DNA of 64,000 nucleotides from IMG/VR virus record IMGVR_UViG_3300022200_000019, positions 148,918 to 212,917 of that record; one strand, given 5' to 3'. Position numbers and translations under genes: made by a program. Positions 1-64,000 of the stretch are shown here, piece after piece (within the stretch, counting starts at the first letter, position 1; the number at the start of each line of letters is the position of its first letter). Under the pieces are notes generated by a model. The model saw only the letters and a program-made list of their open reading frames with translations, had not been told where the DNA came from and did not search any database.

Positions 1-2
1 TT

Positions 3-569
3 GACGCTGATGGTGTTTTATTAGATTGGATGTATGCTTTTGATCAATGGATGATCCGTCATGGATTTCAAGTAAAAGATCCAAACGGATATAAAGTAGA
101 CGAGCGTTTTTACATTGAGCATGATAAAGGCAAGATGTATGCCAAGATGTTTAATGAAAGTGCGTGGATTCGCAAACTTCCACCACACAAAGATGCTATT
201 CACTATGTAAAGAAATTACATCAAGAACACGGTTATGTATTCCACGTAATTAGTTCGCTTAGTGATGATGAATATTCTCAGCACCTGCGTACTAAGAACT
301 TGCGTGAATTGTTTGGTGATACTGTGTTTGAAAAGTATGTATATTTGGACACAGGTGCAGACAAGGACAATGCGTTATTGCCGTACAAGGACTCTGGTTG
401 TTATTGGGTAGAAGATAAGCCAGAAAACAGCGAATTAGGCTATAATATGGGGCTAACTCCACTACTTATGGAGCATGACCATAACGCTGATCACGTTAGT
501 GATAACGTGAAGCGTGTACAAAACTGGCGCGAAGTTTACGAAATTATTACCGAGAACGACACGTATTAA
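3..569 (+). CDS. HAD-superfamily 5'(3')-deoxyribonucleotidase-like protein (5'-truncated by window edge)
   Basis: Frame is open from base 3 and reads DADGVLLDW (HAD motif I DxDGV) ahead of the listed ORF; later WVEDKPEN matches the acidic motif IV. Confidence 0.75.
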   Translation, partial: DADGVLLDWMYAFDQWMIRHGFQVKDPNGYKVDERFYIEHDKGKMYAKMFNESAWIRKLPPHKDAIHYVKKLHQEHGYVFHVISSLSDDEYSQHLRTKNLRELFGDTVFEKYVYLDTGADKDNALLPYKDSGCYWVEDKPENSELGYNMGLTPLLMEHDHNADHVSDNVKRVQNWREVYEIITENDTY

Positions 570-1551
570 GGCATATATAGGGTTTGCCTGACATTATATC
601 AGGTAAATCCCACGACTTCTGCAATGTTGTAAACCATTCAACACATTCGCTTAGAGGATATTCCAGTGCATTGTTATTTTTAATCATTGGTTTAATTTGC
701 GAGTTGCCAGGTTGGTGCATAGTTTCCGGGTAAAATCCCGTAAAACAACATGGATATATAGAACCGTCGGCTGCTAGATAAATTTCTTGGTTTTGCATAG
801 ATATACAGTTTAATCTCGACGATTCGTCTATGTCTATTGACATTTTTATCGATGGATCAAACCAAGATAAATGATTGTTCAATAAATCAGTAACTTTAGG
901 TATGCCGCCAGGCCATCCATTAGTTCCTATCCAATATTCAAACTCTCCTTTTCTAGAATACACAGGGGTTTGGTTTCTTCCTTGGTCCCACAGTGTGAAA
1001 TCTGTAAACCCAAGATCTTTTGCTAATGCCTTGCATTCGTTGATCTGATGTTTGTTATGCATAAATGGTATAAATTTCCAAACAGCATTTCCGTTATTGT
1101 TAATAACAGATTTCGCGTTAGCAATAACTTTATTCCAATTCGTGTCTATTCTATAGGTGCTATGGGTATCTTCTAACCCATCCAATGCAAATAATATAGT
1201 GATGCGTCTATTTGCTAATTGTGCCCACCATTCTGGAGTATTAGCACTACCGTTAGTTTCGATTTGTATTTGCGAAGTGCTGTTAGTTAGAAAGTAATCA
1301 ACTATTTTTAGCGCATCCTTGGCGTTAGAAAAGTCGCCAAGGTTACCATTAAAGTTAACATGCCTGATTTGCTTTAAAAAATCAATAGAAAATATTTTCT
1401 GTATATCTTCTAATAAAAGTTCTGTTATCGGGTACCCAGAATTATAAGAATATCCGCGATAATTTCTCATGCACATTGGGCACCTAGCATTGCATCTAGT
1501 GGTTAACTCAATGTGCAGAGAACGTATACTGTTGATATCTAGCATCAACAT
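547..1551 (-). CDS. Radical SAM protein with SPASM/twitch-like C-terminal Cys cluster
   Basis: ELTTRCNARCPMC (CxxxCxxC); C-terminal CISMQ..DGSIYPCCF..C..TC. Confidence 0.85.
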   Translation of the reverse strand: MLMLDINSIRSLHIELTTRCNARCPMCMRNYRGYSYNSGYPITELLLEDIQKIFSIDFLKQIRHVNFNGNLGDFSNAKDALKIVDYFLTNSTSQIQIETNGSANTPEWWAQLANRRITILFALDGLEDTHSTYRIDTNWNKVIANAKSVINNNGNAVWKFIPFMHNKHQINECKALAKDLGFTDFTLWDQGRNQTPVYSRKGEFEYWIGTNGWPGGIPKVTDLLNNHLSWFDPSIKMSIDIDESSRLNCISMQNQEIYLAADGSIYPCCFTGFYPETMHQPGNSQIKPMIKNNNALEYPLSECVEWFTTLQKSWDLPDIMSGKPYICLNTCRSR

Positions 1552-1560
1552 ATTTACATA

Positions 1561-2271
1561 TTAATTCTGGTATAAATTTAAAACTGTGTCAATAATTCTG
1601 TGTCGTTGAATGTCCTTGGTCGATAATTTACAAACAGTGATGCCAGATGTCTGTTCTTGAAGTCTAGCACAAAGATCAATAAGACCATTTTCAGACTTAC
1701 GGCGATCTGTTTGTTCTACGTCACCTGTTACAACAACCTTACTACCTTCACCAATACGTGTTAGTAGCATTTTCATTTGTCCAGGAGTGGCGTTTTGCAT
1801 TTCATCTCCGATAATCCAAGCGTTTTTGAATGTGCGACCTCTCATAAATGCTAGTGGGGCAACTTCCACAATTTGTTCTTCTAACATTCTTGCGATCTCT
1901 TGAGGCGTGTAATATTCACGTAATACGTCTAGTAATGGACGAGTCCAAGGTGCCATTTTTTCCTCAAGGGTACCTGGTAAGAAGCCATGCTGCTCATCTT
2001 CTACGCCTACTGCTGGTCTTGTTAGTACAATACGTTCGCAACGCCCCATTCTAAAACAACGGATTGCCGCTTGCATTGCTAGATATGTTTTGCCTGTACC
2101 TGCTGGGCCATAAGCAATAACAATGTCAGTGCTTGGATCAAGTAATCCTACAATATAGTTCTCTTGATTAAGTGATTTAGGAATTAACTCTGTTTGTCTT
2201 AGCTGTGTTTTTAATGCTGAATTAAAGTTAATAGTATTTTCATCTTTCTTTAAACGTTTGTTTCTAGCCAT
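1561..2271 (-). CDS. phoH: PhoH-family ATPase
   Basis: GPAGTGKT Walker A, LTRPAV, GFLPG, PLAFMRGRTF, DEMQNAT, VTGDVEQTD; SD AGGAAGGAG upstream. Confidence 0.95.
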   Translation of the reverse strand: MARNKRLKKDENTINFNSALKTQLRQTELIPKSLNQENYIVGLLDPSTDIVIAYGPAGTGKTYLAMQAAIRCFRMGRCERIVLTRPAVGVEDEQHGFLPGTLEEKMAPWTRPLLDVLREYYTPQEIARMLEEQIVEVAPLAFMRGRTFKNAWIIGDEMQNATPGQMKMLLTRIGEGSKVVVTGDVEQTDRRKSENGLIDLCARLQEQTSGITVCKLSTKDIQRHRIIDTVLNLYQN

Positions 2272-2431
2272 ATATCTCCTTCCTGACTTAATTTTATTTA
2301 AGGCCGCAATCAGATCAATATTACAGCTCAGTTATTGAAAATATTTTCGAGCTAAATAAATTTTTTGCACCCCTGAAAAACTTAAAATCACAAAATATAT
2401 TCCCAGTCCTGTATCGCGCATACATAGTGTT

Positions 2432-3031
2432 ATGAACTTACCCAAACGTTTATTCTTTACAGGCGTACCAGGTTCTCGGTGGAGCGGCATTGCGCAGGTG
2501 CTAGAAGCACTACCAGGATTTAATACCACAGATCGCACACCAGAACGAACATACGAACACCATGCATACACAGGGCATGTGGGTGCATATTTTGGGCGTG
2601 GCATGGAATTCCCAGCTGAGCTGGATTTAGATACAATTGATAGTGCATGGACCGATCCAGCAGCTGGTACACAGATTGTTAAAAGTCATGACTGGGCGTA
2701 TAAACTCAATGAAATACGAGCTGTTGCTAAAGAAAACGGAGATTGGATAATGCTTGTTTACCGTCCCGATTTAGCGAGTCAAGCATGGTGGCACGAGGCC
2801 GGTGGATTCCAAATTAAATATCCAAACTACGGTGTATACCGAGACCATGCAGGAATGCTTGCAGAGATTGTAGCACAAAACAAGGCTATACTAAAATTTG
2901 GCCGGGACGTTCTTGCTCGTTGGGATTATTTTGATGCGTCTTGGATTGCTGCAAAGTTTGGCATTCCGATTAATGATATTCCAGACATAACACCCTGGGA
3001 TGACATACTCGTATCGGTGATAAAAATATGA
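2432..3031 (+). CDS. P-loop / sulfotransferase-like protein
   Basis: N-terminal FFTGVPGSRWSG loop plus IVKSH and MLVYRP motifs typical of sulfotransferase-fold proteins. Confidence 0.45.
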   Translation: MNLPKRLFFTGVPGSRWSGIAQVLEALPGFNTTDRTPERTYEHHAYTGHVGAYFGRGMEFPAELDLDTIDSAWTDPAAGTQIVKSHDWAYKLNEIRAVAKENGDWIMLVYRPDLASQAWWHEAGGFQIKYPNYGVYRDHAGMLAEIVAQNKAILKFGRDVLARWDYFDASWIAAKFGIPINDIPDITPWDDILVSVIKI

Positions 3032-4278
3032 AAAATATATTAATAGTTGGAGATAGCTTTGCGGCCGACTGGACAGTAAAATATAAAGATCATTATTTAG
3101 GATGGCCAAATTTGCTAGCAACTGACTTTAACGTAACTAATTTGGCGCAAGCCGGATGCGGGGAATATAAAATTTGGTTGCAATTAACAAGTATTGATAT
3201 TAAAGATTATGACTTCATTATTGTTAGTCATACTAGTCCATCTAGAATATATGTTAAAAACCATCCAATACACAACACTGATACATTGCACAAGAACAGC
3301 GATTTAATTTACAATGATATTGTTAATCATTCAAAAAAACACAAAGAATTAAATGTTATAGTTAAATTTTTTGAAGAATATTTTGATTTGGATCAATCTG
3401 AATTTGTGCATAAATTAATACAACAACAAATTATTGACTATATAAAAGAAAAAACAGATGCGACAATTATAGAATTGTCGCATATCAAAGGAAATATTAT
3501 ACCTAATGCACGAGACACAATACAAGCTGAATTTTTATATCATGAAAAGCGGGCTGGGTTAATTAACCATTATACGCCCGACGACAACAAAAAAGTATTT
3601 AATATACTAAAAAGCATAATTAATGAGCCGATATTACGTAATATCTCAGCTTTCAAATTTTCATTTCGTAAATCTGCATTTGAAGGATCTGATGACAAGT
3701 TAATATTGTATGAATATAACTCTCGTGGATTTCGAGATGCAGAATGGCCAAAATCAATCAACGAACTTAAAAAATGTATATGGTGTTTTGGCGATAGCCA
3801 AACAGTCGGTGTCGGTGATGCCTATGAAAATACCTGGCCTAAATTGTTAGAAAAAAAAATTAATAAACGTTGTATTAACGTTAGCATGGTTGATGCTAGC
3901 AACGATTGGATTTTCGATAGAGTTAAAATGATCATTGATGTTATAAAACCAAAATTTATTGTAATACAATGGTCTTTTCTGCATCGGTATGAAGAAAATG
4001 CCGAGCAAAAACACTTTTGTGCCAATGAAATACTCGAGGATGATCTACGTTTAATTGACAAATTTGAAAAACAATATGACATTATTGAACAACTAGCAAA
4101 GAAGAATAATGTTAAAATTATACATTCGTCGGTTCCGAACGATATATTAAATAACTGTCTTGAAATAATTGTAGAAGACTTTGCTCGCGATAGTTGTCAC
4201 TATGGCGTTAAAACAGCAAATACATACACAGACAATGTTATTAAAAAAATAAAAGAATATGAACAGAAAGATTTTTAA
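3028..4278 (+). CDS. Tandem SGNH/GDSL-like hydrolase (two domains)
   Basis: IVGDSFAAD..NLAQAGCG at the N-terminus; second WCFGDSQTVG..NVSMVDASND block; distal DxxHY; AT-rich. Confidence 0.55.
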   Translation: MKNILIVGDSFAADWTVKYKDHYLGWPNLLATDFNVTNLAQAGCGEYKIWLQLTSIDIKDYDFIIVSHTSPSRIYVKNHPIHNTDTLHKNSDLIYNDIVNHSKKHKELNVIVKFFEEYFDLDQSEFVHKLIQQQIIDYIKEKTDATIIELSHIKGNIIPNARDTIQAEFLYHEKRAGLINHYTPDDNKKVFNILKSIINEPILRNISAFKFSFRKSAFEGSDDKLILYEYNSRGFRDAEWPKSINELKKCIWCFGDSQTVGVGDAYENTWPKLLEKKINKRCINVSMVDASNDWIFDRVKMIIDVIKPKFIVIQWSFLHRYEENAEQKHFCANEILEDDLRLIDKFEKQYDIIEQLAKKNNVKIIHSSVPNDILNNCLEIIVEDFARDSCHYGVKTANTYTDNVIKKIKEYEQKDF

Positions 4279-4966
4279 TAAACTCTTAGAAATAGTTAAG
4301 ACAAGTCCGCAACTGCTGCTTGATAACCATTTATTAGGACAGGCCATTGCTGGGGAATTCAACGTTAAATTGGATGTTGTTAACATCGACATTATTAAAT
4401 TGGTTAACCAAATTGAAGAAGCTGTATTAGAACAATACTTCTCAAGGACATGGCAGCCCGAAACTAAAAAGTACAAGTATAGCGGACTAGCTATCATTGA
4501 TCAAGTAAACTCGCTGAATCCAGATGCAGTACTTGACGCTGGCTGTGGATATAACGAGTTTAAAGGGAAGATTCAAAATTTAACAGGCATCGATCCGTAT
4601 AATGATCGTGCTGACATTAACGCACATATTTTAGACTACAAAACTGATGTAGAATACGATGTTGTTATTTGTTTAGGTAGTATCAACTTCGGCACAGCTG
4701 ATAAGATTTTTCAAGAAGTGCAGAAAGTGGTTAAATTAACTAAACCAGGCGGCTTAATTATCTTTCGCGTAAATCCTGGTATTCAACACGTTGCTAGAGA
4801 AAGTAAATGGATTGATTTTTTTGAGTGGGACATACCGTTCATTTTGAACGTAGCATATGCATTAAATTGTTCGGTAAAAGAATTACACACAGATACATCA
4901 CAAGATAAAAATCAGACATTGCTCAATGGCGAACGTTTATATTTTGTACTAGAAAAACAGCACTAA
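4259..4966 (+). CDS. Class I SAM-dependent methyltransferase
   Basis: VLDAGCG motif I, GIDP, YDVVICLGSI, TKPGGLIIF. Confidence 0.8.
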   Translation: MNRKIFNKLLEIVKTSPQLLLDNHLLGQAIAGEFNVKLDVVNIDIIKLVNQIEEAVLEQYFSRTWQPETKKYKYSGLAIIDQVNSLNPDAVLDAGCGYNEFKGKIQNLTGIDPYNDRADINAHILDYKTDVEYDVVICLGSINFGTADKIFQEVQKVVKLTKPGGLIIFRVNPGIQHVARESKWIDFFEWDIPFILNVAYALNCSVKELHTDTSQDKNQTLLNGERLYFVLEKQH

Positions 4967-4991
4967 ATACCTCAAAACAACGAGTGTTGTT
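4963..4991 (+). promoter_or_regulatory. Late-type TAAATA element followed by hairpin AACAAC-GAGT-GTTGTT
   Basis: CTAAATAC at 4963-4970; 16-mer at 4976-4991 is identical to 8104-8119. Confidence 0.5.
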
Positions 4992-5059
4992 TGTTTCTTT
5001 GAATAAAAATTGCTGATAGCGATTGCTCTATGTATTAACATATGTCATAATAGGAAATC

Positions 5060-6517
5060 ATGTCACCTGATCATATCCTTTGGTTAATAGCTGGTATTAT
5101 TTACGGACTGGTAGTAGGTATTATTCCTGTTGCTGGCGCAACAACCGGCTTGATTACAGTATTTTCATTTATTGGTATCTTTCAATACGGCGATCCTTAT
5201 GCCGGGGTAGTATTCACTACAGCGTTAGTCGCAGCAAGTGCCATTGGCGATTCGTTCGCCAGCGTAGTAATGAATATCCCAGGTGCCAATGGTAGTGCCG
5301 CTACAATGATTGATGGATTTCCACTAGCACGTAAAGGTAAAGGAGCATATGCTCTATCCTCTGCAATTACTACGAGCACAATTAACGGCTTATTATGGGG
5401 AGTAATAGTATTTTATATGCTGCCATATTACGGAAGTCTAATGATGATACTAGGAGTTCCGGAAATATTTGGGTTAATGATATTGGCATTAACGTGCATT
5501 GTATTCCTAAACAATCAGTATTGGGTGCGTGGTATAATTGCTATTGCATTGGGTATATTCTTAGGCTTAGTGGGAACAGACCCAGATACAAATGCAGCAC
5601 GTTGGACAGGTGGCTGGTTCTATTTAGAAGATGGCATTCAAATAATGGCGCTACTATCTGGACTGTTAGCATTTCCTGAACTAATTGAAGGATTACGCAA
5701 TCATGGTAAACCAACCCCGCTTACCTCAAGAACACAATGGGGGCAAGTATGGGATGGTATTAAGGACAGTTGGCGCTATCGCTGGTTAGGCTTTAGAGGC
5801 GGTGTAGTTGGTGCTATTGTAGGCGCACTTCCTGGTTTAGGCGGCAATATTGCTGACTGGATGGCTTACGCACAAACAACAGCTACTTGTAAAAATGAAA
5901 AAATTCCGTTTGGTCAAGGAAATATTAAAGGTGTTATTGGTTGTGAGGGTGCCAACAATGCACATAAAGCAACCGCATATTTGCCGACTGTTTTGTTTGG
6001 TATTCCCGGTGCTCCGTTTGCCGCCGTAGTACTGGGACTGTTTTCATATCTCGGTTTTGAACTAGGTTCTATTAGCCTATTAGATGACAAACAATTTTTT
6101 GAAAGTCTTACTGCCGGTTATATGTGGGCATTGGTACTCACTTTCCCTGTTGCATTATTAACTATACGTTGGTTAACAATGATGACTCAATTACCGTTTA
6201 AGTATTTCTTTTGGCCTATTCTAGCAACTATTGTTTGGGCAAGCGTACAATACACAGGTGGGTGGGAAGATTATGCTGTATTAGTTATTTTTACGATATT
6301 AGGTTTATTCTTACGCAAATACAAGTTTAGTCGTCCGGCTCTTGTTATTGGCTTTATTTTATCCGACAAAATCGAAGCACTATATAAACAAGTGAGTGTT
6401 CTTTATACGCCAGAACAGTTGATCTCTCGTCCAGGATTTGTTATAATACTCGTGTTAACTGTGATTGCACTAGTATATGGACTGTTCTTTCACAAAAACA
6501 AAATTGAATTCACTTAA
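5060..6517 (+). CDS. tctA: Tripartite tricarboxylate transporter large permease TctA
   Basis: Polytopic 485 aa; IPGANGSAATMIDGFPLARKG, ALPGLGG, GVIGCEGANNA, LFGIPG, SRPALVIGFIL signatures. Confidence 0.9.
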   Translation: MSPDHILWLIAGIIYGLVVGIIPVAGATTGLITVFSFIGIFQYGDPYAGVVFTTALVAASAIGDSFASVVMNIPGANGSAATMIDGFPLARKGKGAYALSSAITTSTINGLLWGVIVFYMLPYYGSLMMILGVPEIFGLMILALTCIVFLNNQYWVRGIIAIALGIFLGLVGTDPDTNAARWTGGWFYLEDGIQIMALLSGLLAFPELIEGLRNHGKPTPLTSRTQWGQVWDGIKDSWRYRWLGFRGGVVGAIVGALPGLGGNIADWMAYAQTTATCKNEKIPFGQGNIKGVIGCEGANNAHKATAYLPTVLFGIPGAPFAAVVLGLFSYLGFELGSISLLDDKQFFESLTAGYMWALVLTFPVALLTIRWLTMMTQLPFKYFFWPILATIVWASVQYTGGWEDYAVLVIFTILGLFLRKYKFSRPALVIGFILSDKIEALYKQVSVLYTPEQLISRPGFVIILVLTVIALVYGLFFHKNKIEFT

Positions 6518-6526
6518 GGAGAAACT

Positions 6527-7696
6527 ATGAAAAAGTGGTTGGCCGCAATGGCTATGTTTGTCGCGTTACCTGCGAGCGCAACATATACAATGATTATTCC
6601 GCAGGAAGCAGGCGGCGGTACTAGTGTATGGGCTAGTATTATTGCTAAACATCTCGAAAAGCATCTAGGTGAAGAGATTGTATTACAGCACATTCCGGGT
6701 GCTCGCGATATTCCAGCATTTAACAAATTTCACAATGAACTACAGAACGATGACAAAACTATTATGGTAAGTCATGGTGGCAATGCTGAAAGTTACCTCA
6801 TTGAGGAAGTTGATTACAACTACAAGGAATATGAGCCTATTGGCGGTATGAATCTGTCAATTGTAACTGCTGGTCGCACAGGCACTGATCCAACCAAGGA
6901 TCCAATCCGCTTTAGTTCTGGTTCAGGAAATAACCCGGATGTAATGGCATTTACATTGCTTGCGTGCGGTGAGTTGCCTACAATTGATGATTATGTTGCG
7001 TGTTTTAAAGATAAAGTTACATTTGTTAAGGGCATGAAATCTGGTGATCGTCGTCTTGCATTTATGCGTGGTGAACTAAATGCTACTCGCGAATCAACCG
7101 CTGCGTTTATTAAGCACGTCCAGCCATTGATTGATAAAGGCGAAGCAGAACTTTGGTTCAGTCACGGTGTACTTGATCTTGAAACTGGCTTAGTTATGCC
7201 CGACGACAACTATTCCGTTGGTAGTTTTGATCAATACTATTTCCAGAAGTACAGTAAAAACCCAAGTGGTCCGTTGTACGATGCATACATCCTTGTAAAG
7301 CAGTATCGCGATGCACTACAGAAAGCACTATGGATGCGTAAAGGTAACCCAAATGCGCCAGCAGTTAAGGCTGCACTTGTAGCAATGCTTGCTGATCCAG
7401 AAGCACAGGCTGCTATTGAAAAGAAAGCAGGTAAGTATGGCTGGAATGTTGGCCCAGATTTGCTCAAAGCTGTAGACATTCTAAGTAACTTAACCAAGCG
7501 TCAAGCACTACAGGATCTTGTTCAATTCCAAGCTGAGGCACTTGGTGTTAAGGCTGTGTACAAAGCAGACATCACTGTGGATGCCAACGCTGCTGAACGT
7601 ATGGTGAACAATACCTCACGCAGATTAGACCAAGCAGAAGAATCCTCTCTTAGTGCAACTGATCGTGCAATTAAATGGGTTAAAGACTTGTTCTAA
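6527..7696 (+). CDS. tctC: Tripartite tricarboxylate transporter periplasmic binding protein (TctC/Bug family)
   Basis: Signal peptide ending ASA; IIPQEAGGGT..IAKHLEKHLG..IPGA; directly downstream of tctA with AGGAG SD. Confidence 0.75.
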   Translation: MKKWLAAMAMFVALPASATYTMIIPQEAGGGTSVWASIIAKHLEKHLGEEIVLQHIPGARDIPAFNKFHNELQNDDKTIMVSHGGNAESYLIEEVDYNYKEYEPIGGMNLSIVTAGRTGTDPTKDPIRFSSGSGNNPDVMAFTLLACGELPTIDDYVACFKDKVTFVKGMKSGDRRLAFMRGELNATRESTAAFIKHVQPLIDKGEAELWFSHGVLDLETGLVMPDDNYSVGSFDQYYFQKYSKNPSGPLYDAYILVKQYRDALQKALWMRKGNPNAPAVKAALVAMLADPEAQAAIEKKAGKYGWNVGPDLLKAVDILSNLTKRQALQDLVQFQAEALGVKAVYKADITVDANAAERMVNNTSRRLDQAEESSLSATDRAIKWVKDLF

Positions 7697-8053
7697 ATGG
7701 AATTGCTACTAACAAACGCAATTTATGTATCATATCGTTTGTTAGTTAGCGGGCCAATAGTTCGTACATTAAACAGGTATCTTACGTATTACTTGGCTGT
7801 GTTTGTAATGGCACAGTTAAGTTTTGCGTATGATACCTTCGTCTTTGGATACTATTTTAATGCTCAGGAATTACCCCACATATTAGATTACTTGTATTCT
7901 GATTTATTGTACACGTTACGAGTTATTGCTGCTTGGTGGGTAATTAAGCAATTATGGAATTGGATTGGCAACTATTGGATAGCGGTATTCTTAGGTGCTG
8001 AATTAACTTTTGTAACAGACTATTTCATTTTTAAAGATTTATTTGTAGGCTAA
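7697..8053 (+). CDS. Small multi-pass membrane protein (possible TctB equivalent)
   Basis: 118 aa with about 4 hydrophobic segments, abutting tctC; role inferred from position only. Confidence 0.4.
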   Translation: MELLLTNAIYVSYRLLVSGPIVRTLNRYLTYYLAVFVMAQLSFAYDTFVFGYYFNAQELPHILDYLYSDLLYTLRVIAAWWVIKQLWNWIGNYWIAVFLGAELTFVTDYFIFKDLFVG

Positions 8054-8136
8054 ATACATTTGGTATCGCAAGATACTATCCATTTTGTGTTTGAATTATT
8101 TACAACAACGAGTGTTGTTGGTCTTTAGAGTTAAAG
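8050..8136 (+). promoter_or_regulatory. Structured 5' leader: TAAATA element, GCAA-tetraloop hairpin and two GAGT-loop hairpins
   Basis: TGGTATC-GCAA-GATACTA 8061-8078; CAACAAC-GAGT-GTTGTTG 8103-8120; CTTTA-GAGT-TAAAG 8123-8136. Confidence 0.5.
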
Positions 8137-8187
8137 TCTTTTAAATAAGACAAACATTCACATTTTAAACATAAAGAGGATATTCAA

Positions 8188-8871
8188 ATGTCATTTAACG
8201 CAAAAGCCTACGTGGCACAAGTTAAGGCGGATAATGCAGAACTATTTGCTGCTAGCCGTGAAAACGCAAAAAACTACTTCACTAGCAACCCTTCAAAAGA
8301 AGAATTAGTAGATCACTTCGTTGGTCGTATGGTTAATGAGCGTATGAACATGGTTGAAATTTCAAACCGTGTTGCTTCTATGCCAGCCGATACTAGCCCA
8401 GAAGAATTAGAAATGCTATCAAAGCAAGCCTTTGACGAAGCAGTTCACTTCAAGCTAGTTAAAGAAGTTATCGAACACATTGCCGGTGGTGAAATCAATG
8501 TTGCTGAAAAGATTGAATCGGCAGCAGGCGCAGAAGTTGCAGAAGGTAACTACGCTAAGGGTGCTACCCTACTAGCTAAGTACGAAGCATCTACTGATCC
8601 AGTTTCACTAGCACTATATCAGCTAATTGCTGAAGGCCGTGCTGAGCAAGTTTGGGACGAAATGGCTAACTGCATCGAAGATACATACGTATCTAGCCGT
8701 TATGCAAAGATCGCTCGTGACGAAGGTTTCCACAGCAACATCGGTGCTTGGAAGCTAGAAAAAATGCTAGAAGCTAACCCAGCTCTAGTTGCCCGTGTTG
8801 AAGAATTAGCACCACAAATGCGTGCTGACCTAATGCACATCAGCAACGAGAATACTGCTCTAGCAGCATAA
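8188..8871 (+). CDS. Ferritin-like (four-helix diiron) protein
   Basis: Paired ligand pattern E..(NERMN)..DEAVH..EGRAE..DEGFH; GAGG SD. Confidence 0.75.
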   Translation: MSFNAKAYVAQVKADNAELFAASRENAKNYFTSNPSKEELVDHFVGRMVNERMNMVEISNRVASMPADTSPEELEMLSKQAFDEAVHFKLVKEVIEHIAGGEINVAEKIESAAGAEVAEGNYAKGATLLAKYEASTDPVSLALYQLIAEGRAEQVWDEMANCIEDTYVSSRYAKIARDEGFHSNIGAWKLEKMLEANPALVARVEELAPQMRADLMHISNENTALAA

Positions 8872-9410
8872 TGAATATTGGACTCACTCAACGAGTCTTA
8901 GTTCATAACCAACAAGCGTATGACTCAATAGATCAAGCGTGGTATCGCTACCTAGAGGGTCATACGCTTTCTTTTATTCCTAATAGAACAGATCAAGACT
9001 TTAAGCAATTAGCAGACACACTAGACTGTCTTATAATTACCGGCGGCGACGATAGTCCACTGCGACGTATAACCGAATTAAAAATAGCAACAGAAATGAT
9101 GAAACAGCAAAAACCTATATTAGGCGTTTGTCATGGAGCATTTTTGTTACAAGATGTGTTAGGCGGAAAAATCAAATCTGTCAATGGCCATTATGATACA
9201 GAGCATACAGTATATTATAACAATCAAGAATTTACAGTTAACAGTTACCATACATTGAGCATTGAATCAGCACATGGAAAAACACTAGTTGTCGATTCCA
9301 ATAATAATGCCGAAGCATGGATAGATGGCAATATTGCTGGTATTGTATGGCATCCTGAACGTATGGAACAACCTTGGCTACCAAATGAAATTTTTAAATT
9401 AATATTTTAA
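8871..9410 (+). CDS. Class I glutamine amidotransferase-like (PuuD/peptidase C26 type)
   Basis: LIITGGDD, ILGVCHG (catalytic Cys), WHPE (His-Glu). Confidence 0.85.
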   Translation: MNIGLTQRVLVHNQQAYDSIDQAWYRYLEGHTLSFIPNRTDQDFKQLADTLDCLIITGGDDSPLRRITELKIATEMMKQQKPILGVCHGAFLLQDVLGGKIKSVNGHYDTEHTVYYNNQEFTVNSYHTLSIESAHGKTLVVDSNNNAEAWIDGNIAGIVWHPERMEQPWLPNEIFKLIF

Positions 9411-9419
9411 CATCCCGTC

Positions 9420-9448
9420 TTGACGCATGATATATACTAATGTATAAT
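9420..9448 (+). promoter_or_regulatory. sigma70 promoter of amtB
   Basis: TTGACG-N17-TATAAT. Confidence 0.8.
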
Positions 9449-9514
9449 GACAATCATAAGTGAGTTATTATACACTTATAAACGTAAGACAATTTAATAT
9501 TAAGGAGTTTTTAT

Positions 9515-10669
9515 ATGGAATTAGGCTATGCCTTAAACACCTTCTACTTCCTCATGTCAGCGGTGCTGGTTATGTGGATGGCAGCAGGTTTCACTATGTT
9601 GGAAGCAGGTAGTGTTCGAGTAAAGAATGTTACTGAAATCCTTGTTAAGAATGTTTCGCTTTATGCAGTAGCATCTCTTACATATCTTTTCTTAGGTTAT
9701 GAACTAATGTACGGTTGGAGCCAGCCTGAAGATCACGCCATGATGAGTGATTTCTTCTTCCAGGTTGTGTTTGTAGCAACCGCAATGTCGGTTGTATCAG
9801 GTGCAGTTGCTGAACGAAAGAAACTTTGGTCTTTCTTGGTCTTTGCAGCAGTTTTCACCGCAGTCATTTATCCAATCCAAGGTTCTTGGTCTTGGGGCGG
9901 CGGCTGGTTGTCTGAAGCAGGATTTTTTGACTTTGCCGGTTCAGGTATTGTACACATGGCAGGTGCAGCAGCAGCATTAGCAGCAGTATTGCTAATTGGT
10001 CCACGTGCCGGTAAGTACGTTGATGGCAAGCCAGTAGCAATTCATGGATCTAACAGTGGTCAAGTAGCACTGGGTATGTTGATTCTTTGGATGGGTTGGT
10101 TTGGGTTCAACGGTGGTTCTCAGTTGTCTATCATTGGTAACGAAAACGCAGATGCAGTTGCTCAAATCTTTGTAAACACAAATACAGCGGCAGCAGCAGG
10201 TTTGATTGTTGCTATGTTGTTGTCTAAGTTGTGGACTGGTAAGACTGCTCTTAACGCAACAGTAAATGGTGCATTGGCAGGTTTGGTTGTTATTACTGCT
10301 GACCCACTTACACCTTCTGCTGAAATGGCAGCACTATACGGTGGACTTGGTGGTTTGATTGTAGTGCCAGCAATGTCTCTGCTTGAAAAGTGGGGTATTG
10401 ATGATCCAGTGGGTGCTATCTCGGTTCATGGTGTCGCAGGTATTCTAGGTCTGCTACTTGTTCCTGTACTTAACGCCGATGCTACTCTAATGGCACAGTT
10501 GATCGGTACTGGCGCAATCTTTGGATTCGTATTTGTTGCTTCATTGATTGTATGGACAGTTTTGAAGTACACAATTGGCATTCGTGTCGGCGAAGAAGAA
10601 GAGCTTGCTGGTTCAGATATGTGGGAAGGCACAGGCGCTGCTTATCCTGACTTTATGAATAACAAGTAA
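9515..10669 (+). CDS. amtB: Ammonium transporter (Amt family)
   Basis: MAAGFTMLEAGSVR, DFFFQVVF, SGAVAER, DFAGSGIVH, WMGWFGFNGGS, DDPVGAISVHG. Confidence 0.95.
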   Translation: MELGYALNTFYFLMSAVLVMWMAAGFTMLEAGSVRVKNVTEILVKNVSLYAVASLTYLFLGYELMYGWSQPEDHAMMSDFFFQVVFVATAMSVVSGAVAERKKLWSFLVFAAVFTAVIYPIQGSWSWGGGWLSEAGFFDFAGSGIVHMAGAAAALAAVLLIGPRAGKYVDGKPVAIHGSNSGQVALGMLILWMGWFGFNGGSQLSIIGNENADAVAQIFVNTNTAAAAGLIVAMLLSKLWTGKTALNATVNGALAGLVVITADPLTPSAEMAALYGGLGGLIVVPAMSLLEKWGIDDPVGAISVHGVAGILGLLLVPVLNADATLMAQLIGTGAIFGFVFVASLIVWTVLKYTIGIRVGEEEELAGSDMWEGTGAAYPDFMNNK

Positions 10670-10690
10670 ACACAAATCTTACGTTGCATC

Positions 10691-10715
10691 AAAGCAGCCT
10701 TCGGGCTGCTTTTTT
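10691..10715 (+). terminator. Rho-independent terminator (UUCG loop)
   Basis: AAAGCAGCC-TTCG-GGCTGC-T6. Confidence 0.9.
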
Positions 10716-10726
10716 ATTGGTAAACC

Positions 10727-10770
10727 TTGTAACAAAAATTTAACAAAAGTGTAATAAAACGGTAACGGTT
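10727..10770 (+). promoter_or_regulatory. Pho-box-like array upstream of pstS
   Basis: Four 11-nt-phased units TTGTAACAAAA/ATTTAACAAAA/GTGTAATAAAA/CGGTAACGGTT. Confidence 0.65.
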
Positions 10771-10812
10771 TTATGTTTAAATAATGTTGATAAAACAAGG
10801 AGAAAAGAAGCA

Positions 10813-11769
10813 ATGAAAAGACTAATTGCGTTTTTTGCCGCACTGGCAATTAGCACAAGTGCTTTCGCAGGGGCGAAAGTAGACACACAGTTACCAAACT
10901 ATCATAAAGTTTCAGGTGTTAGTGGTAATTTAAACTCGGTGGGCTCAGATACATTAGCAAATTTAATGACTATGTGGGCTGAGGAATTTCGTAAAATATA
11001 TCCTAATGTTAACATTGGTATTCAAGCAGCGGGATCAAGCACTGCCCCGCCAGCACTAACTGAAGGAACTTCAAATGTTGGTCCAATGAGTCGTAAGATG
11101 AAGGATAAAGAACTACAAGCATTTGAGGCAAAGTATGGATATAAACCAACTGCTATTCCTGTTGCTATTGATGCGTTAGCAGTATTTGTTAACAAGGACA
11201 ATCCTATTAAAGGATTAACGATTGCTGAAGTTGACGCAATCTTCTCAAGCACAAGAAAGTGCGGTGCTAAACAAGACGCAATTAAATGGGGCGATGTAGG
11301 GTTAACTGGCTCCTGGACAAATCGCACAATTCAATTGTATGGTCGTAATTCTGTATCTGGCACCTACGGCTACTTTAAGAAAAAAGCACTTTGTAAAGGG
11401 GATTACAAAAATGATGTAAATGAACAACCAGGTTCAGCATCTGTAGTACAAAGTGTCACAGGTAGTATAAATGGCATTGGTTACTCAGGTATGGGTTACA
11501 AGACTTCTGGTGTAAAAACTGTTCCATTAAGCAAGAAAGGCGGTCCATACGTGGACGCAACACCTGAAAATGCATTAAATGGTTCATACCCACTGGCACG
11601 TTTTTTATACATTTATGTAAACAAGGCTCCTAATAAGCCGTTAGATCCAATGACATACGAATTTATTCGTATGGTTCTATCCAAGCAAGGACAAACAGTT
11701 GTAGTCAAAGATGGCTATGTTCCGTTACCTGCTGATATGGCTGAGAAATTATTGAAAACTGTTCAATGA
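10813..11769 (+). CDS. pstS: Phosphate ABC transporter substrate-binding protein
   Basis: Signal peptide; [38 protein letters not shown]. Confidence 0.95.
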
Positions 11770-11795
11770 TAACTATCTAGACTGCAACAAAAATT

Positions 11796-11821
11796 AAAGC
11801 AGCCTTCGGGCTGCTTTTTTT
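11796..11821 (+). terminator. Rho-independent terminator (UUCG loop), identical to 10691-10715
   Basis: AAAGCAGCC-TTCG-GGCTGC-T7. Confidence 0.9.
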
Positions 11822-11828
11822 ATAAATA
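11821..11828 (+). promoter_or_regulatory. T4-type late promoter
   Basis: TATAAATA, 5 nt before ATG 11834. Confidence 0.75.
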
Positions 11829-11833
11829 GTATT

Positions 11834-12394
11834 ATGGATAAAGATTTTTTCAAAGACGATAAGGCATATTGGCAGATTGCTGATGAAGTTAAAGGCATTT
11901 ATCTGAGTGATGGCTCAATGGCAAGTTTAATTGACTTTGAGCGTGTATTAGATGAAGTAGACATCTACGCTTTTGCTAACTGGGAAGATGGCGAACTTGT
12001 TAAAGGCCCAGACATCGGACGTTATAAAGTAACTTGTACTTTTATGTGGCCAGAGCGTATGATGCCTGATCCACGTGGTGCTAAACGTTTATTACCGTTT
12101 GACTGCGATGTATCGTTTTTGAAAACTGTTCTACAAGTTCCTGCTAAAGTTAAATCGTATGATGACTTTAAGCCCGGTACTAAAAAACCAAAAATGATTG
12201 ACATGCCAGTATGGCTTGTTGAAATCACTATGCCAAAGGATCTAATGTCAGATATTCGCACTGGTTCAATTGAACTAGAAGGTCAGGATATTGATCTAGA
12301 AGATCTGGACGCAGCATACGAACAAGACTTAGATCAACAAGAAACTCAAGACATCGAAACACAAGAAGAAGCAGACGAAGCATTTGCAGGTTAA
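11834..12394 (+). CDS. Hypothetical phage protein (acidic C-terminus)
   Basis: 186-aa ORF behind a late promoter; no recognisable family. Confidence 0.7.
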   Translation: MDKDFFKDDKAYWQIADEVKGIYLSDGSMASLIDFERVLDEVDIYAFANWEDGELVKGPDIGRYKVTCTFMWPERMMPDPRGAKRLLPFDCDVSFLKTVLQVPAKVKSYDDFKPGTKKPKMIDMPVWLVEITMPKDLMSDIRTGSIELEGQDIDLEDLDAAYEQDLDQQETQDIETQEEADEAFAG

Positions 12395-12395
12395 T

Positions 12396-12938
12396 ATGAA
12401 TAACGAACAACTTAATGAAGGACTAGAATTTAAAGATCTAGAAGGCATTGTAAAGCCTACTGTGTTTATTGATGAGTTTGCTAGTAAAATGGGCTCAGAT
12501 GATGAAGTAAGTGTAGTTAGTTTTTATGTTCGTAACAACCGAGCAGCAAACGATCTAGTTAATTGGTTTGAAAAAGGCTATGACTTTGTGCTTGATGCAG
12601 ATCGCAGTCCAGGCGAAGTTCGACCAAATCGTTATCTAGTCTATGTCGAGATGAAACGCCGCAACACATTACCAGAATGGATTCAAGAATTACTATATGA
12701 TTTAAATACACTAACCGAACACGAATCGGAAAATTCTTGGACCGTGGGATACAAAGGTGAAGAATTTCCGTTTACTGTAGAAGATATACGCAGTCGTGTT
12801 ATTCTAAGTCCAGTCAAGTACAGAGAGGCAAAAGAAGCAGGGCTAAACGAAATGCGCATTGCTGCTGGACTAAAAACCAAATCAACTCGCAATAACGATT
12901 CAGATATCAAAAATTTTGTTGCACTTGCCGGTCTTTAA
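12396..12938 (+). CDS. Hypothetical phage protein
   Basis: ATG 12396 follows the previous stop; contains LNE sites and ends MRIAAGL..FVALAGL. Confidence 0.7.
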   Translation: MNNEQLNEGLEFKDLEGIVKPTVFIDEFASKMGSDDEVSVVSFYVRNNRAANDLVNWFEKGYDFVLDADRSPGEVRPNRYLVYVEMKRRNTLPEWIQELLYDLNTLTEHESENSWTVGYKGEEFPFTVEDIRSRVILSPVKYREAKEAGLNEMRIAAGLKTKSTRNNDSDIKNFVALAGL

Positions 12939-12949
12939 TACATAATTAT

Positions 12950-13753
12950 GTGAAAAAATATAACAGATTAATTTCTTTTGGAGATAGTTTTGTCTGGGGC
13001 AGTGAGTTATCAGATTGTTTGACCGCTTCTCCAAAAGAAATTGTGAATAATCCAGAAAAATTCCCCAACGAATTAAAATTCATTCAAGATCGAAAAATTG
13101 GACCTTGTTCTGAAGTAAACATCAACGGCGAAATTAGCTCGTTATTTGCAGGATATAGTCTTAGTACTTGGCCTGCACTGTTAGCCACATACCTAAATCT
13201 AGAATATAGATGTGTGGCATATCCTGGAATTAGTAACCAAACTATTATTCGCAAATTAGTAAAATTTCTTCCAGAAATAAATTCTACAGATTTAGTTGTC
13301 ATTGACTGGACTTTTATAGATAGATGGGACTATGTTGATATTAACGAACCCCGTATCGAATATCAATGGAAAACATTGCGTCCAACATCAGATAAAAAAA
13401 CAAAAATTGAAAAATTTTATTTTGACGCAGTTCAAAGCGAACTCTGGAATAAATGGGAATCATTAAGAGCCATCATGCTGGTAGTACATTTGCTTAGATC
13501 GAGAGACATCGATTTTATCATGACCTCAGAAGATACACTGATACTTGATGAAAACTACCATACTCCTTCATATATAAGGAACGCACAAACTGAAATTAAA
13601 AATCATATAAACTGGTTCGAAGACAATGGGTTTTATCATTGGTCGATAAATCAAGGATTTCTTCGAGGTAAAGAAAATGATCATCCATTAGAAGATGCAC
13701 ACCAAGCAGCATTTGAATACATAATAGAAAATCAATGGCATTTAGAATTCTAA
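12950..13753 (+). CDS. SGNH/GDSL-like hydrolase
   Basis: FGDSFVWG, YPGISN, DHPLEDAH; AT-rich. Confidence 0.55.
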   Translation: MKKYNRLISFGDSFVWGSELSDCLTASPKEIVNNPEKFPNELKFIQDRKIGPCSEVNINGEISSLFAGYSLSTWPALLATYLNLEYRCVAYPGISNQTIIRKLVKFLPEINSTDLVVIDWTFIDRWDYVDINEPRIEYQWKTLRPTSDKKTKIEKFYFDAVQSELWNKWESLRAIMLVVHLLRSRDIDFIMTSEDTLILDENYHTPSYIRNAQTEIKNHINWFEDNGFYHWSINQGFLRGKENDHPLEDAHQAAFEYIIENQWHLEF

Positions 13754-14160
13754 TAATGGGCCTATCTGGTGCGGGCAAAACCACACTGGCAAAAAAACTT
13801 GTTGACGGACTAAAAAAATATGAATTTGATGTGGCATGGTTTAACGCAGATGATGTGAGAGAATTAACAAACAACTGGGATTTTTCTGCAGAAGGACGAA
13901 TTTTACAAGCGCATACACTAAAGCGCATGGCAGATGAGGCTCCCAATGATATCATAGTTGCTGATTTTATTGCTCCACTTGCGCAACAGCGTGCAATATT
14001 TAATCCCAACTTTATTATATGGGTCGATACCATTGGATCCAGTCAATACACAGACACCGACAGTGTTTTTGAAACACCAGCCTTTGTTAACTACTACATT
14101 TCTGATTGGGACGAACAACACGAAGCAAATATCTTACATTTACTTCTAGAAGATGAATAA
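13735..14160 (+). CDS. Adenylyl-sulfate kinase (CysC)-like P-loop protein
   Basis: GLSGAGKTT, FNADDVR, WDFSAEGR, DSVFETP; shorter than canonical CysC. Confidence 0.65.
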   Translation: MAFRILIMGLSGAGKTTLAKKLVDGLKKYEFDVAWFNADDVRELTNNWDFSAEGRILQAHTLKRMADEAPNDIIVADFIAPLAQQRAIFNPNFIIWVDTIGSSQYTDTDSVFETPAFVNYYISDWDEQHEANILHLLLEDE

Positions 14161-14911
14161 TCCGTACCATATATTAGGCGTTTCTCCAAACGCATCACCA
14201 GAACAGATTAAAAAGGCTTTCAAGCAGCTAGCCATGAAGCATCATCCTGATCGCGGCGGCGACGAAGCAGAGTTTAAAAAAATCAACGAAGCATATGCTA
14301 TACTAAGCGATCCTGAACGCAAGCAACAGCACGACAATCCTGGATTTAATTTCAGACACACCGCAGGTGGAAACTTTCATGATGTGTTTGATGAATTTTT
14401 CAGACAGCAAAGACAACAGCGCACATCAACTGTTAGATTATCGTTGTATATTGATTTAAAAACCGCAGCCACAGGCGGGGAAAAACTCGTAAGTTTACAA
14501 ACTACTAACGGCCCACAAGCAGTGGAAATCGAAATTCCCGAAGGTATTAACGATGGCGATACTGTGCGTTATCCTCAGTTACTCAGGCACAGCGACTTAC
14601 AAGTTACATTTCGCATACATCCAGATAAAACATGGCAGCGTCAGGGGAACAATCTAACACGCGAGCTTGAACTGGATTTCTGGGATTTTATTCTAGGCAG
14701 CAAAGTTGAAGTGGAAACCATCTACGGCGATCGCATCGCGTTAACTGTGCCACCAAAATCACATCCAGGAACACTGATGCGGATTAAAACCAAAGGCATG
14801 CGTGGCAAATATGCAGGCCAGACTGGAGATATGTTTGTAAAACTTACTGCTAAACTCCCAGAAGATTTGCCAGAAGAGCTAATTGATACCCTAAAAAGGT
14901 TGCGCCAATAA
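14153..14911 (+). CDS. DnaJ/CbpA-type co-chaperone
   Basis: J-domain with HHPDRGG, EAYAILSD; DnaJ C-terminal domain; no zinc finger. Confidence 0.9.
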   Translation: MNNPYHILGVSPNASPEQIKKAFKQLAMKHHPDRGGDEAEFKKINEAYAILSDPERKQQHDNPGFNFRHTAGGNFHDVFDEFFRQQRQQRTSTVRLSLYIDLKTAATGGEKLVSLQTTNGPQAVEIEIPEGINDGDTVRYPQLLRHSDLQVTFRIHPDKTWQRQGNNLTRELELDFWDFILGSKVEVETIYGDRIALTVPPKSHPGTLMRIKTKGMRGKYAGQTGDMFVKLTAKLPEDLPEELIDTLKRLRQ

Positions 14912-14919
14912 ATATTTTT

Positions 14920-15273
14920 ATGTTAAAATTAGTCAAAACGCCAAAGAAAAAGAAGCCAACAGATTGTACATTTGAAAAGCCAGTTGACAATCAAAAAACA
15001 GCAGTTAAAATGTTAATGTGCTGTAACAGTAATAACAGAGAATATGTAATTGGCCCAGATGTAGGTTTAGATTTAAATGTATTGGTAACAAAAACAAAAC
15101 CAAATTATTATTTCAATCCGGCTATAGTTGATAATGGTGTGCAATATCAAGATTACTTAGGTAACACAATGCACACAGATACAATAACAGAAGCAATGCA
15201 AGAAGCATTAACAAGACTTGCAGGAACTAGAAGAACCAGGAAAAAAACGGATGCAAATCAATCCAGAAATTGA
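14920..15273 (+). CDS. Degenerate peptide-deformylase-like protein
   Basis: GPDVG..VLV..YFNPAI echo PDF motifs, but HExxH is replaced by QEALT. Confidence 0.35.
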   Translation: MLKLVKTPKKKKPTDCTFEKPVDNQKTAVKMLMCCNSNNREYVIGPDVGLDLNVLVTKTKPNYYFNPAIVDNGVQYQDYLGNTMHTDTITEAMQEALTRLAGTRRTRKKTDANQSRN

Positions 15274-17536
15274 ACAAATCACAGATTATGCAATTACTAT
15301 TGCAAAGAAAAAAGAACATCATTACGTGTTAATCGAACATTTATTGCTTAGTTTAATACGCTTTGAACCATTTAATAACGTACTAGTAAAGTATGGTGTT
15401 GAAGTTGATTTATTAGATCAAGAACTAGACTACTATCTTGACAGTTTAGTAAATCTTACAAACAAAGACTACGATGGACATCCAAAACGCACAAATGGTC
15501 TAGAGCGTGTGTTTAACCGTGCCGGTACACAAGTATTGTTTACAGGCCGTCGTTATATTACTACTGTTGATTTGTATCTTAGTATTACTTCTGAAACCAA
15601 CAGTCATGCACAATATTTTCTGTTAAAATACGGAGTCGAAAAAGAAGCATTTACTTCGTTCTGGAATGAAAATTACAAACAAGGCAAAGTTACTCTTAAC
15701 GACGATCAAATTAAAGAAGTACTTGAGGAGCATTGCACTAACTTAAATGCACTTGCTCGTGAAGGAGATCTAGAACCGCTTATTGGTCGTTCTGCAGAAT
15801 TACAAGATGCAATTGAAATTCTTGCTAAAAAGTTCAAGTCTAATGTATTGATGATCGGCGATCCAGGTGTTGGTAAAACTGCTATTGTAGAAGGGCTTGC
15901 ACAAAAGATCGAAAATAGCGATGTACCAGAATTTCTTAAAGACCATGAAATCTGGAGTTTGGAAGTTGGTTCATTGCTTGCTGGATCTAAGTATCGCGGC
16001 GAGTTTGAAGAAAAATTTAAAGATGTTATTAAAGCACTAGAAGCAACCGATAATGCTATTTTGTTTATTGACGAAGCACACACTATGCACGGTGCTGGTG
16101 CTGGATCAAATTCAAGTCTGGACATGGCCAACATGCTCAAGCCGGCAATCACCAAAGGAAAACTAAAAGTAATTGCTTCCACTACCTGGGAAGAATACTA
16201 CGAGACTTTTGAAAAAGATCGTGCCATGATGCGTCGATTCTATAATCTTTCAATCGATGAACCAGATCACGATACTACAATTAAGATTCTTCAAGGACTC
16301 AGCGAACGATTAGAAGAATATCACGATGTTGAAATTGATTCTGCTGCTATTACTACCGCAGTTGACTTAGGAACACGCTATATTCACGATCGTAAGAATC
16401 CAGACAAGTCAATTGATTTGCTTGACGCTGCTTGTGCTAAACAACGTGCCAAAGATAACTCAGGTGTAATCATTACTGCCGATTTAATTTACGCAGAAGC
16501 AAATAAATTAACCGGAATTCCTCAAGAACGCTTAAAAAATGAGGATTGTGATAAGGTTCGTAACCTTGAATCACGTGTTAAGGAACGATTATACGGACAA
16601 GACGAAGTCGTTGATACCGTACTGAAGCGTATTAACGTTTCATTTGCTGGACTTAATTCTGATAATAAACCTGTTGCTAGTTTCTTGTTCTTGGGCCCAA
16701 CTGGCACAGGTAAAACTGAACTTGCTAAACTGCTAAGTGAAAACTTGGATATGGAATTGTTACGTTATGATATGAGTGAGTATCAAGAAAAACACACAGT
16801 ATCAACACTTATTGGCGCACCACCGGGTTATGTTGGGTATGAAGATTCTAACTTAGGCGGCGGTAAGTTAATTAACGATTTGTCTAAAGATCCTTTTAGT
16901 ATTATTTTGTTTGACGAAATTGAAAAAGCGCATCCAGATGTAAGCAATGTGTTGTTATCAATGCTCGACGAAGGTAAAATTACATCAAGTTCGGGCAAAA
17001 CCGTAAACTGCACTAATGCTATTATTATTCTTACATCTAACTTAGGTGCTCGTGATAATGAAAACAATAATATCGGTTTTGGCACTGATCTAGAGCGCAC
17101 TGGTTCTGAAGATAAAGCACTCAAAGAATACTTTAAACCAGAACTACGTAATCGCTTAGATGCTATTGTTAAATTTAACAAACTAGATACACTAAGTATT
17201 AAGAAGATTGTTAATAAATTCTTAAATCAACTCAAAAAGAATTTGTCTAAGAAAGGTATCGCAATTAATGTCACCGAGCCAGTTGTTGAATATCTAGCAG
17301 AAGTTGGATATGACAAGAAGATGGGCGCACGTCCGCTGGCACGTAAAATTGACGAACTATTAAAAGTTCCGCTAAGTGAAAAAATTCTGTTTGAAAATTT
17401 GCGTGATACTGACATTAACATTCGTTTAACCACAGAAAATACCATAGAATTTGTAAATAAAAATAGCGGCGGTCAAGAAGCTTCTGTGAACAAAGATGGA
17501 CTCATTGTACTGGACCAATTCAAACCTAAAGCATAA
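15251..17536 (+). CDS. clpA: ClpA-type AAA+ unfoldase
   Basis: N-domain EHLLLSL; GDPGVGKT, FIDEAH; second module GPTGTGKT, DEIEKAH, MGARPL; start MQINPE at 15251. Confidence 0.9.
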   Translation: MQINPEIEQITDYAITIAKKKEHHYVLIEHLLLSLIRFEPFNNVLVKYGVEVDLLDQELDYYLDSLVNLTNKDYDGHPKRTNGLERVFNRAGTQVLFTGRRYITTVDLYLSITSETNSHAQYFLLKYGVEKEAFTSFWNENYKQGKVTLNDDQIKEVLEEHCTNLNALAREGDLEPLIGRSAELQDAIEILAKKFKSNVLMIGDPGVGKTAIVEGLAQKIENSDVPEFLKDHEIWSLEVGSLLAGSKYRGEFEEKFKDVIKALEATDNAILFIDEAHTMHGAGAGSNSSLDMANMLKPAITKGKLKVIASTTWEEYYETFEKDRAMMRRFYNLSIDEPDHDTTIKILQGLSERLEEYHDVEIDSAAITTAVDLGTRYIHDRKNPDKSIDLLDAACAKQRAKDNSGVIITADLIYAEANKLTGIPQERLKNEDCDKVRNLESRVKERLYGQDEVVDTVLKRINVSFAGLNSDNKPVASFLFLGPTGTGKTELAKLLSENLDMELLRYDMSEYQEKHTVSTLIGAPPGYVGYEDSNLGGGKLINDLSKDPFSIILFDEIEKAHPDVSNVLLSMLDEGKITSSSGKTVNCTNAIIILTSNLGARDNENNNIGFGTDLERTGSEDKALKEYFKPELRNRLDAIVKFNKLDTLSIKKIVNKFLNQLKKNLSKKGIAINVTEPVVEYLAEVGYDKKMGARPLARKIDELLKVPLSEKILFENLRDTDINIRLTTENTIEFVNKNSGGQEASVNKDGLIVLDQFKPKA

Positions 17537-18197
17537 AATTAGAGAATCTAATCGTTTATTTTACGATCAGTATCGTTATTGTGCTTCGGGTGAATTGAGT
17601 TACACAAAACTTCTTCGCGGACTGGATCGGAAAACACTGGAACATAGATTAAAAACCTATCGTTCAATGAACAAAACTGATTTTGGTTATTTCTTTTATA
17701 GTTATAATCAACGTCGCCGACAAATTACTGATCAAACAGAATCGAATTTATATAACTTTTTGGATTTAATAGAAAGCATAGATGTTGATCATAAGCTAGT
17801 TCTGGGCTGGCACGATTTTTATTTTTATACCAATGATACTGGATCTATTGACCAGATTTTAACTGCTGATGGGGTGTATGCTAAACCAGTTGTTGAAACT
17901 GTACTAACGCACCCCTTGAAAACTATTGTTAGAAAGCGCAGTGAATACCAATATAGATGTTACCTGGCTAACGCAGTAATTTCTGAATCTCAACAAAATC
18001 ATTTAGTTAAATTTTTTAAAAATCACACAGATAACATAAAATTAAGCAAAACTTTTAGCGAATGGTTGAATAAAGAATATAAGTATTGCAGAGATTACTT
18101 TTTCTTTGACCATAACGACACAGGTTTACCTCTGTTACTTGAGATGATAGTCCCAGGGCTGGTTAAAGAAACATTAGAAATTATTACACAGGATTAA
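17496..18197 (+). CDS. Hypothetical protein
   Basis: 233-aa ORF in operon order. Confidence 0.6.
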   Translation: MDSLYWTNSNLKHKIRESNRLFYDQYRYCASGELSYTKLLRGLDRKTLEHRLKTYRSMNKTDFGYFFYSYNQRRRQITDQTESNLYNFLDLIESIDVDHKLVLGWHDFYFYTNDTGSIDQILTADGVYAKPVVETVLTHPLKTIVRKRSEYQYRCYLANAVISESQQNHLVKFFKNHTDNIKLSKTFSEWLNKEYKYCRDYFFFDHNDTGLPLLLEMIVPGLVKETLEIITQD

Positions 18198-18202
18198 ACA
18201 TA

Positions 18203-18370
18203 ATGGCTAGAATTCAAGAAGAAACACTAACGATTAAAGTTAGCAAATTATTTAGAGACACAGATCAAGACGAAATTCTTGTTACTGCTGATTTAACCGC
18301 ACAGCTTGAAATGGTTCTACAAGAACTAGTTGGTGCCGGTGTATTGGTTGAAATTTACAAAGGTGAATAG
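18203..18370 (+). CDS. Small hypothetical protein (55 aa, below ORF-track cutoff)
   Basis: MARIQEETLTIKVSKLFRD...VEIYKGE; AGGA upstream; fills the gap. Confidence 0.6.
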   Translation: MARIQEETLTIKVSKLFRDTDQDEILVTADLTAQLEMVLQELVGAGVLVEIYKGE

Positions 18371-18804
18371 TGGACACTGTAAAATTTTCTTGCGTTGTTA
18401 ACACAAATATTCCGTCAAACCCAATACATCTACAAATCATGTTAGACGAAGCTGTCGTGTTTGACAAGGATGTAACTGCCGAAGAAACTGTATCTTTTGA
18501 AGTTGTCGAAGACGACAAAGAGCATGAAATTCGTTTTTTAATTTCTGGTAAAAACGATGCGCATATTATTCGTGATAATGCTGGAAACATTCTAGATAGC
18601 ACCGAGCTATCCATTACCAACCTTTCATTCGACGATGTGGGCATCAATAACATTATCATGGTTTCTCCACTGGAATATAAACACGACTTCAACGGTAACG
18701 ATGCTGAAATTGTCGATAAGTTTTATAACATTGCCGGTTGCAATGGCGAAATTACGTTAAATTTCACAACTCCAATATATCTTTGGTTACTCGAAAACAT
18801 GTAG
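18370..18804 (+). CDS. Hypothetical beta-rich protein
   Basis: GTG start overlapping the previous stop. Confidence 0.55.
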   Translation: MDTVKFSCVVNTNIPSNPIHLQIMLDEAVVFDKDVTAEETVSFEVVEDDKEHEIRFLISGKNDAHIIRDNAGNILDSTELSITNLSFDDVGINNIIMVSPLEYKHDFNGNDAEIVDKFYNIAGCNGEITLNFTTPIYLWLLENM

Positions 18805-18831
18805 TACTGTGTTTTAAATAAATACAGTATC

Positions 18832-19815
18832 ATGAATTTAAAAGAACTAGATAGTTTTAAACTAGGCGATGCAGTTAACTTCCACGAAGAACTAAATCCT
18901 GCTCTCTGGGAAAACGAAATGATGCGCTCAGACGTGCGCAAAGCACTGTTACGCATTGCCGCAGATTTCCAAGAGTTCTTAGGTGTTAAAGATCTAGCAG
19001 TAGAAGATGTTCGCGTTTCCGGGAGTAACGCAGCATATTCATATACGCCACATTCAGACATTGACTTACACTTGATTGTTGACTTTGACCAAATCAACAA
19101 CGATGAAGTGTATCAAGAGTTATTCAACGCAAAAAAGTTTCAATATAACCAAGAGCATAATATTAAAGTTCGTGGTTATGATGTAGAACTGTATGTTCAG
19201 GACGCAACCCAACCACACGCCAGTTTAGGTGAATATAGTGTAGCACGTGATGAGTGGACTCGCATTCCAACAAAGCAGCGTGCCAACCTAGACGATTTTG
19301 CAACACGTCAAAAATACGATAAACTCAAAGGCTTAGTTATGGCTGCGTTGGTTAGTAAAAAACTAAACATGGTAGATGACGTAACAGATGTTGTTAAACG
19401 TTATCGTCGTGCTGGACTAGCAGAGGGTGGTGAGTTTAGCCCAGAAAATTTAGCATTCAAAATGTTACGTACTCAAGGTTATATTGAAAGACTTTGGAAA
19501 CATCGTAGTGAACTAGAAGATCGTGAACTTAGTTTAGAGCAAGCCGAATCTATTGTAGAAGCAGCAATACGCGAATTAGAATTACATCAGGTATTAGCAG
19601 AAATGAAATTATCAGACTTTTTACCCAAAAAAACCCGAGAGCAAAATCAAGCAGATGAGCGTATGGCTATCGACGCAATGATGGTTTTAAGTACTTCAAC
19701 TGAATACGCAATTGAAGATATTGTAAGGGCTGTAGAAGCGGCTTTAGAAACCGGAAAAGTTCACAATCGAAAAGATCTTTTACAAATGGCGGCAGATATA
19801 TTAGAAAAACAATGA
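18832..19815 (+). CDS. Pol-beta-superfamily nucleotidyltransferase
   Basis: SGSNAAYSY..SDIDLHLIVDF (GS..DxD), later VELYVQ; ATAAATA promoter at 18818-18824. Confidence 0.75.
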   Translation: MNLKELDSFKLGDAVNFHEELNPALWENEMMRSDVRKALLRIAADFQEFLGVKDLAVEDVRVSGSNAAYSYTPHSDIDLHLIVDFDQINNDEVYQELFNAKKFQYNQEHNIKVRGYDVELYVQDATQPHASLGEYSVARDEWTRIPTKQRANLDDFATRQKYDKLKGLVMAALVSKKLNMVDDVTDVVKRYRRAGLAEGGEFSPENLAFKMLRTQGYIERLWKHRSELEDRELSLEQAESIVEAAIRELELHQVLAEMKLSDFLPKKTREQNQADERMAIDAMMVLSTSTEYAIEDIVRAVEAALETGKVHNRKDLLQMAADILEKQ

Positions 19816-21176
19816 AAGACTTTCACGTACTAGCATTAAGTAACGATAATGGAGTAAGAACCTACGCTATTCTAGCAGGCGAAAAACCCATTGGCCGTGC
19901 TGTGCGCAAGGGCAAAGAAATTGCGTTTCAAGTAACCGGATATCCTCCGCAACGAGAACACGGTAGTAACGTAGAACGTATTATCGCCAAATGGTTAGAT
20001 AGTCATTATGTTGACTTACAAGAAGGTGATGTAATATTACATCCTCGTTTTAAAGCACAGCAACAAGAAAAAGAAAGACTTGATCAACTGATTGCTGACT
20101 ATCAAAAACAAGCTGCTGCCGAAGAAGCTGATTTAAAAAGATTAGCAACTTTTTGGTGGAATAACGACGAAAGTCCAGAGGTTGAACAACTACTGGCACG
20201 CATGGGTTGGGAAATCGGCCAAGATGAAGGATATGATGACGAGCCCGGAGCATTTGTAGTACAGATAGGCGACGAAGATGGTGACAGCTTTCTTTCTTGG
20301 TCGCCGGATGATTTAAGAAACAATGTAACAGAAGGCGACGTTGTTAAACACAAATTTGGACTAAAGCAACAACAAAAGAATAAAACCAAATATCGTTTTT
20401 ATCAAGAAATCAAAGACGATATTCCTGTATTTGATCGCGGCAGATATGCGGCTGTAAAGCCACGATACATTGCGTCGCACAGACATCCGGAAAACCTAGA
20501 ACCATTTGATCACTTTGAAGTAGAACCAAGTAATTCGGGAGCCAATGGCAGAATAATTGGCATTACCCGAGACGGGATGCGAGTATTAGCCGATGTGTCG
20601 AGACTAGCACATGCAGAAGCATTCGCTGATGCGTGGAACAGAGGTGGATTTTCTGATAAAGATCCTAGTCGAGAACCGCTGGATACATTAGAAAGTCGCC
20701 GTTCAAGTGCAGCACTAAAAGGGATTAATCTAGCAGAGAATCCAACAAACGAAGCTGGGTACGAAAGTTCTTGGCAAAAGCGTTATAGAACAGATCCGGA
20801 ATTCCGCGAGCGTCAAAAACAAAACGAACGCAATCGCAGAAAGAATCCAGAATACGCAGAGAAGAAACGCGAATACCAACGCGAGCGTTCACGTAAGTTA
20901 TATGCTGATCCAGACTGGCGCAAAGAAGACCTAGCAAGACGCAGAGATGTGTATGCTGCTAACAAAGACGCAGTATTAGCCAAACGTCGTGAGTTAATGA
21001 AAGATCCAGCATATGCTGCTCGTAAAGCAGAATATTGGAAACAAGACGCTGCTAAACGTAAAGAATTAACACAAAAGTTCCAACAGTTATTACAGGATCC
21101 AGATTTTAACCCTGCTAAACTACCAACAGCAGAACTTAAAAAGTTTATTAAATTTTTAGAAAAAGGAAGAGTATAA
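19812..21176 (+). CDS. Multi-module putative internal head protein with charged helical tail
   Basis: Repeated module starts LQEGDVILH / VTEGDVVKH; long E/R/K-rich C-terminal stretch. Confidence 0.55.
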   Translation: MKDFHVLALSNDNGVRTYAILAGEKPIGRAVRKGKEIAFQVTGYPPQREHGSNVERIIAKWLDSHYVDLQEGDVILHPRFKAQQQEKERLDQLIADYQKQAAAEEADLKRLATFWWNNDESPEVEQLLARMGWEIGQDEGYDDEPGAFVVQIGDEDGDSFLSWSPDDLRNNVTEGDVVKHKFGLKQQQKNKTKYRFYQEIKDDIPVFDRGRYAAVKPRYIASHRHPENLEPFDHFEVEPSNSGANGRIIGITRDGMRVLADVSRLAHAEAFADAWNRGGFSDKDPSREPLDTLESRRSSAALKGINLAENPTNEAGYESSWQKRYRTDPEFRERQKQNERNRRKNPEYAEKKREYQRERSRKLYADPDWRKEDLARRRDVYAANKDAVLAKRRELMKDPAYAARKAEYWKQDAAKRKELTQKFQQLLQDPDFNPAKLPTAELKKFIKFLEKGRV

Positions 21177-21853
21177 TGTCATCATTGAACGAAGATCCAA
21201 TTAGAGATCTACTAAACAAGTTATTTGGTAAAAAGTCCGACGCACCTACTGCGGATACCGGATCGGAAGATAATATGGACAATGCTGCTAATACCGGTGA
21301 CATTACTCCAGGTCAAAGTTATAGTAGCGCAGCATCATTTGCTGACAAATATGATCGTAGCCCGATTAAAACATATGACTTACCTCCTTCAGATGTAAAA
21401 GCAGCGAATCCTCCGGGAACAGAGAACGAGCCTTTTGACATTGACGCTATGAATAAAGCAGATTCTTTAAGAAATCTATTTAAAAGAGATGAGCCAAGAA
21501 AGCCTGTTACTGTTAAGAACGTTGAACCTAAGAAACCAGGCGAATATACTGGTGTTACAAAAGCAGTCGACGATGCTGCAACATGGGTTGGAGATAAAGT
21601 AGATCAAGGTTGGGGTGCTGTTAAAGATTTCTTCAATGAACCAAGCACACCAGAACCAGCAGCAGATGATGAATCCGGTTGGTTAGACGGTGTTGTTGAT
21701 CGCTATAAAAGATTCTATGGCGTCGGCGACAAGGAAGCAGAAACTCCTAAACCTGCGTCTAAGCCAGCAGATAGCGATGCTGCTAGATCAGCCAACGACG
21801 CACTAAACAGACTAATGGCAGATCCAGAATTTAGAAAGATGTTGGATCAATAA
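21176..21853 (+). CDS. Low-complexity acidic/Pro-rich putative internal protein
   Basis: MSSLNE leader; D/E/P/A-rich. Confidence 0.55.
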   Translation: MSSLNEDPIRDLLNKLFGKKSDAPTADTGSEDNMDNAANTGDITPGQSYSSAASFADKYDRSPIKTYDLPPSDVKAANPPGTENEPFDIDAMNKADSLRNLFKRDEPRKPVTVKNVEPKKPGEYTGVTKAVDDAATWVGDKVDQGWGAVKDFFNEPSTPEPAADDESGWLDGVVDRYKRFYGVGDKEAETPKPASKPADSDAARSANDALNRLMADPEFRKMLDQ

Positions 21854-23745
21854 TGAACCTTTACGATCTATTTGAAGCCTTAGTTGGTCATGACATGCCT
21901 CGCAGCAAGAAATATAGCAGCGATCAGTCTGACTTTGAAATACAGCCGCAACTAGGTGAATTAATAGATCGTATCGAAGCAGGCGAAATCAAACCTAAAA
22001 TTGTAAAACTAAACCCACAGAAATTACAAGCAACGCAAGGATGGCTAGATACTCGCAATGGTGGCGGTGCGCCATTGCTAGATCGCTATACAAAATTACC
22101 TGTTATTCTTAAAGATCAATCAGGATATCATATCTTAGACGGGCACCATAGAACATCCCACGCTCTTAGTAAAGGACAACAATCGATTAAAGTTTATCTA
22201 TTTCGCATGCCCGACGATTTAAGCGAAGCATCGTTTGCTGATTTAAAGAAACTGGTTCCTGTGTATAATGTTGATGAATGGTCACAAGAATTAGGTATTC
22301 CACGTAAGGTAGCATACTTATACGGCGAACTTGGTTACTTACAACGCGGCAAACCAGAACAGATTATGGTTAAAGTTCAACATTTTATGGGCGGTGGCGG
22401 AGTTGTTCCGTTTTGCTTAGAACACGTAGGTGACTTGTCAGATCGTATGACACCTAGACATCCATTACATTGGAGTTATGGTGCTGTAAAAGAAAAAGCA
22501 GAAAAAACATACAGATCGTTAACACACAGTTATGGATTTGAGCGCGAGTTCCAAGAGAACCTAGACGCTACAATCGAATATCAAAAGATTGAAAATCCAG
22601 ATGAGTATCGTGAGCGTGTATATCGTGCTATGCAAATGTATGCCGATGCACATAAAGAATTGCTTCCATACTGCCACACAGATATTCACAAGAATGCTGT
22701 ATATGCTGCTATCTCATTGGGTGAAAGAAAGTTTGATGATGCTGCTACCTTTGTAGGTGCAATCAAACGTCTTTGTGCTAGCGAAGAAAGTTATCACAAT
22801 GCGCTAAGAGCATATGATAAAAAACTAGATGGCAAACTAGCAGGCGAAGAAGTACTAGACGAAGCGGGCGAATGGTGGAAAACATTTTCAGATGTAGTTT
22901 CTGGATCAAAAAAAGCATATGATACCGCAGTTATTGCTGGTCCCAAATGGCAAGCAGCAATTGATAGCAAAGATCCAGTTGTAATTGATCAAGGTATTAA
23001 AGACTTAGCAAAAGACTTAGGTATGGATCCAAACGATCCAAAATACAAGCAATGGGCAGGCAGTATGCGTTACAAAGCATACAAAGCAGCGGATATTAAA
23101 CACGATGTAACACGAGATGCTGAACGTAAAGCCTATGCTGCTGATCCACGACACTGGAAGGAACTTGAAATTCCCGGTTATGATGAACCCTGGGTTACAT
23201 TTAGTAAGCCATCCCCACGTGGTATTCCGCTTCGTGTAGGCGGTGACAAAGTAGATGAAGAGGCTCTTGACCGTTTTGAGATAGGCATGGGATTAGAGCA
23301 GATGCATAACAATGACATTGCTCTTGTTGGTGGCATGCGTTCAGGATCAAGCCCTGCTAACTTAACACGTTTAAAATATAGCATTTATGATGTTCCTATG
23401 CTAAAACAACTAAAGCAAACAGGTGGCAATCAAAATGACGCACTCATGGGCCATGTTGAATTAATGGTAGAAGATGGCACAGGCGATCTTATTGGTTTAA
23501 TTAACATCGAAATGAAGCGCGGCGGCAAACGCCAAGGTTACGGCTCACAAGTTGTGCGTTCTATTATTGATAGTCCGTTTGCTCGCAAGCCATTTAGAAT
23601 CTACGATATACAAAAGAAAGCTGTGGGTTTTTGGAAGAAGATGGGTGTAGAGTTTACACACTCAGACTTTAAAACTCCTATTGCGCCGACTCAGCTGCCC
23701 AGGCTTGCATTGGGACCAGGGAATATATTTGGAATCATACGATGA
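21853..23745 (+). CDS. Multi-module protein: ParB/Srx-like N-terminus and GNAT-like C-terminus
   Basis: LQATQ..PVIL..ILDGHHR; C-terminal KRQGYGSQVV..AVGFWKKMG; MNLYDLFE leader. Confidence 0.6.
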   Translation: MNLYDLFEALVGHDMPRSKKYSSDQSDFEIQPQLGELIDRIEAGEIKPKIVKLNPQKLQATQGWLDTRNGGGAPLLDRYTKLPVILKDQSGYHILDGHHRTSHALSKGQQSIKVYLFRMPDDLSEASFADLKKLVPVYNVDEWSQELGIPRKVAYLYGELGYLQRGKPEQIMVKVQHFMGGGGVVPFCLEHVGDLSDRMTPRHPLHWSYGAVKEKAEKTYRSLTHSYGFEREFQENLDATIEYQKIENPDEYRERVYRAMQMYADAHKELLPYCHTDIHKNAVYAAISLGERKFDDAATFVGAIKRLCASEESYHNALRAYDKKLDGKLAGEEVLDEAGEWWKTFSDVVSGSKKAYDTAVIAGPKWQAAIDSKDPVVIDQGIKDLAKDLGMDPNDPKYKQWAGSMRYKAYKAADIKHDVTRDAERKAYAADPRHWKELEIPGYDEPWVTFSKPSPRGIPLRVGGDKVDEEALDRFEIGMGLEQMHNNDIALVGGMRSGSSPANLTRLKYSIYDVPMLKQLKQTGGNQNDALMGHVELMVEDGTGDLIGLINIEMKRGGKRQGYGSQVVRSIIDSPFARKPFRIYDIQKKAVGFWKKMGVEFTHSDFKTPIAPTQLPRLALGPGNIFGIIR

Positions 23746-24203
23746 GAGCAAACGAATTTATCAGCGAAATTAACCTAGATCCACGCTCGTGGTTTGGTGC
23801 TGGACAAATGGGTGGCCGTGGAGGCAGTGGCTCTCAAGCAGTTGCTACTGGCGGACGCACAGCACCAGCAACCGCCAAACCAAATCTAGGTAAATTTGAA
23901 CGTACACCAGATGGAAAGATCATTGATCCACAAGGACAGGTAGTTAATCCACGCACAGGCGATCCGTATACAAAAGCAGACGTAACCAGAGACACTGGTA
24001 AGAGTCCAGAGTTTAAGAGTATATCTCCAGAGCGTTCACACTATGCTAGAACTACACAAGCAGACCGTGTTAGAGACGAACGTGCTGCACGCAACATGGA
24101 ACGTTATGCCGATGAATACCAAGCAGCAAAAACTAGATGGCAAGAAAAAGGTGATGCTGCTTCATTTGGCGATATGATAAAGATTCTAAACAGAGTAGAT
24201 TAA
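23742..24203 (+). CDS. Putative internal head protein
   Basis: MRANEFISE leader; Gly-rich. Confidence 0.6.
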   Translation: MRANEFISEINLDPRSWFGAGQMGGRGGSGSQAVATGGRTAPATAKPNLGKFERTPDGKIIDPQGQVVNPRTGDPYTKADVTRDTGKSPEFKSISPERSHYARTTQADRVRDERAARNMERYADEYQAAKTRWQEKGDAASFGDMIKILNRVD

Positions 24204-24436
24204 TGCGTGAATTGAGATATAACACGGAAACATTAGGTTTTTCGTCACCAGACGATAGTTGTTATCTAGATCCCAGCGATCCTATACACGAATTTCGTCG
24301 CACAGGCAATGCTGCTGCATTAAATCAACCACGACGTATTCCAGTTGCACAACAGTTTGCAGAACATGAACGTAAAATGGAATTAGCAAAAGCACAGGGT
24401 ATTCGTCCTGGTTCCCCAGCATGGTATATGTTATGA
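24203..24436 (+). CDS. Small hypothetical protein
   Basis: 77 aa, coupled stop/start on both sides; ends GIRPGSPAWYML. Confidence 0.6.
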   Translation: MRELRYNTETLGFSSPDDSCYLDPSDPIHEFRRTGNAAALNQPRRIPVAQQFAEHERKMELAKAQGIRPGSPAWYML

Positions 24437-25257
24437 AAGTATCAGAAATTATTTGCGAAGGCACTGGTATCGACCAGCACATCGCGCCGGAATTATTGCA
24501 ACAACAAGTAAATCAAATCATTGATGCTATTAAAGCAGGCGGTTATTTGTTAACGGATGCTGATAAAGCCTTGCTCGATTATGCACGTAAACAAAAAATC
24601 TATCATCCAGATGAAATTGCGAATAACAAATTCCATAAATCAATAATCGCATCTGTTAAGCCGTTGCTAAAAAAAATAGAACAGCTATGGTCTGAACCAC
24701 GCGATATAACCAGTGATGTTGAAGCAATTATTGGTGAGCCTATTCTTACCCTTCATCAAAAAATAAAACCATTGCTTGCAAATCCTAATAGACAACCAAT
24801 GGATTATGTTGTGCGAGCAAACTTAACACAATTATTAATTGCTGCTGCATGCCCAAAAAACAATGGCACTTGGGATACCAGCACAGCCAAATGCTATTCA
24901 AACAATTATCCTTGGATATTAGATCAGGTGAAGGAAAAGTATCGTGCTAAAGACAGAAAACGCCGTGCCAACATGACTCCAGATGAAAGAGAAGAGGTTC
25001 AGGCTAAAGACAGAGAATATCAGCAACAAAGACGGGATACCATGACTCCAGCTGAAAGAGAAGAGTATTTGGCTTACGACAGAGAACGGAAACGTAACCG
25101 TCTTGCCAACATGTCTCCAGCTGAAAGAGAAGAGTATCGGGCTAAACATAGAGAATATTACCAACAGTGGACGGCTAACATGTCTCCAGCTAAAAGAGAA
25201 GAGTATTTGGCTAAAAAAAGAGAACGGCAACAACGGCGGAAGGCCAAGAAAAAATGA
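24433..25257 (+). CDS. Putative internal protein with 23-aa charged repeats
   Basis: Start MKVSEIICE at 24433 (ATGA overlap); four M(T/S)PxEREE units. Confidence 0.65.
   Translation: MKVSEIICEGTGIDQHIAPELLQQQVNQIIDAIKAGGYLLTDADKALLDYARKQKIYHPDEIANNKFHKSIIASVKPLLKKIEQLWSEPRDITSDVEAIIGEPILTLHQKIKPLLANPNRQPMDYVVRANLTQLLIAAACPKNNGTWDTSTAKCYSNNYPWILDQVKEKYRAKDRKRRANMTPDEREEVQAKDREYQQQRRDTMTPAEREEYLAYDRERKRNRLANMSPAEREEYRAKHREYYQQWTANMSPAKREEYLAKKRERQQRRKAKKK
24970..25248 (+). repeat. Coding tandem repeat, 69-nt period x4
   Basis: ATG(A/T)CTCCAG units start at 24973, 25042, 25111 and 25180. Confidence 0.85.
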
Positions 25258-25457
25258 AAGTATCAGAAATCATCAACGAAGGTGTAGGACGTATTACGCC
25301 GCAAAACCAAACACAGGATGTCGGTCCTGATCAAGTTTCTATTGAAGCAAAGAAATTAGGTTTTAAAGTAGATCGGGATGGTCGCCCACCACTTTTAAGT
25401 TCAAACGCAAAGAAAAACACAAATCCTAACACACTATTCAATCTTGGCATAAATTAA
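25254..25457 (+). CDS. Small putative internal protein
   Basis: MKVSEIINEG leader. Confidence 0.65.
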   Translation: MKVSEIINEGVGRITPQNQTQDVGPDQVSIEAKKLGFKVDRDGRPPLLSSNAKKNTNPNTLFNLGIN

Positions 25458-25460
25458 TAC

Positions 25461-26171
25461 ATGTCAGATGTGATATATTGCTCCGGAGATTCGTGGACCT
25501 ACGGCGCCGGTCTTAATAATCTTAACGATTCGTTTTGTTATCAATTGTCTACATTAATAAATGTCGACTGCGTTAATCTAGGCGTTAATGGCGGTAGTAA
25601 CAGCGGAATGTTTAACGAAGTATTTAATCGACTCGACAAAATAAACAATAGTAAATACGATCGTGGTTATATTATACTAACATTTACCGAAAATGGAAGA
25701 GATATACGAGATTTTAAAAATCGCCCATTTGATTACATATCCGCATATAAAGATATGGTTCATAATTATAACTTTTACACCTGTGTATTGGATGATATTG
25801 AATATGAGTGGGAAGTCAAGCTATCTCAACTCAGAGAAAAAATAGATCCAAGGTTTCGTATCATAACAGGATGTAATTTTGCCAAGCCAAAAAATATAAA
25901 ACTAGATATTCAAGAGCCATGGATTTCATTATTAGGTTATAATAAGTTAGTGCCAAGACTTACCTGCGTTGAAACAACTAATACATTAAATGAAATATTA
26001 GGTATTGAATCTTCCGACGACCATAAACTGTGGTTAATTGACCATGGGCAACAACCAATTGATATATATAACTTTTTTGATCAGTGCTCGTATATGTTAG
26101 ATCATGATCGAGGGCATCCTAATAAGGTCGGACATCAAATCTGGGCAGAGAGGATACTATGCGAGCTCTAA
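25461..26171 (+). CDS. SGNH/GDSL-like hydrolase
   Basis: SGDSWTYG, NLGVNGGSN, GHPNKVGH. Confidence 0.6.
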   Translation: MSDVIYCSGDSWTYGAGLNNLNDSFCYQLSTLINVDCVNLGVNGGSNSGMFNEVFNRLDKINNSKYDRGYIILTFTENGRDIRDFKNRPFDYISAYKDMVHNYNFYTCVLDDIEYEWEVKLSQLREKIDPRFRIITGCNFAKPKNIKLDIQEPWISLLGYNKLVPRLTCVETTNTLNEILGIESSDDHKLWLIDHGQQPIDIYNFFDQCSYMLDHDRGHPNKVGHQIWAERILCEL

Positions 26172-26863
26172 TCGGATATACTGGATTCATCGGCGGAGTA
26201 TTGCAAGGACAAATTAGATTTGATTTAACATTTAATTCAGTGAATATTAATGATCTTCCAGAACATAACATTGATATACTATATTGTGCTGCACCAACTG
26301 GCAGTAGAATGTATGCTAGCGAATATCCAGCACAGGACCTAGAAAACACTAACAAATTAATAGAAACATTAGAAAAATCTAACATTAAAAAATTTATTTT
26401 AATTGGCACAGTAGATTCAATACATGCATTAAACACGTCATATGGTCGTAACAGAAAAATGTTAGAAGATTTTGTTAAATTTAAATTTAAAGATTATCAT
26501 ATTGTTAGACTATGTTCATTAATACATTCAGACATTAAAAAAAATGTACTCTATGATTTAAAACATAAAAAATATCTAAATAAAATTAATAAAGAACAAG
26601 TTAACCAATGGTATCCATTGGATCGGTTACATAGCGACATACAAAAAAATATTTCAATGAATATCAGAGAATCAAATTTTGTCAGTGAACCCATATCAAA
26701 TTTAGAAATTATTAACAATTTATACCCGGGTCTCGATGTTGGTTATTGTAAAAATACAGAACCATATAATTTAAAGTGTTGCGATACTGTAGACTATCTA
26801 ATAAGTAAAACAGAAATATTTAAAGAAATGGAAAAATATATTGGGCATGCTATTACAAAATAA
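26159..26863 (+). CDS. NAD(P)-dependent sugar epimerase/reductase-like
   Basis: LIGYTGFIGG Rossmann loop; YGRNR. Confidence 0.6.
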   Translation: MRALIGYTGFIGGVLQGQIRFDLTFNSVNINDLPEHNIDILYCAAPTGSRMYASEYPAQDLENTNKLIETLEKSNIKKFILIGTVDSIHALNTSYGRNRKMLEDFVKFKFKDYHIVRLCSLIHSDIKKNVLYDLKHKKYLNKINKEQVNQWYPLDRLHSDIQKNISMNIRESNFVSEPISNLEIINNLYPGLDVGYCKNTEPYNLKCCDTVDYLISKTEIFKEMEKYIGHAITK

Positions 26864-27935
26864 AGGTGGGATGTTCGAACCGTTACGGTGGAGTGGGAGC
26901 ATTCGGGACTTTCCTTATTTTAACGAGTATCCGTGGCTTGAACGTTATAAAACTAAAAACTATTATGTTGGTGCAAGTGCCGCTTGGGATTTTTTTCAAG
27001 ATCTACCCATTGGGTTTGACGCATATATCTTTATCCATCATGTAGAGTTATGCGATCCTAAATGGCTCAAACAACAACAAAAAAGAGTCAATACGCCGTT
27101 TTATGTTCTGTTGTCGGGAAATGACTATAACATTAATATTCCAAATACTACTTTTATTCCATATACACATTGGCACTATGATTTACAAAAAATAGTTGAC
27201 TGGTGGGGTATACAAAAAACACCCGACCATAAAAAATATAAATTTAGTGCAGTTAATAATAGAATTACACAAGCAAAAGTTTGGATTACCACTAAGTTAT
27301 TAATTTCTAGTAGAAATGAATCATTAATAATTAATAATCCAAATTGGATTGAAAGTAAGAATATACATAACTGGGAGCATTGTGGAAATCCTATTCTAGA
27401 CGAGTTGACCGATATTTTTTTACAAGAGTTCATCGACTTAGAACTCAAAGACGAGTTTGATAAGGATAAAAATTTTCAAAGGTATAATTCTAATCCATGG
27501 CAGCCATTATATACAGACACCTCTATACATTTTACAAACGGTAGCCATCATTATAGTTTTATGATGGATGACTATTTTCCATACACGTTTCCCGGACCGC
27601 ATATTGATGAAAAAACATTTAAATGCTTAGTAGCAGGTACTGCATTTATACCAGTTGCGCAATTTGAAATTTATAAATCGTTGGAAAATTTTGGATTACA
27701 GTTTGATTATGGTTTTAACACTGAATGGGATAACGACCCTGGTAACTTGTCAAGATTTGAAAACATTATAAAATTAATTGATTTGCTAAATGATTACTCA
27801 AAAGAAGAACTGTACAGCAAAACAAAAGACATCTCAATTTATAATCAACAATACATATTTGATGGCAAATTCTATAAAAATTGCGAATTACACAATGAAG
27901 AATGCATTGAACAGTTGCATCAACTAATAGCATAA
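26841..27935 (+). CDS. Putative glycosyltransferase (GT10-like C-terminus)
   Basis: DEKTFKCLVAGTAFIP..LENFGLQFDY..WD; resembles 42580-43557. Confidence 0.4.
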   Translation: MGMLLQNKGGMFEPLRWSGSIRDFPYFNEYPWLERYKTKNYYVGASAAWDFFQDLPIGFDAYIFIHHVELCDPKWLKQQQKRVNTPFYVLLSGNDYNINIPNTTFIPYTHWHYDLQKIVDWWGIQKTPDHKKYKFSAVNNRITQAKVWITTKLLISSRNESLIINNPNWIESKNIHNWEHCGNPILDELTDIFLQEFIDLELKDEFDKDKNFQRYNSNPWQPLYTDTSIHFTNGSHHYSFMMDDYFPYTFPGPHIDEKTFKCLVAGTAFIPVAQFEIYKSLENFGLQFDYGFNTEWDNDPGNLSRFENIIKLIDLLNDYSKEELYSKTKDISIYNQQYIFDGKFYKNCELHNEECIEQLHQLIA

Positions 27936-27945
27936 ATACGTCTAT

Positions 27946-30174
27946 ATGAACTTAAATGACATCCTCAACGAAAAAATTAAGAAAGTACATGGTAAGTGGG
28001 CCCTGGTAAGCAAAAGCGATCCGGATAAAGTCTTACAATATTATCATGGCAAAGACCATCCTAGCAAAGAATGGGAAAAGAAAGTTGAGCGTCGTGTTCA
28101 TGCATTCTCAGAAGCAGAAAGTTTAGACAAAACCATTGATAGAATGCGTAACTTAGATATCGATGATATCGAACACCTGAAGCGTTATTCAAACCCACAA
28201 TTAAAAGATTGGTTAAAACGCTTAACAGCAGCAAATAAAAACAATATTGGTTCAGCACTTAATACATTAGACACTATGGGTCCTATTGCTAAACCATTTG
28301 CTAAGTCATTTGTACAAAAGCAATTTCCAGGCATCGACGATACAGAGTTTGACCAAGCCTGGAAGTTCTGGCAAGAAACTGATCCAGCAACTCGTTCAGC
28401 AGTTACTAAAGGTGACTTGACTACGCTTGATCCAAGAGACGAACATGGCTTTGTTAAAGAAGCCAATAATGACATAGTAGCGAACAGTATCAATGAATAC
28501 AATACCGACGGCATTGATCCAGGAAACGATGAACTATTTGTGCCTATGGGTCTGCTCAACCGTTTTGAAGATAATGGGTGGTATGCATTTGACGGCGGTC
28601 GAGATCAAGCGGTGTTAGCCAAACGCAACATACCTTATGTGCTGAAAATTGTAGGTCAAGGATCGCACAACAGAATTGACGCAGTTCGCCAGTATGTTGA
28701 TTTCTTTCGTCGCAATCAACATAATCCACATTTTCCCAAAGTGGGTAGTGATAAAACACTAACCTGGGAAGGCAAAAAATACTATGCTTACGCTCAAGAA
28801 AAACTTATAGATTTACCGGGTGATGCGGTGATGGATTATCTCGAAGATACTATGCAATCATTTGGTCACAGCGGAAAACAGCCTAACTTTGACAAAATAC
28901 CCCAGGGGCTGTCAGCAAAGCAAGTTAAAGGTTTAATGAATGCTATTAGTGAGTTGCTTGCATCGGGCATAGGCAATAATCGTGCGTTTGATTTGGGTAA
29001 TGTCCTGAATATTATGAAACGAAAAAATGGACAGCTAGTGATTGTTGATCCATTTAGTTCTCACGATCGTTTAGATCCTAGCGAAGAATACGTGAGCGAA
29101 ACAGATGATTATGATGCTTGGTTAGAAAAAGCCAAAAAACGTGCAGAAAAGCAAGCAGCAAAAAAACGTGCTGAATTACAGCAAGTAATGAAGGGCATCG
29201 AAACCGATCCAGAAAAACTAGCATTACAAGGTACAATTCAAGCGGCACGCGGTGAGCTTAGTAAGCGTAAGCGTGAAGCATTGGCTAAGATGGAGCAAAT
29301 GAAACAAATTTACTCTGAGTTTTCTGATGAAGAATTAGATAAAATTATCGGGCGTTATTCAAAAGGTCCAGGTGCTGGTTCAGATTTTGTGGAATGGTTA
29401 AAGTCCATTAAACAAGAACGCGAAGACGAGCGGTCTGGTGTTCAACAACGACAGGATGTATTTAGAAGCGTGGCAGGACCCATGCAAGGCAAACAAAGCC
29501 AAAAGGCTGCACCTGCACAAGGTAAACCATGGACACAGTTAGGTATGACTCGTGATGAATTTAGAAAAATTCTAAACAACCCACAACATCCTCGTCATAG
29601 AGAAATTAAACAATTACACGATCAGTATAAACAAGTCGACGAAGATTTAACTCGCAGAGATTTCTTAAAAGGTGTCGCAGGCGGGGCAATGGCGCTAGGG
29701 GCTATGAAAGCTGCTAAAGCATTAGGATTAAAAGATCCTACCAGATCCACAGACACTGATGATCAGTACCAGAGATTCACAGGCGCAAAACCTGCACCAT
29801 TGTATGCTAAACCAGACCTGGATCCAGAACGTAAATGGAACCGTGTGGGTGTCAATCAACCAGGCGGTCAGTTCAGCATTGTGCTACACAAAGACTTTGA
29901 TTTATATTTGTATTTTGTAACACGTGATTTTTCCACATCGCCCTATGCCTACATAGAATTACAGGATGGTGAAAAATATAAATTCCGCATTCGTACTCTG
30001 AAAAACGATACATTTACCATCGAAGATCCCAGAATGGCAGCAACACTATTGAATTATCAAGGTAAATTCAATCTGTATGTTGGCGATGACGTGTACACAT
30101 TTAACATCATGCCCAGTCAGGAATCCAAAGTATTATATCGCTGGTGGAAAGAAGGCACACATCAGGGATTGTGA
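27946..30174 (+). CDS. Multi-module putative internal protein with kinase-like domain and internal Tat signal
   Basis: MNLNDILNE leader; YVLKIV..FPKV..QEKL..DLGNVLNIM..LVIVDP; EDLTRRDFLKG. Confidence 0.65.
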   Translation: MNLNDILNEKIKKVHGKWALVSKSDPDKVLQYYHGKDHPSKEWEKKVERRVHAFSEAESLDKTIDRMRNLDIDDIEHLKRYSNPQLKDWLKRLTAANKNNIGSALNTLDTMGPIAKPFAKSFVQKQFPGIDDTEFDQAWKFWQETDPATRSAVTKGDLTTLDPRDEHGFVKEANNDIVANSINEYNTDGIDPGNDELFVPMGLLNRFEDNGWYAFDGGRDQAVLAKRNIPYVLKIVGQGSHNRIDAVRQYVDFFRRNQHNPHFPKVGSDKTLTWEGKKYYAYAQEKLIDLPGDAVMDYLEDTMQSFGHSGKQPNFDKIPQGLSAKQVKGLMNAISELLASGIGNNRAFDLGNVLNIMKRKNGQLVIVDPFSSHDRLDPSEEYVSETDDYDAWLEKAKKRAEKQAAKKRAELQQVMKGIETDPEKLALQGTIQAARGELSKRKREALAKMEQMKQIYSEFSDEELDKIIGRYSKGPGAGSDFVEWLKSIKQEREDERSGVQQRQDVFRSVAGPMQGKQSQKAAPAQGKPWTQLGMTRDEFRKILNNPQHPRHREIKQLHDQYKQVDEDLTRRDFLKGVAGGAMALGAMKAAKALGLKDPTRSTDTDDQYQRFTGAKPAPLYAKPDLDPERKWNRVGVNQPGGQFSIVLHKDFDLYLYFVTRDFSTSPYAYIELQDGEKYKFRIRTLKNDTFTIEDPRMAATLLNYQGKFNLYVGDDVYTFNIMPSQESKVLYRWWKEGTHQGL

Positions 30175-30494
30175 CCGTATAGGTCTTGTGTGGACAACAT
30201 CTCCCATTTGTCCCATTCAGGACGCCAGTGATATTTGTATTCTCTGACTTTGCGAACCACCGTGGTAGACACATAATCACGGCAACCGCCAAACGGATCG
30301 CAATGTCTGGCTGATTTATCCTCTATGTGATATTGTTCCACAGGAGATTCATAATCTTTGGCACGATACTGATCCTGGCTGGTCGCCCATTCCCAGATTG
30401 CAGTGCTTGCCAGACTGATGCCCAGCGAATCCAGAAATGCTGGAGCCGCTGGACTATACAGACTAATTGTGGCGATCAGAATCAGCTGGCGCAT
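30162..30494 (-). CDS. Secreted hypothetical protein
   Basis: Signal peptide MRQLILIATISLYSPAAPA; CDPFGGC pair. Confidence 0.6.
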   Translation of the reverse strand: MRQLILIATISLYSPAAPAFLDSLGISLASTAIWEWATSQDQYRAKDYESPVEQYHIEDKSARHCDPFGGCRDYVSTTVVRKVREYKYHWRPEWDKWEMLSTQDLYGHNP

Positions 30495-31063
30495 TAACGA
30501 CGTTCTAGATCTTCAAATGCACGTGCAGCCGCAGATTCATCTGTGACTGTGATGGATTCAGCCACAGCAACTTTTTCGGAAATGCCAAGAGACAGGTTAA
30601 TGTATGCACGATACATGGTTCCTTCCTTGAACACAGCCTTGTTGACTACACGATAACCGTTCACAGGAACATCTTTAAATTCGCTGACAGACACAAACTC
30701 GTTGGTCTGTGTAGAGTCGCTGGTTACGCTCTTGCGATTATCTGCGGTATACTGCTTAAATTTACCTGAAGTAAGAGCAGATACTTTGTCGCCCAGTTTG
30801 ATCTTAGCACTATGCAATGCTTTCTCCATTGCAAATTCCATGTCATCTGCGAGACCAGTTGCAGCAGCATAGATAATGCTACCATCTTCAACACCTGGAT
30901 CCAGATACCATACAGGTACAATTTCCTTCTTTTCAAGTGGCACAACACCAACAACGTCAACACCGCCGACCTTGTCTTCTGCTTCCATTCGTGCTACACT
31001 GCTGTTAGACGCACAACCGCCCACAAAGGCAGCAGCCATAGCAATTACGATTACCTTTTTCAT
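30494..31063 (-). CDS. Lipoprotein (LPP20-like)
   Basis: MKK + hydrophobic stretch + VGGC lipobox; MEKALHSAK..L, YRAYI. Confidence 0.65.
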   Translation of the reverse strand: MKKVIVIAMAAAFVGGCASNSSVARMEAEDKVGGVDVVGVVPLEKKEIVPVWYLDPGVEDGSIIYAAATGLADDMEFAMEKALHSAKIKLGDKVSALTSGKFKQYTADNRKSVTSDSTQTNEFVSVSEFKDVPVNGYRVVNKAVFKEGTMYRAYINLSLGISEKVAVAESITVTDESAAARAFEDLERR

Positions 31064-31212
31064 TTCTTTGTAACTCCAGTAGAGTCAATAATTTGAGACT
31101 TAACAGAATTATAATCTGCTTCGAGTCCCGCCATTGTGCCCTTGAATGGGTTAATACCTGTAGCACAAACAGCAAGAGCAACGGCAAGTACTACAATAAT
31201 CAAAGTTTTCAT
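31060..31212 (-). CDS. Small exported/membrane protein (50 aa, not in ORF track)
   Basis: MKTLIIVVLAVALAVCATGINPF...GVTKK; stop overlaps the next ATG; AGGA upstream. Confidence 0.55.
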   Translation of the reverse strand: MKTLIIVVLAVALAVCATGINPFKGTMAGLEADYNSVKSQIIDSTGVTKK

Positions 31213-31249
31213 AATTAAAATTCATTCCTATATTGCGAAATGTATCTAT

Positions 31250-31277
31250 ATTATACACAATGCTAATCTAATGTCAA
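31250..31277 (-). promoter_or_regulatory. sigma70 promoter of the inverted cassette
   Basis: Minus strand TTGACA-N16-TATAAT. Confidence 0.75.
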
Positions 31278-31304
31278 CCATTAATTTTGTTGCATAAATA
31301 CAAC

Positions 31305-31574
31305 ATGCGTGCCACAGAATTTTTAACAGAATCTTATCCAACAGTAACAATGAATTACCAGCAGTTTCTCGTTGAAGAACCTGTAAAAAGTTCATGGATT
31401 GAAGATTTATCTTATGTTGAATTCAAAGACGGATCTGGTGGTGTAAACATGACCACAAAGGGTGGCCGCACTTATTTTATCGAAGACGTACCATACGAAG
31501 TCTACGAACGCTGGTTAAAAGCTCTTAGCAAAGGCAAATTCTGGTGGTCAGACATCAAATACTTCTATACTTAA
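31305..31574 (+). CDS. KTSC-domain protein with capsid-targeting-like leader
   Basis: MRATEFLTE; VKSSWI..GRTY..DVPYEVYERWLKALSKGKF. Confidence 0.7.
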   Translation: MRATEFLTESYPTVTMNYQQFLVEEPVKSSWIEDLSYVEFKDGSGGVNMTTKGGRTYFIEDVPYEVYERWLKALSKGKFWWSDIKYFYT

Positions 31575-31592
31575 TACCCGCATAAATAGTAG

Positions 31593-32918
31593 ATGCGAGC
31601 AAGAGATTTCATTCTACTAGAATACAAGCACGACGTTACGATGAGAAACTATGGTGAAAAGTTTCGCGATCGCATGCTTGGCGATATGACCATTACTGCT
31701 AGTACTCAGAGTAAACTAGAAGATGCTAAAGCTAAAGGCATAGGTCCGTCCAGTGATACGTTCACTCCAGGCTATCTAAGAAGAATCGAACAATCAGATC
31801 CAACTCCAAATCGAGAATACACACAGTGGATGGTGCGTAGTTATATTAACCGTGTTGTTAATTATTACGAAGACGTATTATCTACACTTGCGGGCTTTGC
31901 TGGTATGTTTAACGAGCTTAAAATACATCGTCGTTTACCAGAAAAATATCGCGACATTAATCAAATCAAAACTCGAGAAATCTTTCGTGATGCTTATCGA
32001 GCAGTTGCTGATCGATATGAAGAATTCCGCGACGAACAGCAAGAACAGAAACCACTAAGCAAAGGCCACGCACAAGAAGTCTACAACGGACCAGAAGTGA
32101 GAATCATCCATCCTGTAGACCAAGCGGCTGCTTGTTACTATGGGCAAGGTACACAGTGGTGTACTGCTAGTACACGCAGCCAAAATTACTTTAATGATTA
32201 CAACAACGAAGGTCCGTTATTAATACTAATTCCCAAGAAGCCAGCGCATGAAGGCGAGAAATATCAATTACATGCTGCTAGCGAACAAGTTATGGACGAG
32301 CATGACAGTTCTGTTCCAATGGGTCACGTAGTAAGTAGATTCCCCAATACCAATCTTGGAGAGATTCTAATTAAATTTGATCCTGAATGGAAAGACTTTG
32401 CAGAACTAATGCATCCAGATGATCTTAAACGAATTGTTCGTTTGTATAACCAAAGACTTGTAAACTTTAACAAATGGATCTTGGATCAATACACCCAAAA
32501 CAGCTCAATGTCAAAACAGCAACAACAAGAACTAAAAGCTGCTGCGGAACGTGCTGGTTGGCCAAACGCTGGTACATTCACATACGATCAGTTTGCTGAA
32601 TATCTACGTACTGGATCTATCCATTCTAAGGAACGTTTTATAAGAACACTAGTTGATCTATCTTATGATTTATTAATCCCGCATTTAAGAAGCAATGACG
32701 CTCTTGAGCAGTTTGACAAGACTCCTAGAGATGTTTTAAATACTCAAGGAATGGTAGGATTAAGCAAAAGAAACTTTGTTCAAACATGGACAGTATTATT
32801 AAATGACTGGAGAATTCGGTTTAGTGATGAAGATCCAGATTGGGCAACATATGTTGGGCCTACTAACAACAGCATGTATAATAACGCAGTAGGGTATACC
32901 GATTGGAGTAGCCGATGA
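31593..32918 (+). CDS. WCTA-motif family paralogue 1
   Basis: MRARDFILLEYKHD; DPTPNREY; AACYYGQGTQWCTA; EGEKYQLH. Confidence 0.8.
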   Translation: MRARDFILLEYKHDVTMRNYGEKFRDRMLGDMTITASTQSKLEDAKAKGIGPSSDTFTPGYLRRIEQSDPTPNREYTQWMVRSYINRVVNYYEDVLSTLAGFAGMFNELKIHRRLPEKYRDINQIKTREIFRDAYRAVADRYEEFRDEQQEQKPLSKGHAQEVYNGPEVRIIHPVDQAAACYYGQGTQWCTASTRSQNYFNDYNNEGPLLILIPKKPAHEGEKYQLHAASEQVMDEHDSSVPMGHVVSRFPNTNLGEILIKFDPEWKDFAELMHPDDLKRIVRLYNQRLVNFNKWILDQYTQNSSMSKQQQQELKAAAERAGWPNAGTFTYDQFAEYLRTGSIHSKERFIRTLVDLSYDLLIPHLRSNDALEQFDKTPRDVLNTQGMVGLSKRNFVQTWTVLLNDWRIRFSDEDPDWATYVGPTNNSMYNNAVGYTDWSSR

Positions 32919-34249
32919 GAGCTCGTGAATTTATCGTAGAATATAAACGCGACATTACCATGAAAAACTGGTACGACAAGATCTTACGGCAACAAATGGT
33001 CGATAAAACCTACACCACACACGCTCAAAATGAAATCAGAGATTGGCTGGAAAAACGTGCTCGAGGAGAACTAACTCAACTTGAACAAGAGTTGTTAGAT
33101 CAATCAGTCGAAATGATAGTAAGACAATTTGAATCTGCAGATCCAAGTCCAAACAAACAGTATGTACAATGGATGTTGCGTATTTGGACCAATCCAAATG
33201 GTGTTGGCAGAATCGAAGATGTTACGTCCACAACAGCAGAAATGCTACACAAGTACCACGAACTAAAACAACGCAATCGTTTGCCTATTGACATTCGCGA
33301 CATTAACCAGGTTAAGGATATGCGAACACTGGAAAAGTTGCACGATGATGTGGATCGTTTATATGCATTACTAGATAAAGATAAAATAGCAGCAATGCCA
33401 AAAGGCTCTGCTCGTGAAGTATATAACGGACCAGATTTTAGACTTATCGTTCCAGAAGATGAAGCAGCCGCTTGTTATTATGGCCAAGGAACACGCTGGT
33501 GTACGGCAGCAACCAAGGGTCATAATATGTTTGATCACTATAGTAAGGCTGGCCCTATCTACATTCTCATTCCTAAAAAGCCAGAGTATGAAGGTGAAAA
33601 ATATCAATTACACGGCGCATCACGCCAATCAATGGATGAACGAGATCAGCCATACTATATTGGTAATTTACTTGGCAGATTCCCTGAGCTAAAAGAAATA
33701 TTATTTTCTACTGATGATTTTTATAGTTGGGTTGAGATAATGCCGGATGCTTTTGTTGAGGATGGCGTTGCTACCTGGAATGCGTATGCTGCGAAACATT
33801 TTAAAGAATGGGGTCTAACACAAGTATTGACTGGTTGGACGCGAACTGCTAAGAATCGCGGCGAGATTGTGGATGTACAAAAAACCTGGGAAAAGGTTAG
33901 AAAAGTATTGCTTGACTTGCTAGCAAATAGCGAAGTTTCAGTAGCAGACTTTTATGATGCTGCTACACAGACGCACATCAAAGGCGATACTGGTGCTACA
34001 GATGCTGAAAATGAGTTTGCTCGAATACTTTCATATGCGTGGAAGTATAACCTGATAGAAGCGTTAAAAGCCGGTTATCTGGGTGTGAATGCTAAGGTTA
34101 GTTTAGAACATCCTGAATGGGATATTACAGTTCGTGTAATAGATTCTGAAGCGAACGCCTGGAAAGATTCCACTGCCGAGTGGAGCAATGACGAGGGCTG
34201 GGAATTCTCCATTAATGATCCCGAAGATACTCGCTACAATGAGGACTAA
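32915..34249 (+). CDS. WCTA-motif family paralogue 2
   Basis: MRAREFIVEYKRD; DPSPNKQY; AACYYGQGTRWCTA; EGEKYQLH. Confidence 0.8.
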   Translation: MRAREFIVEYKRDITMKNWYDKILRQQMVDKTYTTHAQNEIRDWLEKRARGELTQLEQELLDQSVEMIVRQFESADPSPNKQYVQWMLRIWTNPNGVGRIEDVTSTTAEMLHKYHELKQRNRLPIDIRDINQVKDMRTLEKLHDDVDRLYALLDKDKIAAMPKGSAREVYNGPDFRLIVPEDEAAACYYGQGTRWCTAATKGHNMFDHYSKAGPIYILIPKKPEYEGEKYQLHGASRQSMDERDQPYYIGNLLGRFPELKEILFSTDDFYSWVEIMPDAFVEDGVATWNAYAAKHFKEWGLTQVLTGWTRTAKNRGEIVDVQKTWEKVRKVLLDLLANSEVSVADFYDAATQTHIKGDTGATDAENEFARILSYAWKYNLIEALKAGYLGVNAKVSLEHPEWDITVRVIDSEANAWKDSTAEWSNDEGWEFSINDPEDTRYNED

Positions 34250-34251
34250 AT

Positions 34252-35568
34252 GTGAGAGCCAAAGAGTTTTTATTAGAATATAACAGAGACATCACCAAAA
34301 AGAACTATGGTGACAAGATTGTTCTGCGCTGGGGCGTGGGAGCTGTTAGCAGTGGATTAAGCATTCGCCGTGTACACGACAAGATTCTTGCTGGCGAACC
34401 ATTGGATGCCAACGAACAAAATGTTTATGATGAAGCAGTTGCTAACATTATTAACAAAGCAGAAATTGCTGACCCAACTCCAAACAAACAATATGTACAG
34501 TGGCTTGTTCGTGCGTGGATCAATAAACTGCTAAGACTTGCTGAAGATATTCTTTCATCAGGCAGTGAGTTTGTTAAAATGTGGCACGAGTTAAAAACTC
34601 ACCGTATGCTACCGCCAAATTACACAGACATTAACAGAATTAAAACACCGAGCGATTGGAATCAGGCCTGGGTGGATATTCGAGCAGCATACGAAAACTT
34701 CAAACCCAAGAAGCCAATGCCCAAAGGCAAGGCACGTGAACTGTTAAACAATGCGGAAGTAAGAATCGTTCGCCCAGAAAATGAAGCAGCGGCTTGCTAT
34801 TACGGACAAGGCACACAGTGGTGTACGGCTGCTACAGAAACACGCAACTTGTTTGATCATTATCACAAAGATGGCGATCTAAGTATCTTTATTCCTAAGA
34901 ATCCACGGTACGAAGGTGAAAAATATCAACTGTGGGTCAATAACGACACTGGTGGATATCAGTTAATGAACGAACAAGACGATCCACTTGAATACGGCCT
35001 AGAAGAACTAACAGACAGATTTAATACATTAACTTATGAGATTTTAGAAAAACTACATCCAGCACTAATGAAACATCCTGAATTTAACACTGAAGAATTT
35101 GAGTCAGTTAAACGGCAAATTGCTGTTAACCTATTCAAAAATGGATACTTCAAATTAGCATATAGCGATCTAATTAATATGCTTGATGATTCATTTGACG
35201 AATACGACAAAGATTCCATTAATTATATGAAAGAAATGTTTATGGAAATGGAAGCTGAAGTGTTGCGAGCTATTAACAATGTTGGATACGATGAACTCGC
35301 ATTTAATGATCCTGGTGTAACATTCCCTGAGTTACCCAATGCTGTATTTAGATGGCTTGAATACATGACTGATGACACCAACATGTGGGGCGATTGGGCT
35401 GACGACGAATATATGGTAGGCTTTATCAGCAACATTGAAGCCTGGTTTAACAGACAAACAAATTGGGACAAGCGTAATCAGAATCAAACTCTGATACCGT
35501 ACTACAGCATCAAACAAGACGAAAAAACTGGAAAGTGGGAAGTAGAGTACGAAGGCCCGTGGACATGA
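34252..35568 (+). CDS. WCTA-motif family paralogue 3
   Basis: GTG start, RAKEFLLEYNRD; DPTPNKQY; AACYYGQGTQWCTA; EGEKYQLW. Confidence 0.8.
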   Translation: MRAKEFLLEYNRDITKKNYGDKIVLRWGVGAVSSGLSIRRVHDKILAGEPLDANEQNVYDEAVANIINKAEIADPTPNKQYVQWLVRAWINKLLRLAEDILSSGSEFVKMWHELKTHRMLPPNYTDINRIKTPSDWNQAWVDIRAAYENFKPKKPMPKGKARELLNNAEVRIVRPENEAAACYYGQGTQWCTAATETRNLFDHYHKDGDLSIFIPKNPRYEGEKYQLWVNNDTGGYQLMNEQDDPLEYGLEELTDRFNTLTYEILEKLHPALMKHPEFNTEEFESVKRQIAVNLFKNGYFKLAYSDLINMLDDSFDEYDKDSINYMKEMFMEMEAEVLRAINNVGYDELAFNDPGVTFPELPNAVFRWLEYMTDDTNMWGDWADDEYMVGFISNIEAWFNRQTNWDKRNQNQTLIPYYSIKQDEKTGKWEVEYEGPWT

Positions 35569-36968
35569 GAGCAAACGATTTAATTTTTGAATACAAGCGT
35601 GACGTAACCGTAAAGAATTATACTGACAGACTGATTGATCGTATGATCAGCGATGGCAGTGTCGAACGTATGACGTTTGGCGGCAATGGATGGGGTTACA
35701 CCACAGATGATATGTTTGATATGGTTCGCGGCATTCAGTGGCAGAATCAACCGCCGTTGACTCCAGAAAAAGTAGAAGCAGCCAAGGAAATATTTGCGAG
35801 AGGTGCTATTACACAAATTGAGCAAGCAGATCCTACCAGTAAAAAAGCCTACACAGAATGGTTGGTAATGGCATATATCAACAGTATATTTGTGCGTTGG
35901 GAAGACATATTCTCAACTGGAACTGATTTCTTAGCAATGTATAACGACCTAAAGCAACGCAACTTATTTAATAAAGTCGATACTCTTAAAGCAGTATCAA
36001 ACATTAAACAAATCAACAATCGCGAAAGATTTAGATGGGCATATACTACAATTTCAAACGCACACGATTTTTATCTCGGTCAAACCACAGACATTGATCG
36101 CGGCGATGCTGAAGAAATCCACAACGGACCAGAAGTTCGTGTACTAAAAGTAAACGATCAAAAAGCAGCGTGTTATTATGGACGCGGCACAGAATGGTGT
36201 ACAGCAGCAACACGTTCTCGCAATATGTTTGATCACTATAACCGTACTGGAAACATATACATATTCATTCCTAAAAAGCCACAGCACGACGGTGAAAAAT
36301 ATCAGTTCTGGGCAGGCGACGATGGGCGCAACGTTGATATTCAACTAATGGACGAACACGACGAGCCAGTAGATTTTGAAACCTGGGACAATCGTTTTCC
36401 AGGATTGGGCATCAAATACTTGTATGATCTTGAACCTAAGGTATTGAGTCAGTTTGTTATGTTTAACCGAAAGCGATTTGATTATATCATAGCCGAAGTT
36501 GTTGAACTTTTACAAAACAACTGGAAATGGGATGTCGTTGCTGACTGGGAGCATGACGATGATTATTATTGGCAATGGTTGCGTGACGAAGGTTACATAG
36601 ATGACGAAGGCGACTTTGATGATGATAAAATGGAAAAAGACGGCATAAACTATCTAGAGTTTAACGACGATTTGCGCCGAGGACTAAACGACGTGTTTGA
36701 CGCTTTTGAAGAACTTACACCGTCAGAACTCAATAATTTTTATAGTGATGACAATGGTGGACCATTGGACTTCTACCGTATGATTGATACCTTAGGTGAC
36801 TGGATAGAAGATCAAGCCGGCAGTCACTATGAAAGTTTATTCAAAGATGCCGGTAATTTCATTGCCAATAATATTGGCAGTTACTCAGATAAGGAAGGTA
36901 ACTTTAAGGTAGATCATGTTGCTAATATTCGCGGTACACCTTATCTAGCGCATCCAGCTAGACGATAA
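35565..36968 (+). CDS. WCTA-motif family paralogue 4
   Basis: Start 35565 MRANDLIFEYKRD; DPTSKKAY; AACYYGRGTEWCTA; DGEKYQFW. Confidence 0.8.
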   Translation: MRANDLIFEYKRDVTVKNYTDRLIDRMISDGSVERMTFGGNGWGYTTDDMFDMVRGIQWQNQPPLTPEKVEAAKEIFARGAITQIEQADPTSKKAYTEWLVMAYINSIFVRWEDIFSTGTDFLAMYNDLKQRNLFNKVDTLKAVSNIKQINNRERFRWAYTTISNAHDFYLGQTTDIDRGDAEEIHNGPEVRVLKVNDQKAACYYGRGTEWCTAATRSRNMFDHYNRTGNIYIFIPKKPQHDGEKYQFWAGDDGRNVDIQLMDEHDEPVDFETWDNRFPGLGIKYLYDLEPKVLSQFVMFNRKRFDYIIAEVVELLQNNWKWDVVADWEHDDDYYWQWLRDEGYIDDEGDFDDDKMEKDGINYLEFNDDLRRGLNDVFDAFEELTPSELNNFYSDDNGGPLDFYRMIDTLGDWIEDQAGSHYESLFKDAGNFIANNIGSYSDKEGNFKVDHVANIRGTPYLAHPARR

Positions 36969-36998
36969 ACTAAATACTATATCAAAGAGAAAAATATC

Positions 36999-37577
36999 AT
37001 GAACTTATCCGAAGAACTCAGAAAATATGCCAATATCTTAAATGAAGAACGCACAGACGAATACTTTGATTATGGCGACGATGCCGATACCAGCAATGAA
37101 CCAGCAGGTATGCCGTTTTATAAACTGCCTGCAAAAAGTTCAGCAGTAAAAATCACAAATAAAGCGCACCAAGCCGGACTAAACACAGTTGAGTTTCAAG
37201 GACAATATCTGAGTGTTTCGCCTAACCAAGCCGATCGGCTGGAAGAACTAATGCGTGCCATGCGCATGCAGTTTACGCCGGTAACGGGTGTTCCTGATTG
37301 GGGTGCAGATGATTCACATCTAAGTCGCAAAGAACGTGCTCGTGGCATGCCATATAAATTTAGCGAAAACAAATCGGTAATTCGTAAAAGATTTCCCAAA
37401 TTAGAAAAAGCAATTATTCAAGATCAAGATCCAGAGTTGGCATCTCTGTATGCCATAAAGGTAATCGGAGGCAGATGGCCCGAAGCAGAACCAGTGATTG
37501 CCAAAGATTCAGAGTCGGCATCTCTGTATGCCCGATATATACTCAAAGGTCCTTGGCCCGAAGCAGGGATCAAATGA
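36999..37577 (+). CDS. Putative internal protein with duplicated ASLYA..WPEA unit
   Basis: ILNEE leader; GCATCTCTGTATGCC occurs twice, 78 nt apart. Confidence 0.6.
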   Translation: MNLSEELRKYANILNEERTDEYFDYGDDADTSNEPAGMPFYKLPAKSSAVKITNKAHQAGLNTVEFQGQYLSVSPNQADRLEELMRAMRMQFTPVTGVPDWGADDSHLSRKERARGMPYKFSENKSVIRKRFPKLEKAIIQDQDPELASLYAIKVIGGRWPEAEPVIAKDSESASLYARYILKGPWPEAGIK

Positions 37578-37987
37578 GAGCAAGAGAATTCACATCTGAA
37601 GCAGATATGACACGTAGAGATTTTCTCAAACGTGCAGCAGCAACACTGGCAGCACCAGCAGTAGCAAAGGCTGGTCCTCCGGTTAGTGACGAAACTACCC
37701 AAGCAGTTGATCTAGCACAAGATCCAAACTGGATGCCACTATACAAAGACGGCGAACCAGTTACTGCTCCTCCATATGCTCAAGAGTTATATGGCAAGGG
37801 TTATCCAAAAGATACAGATTATCGTCCCGTTGATCCAATTGATTCGTTTGAAAAAGACCCAGACGTTCAGAGATTCTATGATCTCAAAGCAAAACGTTGT
37901 TTGGCAAACCGTGGCACACCAGTAAAGGATGCGCAAGGTAACATAGATTGTACGCAAGTACGTGGTAAAGCATCGCAAACATGGTAG
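37574..37987 (+). CDS. Protein with capsid-targeting-like leader followed by a twin-arginine signal
   Basis: MRAREFTSE-ADMTRRDFLKRAAATLAAPAVAKA; start at ATGA overlap. Confidence 0.7.
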   Translation: MRAREFTSEADMTRRDFLKRAAATLAAPAVAKAGPPVSDETTQAVDLAQDPNWMPLYKDGEPVTAPPYAQELYGKGYPKDTDYRPVDPIDSFEKDPDVQRFYDLKAKRCLANRGTPVKDAQGNIDCTQVRGKASQTW

Positions 37988-37990
37988 AGG

Positions 37991-38233
37991 TTGATGGGAA
38001 AGATATTAAAATTTCCAACTGAAAAAACTTTTACTTGTATGCTGCCAGACGACTGGGCAGACCCAGAAAACCCTACGCAATACGAAATCGCTAACACAAT
38101 GCGCACATTACGTCAGATGATGACAGAGTGCGAAAAAGAATATCACAAAACACAATCCCCTGCGTTAACTGTACAAATCAATAAAATTAAATCCTGTATA
38201 CAGTTAATGTACAGTTATTATCGCTCAGACTAA
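37991..38233 (+). CDS. Hypothetical protein
   Basis: GAGG SD; 80 aa. Confidence 0.55.
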   Translation: MMGKILKFPTEKTFTCMLPDDWADPENPTQYEIANTMRTLRQMMTECEKEYHKTQSPALTVQINKIKSCIQLMYSYYRSD

Positions 38234-38273
38234 CCTGTATAAATATTTTTAACATGTAGCACAGGAGTCTACC

Positions 38274-38513
38274 GTGAGCGATGATATCTTTGACGACATT
38301 GAACTCACAGGCATTGAACGCTTTAATAGCCACTTGAACGAGGATATCAAAGACCGTGCCTATCGCTATGTTACACATAGTCCAGAGTACCACAGAGTAC
38401 CTCTTAGCGAACTCAGAAGAATACGCAGCAAAGCAAAAAAACTAAAAAGAAGCTATAAAAAACAACAACGCAAGCAATCTCAAGACATTTCCAAACGCTA
38501 CGGCGGTCGTTGA
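38274..38513 (+). CDS. Basic hypothetical protein
   Basis: AGGAG SD before GTG; K/R-rich tail. Confidence 0.55.
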   Translation: MSDDIFDDIELTGIERFNSHLNEDIKDRAYRYVTHSPEYHRVPLSELRRIRSKAKKLKRSYKKQQRKQSQDISKRYGGR

Positions 38514-38532
38514 TTACTAGCATAAATACTGT

Positions 38533-38853
38533 ATGAAAGATACAGTATTCGTAAAACTCTGTGTGGATTTACACTGTGACTGGCAGGGGTTGCCACCAGA
38601 TTACCGTATCTATGTGGACAATGAATTGTTTGCTGAACGCACTTATCGTTGGGAAAAACCTGTATACCTGACAGAAATTCTTCAGATTAATGCAGTGCCT
38701 GACACAGAATATCTGGTCACACTGGACGATTTTGCACCACAGATTGCAAATTTCAAGATGTCAAACCACAGAGTTGAATATTGTGACTTGCCTGTGGAAT
38801 TTAACAAGTGTAAAGACAAAAAATTTAGGTTTAAAGTTAAAAATGAAAGTTAA
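38533..38853 (+). CDS. Hypothetical beta-rich protein
   Basis: ATAAATA at 38522-38528 just upstream. Confidence 0.6.
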   Translation: MKDTVFVKLCVDLHCDWQGLPPDYRIYVDNELFAERTYRWEKPVYLTEILQINAVPDTEYLVTLDDFAPQIANFKMSNHRVEYCDLPVEFNKCKDKKFRFKVKNES

Positions 38854-38980
38854 TGAGATAATTTCAGAAATGACCAGTGCTGGTGCTGTTGCCGCAGTAG
38901 CGCAACCATTAGGCGGCACAATTAGTCGTAACCAGGGCGTATATACCAAACCAAAAAAGAAAAAGAAGGGTAAAAAATGA
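38843..38980 (+). CDS. 45-aa basic peptide with capsid-targeting-like leader
   Basis: MKVNEIISE-MTSAGAVAAV..KPKKKKKGKK. Confidence 0.6.
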   Translation: MKVNEIISEMTSAGAVAAVAQPLGGTISRNQGVYTKPKKKKKGKK

Positions 38981-40449
38981 ACGATCCACAAATGAATAAT
39001 ATTCTAGCACGACTCAATTCTGTTGGCACTAAACCAGCAAGTGCATCCAATAACCGTAGTTCTAGCGCAGGCGACCCGGCCATGCACGAAATACTAAGTC
39101 GTTTTCATGCTGTGGGTAGTAAAACAACAGTCAACGAAGGACTAGGCGCAGAGCAACGCAAGGTGGGTCAACTAGGTCCAACTGACAAACCCAGCAAACG
39201 CAAAGATCATGCGTTCAAGGGTAAACTAGTTGGTGAAGATGATACATCTCGATTAGCCCAGCTAGAAAAAATGCGCAATCCAGAAGCCGAAGCAAACTTT
39301 GCTAAAACCGGTACTTATGGTCGCGAACAATCAGCAAAGATGCATTCGGGATTTTTTTCAATGCCAGATGAGTTTGAAGATCCACACAAAATGATCAAAG
39401 GCGCGATGAACATGGGCATGACAGCCGCTGATGTTGATGCAGCGTTGCCCAAAGGATACAGCATACCACCAGCGAAAGCACAAAAAACGTCAGGGTTTAG
39501 AACACCGTTTGATCAACCAGCAGGTGCTACAAACACATCAACTGGATTTACACCAGGATCTAATAAACTATTCCAAGACGAATTCAGTGAAGATTATAAC
39601 GTAGATGAATATGATCAAGAGGGCGAAATGGCTAAAGGGCAGCTAGACCGTGCTGCTGACGCTGCGCAAGAATTACACGATATTTTAGATGATTCGGATA
39701 ATTTACCAGAATGGGTACAATCAAAGATTACCAAAGCATTGGATTACTTAGATACCGCCAGAGATTATATTAAGAGCGAATTCAGCGAATCAGTCGAAGG
39801 TGCAGAAGATTCCTTAACCATGGGAATCCCGTTGTTTATTCGTATGCTAGAGTACGCTCGAGAAGAAGCAAAAACTGACGCAGACCTACATCATGTTACC
39901 AAAAAAATGTTAGACATGGGTGGCAATGTTACCATGGACGATTATGAAGAAATTATGTCCAGTGTTAGCGGCGAAGAATCAGAAATGGGTGAAGCTGTTG
40001 GTGATAAGCTCACTGATCTGGAATATGGTAGTTCTACTGCTACTCGAACTCCAACTGTAGGCGGCTATCACCAAAGACGTGATTTAGAAACAGGATCATA
40101 TACTGATTACACAGATCGTGGTCCGATCAGCACACAAACAACTTATGATAAATCAGGACAAATGACTAGCCAACACGCACAGGCACGTGTAGGTGATCAA
40201 TCAATGGCACGCTCTCGCTTTTATCCTAAGCGTAACGAAAGCGATGAATTACGCAAACTTGCTGGTCTTGCTACCGAAGACTATGTTGGCGGCCGAGAAG
40301 CACCAGCAGACTTAGTTAAAACGCTAAGTAAAAGTTATAGAGACTTTGTTAAAGAAGTTGAAGCTACTAGTGCTGCTAAACCAGATCGTGAACTGCGCAG
40401 TAAAACAGAAAAGCCACGTAAATTTGGCAATATCTTAGGTGAAGAATAA
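38977..40449 (+). CDS. Multi-module putative internal head protein
   Basis: Modules separated by VNE/VGE/FSE/VDE/ATE; EGEMAKGQL..LPEWVQSKIT; IPLFIRMLEYARE; LRKLAGL. Confidence 0.65.
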   Translation: MNDPQMNNILARLNSVGTKPASASNNRSSSAGDPAMHEILSRFHAVGSKTTVNEGLGAEQRKVGQLGPTDKPSKRKDHAFKGKLVGEDDTSRLAQLEKMRNPEAEANFAKTGTYGREQSAKMHSGFFSMPDEFEDPHKMIKGAMNMGMTAADVDAALPKGYSIPPAKAQKTSGFRTPFDQPAGATNTSTGFTPGSNKLFQDEFSEDYNVDEYDQEGEMAKGQLDRAADAAQELHDILDDSDNLPEWVQSKITKALDYLDTARDYIKSEFSESVEGAEDSLTMGIPLFIRMLEYAREEAKTDADLHHVTKKMLDMGGNVTMDDYEEIMSSVSGEESEMGEAVGDKLTDLEYGSSTATRTPTVGGYHQRRDLETGSYTDYTDRGPISTQTTYDKSGQMTSQHAQARVGDQSMARSRFYPKRNESDELRKLAGLATEDYVGGREAPADLVKTLSKSYRDFVKEVEATSAAKPDRELRSKTEKPRKFGNILGEE

Positions 40450-41057
40450 TGAACTTTTACGAATTATTTGAAGCAAGCAAAGAAAAAGAAGAAAAATCAG
40501 AAAAAGCCGGTGAATATCAGGATGTGGCCATTGCTGATCCCAAGGCAGCAATTGCCCTAAAACAGGCACGTGCAAAATACACCTATGCACAGAGCGATTT
40601 AGAAGCATTTGTTAAAATGATGCAGGATCAAGAAGAAAAAGATCAGCAAGAGATTGACAACCTGGAAGCAGACACTGAACGTCAGGAAGAAGAAATCCAG
40701 CAGGCTGAAAAAGAAATACGAGAATTAGAAAAACGTGAAGCACAGGATACTGCCAAAAATAATGCAAAAATCAACAAACTCAACAAAGAAATTGATTTGC
40801 AAAACAGGCTGATTCAGACGCTCAACACCAAAGAACAGGGATACGAAAAAGCATTGGCCCAATATGCTGACAGAATTGAAAAGATCAATGCAGATCTAAC
40901 AGACCTGGAAGATCGCATGGGTGGTATCAAAGGGTTCCGTGCTCGTCCAAAATCCAAGGCACCACCATTACCAAAACCATCAGACTTTGCAGTGGGTCAG
41001 GCTGCTTTCCAACGTACACAAAGAGATGGAGGAATTCCAGATTTAGATACAGAATAA
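40449..41057 (+). CDS. Coiled-coil protein with MNFYELFE leader
   Basis: Long E/Q/K heptad-like region. Confidence 0.65.
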   Translation: MNFYELFEASKEKEEKSEKAGEYQDVAIADPKAAIALKQARAKYTYAQSDLEAFVKMMQDQEEKDQQEIDNLEADTERQEEEIQQAEKEIRELEKREAQDTAKNNAKINKLNKEIDLQNRLIQTLNTKEQGYEKALAQYADRIEKINADLTDLEDRMGGIKGFRARPKSKAPPLPKPSDFAVGQAAFQRTQRDGGIPDLDTE

Positions 41058-41077
41058 TCGCAACATATCTGTTTATC

Positions 41078-41103
41078 AAAAGAGTGGTCTACCACTCTTT
41101 TTT
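41078..41103 (+). terminator. Rho-independent terminator (probably bidirectional)
   Basis: AAAAGAGTGG-TCTA-CCACTCTTTTTT. Confidence 0.8.
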
Positions 41104-41104
41104 A

Positions 41105-41133
41105 TTGACTTGAAACTGATTGTAATATATAAT
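41105..41133 (+). promoter_or_regulatory. sigma70 promoter
   Basis: TTGACT-N17-TATAAT. Confidence 0.8.
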
Positions 41134-41157
41134 ATTACATTCATACAGGAGATAAAC

Positions 41158-41418
41158 ATGAATGATGTAGTTTTTAATGCTGAACAGAAAGCAAAATTGA
41201 ATAATCTTTTTAACGAAGGTATTGCTGTGATGACTGAAATTGAAACATTGCAAGGTGGTTTGTCAGATACCATCAAGGCCATTGCAGAAGAAATGCAGAT
41301 CAAGCCCAGCGTGCTCAAGAAGGCTGTGCGCACTGCTTACAAGAGCAAGTTCACAGACGAAAAACACGACTACGAATTACTTGAAACCATTCTGGAAACT
41401 GTTGGTAAGACCTGGTAA
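41158..41418 (+). CDS. Phage dsDNA-binding protein (T4 DsbA/GapR-like)
   Basis: AGGAG SD; EIETL..GLSDTIKAIAEE..IKPSVLKKAVR..ELLETILETVG. Confidence 0.6.
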   Translation: MNDVVFNAEQKAKLNNLFNEGIAVMTEIETLQGGLSDTIKAIAEEMQIKPSVLKKAVRTAYKSKFTDEKHDYELLETILETVGKTW

Positions 41419-41419
41419 T

Positions 41420-42580
41420 ATGTATTCGGTCTATCAACACTGGGATCCATTAAAGTATTGTATAGTAGGTAGAACCTATCCGCCTGAGTTTTACTCATGG
41501 ATACAAAATTCACAAACACGCAGCACTTTTGAAAAACTTGCTCAAGAAACTGAGGAAGATTATCAAAATTTAATCAAGTTACTTGAAAATAAATTTGGAG
41601 TGAAAACAGTACGTCCTGAATTTCCGTCAGATCTAGAAGAGCTGTACGTTGATGGCAAATGGGTACAACCCCCGACAGCACCGCGTGATTATTTTATTAT
41701 GATTGGTGATAAATTCTGGGTGCCCAAGGTTCCAAATGGTAGTCATGCCTGGTCAGTATTTTATAGACAGAATAAACAGTCTTACTGGCCAGATTATGTG
41801 CGCCCAAAAGATTTTTACGATGCATGGCCACAATTTGCAGACGAAGTTCGTAAAAAGTTTGAACTGTTCCAGCAGTTTGATCAGAGCCACTTGGATGCTA
41901 AACTTAAATTTTACACCCATATCTTTGATGATTTACGGGCAAACAATAACAGCATTGAATATACTGATTTAGATTTTATCAATGGATGTTTTGTAAGCCG
42001 TATTGGCGAAGATCTAATGTTTGCCACACAAACATTCCACGATGATAAAGCAGCACTGCTAACGCAAGTAAACGAACATTTTCCAGACACTACTAATAAG
42101 ATTGTTAATGCAGGCGGTCACGGCGATGCTGTGTACTGTCCAGTAACACCTGGTTTAATAATTAGTCTACATGATATTCCAACATATAAGGATACTTTTC
42201 CTGATTGGGAAGTTTTGTACTTACCTGACTCAAACTACGCTCATATGCGAGAGTTTGAATTTTCTATGAAGCGCAATAAAGGACGTTGGTTCTTTCCAGG
42301 ATTTGAAAAAGATCCCAATATGATTGATATGGTAAATCATTACTTTGACGAATGGGTTGGCGAAGTACACGAAACCGTATTCGATGTTAATATGTTAACC
42401 GTTGATGATAAAAACGTCATTGTATCAGCACACAACGATCAAGTCGAAGAAGCCTGTGCAAGACACGGTGTTGAAGTTCATATATCGCCATTTAGACACA
42501 AGTATTTTTGGGACGCTGGTATTCATTGTATTACTAATGACCTGCACCGCGAGAACACAGGGCCAAAGAGATTTCTTTAA
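41420..42580 (+). CDS. Amidinotransferase (pentein fold; Gly/inosamine amidinotransferase-like)
   Basis: Start 41420; WDPLKYCIVGR, PRD, GHGD, C-terminal AGIHCITNDL. Confidence 0.75.
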   Translation: MYSVYQHWDPLKYCIVGRTYPPEFYSWIQNSQTRSTFEKLAQETEEDYQNLIKLLENKFGVKTVRPEFPSDLEELYVDGKWVQPPTAPRDYFIMIGDKFWVPKVPNGSHAWSVFYRQNKQSYWPDYVRPKDFYDAWPQFADEVRKKFELFQQFDQSHLDAKLKFYTHIFDDLRANNNSIEYTDLDFINGCFVSRIGEDLMFATQTFHDDKAALLTQVNEHFPDTTNKIVNAGGHGDAVYCPVTPGLIISLHDIPTYKDTFPDWEVLYLPDSNYAHMREFEFSMKRNKGRWFFPGFEKDPNMIDMVNHYFDEWVGEVHETVFDVNMLTVDDKNVIVSAHNDQVEEACARHGVEVHISPFRHKYFWDAGIHCITNDLHRENTGPKRFL

Positions 42581-43557
42581 TGAAGAATGATGTTTATACA
42601 GATCAGATAATGAATGACCATTTGTCCAGATCTTGGGCGAATGGGTTTAATGCTAAAATAAAAGAAATACTTGCCGGATGGGAAATAGTACAGCCAGAAA
42701 ATGTCAATCATTATTTAATGGCAGTAAAAGATGGTATGACAGTATTTTTGAATATGTTTCATATTCCTGTCAACCCACACAAATACGATATACTAATTTC
42801 GGAAGTGGTAACATCACATCCTAACCAACTGAAACTTTGGCCTGAATTCTACGGTATATATTACCAGGATTTTAGGTACATTAATCGCATCCCTACTAAA
42901 AAACTCAATTGTTTTATACATAGAAGTTGTCCTTTTAGACAAAGTTGGTTTTACCAACTAGTACGCGAAGACATATTAGATAACACATACAGTTCTTTTT
43001 GGTCTCAAAATGTTACCTACGACAACCTAAGCCCAAATGAATTATTTGATCATTACTTTGAACAGAATAAAATATTTGAAGCAGAGCACAACACTATTAG
43101 ATCGCAAATACCGTTTAAAAATTTTGATTGCACACTAGAAGAGGCAATAATAGACAGCGAAAAAAGCCTTGTGATCGAAACCTATTTTGAAGATCCGGAC
43201 ATGGTTTGCTTTACAGAAAAAACAATGCGAGTACTGCAACTACCTAGACCTTGGCTATTGTTTGGTAACCCGGGGTCTGTTGCAAAGTTACGCGAATGGG
43301 GATTTGATGTGTTTGATGACTGGATTGATCACTCTTACGATACAGAATTAGATCCAGTGCGCAGACAACGGTTGATTTTAGATCAAATACATAATACAAT
43401 ACCATACACACAATCACTGCTTAACGATTTTGATCAACGTGCCAAAAATAACCGTAATATATTCAAACAATATCAAGAAAAATTTATAAACAAAAAAGAA
43501 AACACAATTTTGGAGAATTTAAAAGATGAGCTTTGTAGACGCACTACACGATCGTGA
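42580..43557 (+). CDS. Putative glycosyltransferase (GT10-like C-terminus)
   Basis: SLVIETY..FTEKTMR..PWLLFG..LREWGFDVF..IDHSYD. Confidence 0.4.
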   Translation: MKNDVYTDQIMNDHLSRSWANGFNAKIKEILAGWEIVQPENVNHYLMAVKDGMTVFLNMFHIPVNPHKYDILISEVVTSHPNQLKLWPEFYGIYYQDFRYINRIPTKKLNCFIHRSCPFRQSWFYQLVREDILDNTYSSFWSQNVTYDNLSPNELFDHYFEQNKIFEAEHNTIRSQIPFKNFDCTLEEAIIDSEKSLVIETYFEDPDMVCFTEKTMRVLQLPRPWLLFGNPGSVAKLREWGFDVFDDWIDHSYDTELDPVRRQRLILDQIHNTIPYTQSLLNDFDQRAKNNRNIFKQYQEKFINKKENTILENLKDELCRRTTRS

Positions 43558-46204
43558 TCATGACCGCATTCTGGTCGTGGAGCGTGTCAACGGCGAGCGT
43601 GTCTACAATGAGTTTCCTGCTGAGTATGTGTTTTATTATCCAGACCGTCGAGGCAAGTTCACTACAATCTTCGGAAATTCAGTCAGTCGTTTTTCCACAC
43701 GCAATTACAAAGAGTTTCAGAAAGAACTCAAGATGCACTCAGGGCAAGAACTGTTTGAAAGCGATTTCAAACCTGTGTTTCGTTGTTTAGAAAACAACTA
43801 CAAAGGTAAAGATTCGCCCAAACTGCAAACAGCATTTTTCGACATCGAGGTGGATTTTCATCAGGAACGAGGATTTAGTCCACCAGAAGATCCATTCAAC
43901 GCCATTACTGCCATCACGGTATACCTGGACTGGCTTGAGCAGTGTATTACTCTTGCCGTGCCTCCCAAGACCATGTCCATGGATCAAGCCAGACACCAGG
44001 TGCAGGAGTTTGATAACACATTCTTGTTTGAAAAAGAACATGAAATGTTATTGGCATTTTTGGATGTTATTCAGGATGCTGACATACTGAGCGGCTGGAA
44101 CTCAGAAGGTTTCGATATTCCATATACCATTAATCGCATCACACGAATTTTAAGCAAGGACGACACCCGTCGATTTTGTTTATGGGGACAATTGCCCAAA
44201 AAGCGTACATTTGAAAGATACGGCGCAGCGCATGAAACATACGATACTGTTGGCAGAATCCACATGGACTATCTGCAACTGTATCGCAAATATACCTATC
44301 ATGAAATGCATTCGTATTCGTTGGATGCCATTGCTGAATATGAACTGGGTGAGCGCAAGGTACAATACGAAGGCACGCTGGACCAGTTATACAATCAAGA
44401 TTTTCGCAAGTTCATTGATTATAACAGACAGGATACCATGATACTGGGCAGACTTGATGAAAAACTCAAGTTTCTGGATTTAGCCAACGAACTGGCACAT
44501 GCCAACACCGTGTTGCTACAAACAACAATGGGTGCCGTTGCTGTAACAGAACAAGCAATTATTAATGAAGCACATGAACGTGGGCTGATTGTTCCTGATC
44601 GCAAAAAGCACGAACGAGACGATACTCAGGCAGCAGGGGCATATGTGGCTGTGCCTAAAACAGGCATTCATCAATGGGTAGGATCGGTAGACATTAATTC
44701 ACTGTATCCCAGCGTAATTCGTGCGCTGAACATGGCGCCCGAAACCATTGTTGGCCAGCTTCGTCCAATCATGACTGATCAGTTTATCAAAGAACGCATG
44801 GCCAAAAAAATGTCGTTTGCGGCCAGTTGGGAAGGATTGTTTGGTACCATTGAATACACGGCTGTCATGGATCAGCGTGCAGACACAGAAATCACTGTAG
44901 ATTGGGTCAACGGCGAAAGCACTGTACATTCAGCACATGAAATCTGGCACCATGTGTTTAATTCTAACAGTAACTTGTGCTTGAGCGCAAACGGCACAAT
45001 CTTTACATATGAGCGCGAAGGTGTTGTGCCAGGATTACTAAAGCGTTGGTATGCAGAACGTAAAGAGCTTCAGGCAAAGAAGAAAGAAGCAACAACCAAA
45101 GAAGATATTGCTTTCTGGGATAAACGACAACTTGTTAAGAAGATTAACTTGAACTCGTTGTACGGTGCAATTCTTAACCCAGGCTGTAGATTCTTTGATA
45201 AACGCATTGGACAATCAACTACACTGACCGGCCGTGCTATTGCACAACACATGGATGCTTTTATTAATCAAGTACTTACAGGTGAGTATGACCACGTAGG
45301 CGAATGTGTTGTGTATGGCGACACAGACTCGTGTTACTTCAGTGCCTGGCCTGTGATGAAAGGCAGAGTAGAACGTGGAGAAATGGAATGGAACAAGGAC
45401 ATTGCTGTGCAATTATACGATGCAATTGGTGACGAAGTTAATAACAGTTTCCCACCATTTGCATACAGAGCATTTCATTGCCCAGAAGAATACGGAAACA
45501 TTCTTGCATGCGGCCGAGAAGTAGTTGCTGAATCAGGATTGTTTATTACTAAGAAACGCTATGCATTGTTGGTCATTGACAATGAGGGACAACGCCTGGA
45601 CATAGACGGCAAGCCCGGAAAAGTCAAGGCCATGGGCCTGGATCTGAAACGTTCAGATACACCCAAGATTGTACAGGACTTTTTGAGTGATATTTTGCAG
45701 CGTGTACTCAAAGGCGCAAGTCGTGATGACGTGGTCAAACACATACGAGAGTTCAAGATTGATTTTCACGCCAAGCCAGCCTGGGAGAAAGGAACTCCCA
45801 AGCGTGTAAATAATTTGACCAAATATGGTGAACTGGAACGACAAAATCAATCATTCCATAGCCAGAAAGCCAAGGTGACTATCCCTGGGCATGTCAGGGC
45901 TGCACTGAACTGGAATTATTTGCGAAAGATGCACAACGATAATTACAGTATGGCGGTTGTGGATGGTATGAAGACTGTGGTGTGTAAGCTCAAGAGCAAC
46001 CCCCTGGGACTTAACAGCATCGGCTATCCCACTGATGAATCCAGACTTCCTGAATGGTTTAAAGAACTTCCGTTTGATGACGCACTTATGGAGAGCACCA
46101 TCATTGACCAGAAGGTTGACAATCTGTTGGGTGTTCTGGAGTGGGATCTGTTGTCCAGTACCGATACCAGTAACACATTTGAAGATCTGTTTGAGTTTGT
46201 ATGA
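43526..46204 (+). CDS. Family B DNA polymerase
   Basis: Exonuclease FDIE, WNSEGFDIPY, YNRQD; polymerase DINSLYPS, KINLNSLYG, YGDTDS, KKRYA. Confidence 0.97.
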   Translation: MSFVDALHDRDHDRILVVERVNGERVYNEFPAEYVFYYPDRRGKFTTIFGNSVSRFSTRNYKEFQKELKMHSGQELFESDFKPVFRCLENNYKGKDSPKLQTAFFDIEVDFHQERGFSPPEDPFNAITAITVYLDWLEQCITLAVPPKTMSMDQARHQVQEFDNTFLFEKEHEMLLAFLDVIQDADILSGWNSEGFDIPYTINRITRILSKDDTRRFCLWGQLPKKRTFERYGAAHETYDTVGRIHMDYLQLYRKYTYHEMHSYSLDAIAEYELGERKVQYEGTLDQLYNQDFRKFIDYNRQDTMILGRLDEKLKFLDLANELAHANTVLLQTTMGAVAVTEQAIINEAHERGLIVPDRKKHERDDTQAAGAYVAVPKTGIHQWVGSVDINSLYPSVIRALNMAPETIVGQLRPIMTDQFIKERMAKKMSFAASWEGLFGTIEYTAVMDQRADTEITVDWVNGESTVHSAHEIWHHVFNSNSNLCLSANGTIFTYEREGVVPGLLKRWYAERKELQAKKKEATTKEDIAFWDKRQLVKKINLNSLYGAILNPGCRFFDKRIGQSTTLTGRAIAQHMDAFINQVLTGEYDHVGECVVYGDTDSCYFSAWPVMKGRVERGEMEWNKDIAVQLYDAIGDEVNNSFPPFAYRAFHCPEEYGNILACGREVVAESGLFITKKRYALLVIDNEGQRLDIDGKPGKVKAMGLDLKRSDTPKIVQDFLSDILQRVLKGASRDDVVKHIREFKIDFHAKPAWEKGTPKRVNNLTKYGELERQNQSFHSQKAKVTIPGHVRAALNWNYLRKMHNDNYSMAVVDGMKTVVCKLKSNPLGLNSIGYPTDESRLPEWFKELPFDDALMESTIIDQKVDNLLGVLEWDLLSSTDTSNTFEDLFEFV

Positions 46205-47139
46205 ATCTAAGTAAAATTATATCATATAACCGAGGCTTTGACGACGATAACATTGAACCTTTGGATCAGCACATAAAATCTGAACTGAGCAGTTTACAAG
46301 GCAAACTGGAAACCTTGCAAATACAGGATTATTCAGAAATTCTGACAATCAAAGATTCAATTTTATCAGACATGAAAAAACTCAGACATGCACTGGATGA
46401 TTACAAAAACTCATTGCACAATATCATTACACAGCAAGAGCAGGAATATTTTGTTAAGAGTTATAAGATCTATGAAGGCATGTCAAATGACACACCAGAA
46501 TATATCCTGGATCGAACCAATCCCAAAACCATTGATAATTCTGTAGATTTTGCTGATCGTATCAAACTTTACAGCAGTTGGAAAAATGCTGGATTATACA
46601 TACGTCCTGGAAAAAATCTGTACATCAACGAAATGATTGATGCAGATCCGCTTTATGTGGTTGATGAGCATCTGGAATTGTTGGGCCCAGTAAAAAAATT
46701 ATGGACACCAGCATATCAGGCTCGGTTAAGATATAGCATAATCAACGAACAATCAGATCAGATATTTAAGAATCTACCCAAACAACAAATTGGGCTAATT
46801 GTGGCTAGTGACTTTTTTGATTTTAAACCATTCGAGATCATCAAGAAATATCTCAAAGAATTCTGGAATCTGTTAAAACCAGGCGGAGTGGTAATTTTTA
46901 CATACAACAACTGTGATCAGCCAGGAGCAGTCCGCAATGTTGAAAACTTCTTTAACTGTTACACTCCTGGTCGCCTGATCAAAGATTTTGTGGTGGGTCT
47001 GGATTTTGAATTGTTGAATAGCACAGAATCTGCCAGCGGAATCAATTGGTTAGAGATCAAAAAACCCGGTGATTTATCAAGCATGCGTGGTGGTCAAACA
47101 CTGGCGAAAATAATTAAATCCGAACAAGATAAAATCTAA
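46201..47139 (+). CDS. SAM methyltransferase-like protein with N-terminal coiled coil
   Basis: LKPGGVVIFTYN; no canonical GxG motif I seen. Confidence 0.5.
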   Translation: MNLSKIISYNRGFDDDNIEPLDQHIKSELSSLQGKLETLQIQDYSEILTIKDSILSDMKKLRHALDDYKNSLHNIITQQEQEYFVKSYKIYEGMSNDTPEYILDRTNPKTIDNSVDFADRIKLYSSWKNAGLYIRPGKNLYINEMIDADPLYVVDEHLELLGPVKKLWTPAYQARLRYSIINEQSDQIFKNLPKQQIGLIVASDFFDFKPFEIIKKYLKEFWNLLKPGGVVIFTYNNCDQPGAVRNVENFFNCYTPGRLIKDFVVGLDFELLNSTESASGINWLEIKKPGDLSSMRGGQTLAKIIKSEQDKI

Positions 47140-47145
47140 ATATAC

Positions 47146-47174
47146 TTGCAAAAACACACGTATTGTATTATAAT
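47146..47174 (+). promoter_or_regulatory. sigma70-type promoter
   Basis: TTGCAA-N17-TATAAT. Confidence 0.7.
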
Positions 47175-47198
47175 AGTAACACACATAAAAGGAAAAAC

Positions 47199-47930
47199 AT
47201 GAGAGATTATTTATTAGACATTGTTAGTCACACACACGACTTAGGGACCATTGATTTGATCAAAATCACTGGCGATGCCAATCAGACCATTATTGATGGT
47301 ATTGCAAGTAACAAAACTGTGGTTGTCAAGGGTGCTTTCACAGTTCCCAGTGCAGAACTCACAGGCACATTTGGTATGCCCAACTTGAACAATCTGAAGA
47401 CTCTGCTCAACCTGGAAGCATACAAAGAAGATAGCAGCATCACGCTCACGACCATCACAGCTGATGGTCAGACAGTACCAACTGGACTACATTTTGAAAA
47501 CAAGGACGCTGATTTTAAAAACGACTATCGTTTCATGGTCAAAGATGTTGTTGACAATCAACTCAAGTCAGTGCAATTCAAAGGCACGACCTGGGGCGTA
47601 GAATTTAATCCCACCATTGCCAGCACTCAGAGATTGAAGATGATGGCCAGCACCAACAACACTGAAGTGTCATTCCAAACCAAACTGGATGGTGATCGAC
47701 TGATGGTTTATTTTGGTGATCACAGCACACACGCTGGTGAATTTGTGTTCCAGACCGGTGTATCTGGCACACTAAACAAAACACTGAGTTGGCCAACTGA
47801 AGTGGTTATTAAGATTCTTGATCTGGCAGGCGACAAAACCATGCGTATCTCCGATTCAGGAATTGCAGAAATTACTGTAAATTCAGGACTGATTGAATAT
47901 TCCTATCTGATCCCGGCACTTAGCAAATAA
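47199..47930 (+). CDS. Probable DNA polymerase sliding clamp (gp45-like)
   Basis: About 243 aa alpha/beta protein near PolB; FGMPNLNNLKTLL; AAGGA SD before ATG 47199. Confidence 0.55.
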   Translation: MRDYLLDIVSHTHDLGTIDLIKITGDANQTIIDGIASNKTVVVKGAFTVPSAELTGTFGMPNLNNLKTLLNLEAYKEDSSITLTTITADGQTVPTGLHFENKDADFKNDYRFMVKDVVDNQLKSVQFKGTTWGVEFNPTIASTQRLKMMASTNNTEVSFQTKLDGDRLMVYFGDHSTHAGEFVFQTGVSGTLNKTLSWPTEVVIKILDLAGDKTMRISDSGIAEITVNSGLIEYSYLIPALSK

Positions 47931-49459
47931 TGAATAAAGATCTAACATCTGCACAGCAAGACTATGCCATTTATCTGCCGGCTATTAGTGGATTTTATTC
48001 CACATATATTGGCAAACAGCAGTATGGTGAATATGTTCCAGCCAGCAGAATGCCTGCTGGCATTCCAGAAATGGAAATGCTGAACTTTTTTAATCCCAAT
48101 AAAGGACTGTATCAGTATCAGTGGGGATTGTATTCAGCTGGACATGCCAATCTGAAATTAGACAAACACGATCCCAAAGAAGCAATGATCCGTGAACGTG
48201 GTGCACACACCACATTGGTTGCTGACTCAGGTGGATTTCAGATCGCCAAGGGTGTCTGGGAAGGCGAATGGGCTAATCCCAATTGTCCTCGTGCAGAAAA
48301 ATATCGCAGTCAGGTATTGAAATGGTTGTGCGAAATCAGCGATTATTCCATGGTACTGGATATTCCAACGTTTGCCTACCTGGATCCTGAAGCATCAGCC
48401 AAGAATGGTATTCGTAGTTATGATGATGCTGTCAATGCAACCATCTATAATCATGAATATTTCATCAAGAACAGCTACAACGATGCTAAATTCCTGAACG
48501 TGCTTCAGGGCAACAACCATACTGATTCTGATAATTGGTATGAAATCATGAAGCAATATTCAGATCCCAAGAAATACGATAAATTTTTCCGTGGTTGGGC
48601 GTTTGGTGGTGCAAACAAAGCAGATCTTCATCTGTCACTCAAACGCATCGTAACACTGATTCATGACGGTCTTTTGCAAACTGGCATGCATGACTGGATG
48701 CATTTCCTGGGAACTGGTCAGATTGAATGGGCGCCAGTGCTAACTGCAATTCAGAGAGCTGTGCGCAGACATCACAATCCCAACTTTACCATTAGTTTTG
48801 ACTCTGCAAGTCCATTCTTGTCAACTGCAAATGGTCACATATACACACATTCTGCGACACCAGCACACGCACGTTGGTCTCTGAGAACTGATGTTGCCGC
48901 AGACAATAAGAAATACGCATCTGATACCAGAGCATACCGAGATGCAGTTACCAGTGATGGCATTAATCAGTTCTTTGAAGATTCTCCCATCACAGAAAAG
49001 CTAAAGATCAATGATGTGTGTGTTTATGCGCCAGGTGAGTTAAATAAGATTGGCAAAGAAGGTAAAACCAGTTGGGACAGTTTTTCCTATGCTTTGCTCA
49101 TGGGACACAATGTCTGGCATCACATCAACGGAATACAACAAGCAAATCGAATGGCTGACGCAGGTATCTTTGCATCAACGCTGGAAAGCACACTGATTCA
49201 TGATCATTCAAACATTCAGACCATTATTGATAAAATCTTTGCAGAACCTGATTACGACAATCGCATGTCGCTAATTGACCATTACAGTAAATTCTGGGCC
49301 AAATTGCCAGGGTCTTCTGGCATGGGCGGAAGCGAAAAGAAGGTCAAGAATTCAGATACAAACTTTGATAATCATTTTGAAGAAGTCAATAATGAAATTT
49401 CAGTTGATGATTCAGATTTTAATCAACAAAGACTTGACGAACTAGAGGAATCCGTATAA
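47930..49459 (+). CDS. TGT-fold 7-deazaguanine DNA transglycosylase (DpdA-like)
   Basis: VADSGGFQI, MVLDIP, NVLQG, GWAFGG, MHFLG, SFDSASPF; folE/queD/queE nearby. Confidence 0.8.
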   Translation: MNKDLTSAQQDYAIYLPAISGFYSTYIGKQQYGEYVPASRMPAGIPEMEMLNFFNPNKGLYQYQWGLYSAGHANLKLDKHDPKEAMIRERGAHTTLVADSGGFQIAKGVWEGEWANPNCPRAEKYRSQVLKWLCEISDYSMVLDIPTFAYLDPEASAKNGIRSYDDAVNATIYNHEYFIKNSYNDAKFLNVLQGNNHTDSDNWYEIMKQYSDPKKYDKFFRGWAFGGANKADLHLSLKRIVTLIHDGLLQTGMHDWMHFLGTGQIEWAPVLTAIQRAVRRHHNPNFTISFDSASPFLSTANGHIYTHSATPAHARWSLRTDVAADNKKYASDTRAYRDAVTSDGINQFFEDSPITEKLKINDVCVYAPGELNKIGKEGKTSWDSFSYALLMGHNVWHHINGIQQANRMADAGIFASTLESTLIHDHSNIQTIIDKIFAEPDYDNRMSLIDHYSKFWAKLPGSSGMGGSEKKVKNSDTNFDNHFEEVNNEISVDDSDFNQQRLDELEESV

Positions 49460-49460
49460 A

Positions 49461-49649
49461 ATGCCTACTGTATCAGAAATACAACGACAATTAACCGCAG
49501 TTAGTAAGAAATTATCAGAAGCAAAAGATACACATCAACAAGACGAACTTCGTAAGAAGAAAACAGCGTTAACATTAGATTTAAGAAGAGCTCAACAACG
49601 AGCATGGAATAACCGCAACGACAACATAGACTGGGGCGATGGATACTAA
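49461..49649 (+). CDS. Small coiled-coil protein
   Basis: 62 aa, in operon order. Confidence 0.5.
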   Translation: MPTVSEIQRQLTAVSKKLSEAKDTHQQDELRKKKTALTLDLRRAQQRAWNNRNDNIDWGDGY

Positions 49650-50145
49650 ATCAGCACACAGCAACTTTAAAGGGCGGTACTTTACTGGTACTGAAGTAGA
49701 ACAAACTGCAATGTATGGTAAGCCTACACTATTTGTAGTAGGCGAGCCAGATTTGGATGGTATTCAAGAACAGCTAGACGCAAATCCTGATATTCAGCAC
49801 GTTCGCTTTGGTGCTAATATGAGTTTTAATGCAAAAAAACTCCATAACTGGGAAGCAGTTATTATGGATTTCTTACGTGAAGAGTATTGGTGTACACTAG
49901 ACTTTGATATCCAATATGTTAATGATATTCTCGAAACCGAAATGGTCGAATGGCATCGTTTCGTTCCAGTGGTATCAGCCAAACTTCCCTATATCGACCA
50001 ACTTGGATATAACGCAGTACTTAAACTTGACGATGCACATTTTAAGGCAACTAACCCCGGAGTCTGGATTCATCGAGTACGAGATTTAATGAACACAGAA
50101 TCATTTACAGATTGGTCTCGGTATGAAGACAATAAGGCACCATGA
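49639..50145 (+). CDS. Hypothetical protein in the dpd cluster
   Basis: 168 aa; FTGTEVE..TLFVVG, ATNPGVW. Confidence 0.65.
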   Translation: MDTKSAHSNFKGRYFTGTEVEQTAMYGKPTLFVVGEPDLDGIQEQLDANPDIQHVRFGANMSFNAKKLHNWEAVIMDFLREEYWCTLDFDIQYVNDILETEMVEWHRFVPVVSAKLPYIDQLGYNAVLKLDDAHFKATNPGVWIHRVRDLMNTESFTDWSRYEDNKAP

Positions 50146-50600
50146 TGGAAGAACAAATTAAACAAGCACAAATAGAAACTGCCAATCGTATTATGGATAA
50201 GGCACCTCGTATGATTTGGGTAACACTTCAAAAAGAAGGTGTGCATCGTTATCCAGGTGCCGATACTGATCCTAAACTCGCAACAGGCGACTGGGATGAT
50301 GTAAGTTTTCTAGGTGTTCCTCACAGACATATCTTTCACTTTAAGGTATGGATTGAAGTATTTCACAATGATCGCGATATTGAGTTTATCCAATTTAAAC
50401 GTTGGATCACTAGACTGTACGATCAAAGTGTGTTACAGTTAGACTATAAATCATGTGAAATGATAGCAGATGATTTATATGCTGAAATCGCTACTAAATA
50501 TCCAGGTCGCGCCGTGTGGATTTCAGTTAGCGAAGATAATGAAAACGGCGCATTTATTCAATATAATACAACTAAACCAGTGAATTCACTGAAAATTTAA
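50142..50600 (+). CDS. QueD-paralogous T-fold protein (DpdL-like)
   Basis: LGVPHRHIF (LxxxHRHxF), EFIQFK, SCEMIA, VSEDNENG. Confidence 0.65.
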   Translation: MMEEQIKQAQIETANRIMDKAPRMIWVTLQKEGVHRYPGADTDPKLATGDWDDVSFLGVPHRHIFHFKVWIEVFHNDRDIEFIQFKRWITRLYDQSVLQLDYKSCEMIADDLYAEIATKYPGRAVWISVSEDNENGAFIQYNTTKPVNSLKI

Positions 50601-50614
50601 ACAAGGCAACTAAA

Positions 50615-50827
50615 ATGTCAAATAAGAAGAAGTACAATAACCCTCGTGTTAATCAAATTTTTGATGATCTGGAGGATTATCTTGATTTTTGCCGTGTATA
50701 CGGCTATCGTTTTAATGAAGCAGACTTGTACAATATGCAGTCATATCCGTTCCAGCAGTTCAATAAGAAGCGTAATGGCAAGAATTTTAAGGATCAAGCA
50801 GGTGTTGATCTAGCACGCATGCGTTAA
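50615..50827 (+). CDS. Small hypothetical protein
   Basis: 70 aa; AAGG SD. Confidence 0.6.
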   Translation: MSNKKKYNNPRVNQIFDDLEDYLDFCRVYGYRFNEADLYNMQSYPFQQFNKKRNGKNFKDQAGVDLARMR

Positions 50828-51204
50828 TGTTTTACGTTATTCATAACACAGCAAACCAAGAAGGCGGCGAACACCTGTCACAACAACTTTGCAATTTATA
50901 TGGCGGAGAGAATGTGGCAGATGTTCGCGCTGCCGATACTTCCGTTCCCGATAGTGGCGATGCTGGACACTATTGGACTGCGGCACAGGTATTAATGAAA
51001 TTGTGCGATATGTACGCCGATAATGTTATTACTTCGGATGATACACTTATCTTTACTTGGTTCCATGATCCTAACGCTAGACTCGTTAATGACCTAAATA
51101 TTAGCTATAATGTACAACCCAAGCAGTACTGGTATACATTTGAAGGTACTGGTGTTTGGGAAATAAGCTCACATAAGTTTATGAAACTTGAAGAGTTGGT
51201 GTAG
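50827..51204 (+). CDS. Hypothetical protein
   Basis: 125 aa, coupled to the upstream stop. Confidence 0.5.
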   Translation: MFYVIHNTANQEGGEHLSQQLCNLYGGENVADVRAADTSVPDSGDAGHYWTAAQVLMKLCDMYADNVITSDDTLIFTWFHDPNARLVNDLNISYNVQPKQYWYTFEGTGVWEISSHKFMKLEELV

Positions 51205-51932
51205 TGCGAAAATTAATAATTGCAGGAAGTTCTTGGTCAGCTGGCACTTGGAAATTTGAGGAGCCAAACATCTATGCGCTGGATGAACCAGGTCTACAAT
51301 TACTATCAGAAAAATACAACGTAATTAACCTCAGTCGCGGCAGATCAAGTAACTGGCAATCTCTAAACACAATTATAAATTATTTTAACCATATCAGTGA
51401 CGAGTTGTTCGATGACACAGATGTTTTACTAGGTCAAACAGATATGTTCCTAGACAAAATGAGCAATTTGTTTGATGTTGACTATTCTGATTTATACAAA
51501 AGGGCTGTGGATTTTGAGAATTTTTACTTGTCTGCGGCAGAATTATTTTATTACAAATTGGATGCTATTTCCAAAACTATTAAAAAACCAATCCATATCA
51601 TCGGAGAATCATCTGATGTAGATGTTAATTTGTTGCATTCAATTACAGATAGAGTAAACGTAATATGTAGTAGTTGGGTAAAACTATTTAAAACAGATCA
51701 TCATGAATCGTTGATTCCGTTGGTAATAAATAAAAATTTTCTTCCAACAGCAAAAAAGAACCAACGACTTGATATTGCCATGCAAGGTACTGAGTATTCA
51801 GACTTAAATTTTAAAGAATTTATGAAATTACAAGAATCTGAATATATGGGAAATTTTATCGGTGATTTTCATCCAACGTCAAGTGGACACGACTTAATGT
51901 CCAGAAAAATTTTGTCTTATTTCGATGTTTGA
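51204..51932 (+). CDS. SGNH/GDSL-like hydrolase
   Basis: IAGSSWSAG, NLSRGRSSN, DFHPTSSGH. Confidence 0.55.
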   Translation: MRKLIIAGSSWSAGTWKFEEPNIYALDEPGLQLLSEKYNVINLSRGRSSNWQSLNTIINYFNHISDELFDDTDVLLGQTDMFLDKMSNLFDVDYSDLYKRAVDFENFYLSAAELFYYKLDAISKTIKKPIHIIGESSDVDVNLLHSITDRVNVICSSWVKLFKTDHHESLIPLVINKNFLPTAKKNQRLDIAMQGTEYSDLNFKEFMKLQESEYMGNFIGDFHPTSSGHDLMSRKILSYFDV

Positions 51933-52536
51933 CACAATACTTAAATTTGAAAACGTACTGGCTGAATACACAAATGCTCCGTATGCAGTTATGACTGACT
52001 GCTGCACACATGCAATTGAGTTATGCTTACGATACCAACAAAGTACGGAGCATCTAGATCACGTAGAGTTTACTGCATACACATACCTAAGTGTTCCAAT
52101 GACCATGCATAAGCTCGGAATTAACTATGACCTGCATGATGAATACTGGATCGGCGAATATCCAATTCATGGTACACAAATTTGGGACAGTGCCAGACGT
52201 TTAGAACGCAATATGTACCGCACAGGCACCATGCAGTGTTTGAGTTTTGGTTATTCTAAACCCATTGAAATTGGTCACGGCGGTGCTATACTGTTAGACA
52301 ACGAAGCAGCGTACAATAAACTAATTCGCATGCGCTATGATGGCCGCGACCTAGATATTAGTCCATGGTCGGCGCAGGTAATGTTTGAAGTTGGTTATCA
52401 TTATAGACCAACAGTAGAAGATGCTGAGCGTGGACTAGAATTACTAGAAAAATATAAAAACAAAAACAACACAAATCCTGTATATGTACAATATCCAGAC
52501 TGTAGATCTATTACTATAAATAAAAATGTTACATAA
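51925..52536 (+). CDS. Short DegT/DnrJ-type PLP aminotransferase
   Basis: DCCTHAIELCL, WDSA, SFGYSKP..GGAIL, RMRYDGR, GYHY. Confidence 0.75.
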   Translation: MFDTILKFENVLAEYTNAPYAVMTDCCTHAIELCLRYQQSTEHLDHVEFTAYTYLSVPMTMHKLGINYDLHDEYWIGEYPIHGTQIWDSARRLERNMYRTGTMQCLSFGYSKPIEIGHGGAILLDNEAAYNKLIRMRYDGRDLDISPWSAQVMFEVGYHYRPTVEDAERGLELLEKYKNKNNTNPVYVQYPDCRSITINKNVT

Positions 52537-52550
52537 CGGTAACAACCTGA

Positions 52551-52579
52551 TTGACAACAACGTGTTAATCTTGTATAAT
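52551..52579 (+). promoter_or_regulatory. Consensus sigma70 promoter of folE-queD
   Basis: TTGACA-N17-TATAAT. Confidence 0.85.
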
Positions 52580-52614
52580 ATCAATATTAAATCCGTGTAA
52601 GGAAGGGGTATAAA

Positions 52615-53295
52615 ATGAGTTTTAATAAAACAAAAACCGATCCTGTTCTGGGTCGTGAAGTTCATGAATGGTTAGTTAAATGCGGGGTCGAAACACCTGT
52701 TGAAGATATGGGCATCGATCGCAAAGACAAAATCGAAATCATTGAAAGACATTTTGCTGAAATTATGCGAACCATGGGGTTGGATCTAACTGATGACAGT
52801 CTGATGGAAACGCCCAAACGTGTCGCGAAAATGTATGTCAACGAAATATTTTGGGGTTTGGACTATGAAGCATTTCCGAAGTGTACTACTGTAGATAACA
52901 AAATGTCATATGATGAAATGGTTATCGAAACTGGTATTAACGTACAGAGCAACTGTGAACACCATTTTGTGGTGATTGATGGTCGAGCAACTGTTGCGTA
53001 TATTCCAGACAAGGTTGTGCTTGGGCTGAGTAAAATGAATCGCATCGTAGAATATTTCAGCAAACGTCCACAAATTCAGGAACGTTTAACTGAGCAAGTT
53101 TATCATGCACTGCAATACATCCTGGGAACAGACAACGTCGCTGTACTAATCGACGCACAACACTATTGCGTCAAGAGTCGTGGCGTTGAGGATGTAGGTT
53201 CTAGTACCATTACCAGCAAACTAGGTGGTGTATTCAAATCAGACCCAAGTGCTCGCGCAGAGTTCTTGGCAATTGCTCGTGATAATTGCAAATAA
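52615..53295 (+). CDS. folE: GTP cyclohydrolase I
   Basis: ETPKRVAKMY, SNCEHHF, GLSKMNR, RPQIQERLT, HYCVKSRG. Confidence 0.95.
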   Translation: MSFNKTKTDPVLGREVHEWLVKCGVETPVEDMGIDRKDKIEIIERHFAEIMRTMGLDLTDDSLMETPKRVAKMYVNEIFWGLDYEAFPKCTTVDNKMSYDEMVIETGINVQSNCEHHFVVIDGRATVAYIPDKVVLGLSKMNRIVEYFSKRPQIQERLTEQVYHALQYILGTDNVAVLIDAQHYCVKSRGVEDVGSSTITSKLGGVFKSDPSARAEFLAIARDNCK

Positions 53296-53305
53296 GGAGA
53301 ATAAT

Positions 53306-53893
53306 ATGGGCGTTAAGGTAAAATCAACGAAAGTATATAGATACTTGCCTTGTGGTCACGCACAGTTCTTTGATCTGGAACCAGATGGTAGTCCGGGAGA
53401 GTGTGCTAGCGTACACGGATATGATCGTTCAGTAGAACTCACATTTGCTGGTGACATTGACGACATGGGATGGATTGTTCCATTTGGTGAACTCAGTGCC
53501 GTGAAAAAGTTTATTGAATATTACTTTGATCACGTAACTGTGTTACCAGCAAACGATCCACGCTTGGATCAAATTACATCAGAAATGAAACAGCCTGGTG
53601 GTATTCTTGGTACTGTACGTATCCTACCAAGCGGTGTATCAATGGAAATGAGTTCACTATTCATTTGGGAATGGGTTAACCATTATATCTTTGATATCAC
53701 AGATGGTCGTTGCTATGTAGAAGGTGTGCGTGTATACGAACACGATCGCAATGACGCAATGATTGAAGTGGATCGCGAAACTGCTATCAAAGATGCAAGT
53801 AAGAAGATTGCGGCAGGTGAAGAAATCCTTCCACTCATCGACGAATGGTATTGGGAAGCACCCAAAGACGCAGTAGCAAGGATTGAAGGGTGA
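53306..53893 (+). CDS. queD: 6-carboxytetrahydropterin synthase
   Basis: CGHAQ..C..VHGYDR, VPFGEL, YFDH, VYEHDRN; AGGAG SD before ATG 53306. Confidence 0.85.
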   Translation: MGVKVKSTKVYRYLPCGHAQFFDLEPDGSPGECASVHGYDRSVELTFAGDIDDMGWIVPFGELSAVKKFIEYYFDHVTVLPANDPRLDQITSEMKQPGGILGTVRILPSGVSMEMSSLFIWEWVNHYIFDITDGRCYVEGVRVYEHDRNDAMIEVDRETAIKDASKKIAAGEEILPLIDEWYWEAPKDAVARIEG

Positions 53894-54222
53894 AGTTAGG
53901 TGGTTATTTTGATGTAGGCGGCACTGTTGTAAAACAGGATGACCGCTATATTGTTAAAGATAATACAGAACTAAACAACTTAGTTCTTAGTTCTACAAGA
54001 CTTAATCCAAACAAAAGTACTTCTGGACATAAACATGAAGGTCAAGAAGAAGTATATATGTTTATTACTGGTAGCGGCGAAATGGAATTAGACGACGAAA
54101 AGTTTTCTGTCACTGCTGGAGATATTGTTACAATAAAAGATGGAGTATTTCATCGTGTCCACGCTGGGCAGTATGGTTGTTATTTTATTTGTGTATTTGA
54201 TGGTTCAAGTAAACAACGATGA
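53890..54222 (+). CDS. Cupin-domain protein
   Basis: GHKHEGQEEVYMF..G.G, GDIV.IKDGVFHRV. Confidence 0.85.
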   Translation: MKLGGYFDVGGTVVKQDDRYIVKDNTELNNLVLSSTRLNPNKSTSGHKHEGQEEVYMFITGSGEMELDDEKFSVTAGDIVTIKDGVFHRVHAGQYGCYFICVFDGSSKQR

Positions 54223-54371
54223 AATGGCGGGTTTGGTGTAGGACTTTGGGGGCTAAAATCTCAGAGGACAAAAAGGAAGCAGACTATGCGTGTCTGTTCA
54301 GGACGATTTATACTGGTATAATGTTTGTTACCTGCTTCTTTATTATTGCTGGAGTCCTACACCAATGGTAA
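54219..54371 (+). CDS. Small membrane protein (50 aa, not in ORF track)
   Basis: MKWRVWCRTLGAK..EADYA..RT..FIIAGVLHQW; ATGA overlap. Confidence 0.6.
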   Translation: MKWRVWCRTLGAKISEDKKEADYACLFRTIYTGIMFVTCFFIIAGVLHQW

Positions 54372-54493
54372 GAATATTAATTCTTGGTTCTGCGATTTTT
54401 CTAAGTGGGTGTACTGGGTTTACGGTTTGCTGGCAGGATTGTCAACAAATTGTGCCAGTAGAACCAACCCCTAAATTGGTAATAGAACCGTAA
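54365..54493 (+). CDS. Small lipoprotein (42 aa)
   Basis: MVRILILGSAIFLSGC lipobox. Confidence 0.55.
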   Translation: MVRILILGSAIFLSGCTGFTVCWQDCQQIVPVEPTPKLVIEP

Positions 54494-54524
54494 GTTATTG
54501 ATTTTACAGTCTAACTTTTTTACC

Positions 54525-54561
54525 AAAAGCCGCTTGACACAGCGGCTTTTTTATGTATAAT
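54525..54561 (+). promoter_or_regulatory. Terminator hairpin overlapping a sigma70 promoter
   Basis: AAAAGCCGCT-TGACAC-AGCGGCTTTT; TTGACA 54534-54539, N16, TATAAT 54556-54561. Confidence 0.75.
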
Positions 54562-54609
54562 ATACAACGTAACTAACACTTTTAACCCATCCACAACGGA
54601 GACACTAGG

Positions 54610-57600
54610 ATGGACTTTACAAAAAGTAAAATTGCTATCGCTGTTGCTACTGCTGCTACCCTCACTGGGTGTGGTGGAGGTGGTGGCGGTCCGCAAACAC
54701 GCCCAAGTCCAATTATCGAATGGGGCAACGGCGTATACGATCCTTGGTTGTTAACTTCATCAACAGACACTACAGTTAACGACACCACCGAAGTCGACTG
54801 TCGCAATGACAACTACGAGCGTAATGTTTGGTGGGAAAAGATCATCGATGGTGTTCGTACAGGCATCAAAGGCGATTTAATTCGCGTCGAAACTAAAACT
54901 GAGGAAGTGTGTGTAAACACTACTGTTTCCCGTTATGAGGATGTTGAGACTAGCGAAAGTACAGTTACTCGCGGCACAACAACTGTTGAAACAACGTATA
55001 CCGATACTACAAGCGTTACCACTGATGTTAGTGGTAACACGGTTACAGAAGTGTGGCGCACATATACAGACACAACTACTACGCCTGTAACTACAACCAC
55101 AGTAACTACCACCACACGCACAACTTATTATAGCAACGGTACAAGTTCAAGCGAAGTAATCGATTCACAAACAACCCAGGAGACAAGCAATGATGTTACC
55201 AGTTCCGCCAGAGAAGCTGAACTCGTTAGCAGAACTGTTACTGCAAATCTTATTAGCAGCACACTAAGTTCCGTAGACGAAACCACAACCACTAACGGTA
55301 CGCCAACATCTGTTACAACTTATACAGATGAAACTCGTACCTTAGAGGATGCAAACGGTAGTACAGTTACAGAAGTGTGGCGTGTATATACTACAACTGT
55401 TACCACTCCTGTAACTACTACCGTAACTACAACTGTAACACGCATTGATACATATTCTGATGGTAGAACTATTCCAGAAACTGTAAGTGTTACACCAGTT
55501 TCTTCAACTGCTAATACAACATCTACTTCTACCACAGAAGAATTGTTGTCTAGTACTACAACACCTAATGTTGTAAGCACATCAACAAGTAGTGCCGACT
55601 CAGTTACTACATCAACTGGTACTGCTACAACAGAAACAACATATGTTGATGATGTGCGCACCAGTTTGGACGCTAACGGTAGTACTATAACTGAGACTTG
55701 GCGAGTATATACGGACACCACAACCACTCCAGTAACAACTACAACGGTCACTACGATTACTCGCACTACTGTTTATACCGACGGTACATCCGTTACTGAA
55801 CCTGTTAGTGTTACAAGTGCAGATTCTACAGAAAATACAGTAACTACTTCTACTCGCGAAGAATTACAATCACGTACAGTAACACCAAATGTTGCTAGTA
55901 CTGCTGATTCATCCAGCGATGTAACGTCAACCTCAACAGGGACTGCTACTGTTACTACAACCTATGTAGATGATGTACGTACTAGTTTGGATGCTAATGG
56001 CAGCACAGTTACAGAAACGTGGCGTGTACACACAGACACAACTACCACTCCAGTAACAACAACAGTTACAACTACAACAACTCGCACCACAACCTACACA
56101 GACAGTTCTACTACCTCCGAAGTGATTGATGTTAGCAGCACTGAATCGGTATCCAATACTGTTACAACTGCTACCCGAGAAGAACTATTATCTAGTGTAA
56201 CCACGCCAAATGTTGCTGGTACATCAGACTCAACCAGTTCGAGTACTACTACAACTGTAAGTGATCCTGTGTTTGATCGCACAGTTACTAACACAGACAC
56301 ACGTCCCGATGGTGTTTGGACGTATTATTACGATTATTGGATTACTACAACTACCGCAGTAACTACAGTAACTACTACTCGCACTACAACATATACAAAC
56401 GGCACAACTAATTCAGAAGTAATTGATGTTACAACAACCGAAAATGTTACAACTGCTGAAACATACACTACTCGTATTGTTGCTCCAGAAGCAACACCAG
56501 CAGATCCTTCGGCTCCGGAATCAAATGCGGGTACTGTAATAACACAGGACAATGCTCCTACATTGGATTATGATCCAGCTACATACAATTATTTGACGTA
56601 TTACAATAGCAATTATGTAGGTACTCCTACTGCTGTTGATAGTAACGATCCGGCAGATTTTGCTACAGTTGAAGCAGACAATGGCGCCGTGCTCGATGTA
56701 AACGCAAACTATGCGTATGCTCGAGGTTGGACTGGCAAAGGATCAACTGTAATGATTATGGATTCTGGTATTGACCAAGATCACCCGGAGTTTGAAGGTA
56801 AAATTAAGTATTTGTGGGATGCTGGTTACGATACTCCATATGAAGATACCAACGGGCATGGTACCCATGTTGCTGGTATTGTAGCAGCAAACAAAAACGA
56901 TACGGGTATGCATGGTATTGCATACGATGCTGATCTTGCTATTGCTCGTATCACTGATACTGGATATGGCAACTATTACGCTATTGCAGCACTAGATTGG
57001 GCTAAACAATACGAAGATATTGTTGCTGCTAACCTAAGTTCAAATACTGTATATCCAAGTTCGTATCGCAACGCAATGACTTATCAAGGTGATGGTGTTT
57101 ATACCAATAGCGATGCTACATATGGTGGGGTCAATTATTACAACCTAGAAAACCCAGCAACTTGGGCAGCAGCAATGCCAAGCGAACTGGTACTTACTGT
57201 GAGTGCTGGTAACCAAAGTTTAGGTTACGTTCAAAATCCTGCTACATTTGCTACCGCAGTAGACGCAGACGGTAACTTATTGTTTGACAGACGTATGCTT
57301 GTTGTTGGTAATTGGAACACAAGCACACAATCAGTAGACGGAGCAAAATCAGGACACGTTTGTAAGGATTATACTGTAACTTGTAATGACCCATACTTGA
57401 CCAAAGACTTTTATATTCTTGCTCCGGGTTCGCAAATTAATTCTACCTACCTAAATGGTGAATACAAGAGCATGAGTGGTACGTCAATGGCAGCACCTGT
57501 TGTGGCTGGTGCAGTTGCTATTGTACACCAACTGTGGCCGTATATGAAAGGATCAAATATTGCTCAATTGTTGTTGCAAACAGCGAATAAAACTATCACC

Positions 57601-58479
57601 GGATACGATGAAAATACTCACGGTCAGGGTTTGCTAGACTTAGATCAAGCAACACGCCCAGTAGGTGATTTGGGTATTTCGCTAACTGGACGTACAGGAT
57701 CCGCTGTACAGATTTCTGGTAGTATTAGTGTAAACGGTGTTAATGATGCTGTATTAAGCAATATCTCAGCAGTAGACGACTTTGATCGAGACTTTGTTGT
57801 TGACTTGTCAGGTGCTAAAGTTGATCGCAAGATTAGCGTAGAATATGCAGAGCGTCAAAAGGACAATAACAGTTGGGCAGCAAGTATGTCTAATATTTCA
57901 ACCCGTAAGTCTGAATCAGTTCGTTTTGGTGCATCAGAAAATGCCAAAAACTTTGCAATTGGTTATGATCATAAAATCTTTGACACCAATGCTACAGTAG
58001 GCGTAAGTTATACCAAATCTGATTCAAATCCATGGATTGATATGTCTGGCATGTGGGGCGAAGTTAAAGGTGCTCGCACTACAGAACTTAACTTGACATA
58101 TGACTTCTCAGACAATGCATGGGTACAAGCAGGCGCAATGGATACACGCACTGACTTTAGCTCAGGACTTGTTACAGACGTTAGCAACGTGCGTTCTGTG
58201 TACGCAGTAGCAGGATATGACGCAGATAACTATAGCGTGTATGCTGGTATTAAACCTTACGCAGTAGATGGTTCAGTTACTATGCGACTGCCAACAAGCG
58301 TTGATACCGCAGGCGTTATGCACTACGACACAGTAAGCAGCAACATTCGTTCAACGGTAGAAGGGTATGCAGGGTTTAAGCACAACTATACCAAGGACAA
58401 TCATTCTACTACGTTTGTAGGCGTTGTTGATTCGGATGGTGATAAGCATTTAGGATTTAACTATCGCTACAAGTTCTAA
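54610..58479 (+). CDS. Lipoprotein subtilisin (S8) autotransporter with Thr-rich repeat stalk
   Basis: LTGC lipobox; triad IMDSG / GHGTHVAG / GTSMAAP; beta-strand-rich C-terminus ending YRYKF. Confidence 0.85.
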   Translation: MDFTKSKIAIAVATAATLTGCGGGGGGPQTRPSPIIEWGNGVYDPWLLTSSTDTTVNDTTEVDCRNDNYERNVWWEKIIDGVRTGIKGDLIRVETKTEEVCVNTTVSRYEDVETSESTVTRGTTTVETTYTDTTSVTTDVSGNTVTEVWRTYTDTTTTPVTTTTVTTTTRTTYYSNGTSSSEVIDSQTTQETSNDVTSSAREAELVSRTVTANLISSTLSSVDETTTTNGTPTSVTTYTDETRTLEDANGSTVTEVWRVYTTTVTTPVTTTVTTTVTRIDTYSDGRTIPETVSVTPVSSTANTTSTSTTEELLSSTTTPNVVSTSTSSADSVTTSTGTATTETTYVDDVRTSLDANGSTITETWRVYTDTTTTPVTTTTVTTITRTTVYTDGTSVTEPVSVTSADSTENTVTTSTREELQSRTVTPNVASTADSSSDVTSTSTGTATVTTTYVDDVRTSLDANGSTVTETWRVHTDTTTTPVTTTVTTTTTRTTTYTDSSTTSEVIDVSSTESVSNTVTTATREELLSSVTTPNVAGTSDSTSSSTTTTVSDPVFDRTVTNTDTRPDGVWTYYYDYWITTTTAVTTVTTTRTTTYTNGTTNSEVIDVTTTENVTTAETYTTRIVAPEATPADPSAPESNAGTVITQDNAPTLDYDPATYNYLTYYNSNYVGTPTAVDSNDPADFATVEADNGAVLDVNANYAYARGWTGKGSTVMIMDSGIDQDHPEFEGKIKYLWDAGYDTPYEDTNGHGTHVAGIVAANKNDTGMHGIAYDADLAIARITDTGYGNYYAIAALDWAKQYEDIVAANLSSNTVYPSSYRNAMTYQGDGVYTNSDATYGGVNYYNLENPATWAAAMPSELVLTVSAGNQSLGYVQNPATFATAVDADGNLLFDRRMLVVGNWNTSTQSVDGAKSGHVCKDYTVTCNDPYLTKDFYILAPGSQINSTYLNGEYKSMSGTSMAAPVVAGAVAIVHQLWPYMKGSNIAQLLLQTANKTITGYDENTHGQGLLDLDQATRPVGDLGISLTGRTGSAVQISGSISVNGVNDAVLSNISAVDDFDRDFVVDLSGAKVDRKISVEYAERQKDNNSWAASMSNISTRKSESVRFGASENAKNFAIGYDHKIFDTNATVGVSYTKSDSNPWIDMSGMWGEVKGARTTELNLTYDFSDNAWVQAGAMDTRTDFSSGLVTDVSNVRSVYAVAGYDADNYSVYAGIKPYAVDGSVTMRLPTSVDTAGVMHYDTVSSNIRSTVEGYAGFKHNYTKDNHSTTFVGVVDSDGDKHLGFNYRYKF
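54960..56480 (+). repeat. Coding repeat, about 321-nt (107-aa) period, 4 copies plus a partial
   Basis: DDVRTSLDANG at 55648 and 55969 (321 nt apart); recurring TVTE(V/T)WR.YT.TTTTPVTT. Confidence 0.85.
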
Positions 58480-58500
58480 TGATCGCATAAATACTACATT

Positions 58501-58785
58501 ATGCGAGCAACAGAATTAATAAGACACGTTCTAGATTTAATTGACAATATTGAGGCAACAAAAGGCCCCGATGTTGCAGTTAGTGTTACTAACATCACAA
58601 AAGAAGAACCCGAACCCGAAGCAGAATACGCAAACGAACCCAACGAACAGTATGCTCCGGTTAGTGCTGTGACTACTGATATGGGCGGCGGACCTAATAA
58701 GCCTAAACATCCTGCGGACCTTAGAGGCGATTCTCAAAGTCTTTATCCTACCATGCAGTATGATCCATACCGAGGACTACGATAA
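58501..58785 (+). CDS. Small late protein with MRATELI leader
   Basis: ATAAATA at 58487-58493. Confidence 0.65.
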   Translation: MRATELIRHVLDLIDNIEATKGPDVAVSVTNITKEEPEPEAEYANEPNEQYAPVSAVTTDMGGGPNKPKHPADLRGDSQSLYPTMQYDPYRGLR

Positions 58786-59888
58786 TGGCTACGGTAACAG
58801 TACAAAGTTTATTAAACACGGCTGTTTATGATTCGTATACTAGTATTACACTTACAACCAAAACTGTAGCACAACTTAAAGCAGATATTCAAACTGCTAC
58901 CGGTGTCGATGTTGACTGGTTTGATCTTGTATTAAACGAAACTGTACTTGTTGAAGGTAACACACTTTCCGTAGAAGGCGTCCAAGACGGCGACGCATTG
59001 CGCACACATAACAAAATTGCTCGTTTGTCGGATCGTGAAACTAAACAAAAAGCAAAATTAGCACTTGCTGCGCTTGATAGAATTGCCAGTGGCAAGTCAG
59101 GTGAATATGACATCACAGAATTACCAACACAGTATCGTGGTGATGTTGCTGTAGACAATCCTAATACCGGAGGATTATTAGAAGGTCGTCCGTGGTCAAC
59201 TAGCGGTATTGAAGAAACAAACTTGGTTATGTACTTAGATGGTCTTATTACATCTAGCGGTACTACCGTATATGATCAATCACCATTGGGCAACAATGCC
59301 ACACTGGTTGGGCCAACACACGATTCTTCAAACGGTTACTTTACGTTTGACGGTTCAAATGATTATATTCGTTCGTCAGATTTTAATGGTACGGCTGTTT
59401 ACAGCCCAGATACTTTCTCAGCAGGTGCGTGGGTATACCCAACAGCAGCAGGTGTGGTTGTAAGTATTGCCGACGCTAACTCGCCAGCAGGAGCAAGTTA
59501 TCATTACAGTAGTTTAGAAATGGTTGAGTCTGGTGGCAATCCAGTTCCGTACTTTGGATTATGGAACGGCACTAGTATCACATCGGATTCTGGAACAGCA
59601 CTAAGTTACAACACTTGGTATCATATGGTAATAACCTATAATGGAACAACACTAAAAGGCTATATCAACGGCAGCGAAGTTGCCAGTGCCAGTGTTACAT
59701 ACGATAGTCCTGCTGATGATGCTACCGGAGCACAATACTTCTTGTTTGGTGCGTCGGATATTACAAATATGGGCGATGGCACATATTTTAATGGACGTAT
59801 GGGCGAGATTCGGTTGTATAGTGCCGCACTATCGCCAACCGAAGTTGCGGATAACTATAACTTTACTAAATCACGTTACGGATACTAA
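58785..59888 (+). CDS. Ubiquitin-like domain + linker + LamG/concanavalin-A lectin (probable virion protein)
   Basis: Residues 27-73 align ungapped to ubiquitin 22-68; C-terminal FTFDGSNDY, WYHMVITY, YINGS, FNGRMGEIRLY. Confidence 0.75.
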   Translation: MATVTVQSLLNTAVYDSYTSITLTTKTVAQLKADIQTATGVDVDWFDLVLNETVLVEGNTLSVEGVQDGDALRTHNKIARLSDRETKQKAKLALAALDRIASGKSGEYDITELPTQYRGDVAVDNPNTGGLLEGRPWSTSGIEETNLVMYLDGLITSSGTTVYDQSPLGNNATLVGPTHDSSNGYFTFDGSNDYIRSSDFNGTAVYSPDTFSAGAWVYPTAAGVVVSIADANSPAGASYHYSSLEMVESGGNPVPYFGLWNGTSITSDSGTALSYNTWYHMVITYNGTTLKGYINGSEVASASVTYDSPADDATGAQYFLFGASDITNMGDGTYFNGRMGEIRLYSAALSPTEVADNYNFTKSRYGY

Positions 59889-61771
59889 TGGGTAACTTAA
59901 ACGACAACTCAACCAGTTATGTTCACAGTTATGAACCAAACACCAATGACCTCACAATGGCAATGGACTACAATGACGCAGGCGAACCTGCTATCCGCGT
60001 TAAGTCATATATTGAAGGGGATATCACAATTGAAGGCGACGTTAACATACCCGGTTCTGTTGAAATCAGTAATGACATAGGAAATCCTATTCCAGTAAGT
60101 GGTACAATTACAGCATTACAAGGAACAGATCCTTGGACTGTAGATGGCACTGTTAATATTGGCAACGAAGTAAGCATCAACGACGGCGGCAATAGCATTA
60201 CTGTAGATGTCAACGGAAATGTAACTGTTGTTCAAGGAACAACGCCTTGGACTGTAGATGGAACTGTTAATATTGGCACTATGCCTAATGTAACACTTAA
60301 CCAACCAATCGCAGTTACAGACAACGGCAGTAGTCTAACAGTAGATGGAACTGTGGCAGTCAGCAACTTCCCTGCTACACAGACAGTAGATGGAACTGTG
60401 AATATTGGCAACGAAGTAGCAATCAATGATGGTGGCAACAGCATCACAGTTGATGGAACTGTGGGCATCACTGGCGATGTAAATGTAACACAAGGAACAA
60501 CGCCTTGGACCGTGAGCGGCACAGTTACCGTACAAGAAACAGGATTTAACAGCACAGGTAATATTTCTGGATCTAGTGATGCATTCGGTAGGTTGCGTAT
60601 ATCGCAGCCACTTACACTTTTTGATAGTAGTCACAGGTACAGAGACAACAACCTATTTGCAGAAAGCACCAGCGGCGGTGGCTCTAGTTCTTTTAACGCA
60701 AATGCTGGTCTGATTGAAATGGATGTAGGCACAGCCAGCGGCGATGAAGTGCTTCGCGAATCAACAAAGGTAATGAGTTATCAACCTGGTAAGTCGTTGT
60801 TGATTATGAGTACATTTGTTTTTAATGAAGCAAAAACAAATCTTAGACAGCGTGTGGGATATTTCGGTAGTAAAAATGGAATGTATCTTGAACTGGACGA
60901 TAATGATCTGTGTTTTGTAGAACGCAGCAGCGTTACTGGTAGTGTCACTGAAACTAAGATTCCGCAGAGCCAATGGAATGTTGATACCATGGACGGATCT
61001 GCCGGCGCTGGCAATGTTAGCGGCATTACTCTTGATATTACCAAGGCGCAGATATTATGGATGGATATTGAATGGCTAGGACTAGGAAGTTCAAGAATGG
61101 GTTTTGTAATCAACGGGCAGTTTGTGGTTGCTCATGTTTTCCATCATGCTAATCTAATAGACAGTACATATATTACTACTGCTAGTTTGCCATTGAGACA
61201 AGAAATAACCAACACCGGTACAACAACAAGTGCAAGTAAGTCAAAACAAGTTTGCTCAACTGTTATAAGTGAAGGCGGCTATGAACTGCGTGGGCTTCAA
61301 CAAGCCGTGGGTACTCCTATAGCAACACCTCGAGATTTAGCACTTGCAGATACATACTATCCAATCATATCTATTAGGTTGAAGACTAGCCCAGACAGAC
61401 TAGATGCTATCGTTATTATGACTGCAATGAGTCTAATCGGTACAAGTAACAACAGTAACTACAACTGGCGTGTAGTAGCCACTGGAACAACAACAGGCGG
61501 CTCATGGGTAAGTGCTGGCATAGACAGTGCAGTAGAATATAACATAACAGGCACCAGTCACAGCGGCGGGCGTATTCTCGCTAGTGGATGGTTTCAAGGA
61601 AGTAATCAAGGTAGTTCAGTTGTTGATATTTTGAAAGAAGCACTATTTAAGTTTCAACTAGAGCGTGATAGTTTTGTGCCTGAGCCATACGAGCTGACAC
61701 TGGTTGTTGCTACAGACAATGCAGGTTCTGATATGTACGCTACTATCGACTGGGAAGAAATCAGTCGATAA
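59888..61771 (+). CDS. Virion structural/fibre-like protein with TVDGTV repeats
   Basis: Repeated PWTVDGTVNIG and DGGNSITVD; globular C-terminus starting DAFGRLRIS. Confidence 0.65.
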   Translation: MGNLNDNSTSYVHSYEPNTNDLTMAMDYNDAGEPAIRVKSYIEGDITIEGDVNIPGSVEISNDIGNPIPVSGTITALQGTDPWTVDGTVNIGNEVSINDGGNSITVDVNGNVTVVQGTTPWTVDGTVNIGTMPNVTLNQPIAVTDNGSSLTVDGTVAVSNFPATQTVDGTVNIGNEVAINDGGNSITVDGTVGITGDVNVTQGTTPWTVSGTVTVQETGFNSTGNISGSSDAFGRLRISQPLTLFDSSHRYRDNNLFAESTSGGGSSSFNANAGLIEMDVGTASGDEVLRESTKVMSYQPGKSLLIMSTFVFNEAKTNLRQRVGYFGSKNGMYLELDDNDLCFVERSSVTGSVTETKIPQSQWNVDTMDGSAGAGNVSGITLDITKAQILWMDIEWLGLGSSRMGFVINGQFVVAHVFHHANLIDSTYITTASLPLRQEITNTGTTTSASKSKQVCSTVISEGGYELRGLQQAVGTPIATPRDLALADTYYPIISIRLKTSPDRLDAIVIMTAMSLIGTSNNSNYNWRVVATGTTTGGSWVSAGIDSAVEYNITGTSHSGGRILASGWFQGSNQGSSVVDILKEALFKFQLERDSFVPEPYELTLVVATDNAGSDMYATIDWEEISR

Positions 61772-61773
61772 GA

Positions 61774-61803
61774 TTGACATAGAATACAAAAAGGTAGTAT
61801 AAT
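61774..61803 (+). promoter_or_regulatory. sigma70-type promoter
   Basis: TTGACA-N18-TATAAT. Confidence 0.6.
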
Positions 61804-61893
61804 ACGGTATGTTTTTAGGATTACTTACACTACTGCTGATAGCAACAATGTTACTGTTGCTGGAAACATTGGCTGGATTGAACCAGCGCAGGA

Positions 61894-62031
61894 TTAACCT
61901 TCTGCTGCGGGGGTATCTGGAGTTTCTGGTGCCCGATATTCTTCAGGCTTAGGTTCGTTTTTTACAGGCATCCCTGATAAACGTTTAATATCTTTTAGCC
62001 AATCTGCGTAACGATCGTCGTCTTCACTCAT
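61894..62031 (-). CDS. Small acidic/Pro-rich protein (45 aa)
   Basis: MSEDDDRYADWLKDIKRLSGM...PAAEG; ATAAGTA 5 nt upstream. Confidence 0.45.
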   Translation of the reverse strand: MSEDDDRYADWLKDIKRLSGMPVKNEPKPEEYRAPETPDTPAAEG

Positions 62032-62068
62032 AAAAATACTTATCACAGCAAACTGATCTAAATAATTA

Positions 62069-62097
62069 TTGACACATAACTGTTAAAATGTTATAAT
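62069..62097 (+). promoter_or_regulatory. Consensus sigma70 promoter with extended -10
   Basis: TTGACA-N17 (ending TGT)-TATAAT. Confidence 0.85.
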
Positions 62098-62104
62098 TAC
62101 TCAC

Positions 62105-62611
62105 ATGAAAGTAGAAAAAAATAAAGTCTTTTACACTTGGCAAGATGTACAGAGCATGACTCTGGATCTTATTCGCAGCATTGACGCTGCCGAATGGCGC
62201 CCAGATTATGTTGTTGGACTAACACGTGGAGGATTACACGCTGCTAACTTGATTAGTCAATGGTATAATATTCCTATGGAAACATTACGTGTTAGTTTGC
62301 GTGATCACGCTAACACAGAATCTAATGCGTGGATGGCAGAAGATGGTTTACAAACAGGAATGAAAATCCTCATTGTAGATGACATTAATGACTCCGGTGC
62401 TACAATTAACTGGATCAAGGATGATTGGCACTCAAGTGTATACAACGGCAATCGTGAAGCATGGGGCAACAACATTCGTTTTGCTACACTTGTAGACAAT
62501 AGTGCCTCAGATGCAGATGTTGAATATTGTTGTGTAGAAATTAATAAGTTAGATGATCCAGACCTGTGGATCGTCTTCCCTTGGGAAGATTGGTGGTTAA
62601 CACATGAGTGA
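62105..62611 (+). CDS. Type I purine phosphoribosyltransferase (Gpt/Hpt-like)
   Basis: VVGLTRGGL; PRPP loop ILIVDDINDSGAT; WIVFPWE. Confidence 0.9.
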   Translation: MKVEKNKVFYTWQDVQSMTLDLIRSIDAAEWRPDYVVGLTRGGLHAANLISQWYNIPMETLRVSLRDHANTESNAWMAEDGLQTGMKILIVDDINDSGATINWIKDDWHSSVYNGNREAWGNNIRFATLVDNSASDADVEYCCVEINKLDDPDLWIVFPWEDWWLTHE

Positions 62612-62614
62612 CTT

Positions 62615-63328
62615 ATGCTATTACTAGCCGGTTGTAGTTTTATAGCTAATCCAGATCTTCCTGAAGTAGCGTTTGGTCGTGAAGTATGGGATAAAAAGTT
62701 AGTAAGAATAAATGCGTGGGGGGGTGCTGGTAACGCTTTTATATCAAGAGCCGTATTAGATAATCTCGATAAAGTTAACAATGTTCTTATATTGTGGACT
62801 GGTTTTTCTCGTATTGACATTGAACTCCCGGTGGAAATGGTAGATCAAGTTTCGAGTTATTACGAAGGTACACCTATTCATATTACCAATGATACTGTTT
62901 GGCTCCATAGTGGTGGGTTTGATGGAACGTGGTATAATTATAGTCGTACCAAATATGAAAAATACATCTATGAATATATTAAAAGTCAATACTTGCCGTG
63001 CAATTGGAATTACCTGAATAATAAAAATTTACGAATTATTGCCGGAACGTTGAATACTTTAGAACAACTGAATATTGAATACAAGTTTGGATTTATCTAT
63101 GACATTTTTTCAGACCATATCAGCGAACAACAGAGTTTAGGCAGTGCAGTTGATAGAAATAATCCATTGCTTAACTTAATCAATTGGGATAATTGTTTAT
63201 CTGAAACTCCGTACGATTTTTGTAAAGATCGTGGGCTATTGTCCGATGATCGATTCCATCCCACTAGAGAAGGTTATAACCAATGGTGGAATGCAGTAAA
63301 ACAAGATATTACATTTGACTTAACCTAA
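62615..63328 (+). CDS. SGNH/GDSL-like hydrolase
   Basis: LAGCSF, AWGGAGN, DRFHPTREGY. Confidence 0.55.
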   Translation: MLLLAGCSFIANPDLPEVAFGREVWDKKLVRINAWGGAGNAFISRAVLDNLDKVNNVLILWTGFSRIDIELPVEMVDQVSSYYEGTPIHITNDTVWLHSGGFDGTWYNYSRTKYEKYIYEYIKSQYLPCNWNYLNNKNLRIIAGTLNTLEQLNIEYKFGFIYDIFSDHISEQQSLGSAVDRNNPLLNLINWDNCLSETPYDFCKDRGLLSDDRFHPTREGYNQWWNAVKQDITFDLT

Positions 63329-63343
63329 AAAATAAAGTATAAT
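63315..63343 (+). promoter_or_regulatory. sigma70 promoter of queE
   Basis: TTGACT-N17-TATAAT. Confidence 0.8.
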
Positions 63344-63348
63344 TAATT

Positions 63349-64000
63349 ATGAATGAACGTACAATTAAAATAGCAGAAATTTTTTATAGCATACAAGGCG
63401 AAGGAATGTATGCTGGTGTCCCAAGTGTTTTTATTAGAACATTCGGCTGCAATTTTGAATGTAGGTCTTTTGGTTTACCGACCGGGATGATGAGTCAAGA
63501 GCCAGAAAACATTGCGGCAAAAATTGATGAATTTCATAGTTACGAGGAGCTTCCGCTTGCTGAATCAGGCTGCGACAGTTACGCAAGTTGGCATCCTGCT
63601 TTCAAGCATCTTTCACCAAAGATGACTATTTCTAGTATTGTAGACCAAGTGTTAGCATCGATTAATAGAGAACGTATTTACGATCCTGGTGAGAGTTACA
63701 CAGATACGCATATTATTATTACAGGTGGAGAACCACTACTGGGTTGGCAGCGTGCGTATCCAGAACTTATTGATGCGCTATACGCAGAAGGATTCCGCAA
63801 CTTTACATTCGAAACAAACGGCACACAGAAACTTTCTGCAGACTTCAAGGATTATTTGCTAATTAATAATATCAAGAACAAAAAAATTGATCTTACTTTT
63901 AGTGTAAGTGCTAAACTCCCGTGTTCTGGCGAATTGTGGGATAATGCTATTCTTCCTGATGTTGTTACAGAGTACGAACAGTACGGCCGCGCATTTTTAA
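63349..64000 (+). CDS. queE: 7-carboxy-7-deazaguanine synthase (radical SAM), 3'-truncated by window edge
   Basis: Translated by hand: MNERTIKIAEIFYSIQGEG..FIRTFGCNFECRSFG..CDSY..ITGGEPL..FETNGT. Confidence 0.9.
   Translation, partial: MNERTIKIAEIFYSIQGEGMYAGVPSVFIRTFGCNFECRSFGLPTGMMSQEPENIAAKIDEFHSYEELPLAESGCDSYASWHPAFKHLSPKMTISSIVDQVLASINRERIYDPGESYTDTHIIITGGEPLLGWQRAYPELIDALYAEGFRNFTFETNGTQKLSADFKDYLLINNIKNKKIDLTFSVSAKLPCSGELWDNAILPDVVTEYEQYGRAFL

What the first reader, a model, noticed from the sequence alone, without database searches (positions are those of the whole stretch)
43526..64000. Replication-linked 7-deazaguanine pathway of the rarer DpdL type
Seen: PolB, clamp, a long (509-aa) TGT-fold protein, a QueD paralogue with LxxxHRHxF, folE, queD and queE; no queC in this window. 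Established: FolE-QueD-QueE make CDG, DpdA-family enzymes insert deazaguanines into DNA, and DpdL-type proteins are linked to decarboxylation to unsubstituted 7-deazaguanine. Inference: this genome carries dDG or a derivative, installed by a divergent DpdA.
Basis: partly seen in the sequence, partly recalled or inferred. Interest (0 to 1): 0.65.

Follow-up and report, generated by a model that had tools for sequence, protein, structure and literature searches.

The report
Phage 7-deazaguanine DNA-modification gene module
An uncultured freshwater jumbo phage carries, inside its DNA-replication genes, the enzymes to make a 7-deazaguanine base without the usual nitrile step and a very divergent guanine-swapping enzyme, so its DNA guanines are probably replaced by 7-deazaguanine or a close derivative.

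Summary
These are PolB, a gp45/PCNA-like clamp, a 509-aa protein, a DpdL homologue, FolE, QueD and QueE. QueE is cut by the contig end.

- **DpdL.** It carries LGVPHRHIF and is 52% identical to the protein at the ACP17 dpdL locus and 33% to phiST's.
- **QueC and QueF.** Both are absent from the 213-kb contig, which is about 61% complete. QueC is also absent from five large relatives and from the complete PA5oct, ACP17 and phiST genomes.
- **Conservation.** The order PolB–clamp–transglycosylase–p168–DpdL holds in 80 related IMG/VR loci. DpdL follows in 48 of 48 loci with room.
- **Abundance.** The transglycosylase family has at least 7,555 sequence clusters, so it is rare only among cultured phages.
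- **Subfamily.** It is neither DpdA3 nor clearly DpdA2.
- **Experimental proxy.** PA5oct, the nearest cultured relative, has restriction-resistant, G-modified DNA.
- **Unexplained module genes.** These are p168, p70, a half-size DegT and a Gpt-like phosphoribosyltransferase. Most relatives also have a GT4 glycosyltransferase, which is missing here.

dDG is the best guess. The actual base is untested.

The parts
43526..46204 (+). Family B DNA polymerase (892 aa). It heads the replication block that holds the module.
   Evidence: Pfam DNA_pol_B 4e-38 and DNA_pol_B_exo1 3e-21. Found upstream of the transglycosylase in 70 of 70 related loci with room.
46201..47139 (+). 312-aa protein with an N-terminal coiled coil and a weak class-I SAM-methyltransferase-like C-terminal half. 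Role unknown.
   Evidence: Sub-threshold Pfam Methyltransf hits. The profile matches phosphoethanolamine N-methyltransferases at E 7e-5 over about 50 residues. Present in 55 of 80 loci.
47199..47930 (+). Sliding-clamp-like protein (243 aa from the ATG at 47199).
   Evidence: phrog_12062 2e-31, function unknown. Atlas neighbours are PCNA/gp45 sliding-clamp clusters. Present in 80 of 80 loci.
47930..49459 (+). Divergent DpdA-like guanine transglycosylase with a TGT fold (509 aa). Proposed to swap G in phage DNA for the deazapurine base.
49461..49649 (+). 62-aa ORF with no homologue in related loci. It may not be a gene.
   Evidence: 0 tblastn hits in 83 loci.
49639..50145 (+). p168, a conserved protein of unknown function that travels with the transglycosylase.
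50142..50600 (+). DpdL, a QueD paralogue and the proposed 7-carboxy-7-deazaguanine decarboxylase.
   Evidence: Motif LGVPHRHIF. 52% identical to the protein at the ACP17 dpdL locus and 33% to phiST gp040. The motif is conserved across about 70 homologues. Present in 48 of 48 loci with room.
50615..50827 (+). p70, a conserved small protein of unknown function that follows DpdL.
   Evidence: Present in 44 of 48 loci with room. No family hit.
50827..51932 (+). Two lineage-specific ORFs (125 aa and 242 aa). They occupy the place where most relatives have a GT4-like glycosyltransferase.
   Evidence: 0 and 2 homologues in 83 loci. GT4 lies after DpdL-p70 in 46 of 54 loci and is absent from this contig.
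51925..52536 (+). Half-size DegT/DnrJ/EryC1-like, PLP-aminotransferase-like protein (203 aa).
   Evidence: Pfam DegT 2e-13, matching only profile positions about 161-242. Present in 25 of 38 loci with room. The homologue in Flavobacterium phage immuto 2-6A sits in a glycan-synthesis cluster.
52551..52579 (+). Perfect sigma-70 consensus promoter (TTGACA-17-TATAAT), 35 nt ahead of folE.
   Evidence: There are five perfect sites in the window against 0.11 expected.
52615..53295 (+). FolE, GTP cyclohydrolase I.
   Evidence: Pfam 9e-61. phrog_2197 2e-75.
53306..53893 (+). QueD-type 6-carboxytetrahydropterin synthase, with a CxxxHGY motif as in phiST and ACP17 QueD.
   Evidence: Pfam PTPS 1e-13. phrog_2389 1e-26. 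TIGR03367 2e-8. Alignment.
53890..54222 (+). Small cupin (110 aa), probably in one transcription unit with folE-queD. Role unknown.
   Evidence: Pfam Cupin_2 5e-11. Found next to QueD or QueE in 2 of the 3 relatives that have it.
54525..54550 (+). Terminator-like hairpin (10-bp stem plus a T run) that closes the folE-queD-cupin unit.
62069..62097 (+). Perfect sigma-70 consensus promoter immediately ahead of the phosphoribosyltransferase gene.
62105..62611 (+). Gpt-like xanthine/guanine phosphoribosyltransferase.
   Evidence: Pfam Pribosyltran 1e-13. NCBIfam xanthine PRTase 5e-12, below cut-off. Lies in the module in 21 loci and next to QueE in PA5oct.
62615..63328 (+). 237-aa ORF of unknown function between the phosphoribosyltransferase gene and queE.
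   Evidence: No family hit. No homologue in related loci.
63349..63999 (+). QueE, 7-carboxy-7-deazaguanine synthase (radical SAM). The 3' end is missing because the contig ends here.
   Evidence: phrog_2076 8e-36. Five NCBIfam QueE models match at about 1e-12 over the N-terminal part only. Relatives are 280-307 aa.

Best explanation
The region is a DNA-modification module embedded in the replication genes of an uncultured freshwater jumbo phage.

The proposed steps run as follows.

1. FolE, QueD and QueE turn GTP into 7-carboxy-7-deazaguanine (CDG). This chemistry is established for these families. Here it is inferred from homology.
2. There is no QueC or QueF, so the pathway stops short of preQ0 and preQ1. 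Absence is shown for the 213-kb contig and for relatives.
3. DpdL, a QueD paralogue whose catalytic Cys motif has become LxxxHRHxF, converts CDG to unsubstituted 7-deazaguanine. This is a published prediction and is not proven enzymatically.
4. The 509-aa TGT-fold enzyme has an intact general acid/base Asp, base-binding Asp and nucleophile Asp. It excises guanine from newly made phage DNA and inserts the deazapurine after replication. This is inferred.
5. The Gpt-like phosphoribosyltransferase, probably co-transcribed with queE, may recycle the released guanine to GMP and GTP as feedstock. This is an inference only.

The two base-synthesis units each sit behind a perfect host-type promoter. 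The transglycosylase, p168 and DpdL follow the polymerase and clamp genes without one. The outcome would be phage DNA in which G is largely replaced by dDG, protecting it from restriction.
For: - Gene identities.
- TGT fold and catalytic residues.
- QueC absent from the own contig, from five relatives that are 43-76% complete, and from the complete PA5oct, ACP17 and phiST genomes. QueF absent.
- Synteny in 80 IMG/VR loci: DpdL in 48/48, clamp in 80/80, PolB in 70/70.
- The same core genes are clustered in ACP17 and PA5oct.
- phiST has DpdL and lacks QueC, and carries 302,000 dDG per 10^6 nt (PMC10516641).
[quoted passage not shown] It is restricted by nucleases that target modified G (PMC12191111).
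- Perfect promoters lie before folE and before the phosphoribosyltransferase-queE unit.
- The contig encodes only one tRNA, Trp-CCA, and none with a GUN anticodon.
Against: - No chemistry has been measured for this phage or any close relative.
- DpdL activity has never been shown. Co-expressing dpdL and dpdA from phiST or ACP17 in E. coli gave no dDG (PMC10516641).
- The transglycosylase shows no detectable similarity to the phiST DpdA3 that accompanies dDG. It also lacks the CxCxxC zinc motif of TGT and DpdA.
- The module holds conserved genes with no role in this scheme: p168, p70 and mini-DegT. Most relatives also have a GT4 and an epimerase-like gene.
- 39% of the genome is unseen, and queE is truncated.
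Confidence: 0.55

Rival explanations
1. The DNA carries a larger, not yet described 7-deazaguanine derivative rather than plain dDG. Examples would be a sugar- or amino-sugar-bearing form, or a CDG conjugate. It would be built with the extra conserved module genes: p168, p70 and mini-DegT, plus GT4 and an epimerase-like protein in relatives.
For: - GT4 sits inside the module in 46 of 54 related loci. In ACP17 it lies between dpdA and dpdL and overlaps the end of dpdA, and in PA5oct it also lies between them.
- PA5oct also has a short epimerase-like gene in the module.
- Mini-DegT is present in 25 of 38 loci. Its homologue in phage immuto lies in a glycan cluster.
- END nucleases described as sensing hypermodified DNA target PA5oct.
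- The two-gene reconstitution with ACP17 dpdL and dpdA failed.
Against: - This contig lacks both GT4 and the epimerase-like gene.
- Unsubstituted 7-deazaguanine has no obvious handle for a sugar at C7.
- The sugar genes could serve virion or host glycans instead.
- phiST makes plain dDG with DpdL.
Confidence: 0.2
2. The transglycosylase inserts CDG itself, giving dCDG, and DpdL has a different role or acts on DNA-bound CDG.
For: - Cui et al. consider CDG a possible DpdA3 substrate.
- dCDG exists in nature, in STSV-2.
- The function of DpdL is unproven.
Against: - The only DpdL phage analysed, phiST, has dDG and no dCDG.
- DpdL keeps an intact metal-binding His set and is strictly conserved next to the transglycosylase.
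- The published DpdL model favours action on the free base.
Confidence: 0.1
3. The deazapurine enters DNA during replication. The Gpt-like phosphoribosyltransferase would convert the free base to a nucleotide, which is reduced and phosphorylated and then used by the phage PolB. The TGT-fold protein would have another role.
For: - The phosphoribosyltransferase gene sits next to queE behind its own consensus promoter. A homologue lies next to QueE in PA5oct.
- A MazG-like pyrophosphohydrolase lies 4.5 kb upstream of the window.
- The module sits beside PolB and the clamp.
Against: - The transglycosylase keeps every catalytic residue under strong conservation.
- All phages known to carry 7-deazaguanines encode a DpdA.
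- The phosphoribosyltransferase is present near the module in only 21 of the loci.
- No dedicated kinase or dGTP-specific hydrolase was identified.
Confidence: 0.06
4. The TGT-fold enzyme modifies tRNA (queuosine- or archaeosine-like) rather than DNA.
For: The best structural matches are tRNA-guanine transglycosylases. The base-binding position has Gln-Gly as in TGT, not His-Gly as in bacterial DpdA.
Against: - The gene sits among replication genes in more than 80 genomes.
- It co-occurs with DpdL rather than QueC, QueF or QueA.
- No GUN-anticodon tRNA is on the contig.
- PA5oct DNA itself is G-modified.
- No canonical zinc subdomain motif is present.
Confidence: 0.03

Closest known systems
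DpdL-type dDG pathway of Cellulophaga phage phiST (Cui, Hutinet et al., NAR 2023, PMC10516641)
   Same: It has FolE, QueD (with the same CxxxHGY variant), QueE and DpdL with LxxxHRHxF. It has no QueC. A TGT-superfamily transglycosylase lies next to DpdL, and the genes lie beside the DNA polymerase.
   Different: - The phiST transglycosylase is DpdA3, 259 aa, and shows no detectable similarity to the 509-aa protein here.
- phiST has a MazG-like gene and a P-loop ATPase in its cluster, and no p168, p70, phosphoribosyltransferase or mini-DegT homologue.
- DpdL is only 33% identical.
- phiST is a 78-kb phage with a Pol III alpha polymerase, not a jumbo phage with PolB.
Pseudomonas jumbo phage PA5oct (Wroclawvirus) module EST35_0311-0322
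   Same: The order is PolB, clamp-like protein, a 540-aa homologue of the transglycosylase (38% identity), DpdL (60%), a phosphoribosyltransferase homologue and QueE. There is no QueC. A p168 homologue is encoded elsewhere in the genome. Its DNA is experimentally G-modified.
   Different: PA5oct has a GT4-like glycosyltransferase between the transglycosylase and DpdL, and a short epimerase-like gene. Both are absent from this contig. Its p168 homologue is 27 kb away. It has no mini-DegT. The chemical nature of its modification is unpublished in the papers held here.
Acidovorax phage ACP17 dpdA-dpdL cluster
   Same: The order is PolB, QueD, FolE, p168 homologue, DpdA, GT4, DpdL (52% identical) and QueE, tightly packed within the replication genes. 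There is no QueC.
   Different: ACP17 DpdA (424 aa) belongs with the Vibrio phage nt-1/VH7D type, which is DpdA2. It is only marginally similar to the protein here (E 1.7e-4, probability 49%). It has a GT4, which is absent here.
Bacterial and archaeal tRNA-guanine transglycosylases and bacterial DpdA (PDB 7UI4)
   Same: It has the TIM-barrel TGT fold, a DSGGF motif with the general acid/base Asp, a base-binding Asp, a Gly-Gly loop and a nucleophile Asp.
   Different: There is no Pfam TGT hit and no match to any PADLOC model at the thresholds used. There is no CxCxxC...H zinc motif. About 90 extra N-terminal residues and about 90 poorly modelled C-terminal residues are present. No DpdB-like ATPase partner was identified.

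Membership tests
TGT/DpdA transglycosylase superfamily | TGT-type TIM-barrel fold | tested here: met
TGT/DpdA transglycosylase superfamily | Three invariant aspartates: the general acid/base Asp in DSGGF, the base-binding Asp and the nucleophile Asp | tested here: met
   D99 (DSGGFQ), D144 and D291 are invariant in 25 homologues that are 55-85% identical. So are Q193-G194, and G226-G227 are nearly so. hhalign aligns these blocks with the GR7B and ACP17 proteins. Mapping onto TGT D102/D156/D280 rests on motif order, not on a printed residue-level superposition.
TGT/DpdA transglycosylase superfamily | Structural zinc site (CxCxxC...H) | tested here: not met
   Only one nearly invariant Cys (C364) and no CxCxxC motif appear in the 25-sequence alignment. 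An alternative metal site cannot be excluded.
TGT/DpdA transglycosylase superfamily | Match to the curated sequence models (Pfam PF01702 TGT, PADLOC models) | tested here: not met
   No hit even at E<=10 in Pfam. No hit in NCBIfam. No relevant hit in PADLOC. The six-frame PF01702 scan of the contig was blank. The profile against PDB sequences was also blank. Only a transitive link exists, through the GR7B protein, which has a sub-threshold TGT hit.
TGT/DpdA transglycosylase superfamily | Acts on DNA rather than tRNA | not testable with these tools
   Only indirect evidence exists: the replication-gene context, no GUN tRNA on the contig and G-modified PA5oct DNA.
DpdA3 subfamily (phiST, Campylobacter phages) | Sequence similarity to phiST CGPG_00065/gp042 | tested here: not met
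   BLASTP E 0.026. hhalign probability 1.4%.
DpdA2-type (ACP17, Vibrio nt-1/VH7D) | Sequence similarity to ACP17 DpdA, which itself matches the nt-1/VH7D proteins at 1e-38 | tested here: inconclusive
   BLASTP E 8e-4 over 213 residues. hhalign E 1.7e-4, probability 49%. ACP17 is linked to nt-1/VH7D. DpdA1 and DpdA4 were not tested.
DpdL (proposed CDG decarboxylase) | LxxxHRHxF in place of the QueD motif CxxxHGH | tested here: met
   LGVPHRHIF at residues 57-65. The pattern L-x-x-x-H-R-H-x-F holds in nearly all of about 70 homologues. H35, H61, H63, H75, E81, E106 and E131 are invariant or nearly so.
DpdL (proposed CDG decarboxylase) | Homology to the founding members (phiST CGPG_00067, ACP17 DpdL) | tested here: met
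   tblastn 52% identity, E 4e-34, to the ACP17 locus. 33% identity, E 1e-8, to the phiST locus (loci).
DpdL (proposed CDG decarboxylase) | Paralogue of QueD (T-fold) | tested here: inconclusive
   No Pfam PTPS hit. hhalign of the DpdL profile against the phage QueD profile gives probability 65% and E 6e-5, over the C-terminal 68 columns only. Cui et al. report HHpred 99.9% for the phiST member.
DpdL (proposed CDG decarboxylase) | Genomic signature: FolE, QueD, QueE and a DpdA, but no QueC | tested here: met
   Caveat: the contig is 61% complete.
DpdL (proposed CDG decarboxylase) | Decarboxylates CDG to 7-deazaguanine | not testable with these tools
   This is also unproven in the literature.
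QueE (CDG synthase, radical SAM) | Radical-SAM cluster cysteines and the QueE N-terminal QGEG motif | tested here: met
   SIQGEG is present. Cys-x3-Cys is followed about 36 residues later by the conserved Cys of a CDxY block. All three Cys are invariant in 14 homologues. PHROG QueE-like 8e-36. NCBIfam scores are far below the cut-offs. The gene is 3'-truncated.

The most novel reading that the evidence does not exclude
This large jumbo-phage clade, together with PA5oct and ACP17, makes a 7-deazaguanine DNA hypermodification that has not been described. It would be installed by an unnamed long DpdA subfamily and would need extra conserved factors: p168 and p70, plus GT4, an epimerase-like protein and mini-DegT sugar enzymes in most members. 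That would explain why the published two-gene reconstitutions with dpdL and dpdA failed.
Probability: 0.2. Interest if true: 0.8.

Novelty: new variant of a known kind. Interest (0 to 1): 0.5.

Why it matters
7-Deazaguanine DNA modifications protect phages from restriction enzymes and, in vitro, from Cas9. They also interfere with sequencing and cloning.

This window shows that the QueC-less, DpdL-type route is not an oddity of a few cultured phages. It is paired here with a third transglycosylase lineage that curated models do not recognise. That lineage has at least 7,555 sequence clusters and hundreds of IMG/VR loci, always in the same replication-gene slot.

The finding gives a defined gene set for solving two open problems: what DpdL does, and why the published reconstitutions failed. 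It also points to a cultured, genetically tractable proxy, PA5oct, whose modified G has not been chemically identified in the literature searched here.

Tried and rejected
- **Megablast of 11 kb against the phage collection.** No match.
- **Profile of the 509-aa family against PDB sequences.** Nothing. Only the fold comparison revealed TGT.
- **p168.**
  - No hit in Pfam, NCBIfam or PHROGs, and the Atlas was uninformative.
  - Foldseek gave no hit at E<=0.001.
  - hhalign of p168 against QueE profiles gave nothing, so I do not claim a QueE relationship.
  - The PA5oct gene EST35_0320 is not a p168 homologue. It is epimerase-like.
- **Complex prediction of the transglycosylase with p168.** No verdict, score 0.00. 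This is not evidence either way.
- **The two 'SGNH-like' ORFs (51204-51932 and 62615-63328).** They share only a short FHPT motif and are not significantly similar, so I dropped the paralogue and SGNH idea.
- **The window cupin against the phiST cupin.** Unrelated.
- **ORFs downstream of QueE in ten relatives.** They match nothing on this contig. They are 2OG-Fe(II) oxygenase-like, DUF805 and FEN/RNase H types, not QueC.
- **Sequencing runs.** Only assembled contigs of freshwater metagenomes hold the phage, with no raw or nanopore reads. No modification signal could be sought, and read laying was not used.
- **The large representative-protein search.** Not run. The fold and family question was already settled without it.

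Full report
**Origin of the sequence**

The window is the last 64 kb of a 212,917-bp linear IMG/VR virus contig that CheckV rates 61% complete. The phage therefore probably has a genome of roughly 350 kb. Close homologues of its proteins sit on contigs of up to 350 kb. Near-identical DNA is held by freshwater metagenome runs from at least four studies. All genes discussed are on the + strand. Only table 11 was used.

**Check of the observation**

- **PolB (43526-46204).** It has clear Pfam polymerase and exonuclease domains.
- **Clamp.** The 243-aa protein from the ATG at 47199 has no Pfam hit. Its Atlas neighbours are PCNA/gp45 sliding-clamp clusters, and its Atlas model matches a gp45-slide_C cluster at TM 0.60/0.73. 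'Clamp' is moderately supported.
- **The 509-aa protein (47930-49459).** It is invisible to Pfam, PHROGs, NCBIfam and PADLOC.
  - A 25-sequence alignment gave a confident model, pLDDT 86 and pTM 0.86.
  - The 50 best Foldseek matches in the PDB are all tRNA-guanine or archaeosine transglycosylases.
  - The sequence carries DSGGFQ, identical to the TGT active-site motif.
  - D99, D144, Q193-G194 and D291 are invariant, and G226-G227 nearly so, across homologues that are only 55-85% identical.
  - These correspond to the general acid/base Asp, the base-binding Asp and the nucleophile Asp that define TGT and DpdA (PMC10164549).
  - The canonical CxCxxC zinc motif is not present.
- **DpdL (50142-50600).** It contains LGVPHRHIF.
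  - tblastn finds the ACP17 locus at 52% identity and the phiST locus at 33%. By position these are the dpdL genes described by Cui et al..
  - The motif holds in nearly all of about 70 homologues.
- **FolE, QueD and QueE.** All are confirmed.
  - QueE lacks about 70-90 C-terminal residues because the contig ends there.
  - QueD has CxxxHGY rather than CxxxHGH, and so do the QueDs of phiST and ACP17.
- **QueC and QueF.** Neither is found anywhere in the 213-kb contig.

**Conservation and spread**

The transglycosylase has at least 7,555 homologous 90%-identity clusters. At least 598 IMG/VR stretches encode a relative.

| Gene | Position relative to the transglycosylase | Loci with it / loci with room (of 80 fetched) |
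|---|---|---|
| PolB | upstream | 70/70 |
| Clamp | upstream | 80/80 |
| p168 | downstream | 62/63 |
| DpdL | downstream | 48/48 |
| p70 | downstream | 44/48 |
| FolE | downstream | 33/38 |

QueD and QueE follow where the fetched flank reaches them. QueC is absent from five large related contigs that are 43-76% complete. It is also absent from the complete genomes of PA5oct, ACP17 and phiST.

Among cultured phages the same core occurs in the PA5oct group and in Sinorhizobium phage Phosso. So the DpdL type is rare among isolates, at 28 of 50,697 records, but not in nature.

DpdL is found with three different transglycosylase lineages.

- **DpdA3 in phiST.**
- **A DpdA2-type enzyme in ACP17, BUCT-ZZ01 and X1.** ACP17 DpdA matches the Vibrio nt-1/VH7D proteins at 1e-38.
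- **The long type seen here.**

The long type is not detectably similar to phiST DpdA3. It is marginally similar to ACP17 DpdA (E 1.7e-4). It is clearly related (probability 93%) to 'TGT domain' proteins of other jumbo phages such as Vibrio phage GR7B. I did not test DpdA1 or DpdA4.

**Mechanism**

The best-supported reading is the published DpdL scheme (PMC10516641).

1. GTP is converted to CDG by FolE, QueD and QueE.
2. DpdL decarboxylates CDG to 7-deazaguanine.
3. The transglycosylase exchanges G in DNA for that base.

What is shown here is gene identity, active-site conservation, the absence of QueC and QueF, and strict co-occurrence. The enzyme activities and the identity of the product are inferred.

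Independent experimental support comes from PA5oct. Its DNA resists five restriction enzymes in a pattern the authors attribute to modified G. It is also restricted by nucleases that target phages with modified G (PMC12191111). The phiST genome carries 302,000 dDG per 10^6 nt.

'Replication-linked' is true as gene neighbourhood. The transglycosylase chemistry argues for exchange after synthesis.

**Transcription signals**

The window holds five perfect TTGACA-N16-18-TATAAT sites, against 0.11 expected.

- One lies 35 nt before folE and is followed by a good ribosome-binding site.
- One lies immediately before the phosphoribosyltransferase-queE unit.
- A strong hairpin terminator closes the folE-queD-cupin unit.

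The base-synthesis genes thus look like separately promoted units that the host polymerase could read. The transglycosylase, p168 and DpdL follow the polymerase and clamp genes with overlapping or abutting reading frames. This ties the Gpt-like phosphoribosyltransferase to the pathway. Recycling of released guanine into GTP is my preferred role for it, but that is only an inference.

**What does not fit the simple scheme**

- **p168.** It is as tightly linked to the transglycosylase as DpdL is. It lies directly upstream of dpdA in the unrelated phage ACP17. Its confident model has no convincing fold match.
- **p70.** It is similarly conserved.
- **GT4.** A GT4-like glycosyltransferase lies in the module in 46 of 54 relatives. 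It lies between dpdA and dpdL in ACP17 and PA5oct.
- **Epimerase-like gene.** PA5oct adds a short one.
- **Mini-DegT.** Many relatives, and this window, have a half-size DegT-like protein. Its homologue in phage immuto 2-6A sits in a glycan-synthesis cluster.
- **This contig.** It lacks GT4 and the epimerase-like gene. Two ORFs without relatives sit in the GT4 position.

These genes may serve another process. Alternatively, the clade may elaborate the base beyond dDG. They are also candidates for the 'other unknown enzymes' that Cui et al. invoked when dpdL plus dpdA gave no dDG in E. coli.

**Verdict**

The system is a new variant of a known kind. It has the known DpdL-type precursor pathway, joined to an unnamed and very abundant long DpdA-like lineage and to several conserved genes of unknown role.

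- Probability that the DNA carries a 7-deazaguanine derivative: about 0.85.
- Probability that it is plain dDG made and inserted as described: about 0.55.

Noticed in passing
window 31250-31277 (-), 52551-52579, 54534-54561, 61774-61803, 62069-62097 (+): There are five perfect sigma-70 consensus promoters (TTGACA-N16-18-TATAAT) where 0.11 are expected by chance. This suggests heavy use of the host RNA polymerase for selected units. Two of them precede the deazaguanine precursor genes.
   Followed up: partly
related loci L004-L083; L001:10608-11669; L002:7969-8997: A GT4-like glycosyltransferase sits inside the DpdA-DpdL module in 46 of 54 relatives and in ACP17 and PA5oct. It is absent from this 213-kb contig. 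PA5oct also has a short NAD-epimerase-like gene there (L001:12407-12925).
   Followed up: partly
window 51925-52536: This is a half-size DegT/DnrJ/EryC1-like protein of 203 aa. It keeps an SxxK lysine block (SFGYSK) that I read from its sequence as PLP-binding-like, an identification not checked against a DegT alignment, but lacks about 70 internal residues and the C-terminal domain. It is conserved at 51-65% identity in relatives. Homologues occur in Flavobacterium phage immuto 2-6A (in a glycan cluster) and Synechococcus phage S-SCSM2R.
   Followed up: partly
window 63349-63999 and alignment A3: QueE has an unusual radical-SAM cluster spacing. Cys-x3-Cys is followed about 36 residues later by the third conserved Cys, in a CDxY block. 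The insertion falls between the second and third cysteines.
   Followed up: no
window 53306-53893; L002, L003 QueD: The QueD of this phage, phiST, ACP17 and all relatives has CxxxHGY instead of the canonical CxxxHGH. The second motif histidine, a zinc ligand in QueD according to Cui et al., is replaced by Tyr.
   Followed up: partly
window 54610-61771: A 1289-aa subtilase-domain protein, a protein with an N-terminal ubiquitin-like hit and a C-terminal LamG/ConA-like domain, and a 627-aa virion structural protein (phrog_1645) are wedged between the two halves of the pathway.
   Followed up: no
window 15218-17536: This is a 772-aa ClpA/ClpB-like two-AAA+ 'ATP-dependent protease' (phrog_4871, E 1e-234).
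   Followed up: no
window 31593-36968: Four tandem paralogous genes of 438-477 aa share weak hits to phrog_28193 and phrog_17056, both of unknown function.
   Followed up: no
G000:C1:144388-144591 (4.5 kb upstream of the window): A MazG-like NTP pyrophosphohydrolase (141-aa ORF, Pfam 2e-9) lies here. phiST has a MazG-like gene next to its DpdL.
   Followed up: no
G000:C1:133281-133354: The only tRNA gene on the 213-kb contig is tRNA-Trp (CCA).
   Followed up: no
window 61809-61952: A 47-codon ORF encodes a strongly hydrophobic peptide directly after the consensus promoter at 61774. It is not in the ORF list because of its size.
   Followed up: no
window 46201-47139: A conserved 312-aa protein lies between PolB and the clamp, in 55 of 80 loci. 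It has an N-terminal coiled coil and a weak SAM-methyltransferase-like C-terminal half. I could not find the usual glycine-rich SAM motif by eye.
   Followed up: partly

Follow-up and report, generated by a model that had tools for sequence, protein, structure and literature searches.

An uncultured freshwater jumbo phage encodes, on the plus strand at positions 54610-58479 of the window (the whole 64,000-nucleotide stretch analyzed here), a subtilisin-like protease fused to a predicted 12-stranded outer-membrane beta-barrel. The open reading frame begins with ATG, codes for 1,289 amino acids, and combines a lipoprotein-type signal peptide, a long Thr-rich repeat region, a peptidase S8 domain with a complete set of catalytic residues, and the C-terminal barrel with its linker. 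The gene is phage-borne and not contamination, and it is a member of a large, mostly phage-borne family; the linker and barrel form a family that is found neither in Pfam nor among solved structures and that is mostly viral in public data. On balance, we favor the reading of the product as an early-expressed, barrel-anchored protease displayed on the surface of the infected Gram-negative cell.

The phage record comprises 213 kb in IMG/VR, and its DNA polymerase is 48 to 50% identical to those of Atu_ph07/Phosso-type jumbo phages. The gene was present in four freshwater metagenome runs, with even depth and contigs bridging both gene junctions; GC content was flat across the region, and an identical copy was found on another IMG/VR contig (L101). 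Relatives occurred in at least 160 IMG/VR contigs, and of the 8,000 candidates that were scored, ca. 2,460 protein clusters matched at E ≤ 0.001. The same gene was at the same place in diverged phage contigs of up to 353 kb, and a GTP cyclohydrolase/PTPS neighborhood was common to 10 of the 12 relatives examined; in most relatives, its neighbors were GTP cyclohydrolase, HIT, and PTPS genes rather than structural ones. A preliminary description of this DNA had taken the gene to be phage encoded, and the even depth across both junctions, the number of viral contigs, and the synteny uphold that assignment. Beyond what was then described, the gene is not a one-off capture: its family is large, most members are carried by phages, synteny is conserved, and the barrel module is portable.

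Cellular contexts were clear for at least two relatives among the matches listed, a Puniceispirillum MAG and Pelagibacter HIMB1746, the latter beside an integrase. Two further metagenome contexts look possibly cellular. When 73 family members were placed in a tree, a comparison of the kind suggested earlier, the four rows from cellular contexts (the labels of L086 and L088 being uncertain) were scattered among the viral ones; since the tree is unrooted, no direction of transfer is claimed. A near-identity DNA search for the gene in a phage collection gave no match, and a tblastn search with the S8 domain plus barrel against 50,697 phage records recovered the catalytic half only, at 25 to 30% identity, with no record covering ≥80% of the query. 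The barrel is thus absent, at BLAST sensitivity, from the sequenced isolates of that collection.

Upstream of the gene, an intrinsic-terminator-like hairpin (54525-54550, plus strand; 10-bp stem and T-run) ends the preceding unit and overlaps the −35 box of a perfect sigma-70 consensus promoter, TTGACA-16 nt-TATAAT (54534-54561, plus strand). A Shine-Dalgarno motif, GGAG (54598-54601, plus strand), follows 8 nt 5′ of the ATG. Five perfect consensus promoters were observed in the whole window, against 0.18 expected by chance, and a promoter scoring 11 to 12 out of 12 also lies 5′ of the gene in 33 of 80 relatives. The early-type promoter initially reported is therefore real as a host-type element, from which host RNA polymerase would transcribe the gene, probably early. 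The two downstream ORFs (58785-59888 and 59888-61771) match PHROG families labeled as virion structural proteins, and no terminator was found between them and the S8 gene, which is thus not clearly an isolated early unit. The RNA runs searched for the S8-barrel gene did not contain it. Directly upstream there is a small conserved lipoprotein ORF. An i-spanin assignment was considered for an upstream 110-aa ORF and rejected, as this ORF resembles a cupin.

The predicted lipoprotein signal peptide occupies amino acids 1 to 21 (54610-54672, plus strand), with K5 and K7 in the n-region, a hydrophobic core, and the lipobox L-T-G-C noticed before, ending at Cys21, where the protein would be lipidated. 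Six glycines follow, tethering an N-terminal module (amino acids 22 to 115 including the glycines; 54673-54954, plus strand) that contains two cysteines, C64 and C100. This two-Cys module is present twice in one relative (L002). Similar lipobox and poly-Gly starts were found in ca. 27 relatives. Among the 176 unique complete members of the family, members with a lipobox also have extended N termini (median length of 1182 aa, versus 783 aa without a lipobox), whereas 146 start with an ordinary signal peptide and lack the lipid anchor. By the enterobacterial rule, Lol directs lipoproteins with Gly at position +2 after the lipobox Cys to the inner leaflet of the outer membrane. With Gly at +2, the lipid would by default reside at that leaflet, and the passenger, held by both lipid and barrel, could stay periplasmic.

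Five Thr-rich repeat units of ca. 107 aa each follow (amino acids 116 to 640; 54955-56529, plus strand), starting at approximately residues 116, 224, 332, 439, and 540. Four of them, of 107 to 108 aa, are anchored at W149, W257, W364, and W471 (periods of 108, 107, and 107), and a degenerate fifth extends from ca. 540 to 640, in agreement with the four or more repeats of 107 aa counted at the outset. An HMM built from the units detected the five copies with E values of 1e-34 to 1e-42. Identity between copies is 50 to 69% for protein and 59 to 66% for DNA, indicating that the repeats are old and do not derive from a recent or assembly duplication. Searches of Pfam, NCBIfam, and PHROGs with the repeats gave no match, the repeat profile retrieved only weak low-complexity matches from the PDB, none of them usable, and an ESM Atlas feature search returned no usable match. 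A G5 stalk (PF07501, SasG/Aap type) was discarded, since 0 of 15 repeat units matched at E ≤ 10, none was found in amino acids 100 to 700, and hhalign of the repeat profile against the N terminus of a G5-bearing relative gave a probability of 0.4%. Some relatives have a partial G5 match in their own N termini. Long regions of Thr-rich repeats typify surface proteins. As the repeats are N-terminal to the protease and away from the barrel, the term “stalk” used for them earlier could apply relative to the N-terminal lipid anchor but not relative to the barrel.

A Pro/Asp-rich linker and a conserved pre-catalytic segment, at which the family alignment starts (amino acids 641 to 708; 56530-56733, plus strand), lead to the S8 domain (amino acids 709 to 1002; 56734-57615, plus strand), which scored 130.2 bits with PF00082 (gathering cut-off, 21.8 bits; E = 1.2e-37). 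The triad D718 (56761-56763, in MDSGID), H750 (56857-56859, in HGTHVAG), and S959 (57484-57486, in SGTSMAAP), which the preliminary description had rightly considered intact, and the oxyanion residue N868 (57211-57213) are invariant in a 49-sequence family alignment. The catalytic set is thus complete by sequence. The cysteine pair C918/C925 is also invariant, which fits an oxidizing, exported location. Structurally, the domain matched subtilisin E (Z = 37.7) and the passenger of Ssp (PDB 8e7f; Z = 34.8, 31% identity), the latter being also the second-best PDB sequence match (E = 1e-24). In addition, the protein matched a PHROG “protease” family, and the NCBIfam EprS model gave 88 bits against a cut-off of 1700.

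Only about two residues separate the protease from the conserved linker of the anchor module (amino acids 1005 to 1098; 57622-57903, plus strand), in which D1056, R1060, and W1089 are invariant and which precedes the predicted barrel (amino acids 1099 to 1289; 57904-58476, plus strand). Two AF2 models were obtained, one of the protease plus barrel and one of the barrel alone (pLDDT of 91.8 and 89.8), and both show 12 beta-strands in this region with high confidence. According to DSSP, the linker consists of short strands and helices of 4 to 6 residues across ca. 95 residues; the model contains neither a long pore helix nor a beta-helix stalk between protease and barrel. In a structural search with the barrel model (VIA-align against structures), the best matches were all outer-membrane barrels, among them KdgM (Z = 13.0), VhGalP (12.2), and NanC (11.0). 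The longest alignments were to autotransporter translocators (NalP, Z = 11.4 over 192 residues; AIDA-I, 11.0 over 192; EspP, 9.8 over 202); EstA gave 10.5, and together with BrkA these span Z values of 9.6 to 11.4. Because values of 10 to 13 are shared with porins (KdgM, CymA, and OmpG), they identify an outer-membrane barrel fold and not specifically a translocator. Foldseek of the same model against the PDB was less informative, with only weak matches to outer-membrane proteins (E > 0.003). In most strands, hydrophobic residues alternate with polar ones, and the C terminus, LGFNYRYKF, shows a hydrophobic/aromatic alternation; of 92 family members, 70 terminate in F, 6 in W, and 2 in Y. Structure prediction, proposed as a check, thus gave a 12-stranded outer-membrane barrel where a barrel-like C terminus with a terminal Phe had been suspected, besides an S8 fold like that of subtilisin E. 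We infer that the protein would be inserted in the outer membrane and exposed at the surface.

By sequence, the barrel is isolated. PF03797 did not match amino acids 1010 to 1289 at E ≤ 10 or any of 49 family barrels at E ≤ 1, a barrel profile retrieved no PDB chain at E ≤ 10, and Pfam, NCBIfam, and PHROGs gave no match. In L004, from a related phage, an FG-GAP protein carries the same linker and barrel (hhalign probability of 100%, E = 8e-40), and the barrel recurs in an FG-GAP cluster of the ESM Atlas whose members are 100% viral. The FG-GAP propeller is a typical extracellular binding domain. The module is therefore a portable anchor or translocator, and different passengers on one C-terminal barrel follow the logic of a translocator. 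In L087, the FG-GAP protein adjoining the S8 gene lacks the barrel, and no second, paralogous barrel was found in the phage record, which is ca. 61% complete. Compact (ca. 285 aa), portable, and unrelated in sequence to PF03797, linker plus barrel is a candidate new surface-display scaffold.

Under the surface-display reading, host RNA polymerase would transcribe the gene from its own sigma-70 promoter, probably early, Sec would move the precursor across the inner membrane, and the Lgt/LspA route would lipidate Cys21. BAM, guided by the aromatic C-terminal signal, would insert the 12-stranded barrel in the outer membrane, and the conserved linker of ca. 95 residues would pass through or plug the barrel, as in type Va systems, with the subtilisin domain outside and the 500-residue Thr-rich region joining it to the lipid at the N terminus. 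Cleavage between protease and barrel, as in NalP and SphB1, would then leave the protease attached to the surface by a long spacer. There, it may cleave surface or envelope proteins of the infected cell. Our best guess at a role is receptor destruction, by which other phages would be excluded and progeny kept off debris; as a specific function, receptor shaving is nevertheless doubtful. The other roles first proposed, an effect on grazing or adhesion and the release of peptides, are likewise conjectural.

The same parts could also make a periplasm-facing protease, tethered by barrel and lipid to the inner face of the outer membrane and cutting periplasmic or envelope-linking proteins, for example, loosening the envelope for lysis or disabling uptake systems. 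The Lol sorting predicted from the Gly at +2, the lack of a pore helix in the model, the small lipoprotein ORF directly upstream, and the resemblance of the barrel to small porins as much as to translocators all point in this direction. However, an N-terminal passenger followed by a C-terminal 12-stranded barrel is the layout of type Va, and we know of no 12-stranded barrel that carries a large N-terminal periplasmic enzyme. The presence of an FG-GAP propeller on the same module and of long repeat regions of the kind usual in surface proteins also argues for the outside, and we regard a periplasmic function as unlikely. Another fate would be release, the exported passenger being cut free to digest external protein for the cell or to act on grazers or competitors. 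Many subtilisin autotransporters are indeed released after export (PMC9289746), and most family members (the 146 with an ordinary signal peptide) lack a lipid anchor. Even so, the lipobox kept with a long spacer, here and in the ca. 27 relatives, argues for retention at the cell, and a single infected cell in the plankton would presumably gain little of its own from a diffusible enzyme; we regard release as quite improbable.

A position at the head of a unit running into structural genes, with no terminator found before the two downstream ORFs, would suit a virion-associated protein, packaged or used in particle maturation. We consider this very improbable, given that virion assembly in the cytoplasm does not go together with a Sec/lipoprotein signal, a conserved disulfide pair, and a membrane barrel and that most relatives have GTP cyclohydrolase, HIT, and PTPS genes as neighbors instead of structural ones. 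A mis-joining of host DNA to the phage contig, or a cellular gene mistaken for a viral one, is scarcely credible: the few relatives among cellular genes and the two possibly cellular contexts would allow it, but even depth and bridging contigs in four runs, the identical copy on L101, conserved placement in diverged phages, and flat GC content all speak against it.

The phage genes known to alter the surface of the infected cell mainly encode small binders or glycan modifiers. If displayed on the outer membrane, a conserved, enzymatically intact protease would give a virus another means of editing the surface proteome of its host, and in freshwater and estuarine plankton this could affect superinfection exclusion, the loss of progeny to cell debris, aggregation, and grazing. 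Tentatively, since we hold it at somewhat less than even chances, we propose that jumbo phages of aquatic Gram-negative bacteria have their own type-V-like module of linker and 12-stranded barrel, which carries different passengers under host-type promoters and re-dresses the infected cell surface, with lipidated variants bearing a Thr-rich tether of ca. 500 residues. The module also offers a way to test the reach of the autotransporter principle.

Among phage genes with products exported to the host outer membrane are lambda Lom/Bor, Ag43 on the cryptic prophage CP4-44, and T5 Llp, an early lipoprotein by which the phage receptor is inactivated. These are small binders, small 8-stranded barrels, or classical adhesin autotransporters; unlike the protein described here, none is a protease, and none belongs to its barrel family. 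A “prophage-encoded autotransporter” is mentioned in the literature, in which we found no paper linking jumbo phages with subtilisin or autotransporter genes. The small porins KdgM, NanC, and VhGalP share the number of strands and give the best Z values, at 8 to 10% sequence identity, but they stand alone as open pores, with neither an N-terminal enzyme nor the conserved linker.

Type Va systems have an N-terminal passenger and a C-terminal 12-stranded barrel (PMC9289746), and the phage protein, as modeled, has this layout behind a signal peptide, together with the aromatic C-terminal beta-signal for BAM. The autotransporter reading holds by architecture only, as the protein is not of the classical PF03797 family. 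In the subtilisin-like autotransporters (Group 15: NalP, SphB1, Ssp, and EprS), the protease is N-terminal in the passenger and is followed by a beta-helix stalk of ca. 200 aa and the barrel (PMC9289746), whereas here the protease ends at ca. residue 1002, the barrel linker starts at ca. 1005, and the long repeat region precedes the protease. The Ssp/PrtS-type enzyme of Serratia marcescens (PDB 8e7f) has a structurally close S8 passenger, to which the phage domain is no closer than to free subtilisins (Z = 34.8 versus 37.7 for subtilisin E), and differs in having no lipobox, a beta-helical passenger stalk, and a PF03797 barrel. NalP of Neisseria meningitidis and SphB1 of Bordetella pertussis, to which the protein was first likened, also have a lipoprotein signal, an S8A passenger, a 12-stranded barrel, and an aromatic end; they work at the cell surface, where the lipid retains them, processing other surface proteins (PMC9289746). 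The likeness stands for the architecture and as a reasonable analogy for how the phage protein may work, and does not extend to a PF03797 match or the ca. 200-aa beta-helix stalk; nor does the model show the long pore helix. Instead, the phage protein places ca. 620 residues, including the five Thr-rich repeats, between lipid and protease, and whereas NalP and SphB1 are encoded on the chromosomes of pathogens, it is encoded by a lytic-type jumbo phage.

The S8 gene (54610-58479, + strand) is an open reading frame of 1289 aa with a GGAG sequence 8 nt 5' of its ATG. The window that holds it is the final 64 kb of an IMG/VR virus record of 212,917 bp (CheckV completeness estimate, 61%), with genes packed on one strand and a flat GC content. 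The phage DNA polymerase shares 48 to 50% identity with its counterparts in two jumbo phages (470 to 490 kb), Phosso of Sinorhizobium and Atu_ph07 of Agrobacterium. GTP cyclohydrolase I and QueD/PTPS are the 5' neighbors of the S8 gene, and PHROG "virion structural" proteins are found on the 3' side. Between 88 and 96% of the words sampled from the stretch were recovered in freshwater metagenome runs, which came from four samples and studies, and part of the stretch was also present in estuary runs. Since depth was even along 53500-59400 in four runs, contigs bridged both gene ends, and an identical copy appeared on a second IMG/VR contig (L101), the host contamination considered in the preliminary description can be excluded, and the gene is phage encoded. 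Elsewhere in the window, a 772-aa ORF (15218-17536, +) of Lon-like AAA+ type matched the PHROG "ATP-dependent protease" family (E = 1e-234), so that the phage has a further protease, this one cytoplasmic.

The early-type promoter reported before corresponds to a perfect TTGACA-16 nt-TATAAT sequence (54534-54561, +), whose -35 box falls within a terminator-like hairpin (54525-54550, +) closing the upstream unit. Five perfect promoters (TTGACA-N16-18-TATAAT) were observed in the 64-kb window versus 0.18 expected from shuffles (31250-31277 on the - strand; 52551-52579, 54534-54561, 61774-61803, and 62069-62097 on the + strand), which suggests that part of the phage genome relies heavily on the host sigma-70 holoenzyme. 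A near-consensus sigma-70 promoter (11 to 12 of 12 positions) was located at most 200 nt 5' of the gene in 33 of 80 relatives, with a chance expectation of ca. 0.001 per locus by our own arithmetic. Directly 5' of the S8 gene, a 42-aa ORF (54365-54493, +) encodes a small lipoprotein-like peptide with LSGC as its lipobox, three Cys, and a Pro-rich tail that terminates in PKLVIEP; a homologue with an identical tail occupies the same place in the related locus L002 (1429-1563). The peptide may act like an o-spanin or as a partner to the protease.

The N terminus is a classical lipoprotein signal, with a basic n-region, a hydrophobic core, and the anticipated lipobox (L-T-G-C, Cys21), followed by six Gly. 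After a two-Cys module (aa 28-115) come five copies of a ca. 107-aa unit (aa 116-640, 36% Thr), one more than the minimum of four counted initially; W149, W257, W364, and W471 anchor copies 1 to 4, and copy 5 is degenerate. Copies are 50 to 69% identical as protein and 59 to 66% as DNA, and an HMM of the unit finds every one of them (E = 1e-34 to 1e-42), so the repeats are old and have been maintained, and they do not stem from misassembly. Downstream, Pfam Peptidase_S8 matched aa 709-1002 (E = 1.2e-37), with D718, H750, N868, and S959 in canonical motifs. All four residues, and hence the triad described as intact (D718/H750/S959), are invariant across a 49-sequence family alignment, as is the Cys pair C918/C925, a conserved disulfide pair. 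In this layout it is the protease that adjoins the barrel, with the repeats farther away, so the repeat stalk of the original proposal would not rise from the barrel and is instead a spacer between lipid and enzyme.

Neither the C-terminal region itself (aa 1005-1289) nor its family profile matched any Pfam family, NCBIfam model, or PDB sequence. AlphaFold2 models built with the family alignment (pLDDT 91.8 and pTM 0.81 for 600 aa; pLDDT 89.8 for the last 285 aa alone) both showed a linker of ca. 95 residues, with short strands and helices of 4 to 6 residues, and then twelve long antiparallel strands. In an exhaustive structural comparison, all matches were outer-membrane barrels, among them KdgM (Z 13.0), CymA (Z 12.7), OmpG (Z 11.8), the NalP translocator (Z 11.4, 192 residues aligned), AIDA-I (Z 11.0), EstA (Z 10.5), EspP (Z 9.8), and BrkA (Z 9.6). 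Hydrophobic and polar residues alternate in most barrel strands family-wide, and the protein ends in LGFNYRYKF, Phe being the last residue in 70 of 92 family members. The barrel-like C terminus with a terminal Phe noticed earlier is thus borne out by structure prediction, and the models establish it as a predicted 12-stranded outer-membrane barrel with a BAM-type C-terminal signal. Such a fold alone is not proof of a translocator.

In the ESM Atlas, a search by shape with the barrel model recovered the S8 family itself (91% viral) along with an FG-GAP protein cluster (100% viral) in which the barrel is shared at TM 0.76. Directly 3' of the S8 gene in a related phage (L004, 10905-13292, +) there is a 795-aa FG-GAP protein whose last 299 residues align to the linker and barrel profile (hhalign probability 100%, E = 8e-40, 32% identity), beginning exactly at the conserved linker and ending in YEFKF. 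Linker and barrel are therefore a portable module. Autotransporters are organized on the same principle, in which one barrel module at the C terminus serves N-terminal passengers that are unrelated to each other, and it is this variety (S8, FG-GAP) that argues most strongly for a module that would export or display whatever precedes it.

Of the 8,000 candidates scored against the protease and barrel query, 2,459 protein clusters reached E ≤ 0.001; the best 120 were 42 to 80% identical, for the most part along the full length. At least 160 IMG/VR viral contigs, some of 302 to 353 kb, carried a family member. No record in a 50,697-genome phage collection covered the barrel. Ten of the 12 metagenome and window contexts inspected shared a neighborhood of epimerase, short DegT-like, B12-radical-SAM, GTP cyclohydrolase I, S8, HIT, PTPS, methyltransferase, and phosphoribosyltransferase genes, a block that may make a modified base or sugar. 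Gene order in the window differs, with PTPS 5' of the S8 gene, no HIT 3', and a cupin-like ORF at 53890-54222. UDP-glucose dehydrogenase also belongs to the block (window 51925-54222; L003, L005, L087, and L089-L092). Among 185,579 species-representative genomes there were at least two clear members, one between housekeeping genes of a Puniceispirillum MAG, and another in the isolate genome of Pelagibacter sp. HIMB1746 (L007, 6519-10190). The latter, a 1223-aa lipoprotein with a lipobox and seven Gly, is 32% identical through the barrel and adjoins a phage-type integrase (10658-11686), and the locus may be an island or prophage remnant. In the tree, the few cell-context sequences were scattered among viral ones, supporting no stated direction of transfer.

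Most members have an ordinary signal peptide, a short N-terminal region, and one or zero Thr-rich units. The lipobox pattern was matched by 30 of 176 unique complete members (ca. 27 convincing), 20 of them with poly-Gly after the Cys. Members with a lipobox had a median length of 1182 aa versus 783 aa for the others, and lipid anchor and long spacer therefore occur together. In the 80% identical relative (L002), the gene is split inside the repeat region into two overlapping ORFs (1662-3011 and 2947-5721), by either a frameshift or an assembly slip, and its N-terminal part carries the Cys-containing pre-repeat module twice. In all four runs, some contigs departed from the reference just past the poly-Gly codons (ca. 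54689), and in three (X1, X2, and X7) some rejoined it near the stop codon (ca. 58456). The pattern hints that another strain co-occurs, alike in signal peptide and gene end and divergent in between, and it may be the 72% identical type of L093 and L100.

We infer that the precursor would be exported by Sec and lipidated at Cys21, the barrel inserted by BAM, and the linker passed through the pore, displaying the subtilisin at the surface. The main rival is an enzyme that faces the periplasm and is anchored on the inner side of the outer membrane; the Gly at +2 and the absence of a pore helix from the model leave room for it, while passenger variety argues for display. In the case of surface display, if the enzyme were cut from its barrel, as in NalP and SphB1 (PMC9289746), lipid and spacer would keep it attached to the cell and still let it reach far. 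For its role, our guess favors cleavage of receptors or other surface proteins off the cell, in analogy to the early lipoproteins with which phages inactivate receptors; nutrient release or other effects are alternatives, all equally conjectural.

Literature searches, which took in a 224-genome comparative review, turned up no account of a subtilisin or autotransporter gene in jumbo phages. Regarding the autotransporter proposed initially, the layout resembling NalP and SphB1 stands and the protein would work like them, yet it falls outside their family, since its barrel is not PF03797, it has no beta-helix stalk, and the protease is placed differently. We would class it as a putative surface protease of type-V-like design, whose barrel represents a new family that is mainly viral.

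What the first reader, a model, noticed from the sequence alone, without database searches (positions are those of the whole stretch)
58785..59888. Ubiquitin-like domain fused to a LamG lectin in a probable virion protein
Seen: residues 27-73 (TVAQLKADIQTATGVDVDWFDLVLNETVLVEGNTLSVEGVQDGDALR, 58863-59003) align without gaps to ubiquitin 22-68, with 15/47 identities by hand count including KAxIQ, G35, L43, L50 and GxTLS. There is no C-terminal GG; the chain continues into a linker (..LPTQY..DNPN.GGL..GRPW) and LamG. Established: bacterial Bil-type defences conjugate ubiquitin-like proteins onto phage tail fibres. Inference: a phage-borne Ubl could be a decoy or inhibitor of bacterial E1/E2/JAB enzymes, or a structural docking domain; either would be unusual.
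Basis: partly seen in the sequence, partly recalled or inferred. Interest (0 to 1): 0.8.

Follow-up and report, generated by a model that had tools for sequence, protein, structure and literature searches.

The report
Ubiquitin-capped lectin adaptor of jumbo phage
A large aquatic phage encodes a protein whose first 76 residues are a true ubiquitin-family domain, permanently fused to a phage-specific anchor segment and a sugar-binding head; it belongs to a widespread, undescribed three-gene cassette that probably builds a virion adhesin and is unlikely to be a decoy against bacterial ubiquitin-like defences.

Summary
ORF 58785-59888 (367 aa) has three parts:
- an N-terminal ubiquitin-fold domain (residues 1-76; AlphaFold pLDDT 94; top 50 PDB fold hits all ubiquitin, TM 0.80-0.84);
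- a conserved anchor module with no Pfam match (76-137);
- a LamG lectin (147-365).

The query alone is marginal against Pfam ubiquitin (22.8 bits, cut-off 25.4). Its family profile hits only ubiquitin-family proteins. One homolog (P0010) is 58% identical to ubiquitin, and its remainder matches normal family members.

The conserved core of the family is the anchor module, not the Ubl:
- It defines 441 representative clusters.
- It gives 208 IMG/VR loci, many on 190-400 kb contigs, and one locus in 185,579 species' genomes.
- About 75% of members lack the Ubl.
- The C-terminal head is swapped (LamG, PA14/GLEYA, ILEI, Calx-beta) or absent.

The gene is the middle of a translationally coupled cassette: small acidic ORF, then (Ubl-)anchor(-lectin), then a large repeat-containing structural protein.

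The Ubl has no C-terminal Gly-Gly, matched no PADLOC defence model, and no JAB/E1/E2 gene was detected nearby. I read it as a built-in interaction or assembly domain on a virion adhesin adaptor. The closest analogue is lambda gpI. The decoy idea is not supported. Function is inferred, not shown.

The parts
58501..58785 (+). Small acidic ORF (94 aa), first gene of the cassette. It has an N-terminal amphipathic helix (MRATELIRHVLDLID), an acidic low-complexity middle and a conserved C-terminal motif (GGGPNKPKHPADLRGDSxSLYP). Its stop overlaps the start of the Ubl gene (TAATG).
   Evidence: ORF. Homologs lie 0-3 nt upstream of the family gene in 33/37 unique Ubl-bearing loci against 8/33 Ubl-less loci. 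No Pfam, PHROG or PADLOC match. An RNA-library piece at 58719-58869 spans the junction.
58785..59888 (+). The reported gene: a 367-aa Ubl - anchor - LamG protein.
58785..59012 (+). Ubiquitin-family beta-grasp domain, residues 1-76 (strands 2-7, 15-21, 46-50, 71-76; helix 28-39). There is no terminal Gly-Gly.
   Evidence: Models. Foldseek top 50 all ubiquitin, TM 0.80-0.84. Profile hits to the ubiquitin family only. Pfam PF00240 at 22.8 bits for the query, 30.1 for P0004 and 58.2 for P0010.
59010..59195 (+). Conserved anchor (linker) module, residues 76-137. It contains the NxIxxL start, helix 84-101 (RQxAKLxLA..R), YDITELPTQY (108-117), DNPN, and GLLEGRPW (130-137), which is predicted disordered. 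It is the family-defining element.
   Evidence: Invariant Q88, L113, P114, Y117, G134, R135, P136, W137. pLDDT below 50 at 128-140. 441 representative clusters. No Pfam match.
59223..59879 (+). LamG / concanavalin-A-like lectin jelly-roll, residues 147-365. This is the swappable head.
   Evidence: PF13385 E=1.8e-23. ConA-like fold matches. Replaced by PA14/GLEYA, ILEI, Calx-beta, SPRY or nothing in relatives.
59888..61771 (+). Partner gene (627 aa), start overlapping the stop of the Ubl gene. It has a conserved N-terminal motif (NSTxYxH..EPN..L..AMxY..G.P..RV), about 5 beta-rich repeats (about 60-230) and a C-terminal phrog_1645 'virion structural protein' domain (192-625).
   Evidence: 74% identity to the HMO-2011 structural protein, 63-67% to cyanomyoviruses. 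The conserved N-terminus lies immediately downstream of family genes in 30/37 Ubl-bearing loci. Virus-only family with no solved relative.

Best explanation
The gene encodes a modular accessory protein of a phage adhesin or fibre cassette. Shown:
- The N-terminal 76 residues are a ubiquitin-family beta-grasp domain that cannot be conjugated. It has no free C-terminus and no Gly-Gly, so it is a built-in 'ubiquitin-domain protein' type of Ubl.
- Residues 76-137 are a phage-restricted module conserved across hundreds of large-phage genomes.
- The C-terminus is a LamG lectin that relatives exchange for other carbohydrate-binding or adhesion folds, or omit.
- The gene is translationally coupled to a small acidic ORF upstream and to a large repeat-containing structural protein downstream.

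Inferred:
- The helix plus the disordered ELPT...GRPW motif dock the protein onto the partner's conserved N-terminus or onto the virion.
- The lectin head binds a glycan on the host surface or on particles.
- The Ubl, present in a clade-structured minority and strongly linked to the complete cassette, acts as a protein-protein interaction or assembly-control cap on the adaptor's N-terminus. It is not a conjugated tag or an enzyme decoy.
- The family's Ubl was probably captured from a eukaryote-type ubiquitin.
For: - Fold and homology of the Ubl.
- P0010 is 58% identical to ubiquitin over 62 aligned residues (E=6e-18) and occurs in two independent metagenomes. The rest of it is ordinary family sequence.
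- The type-2 Ubl is homologous to type-1 (hhalign 93%).
- Modularity: many homologs start exactly at residue ~76, and others keep residues 1-137 but carry PA14/GLEYA or ILEI.
- Census of the 150 best representatives: LamG 37, PA14/GLEYA 22, ILEI 14, Calx-beta 2, SPRY 1, ubiquitin 13. 114/150 lack the Ubl.
- Phage-restricted: 208 IMG/VR loci against 1 in GTDB genomes.
- 40 genes end right at GRPW, and the partner gene follows within 0-4 nt.
- Cassette association after removing duplicates.
- The GRPW motif is invariant yet predicted disordered, as expected of a docking motif.
- The LamG part matches the C-terminus of cyanophage virion structural proteins such as S-PM2p176.
- The partner's domain is annotated as virion structural and lies among neck and terminase genes in S-RIM8. 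Tail genes or the large terminase lie near the cassette in other phages.
- Cyanomyovirus virion proteomics found structural proteins of unknown function proposed as missing fibre proteins (PMC2984593).
Against: - No direct evidence that this protein, or any family member with the anchor module, is in a virion.
- In the window the cassette sits among auxiliary genes (FolE, QueD, an S8 protease, a phosphoribosyltransferase) and not in a recognisable tail module.
- The anchor-partner interaction is inferred from synteny only. No fusion of the two was found, and no complex prediction could be run.
- Headless forms (anchor only, 66-70 aa) show that the module has a role beyond anchoring a lectin.
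- The Ubl/cassette association is not phylogenetically independent. The profiles for the small ORF and the partner may also be less sensitive in the more divergent Ubl-less loci.
Confidence: 0.5

Rival explanations
1. Removable assembly checkpoint, as in lambda gpI. The Ubl keeps the adaptor in a pre-assembly state and a peptidase clips it off once the adaptor has engaged its partner, leaving a mature protein that starts at about N76.
For: - Lambda gpI has an N-terminal Ubl that gpK's deubiquitinase-like domain removes to enforce stepwise tail-tip assembly (PMC12908700; prediction in PMC1779556).
- Ubl-less homologs begin exactly at the junction: M-A-A-N-G-I-S-x-L corresponds to N76-K-I-A-R-L. 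Cleavage would therefore recreate the common N-terminus.
Against: - There is no Gly or Gly-Gly at the end of the beta-grasp, and the junction is R-T-H-N-K-I.
- No JAB/MPN, OTU or papain-like peptidase was detected in any window ORF of at least 120 aa.
- None recurs beside 8 diverse Ubl-bearing cassettes. That census lists only the 25 commonest families, so single occurrences can be missed.
- No sequence relation to gpI (hhalign 0.8%).
- Only 64 kb of a genome of at least 213 kb was examined.
Confidence: 0.17
2. Expression and stability tag. Like ubiquitin fused to ribosomal proteins eL40 and eS31, the compact Ubl protects a short, largely disordered adaptor from misfolding or from N-terminus-dependent proteolysis, and has no specific partner.
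For: - The anchor module is short, and its key motif is predicted disordered.
- Ubl+anchor proteins of only 136-142 aa exist in which the Ubl is the only folded domain.
- These phages repeatedly encode ClpS, ClpX, ClpA/B-like and HSP20 proteins near the cassette.
Against: - Most family members do without the Ubl.
- Type-1 Ubls keep an invariant surface-loop motif (VQSLLNTA) and invariant Y18, W45 and R73. That points to a specific binding surface, not a passive tag.
- The Clp link is circumstantial.
Confidence: 0.13
3. Anti-defence decoy. The phage Ubl binds the E1, E2 or deubiquitinase of a host Ubl-conjugation defence (Bil, or CBASS Cap2/Cap3 type) and blocks it.
For: - Bil systems conjugate a Ubl to the phage central tail fibre (bioRxiv 10.1101/2023.09.04.556158, abstract), so Ubl biology at tail structures is a real battleground.
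- The Ubl's patchy, clade-structured distribution with about 12 gains or losses is compatible with an arms-race accessory.
Against: - It cannot be activated: it has no free C-terminus and no Gly-Gly.
- No match to any of 5027 PADLOC defence models at E up to 1.
Known anti-defence proteins are typically small free-standing proteins (background knowledge).
- The host and its defence repertoire are unknown.
Confidence: 0.07
4. Not a virion component. The cassette encodes intracellular or released lectin-type proteins, for example ones that modify or bind host envelope glycans during infection, and the 'structural' labels of relatives are misleading.
For: - The window neighbourhood consists of auxiliary genes.
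- In HMO-2011 the partner homolog lies among hypothetical and auxiliary genes.
- 'Virion structural protein' labels are mostly propagated annotations.
Against: - There is no obvious signal peptide (the N-terminus reads MATVTVQSLL).
- The LamG part is homologous to the C-termini of very large cyanophage proteins labelled virion structural.
- The partner gene sits in the neck/terminase block in S-RIM8.
- A conserved anchor with swappable heads is the hallmark architecture of receptor-binding proteins.
Confidence: 0.1

Closest known systems
Lambda tail assembly protein I (gpI, TAPI family) with gpK (JAB + NlpC/P60)
   Same: An N-terminal ubiquitin-fold domain is fused to a phage morphogenetic or structural protein and sits next to a host-specificity or fibre gene. 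It works (in lambda) or may work (here) in ordered assembly.
   Different: - The gpI Ubl is ThiS/MoaD-like. It has a conserved terminal Gly and a Gly-rich linker and is cleaved by the neighbouring JAB peptidase.
- Here the Ubl is of the ubiquitin-proper type (PF00240) and has no terminal Gly.
- No JAB was detected in the window or as a recurrent neighbour.
- No sequence relation was detected (hhalign 0.8%).
- The downstream modules are different.
Eukaryotic ubiquitin-domain proteins (integral UBL domains: Dsk2/ubiquilin, Rad23, ISG15-type tandem Ubls)
   Same: A non-cleaved N-terminal ubiquitin-family domain serves as a protein-interaction module. These are among the best profile hits.
   Different: Those proteins act in the eukaryotic proteasome and autophagy pathways. 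Here the domain sits on a bacteriophage protein with a lectin head, and the eukaryotic partners are absent.
Virus-encoded ubiquitins of eukaryotic viruses (baculovirus v-ubi, giant-virus ubiquitins, pestivirus ubiquitin insertions)
   Same: A virus captured a ubiquitin-family gene. These are the next-best hits in the viral fold library after the family's own members.
   Different: Those viruses infect eukaryotes that have a ubiquitin system, and most of their ubiquitins keep Gly-Gly. This is a bacteriophage, its domain cannot be conjugated, and no cognate enzymes were detected.
Bacterial defence Ubls (Bil/BilA, Bub, CBASS Cap2-linked conjugation)
   Same: A beta-grasp domain involved in phage-bacterium interactions at tail structures.
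   Different: Defence Ubls are host-encoded, free-ended, sit in operons with E1, E2 and DUB genes, and are conjugated to phage proteins. This one is phage-encoded, fused, without such enzymes nearby, and has no PADLOC match.
Modular phage receptor-binding proteins and fibre adaptors, and cyanomyovirus virion proteins with C-terminal LamG (e.g. S-PM2p176)
   Same: A conserved N-terminal attachment element carries exchangeable C-terminal carbohydrate-binding heads. The LamG part is homologous at 29-35% identity.
   Different: The anchor module (NGISxL...RQxAKL...ELPTxY...GRPW) matches no Pfam family and was not matched in the GenBank phage collection searched. Headless and Ubl-capped versions exist. 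Trimeric fibre features were not shown.

Membership tests
Ubiquitin family (Pfam PF00240, beta-grasp) | beta-beta-alpha-beta-beta...beta ubiquitin fold | tested here: met
   Model pLDDT 94.3. Top 50 PDB fold hits are all ubiquitin, TM 0.80-0.84, rmsd 1.2-2.0 A.
Ubiquitin family (Pfam PF00240, beta-grasp) | Sequence score above the Pfam gathering threshold (25.4 bits) | tested here: inconclusive
   The query scores 22.8 bits, E=8.1e-5, just below the cut-off. Orthologous domains pass: P0004 at 30.1 bits and P0010 at 58.2 bits. The family profile without P0010 hits only the ubiquitin family.
Conjugatable ubiquitin-like modifiers (Ub, ISG15, SUMO, BilA) | Free or processable C-terminal Gly(-Gly) after the beta-grasp | tested here: not met
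   The sequence after beta5 reads R-T-H-N-K-I-A-R-L and continues into the anchor module. No Gly is conserved at the junction in 18 type-1 sequences.
Conjugatable ubiquitin-like modifiers (Ub, ISG15, SUMO, BilA) | Cognate E1, E2 or deubiquitinase genes in the neighbourhood | tested here: not met
   Pfam detected no E1, E2, JAB or OTU domain in any window ORF of at least 120 aa. None is recurrent in 8 other loci. The rest of the genome was not examined.
Lambda gpI / TAPI phage Ubl | Sequence relationship to the gpI N-terminal Ubl or to Pfam Lambda_tail_I | tested here: not met
   hhalign of profile A4 against lambda gpI gives probability 0.8%. No such Pfam hit at E up to 1.
Lambda gpI / TAPI phage Ubl | Adjacent JAB/NlpC-P60 peptidase (gpK) and conserved Gly at the Ubl end | tested here: not met
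   and the sequence at the junction.
Lambda gpI / TAPI phage Ubl | Ubl removed during assembly | not testable with these tools
   Needs proteomics or in vitro cleavage.
Bacterial anti-phage Ubl systems (PADLOC models) | Match to a defence-system Ubl model | tested here: not met
   No hit at E up to 1 for the query Ubl, the P0010 Ubl, the type-2 Ubl or the whole protein. The library dates from 2023 and may lack some Ubl models.
LamG / concanavalin-A-like lectin (PF13385) | Sequence and fold match | tested here: met
   83.8 bits, E=1.8e-23, full-length profile match. ConA-like jelly-roll fold hits at E about 1e-10.
LamG / concanavalin-A-like lectin (PF13385) | Carbohydrate binding | not testable with these tools
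   Needs a glycan array or binding assay.
Modular phage receptor-binding or adhesin proteins | Conserved N-terminal attachment module with exchangeable C-terminal binding domains | tested here: met
Modular phage receptor-binding or adhesin proteins | Presence in the virion | not testable with these tools
   Only propagated annotation of relatives is available.

The most novel reading that the evidence does not exclude
Aquatic large and jumbo phages captured a eukaryote-type ubiquitin and domesticated it as the N-terminal cap of a previously undescribed virion-adhesin cassette. There it acts as an assembly switch, a second and independent invention of the lambda gpI/gpK principle, or as a shield or inhibitor against host ubiquitin-like conjugation aimed at tail structures.
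Probability: 0.2. Interest if true: 0.8.

Novelty: new variant of a known kind. Interest (0 to 1): 0.6.

Why it matters
- **Rarity.** Ubiquitin-proper domains are hardly known in bacteriophages. The one studied phage Ubl (lambda gpI) is ThiS/MoaD-like.
- **Scale.** Here a PF00240-type domain occurs in dozens of lineages of large aquatic phages. One version is still 58% identical to eukaryotic ubiquitin, which points to gene flow from eukaryotes or their viruses into phages.
- **Timing.** Bacterial ubiquitin-like conjugation onto phage tails, and Ubl-controlled tail assembly in lambda, have both just been described. A second, unrelated Ubl-capped structural adaptor would test whether Ubl caps are a general device in virion assembly.
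- **New module.** The work also defines a phage-restricted anchor module and a three-gene cassette with swappable lectin heads. That is useful for annotating jumbo-phage 'dark matter' and for finding host-recognition genes.

Tried and rejected
- Megablast of the region against GenBank phages gave no match. A protein search found only the LamG half.
- PADLOC gave nothing.
- The PDB sequence search for the partner protein gave nothing meaningful.
- The first genome-collection scan with the broad linker alignment failed for lack of a conserved stretch. A tighter alignment worked.
- Programmed frameshift or read-through joining the short 'GRPW-stop' forms to a downstream lectin: rejected. The next gene has its own ATG 0-4 nt away and is the partner protein, not a lectin.
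- Linker-partner 'Rosetta-stone' fusions: none found.
- The I-T-E|L site in YDITELPT as a T4-type prohead-protease site, with the module as a capsid-targeting peptide: rejected. The Glu is not conserved, and lectin heads inside a capsid make little sense.
- The small ORF's N-terminal helix as a ubiquitin-interacting motif: no supporting pattern, and similar small ORFs accompany Ubl-less genes.
- The upstream S8 protease as the Ubl-processing enzyme: unlikely. It carries a lipoprotein-type signal and looks exported.
- P0010 as an assembly chimera: unlikely. It occurs in two independent samples and shares the family's two-residue longer beta1-beta2 loop.
- Structure-prediction jobs were exhausted, so no model of the partner or of any complex was made.
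Full report
**What is there.** The window holds an intact ORF at 58785-59888 (+), 367 aa.
- Pfam finds a full-length Laminin_G_3 domain at residues 189-355 (E=1.8e-23).
- Pfam also finds a sub-threshold ubiquitin match at residues 25-72 (E=8.1e-5, 22.8 bits against a 25.4-bit cut-off).
- The stop of a 94-aa upstream ORF overlaps the start codon (TAATG). The gene's own stop overlaps the start of a 627-aa downstream ORF.

**Is the ubiquitin likeness more than chance?** On the single sequence the evidence is marginal: single ubiquitin chains score E about 0.2-1, and the low E-values for polyubiquitin are inflated by its repeats. Three independent lines settle it.
1. Family profiles.
   - A profile of 18 orthologous N-terminal domains hits only ubiquitin-family chains in the PDB: ISG15 1.2e-6, Dsk2 UBL 7.7e-6, ubiquilin, a viral ubiquitin 3.8e-4, ubiquitin 1.4e-3.
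   - That profile deliberately excluded the most ubiquitin-like homolog, P0010.
   - With P0010 and the second subtype included, single ubiquitin scores about 1e-10 over the whole domain.
2. The bridging homolog P0010.
   - P0010 (363 aa) matches ubiquitin at E=6e-18, with 36/62 identities (58%).
   - It scores 58.2 bits on PF00240.
   - From residue ~72 onward it is ordinary family sequence, nearly identical to P0004.
   - It was assembled in two independent metagenomes.
   - It shares the family's two-residue longer beta1-beta2 loop, so it is a bridge and not a chimera.
3. Fold.
   - AlphaFold2 gives a confident model: pLDDT 94.3 and pTM 0.84 for residues 1-80, and the same topology in the full-length model at pLDDT 89.4.
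   - Foldseek returns ubiquitin for all top 50 PDB matches (TM 0.80-0.84, rmsd 1.2-2.0 A).

A second Ubl subtype in the family carries a 7-residue insert and has no Pfam hit, but it is homologous to the first (hhalign 93%, E=2.8e-7).

**The Ubl is not the core of the protein.** A search of 5.8 billion proteins returned 337 homologs, all metagenomic. Mapping them on the query shows a modular build.
- Residues 1-75 are optional. Many homologs of 293-312 aa begin with M-A-A-N-G-I-S-x-L, which corresponds to N76-K-I-A-R-L.
- Residues 76-137 are the most conserved part. Q88, L113, P114, Y117, G134, R135, P136 and W137 are invariant.
- The C-terminus varies: LamG, PA14/GLEYA, ILEI or unknown.

A profile of the 76-145 module was then searched exhaustively against 1.84 billion representatives.
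- It found 441 clusters, 342 of them at E up to 1e-10.
- Of the best 150, 114 have the module at the extreme N-terminus, 25 have a Ubl in front, and 11 have an extra domain inserted between the helix and the ELPT...GRPW motif.
- The Pfam census of these 150 is: LamG 37, PA14/GLEYA 22, ILEI 14, ubiquitin 13, Calx-beta 2, SPRY 1, Gly-rich 1. Apart from ubiquitin and the glycine-rich domain, these are carbohydrate-binding or adhesion folds.
- The module itself has no Pfam match.
- In the model it is a helix (84-101), two short strands, and a disordered stretch (128-140, pLDDT below 50) that coincides with the invariant GLLxGRPW. That is the signature of a motif that folds on a partner.

**Where it occurs.**
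- The window is the last 64 kb of a 212,917-bp IMG/VR contig (100% identity over 12,991 bp).
- The DNA polymerase is 42-50% identical to those of jumbo myoviruses such as Phosso, Atu_ph07, Vibrio 2.275.O and CBB.
- The same phage DNA is present in at least five freshwater or estuarine samples.
- The module was found in 208 IMG/VR loci, many on contigs of 190-400 kb.
- It was found once among 185,579 species' genomes, on an 18.6-kb contig of a Crocinitomicaceae MAG. The family is in practice phage-restricted.
- In the viral structure library the only phage hits to the Ubl model are two uncultured-phage members of this same family. Everything else is from eukaryotic viruses.

**The cassette.** I analysed 93 family genes in 94 loci.
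- Forty genes stop 1-4 residues after GRPW. They encode Ubl+anchor proteins of 136-142 aa or anchor-only proteins of 66-70 aa.
- The next gene starts 0-4 nt later with its own ATG. It is a homolog of the window's downstream ORF, recognisable by a conserved N-terminus (NSTxYxHPxEPNLLxLHxAMxYDxxGxPxxRV).
- After removing duplicates, 33/37 Ubl-bearing genes have the small acidic ORF immediately upstream, against 8/33 Ubl-less genes.
- 30/37 Ubl-bearing genes have the partner immediately downstream, against 13/33 Ubl-less genes.
- Some Ubl-less loci have a similar small ORF downstream instead.
- These counts are not phylogenetically independent. On a tree of 291 unique modules the Ubl state changes about 12 times, against about 82 for shuffled labels.
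- One metatranscriptome holds a 100%-identical piece that spans the junction between the small ORF and the Ubl gene. DNA carry-over cannot be excluded.

**The partner.**
- The 627-aa protein has the conserved N-terminus, about five beta-rich repeats and a C-terminal phrog_1645 domain (E=9e-145).
- That domain is 74% identical to the 'putative structural protein' of Puniceispirillum phage HMO-2011 and 63-67% identical to cyanomyovirus 'virion structural proteins'.
- In S-RIM8 the homologous gene lies between the neck genes and the large terminase.
- It has no solved relative, and its family is virus-only.
- The query's LamG part matches the C-terminal 220 residues of large cyanophage virion proteins such as S-PM2p176.
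- Cyanomyovirus virion proteomics found structural proteins of unknown function that were proposed to be the missing fibre proteins (PMC2984593).
- In another family member the cassette abuts a Phage_tail_C gene and a second LamG gene.
- The large terminase recurs near the cassette in 3 of 8 loci.

**How it most likely works.** This part is inferred.
- The helix and the GRPW motif dock the protein to the partner's N-terminus or to the virion.
- The exchangeable head binds a glycan.
- The Ubl has no free C-terminus and no Gly-Gly, so it is an integral interaction domain like those of Dsk2 or Rad23. It caps the adaptor's N-terminus and assists or times assembly.
- Within type-1 Ubls the beta1-beta2 loop (VQSLLNTA), Y18, W45 and R73 are invariant, which argues for a specific binding surface.

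**Closest known analogue.** Lambda gpI is a structural protein with an N-terminal Ubl. It was predicted in 2006 (PMC1779556), and a 2025 report says gpK's deubiquitinase-like domain clips the Ubl off as an assembly checkpoint (PMC12908700). This protein is not a member of that family:
- hhalign probability to gpI is 0.8%.
- There is no Gly at the junction.
- No JAB, E1, E2 or OTU domain was detected in any window ORF of at least 120 aa, and none recurs beside 8 other cassettes.

**The decoy hypothesis.**
- Bil systems do conjugate a Ubl to the central tail fibre (abstract).
- Against a decoy role: this Ubl cannot be activated and matches no PADLOC model. It is always fused to the anchor, sits in a structural-type cassette, and is dispensable in most of the family.
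- It is not excluded, because the host and its defences are unknown. I give it about 7%.

**Novelty.** Seven literature searches (and the jumbo-phage survey read) found no description of a ubiquitin-anchor-lectin phage protein, of the anchor module, or of the cassette. I class it as a new variant of a known kind: Ubl-capped phage structural proteins and virus-captured ubiquitins are both known. The features that look new are the ubiquitin-proper type, the near-eukaryotic P0010 version, the new anchor module and the cassette.

**Limits.**
- No experiment or proteome shows virion incorporation.
- No complex model could be run.
- Only 30% of the genome was examined.
- The hosts are unknown.

Noticed in passing
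P0010 (loci L001:9248-10339, L002:81-1172): A family member whose N-terminal domain is 58% identical to eukaryotic ubiquitin (MQIFV..., KAKIQDEDGI, GRTLSDYNIQ; E=6e-18), while the rest equals ordinary members. It occurs in two independent metagenomes. P0148, P0252 and P0233 share its '...YIKTSN' ending. This suggests capture of a eukaryote-type ubiquitin by phages.
   Followed up: partly
L016, L019, L021, L025, L033, L047 and about 35 more loci: Many family genes end 1-4 residues after the invariant GRPW: Ubl+anchor proteins of 136-142 aa and anchor-only proteins of 66-70 aa. These are headless versions, so the anchor module must have a function of its own.
   Followed up: partly
P0157 (452 aa, representative search): The Ubl is internal (residues 317-392), preceded by a 316-residue N-terminal region of unknown type and followed by the anchor. 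The protein is cut by the contig end.
   Followed up: no
window 54610-58479 (+): A 1289-aa Peptidase_S8 subtilase with a lipoprotein-type signal (…LTGC), about 600 residues of Thr-rich repeats, and a C-terminus ending ...GFNYRYKF like an outer-membrane beta-barrel or autotransporter. It is conserved upstream of the cassette in L007. This is an unusual phage gene. The barrel was not verified.
   Followed up: partly
window 31593-36968 (+): Four tandem paralogs of 438-477 aa. Their N-terminal 255-320 residues are 34-44% identical and their C-termini diverge. They have no Pfam hit. The pattern is that of a receptor-binding or fibre paralog array.
   Followed up: partly
window 547-17536: A dense block of host-like auxiliary genes:
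- radical SAM (547-1551, -)
- PhoH (1561-2271, -)
- TctA tricarboxylate transporter subunit (5060-6517)
- class-I glutamine amidotransferase (8871-9410)
- ammonium transporter (9515-10669)
- PstS-like binding protein (10813-11769)
- APS-kinase-like NTPase (13735-14160)
- DnaJ (14153-14911)
- ClpA/B-like ATPase (15218-17536)
   Followed up: partly
window 51925-53893 and 62105-62611: A DegT-like aminotransferase fragment, GTP cyclohydrolase I (FolE) and a 6-pyruvoyl-tetrahydropterin synthase (QueD-like) lie just upstream of the cassette. This gene set is typical of 7-deazaguanine DNA modification. A phosphoribosyltransferase lies downstream.
   Followed up: no
L003, L005, L011 and the 8-locus census: Phages carrying the cassette repeatedly encode their own ClpS, ClpX, ClpP or ClpA/B-like proteins and HSP20 within a few kb of it. 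A link between phage-encoded proteolysis control and the Ubl cap is conceivable but untested.
   Followed up: no
L013 (JBDNIA010000195.1, Crocinitomicaceae MAG): The only hit in 185,579 species' genomes is a Ubl+anchor gene on an 18.6-kb contig binned with a Bacteroidota MAG. It is either a mis-binned phage contig or a host clue.
   Followed up: no
window 58518-58869; 60573-61765: Metatranscriptome contigs match the small ORF and the junction with the Ubl gene at 100% (run X21). They match the partner's conserved domain at 95-99% (three other runs, probably relatives).
   Followed up: partly
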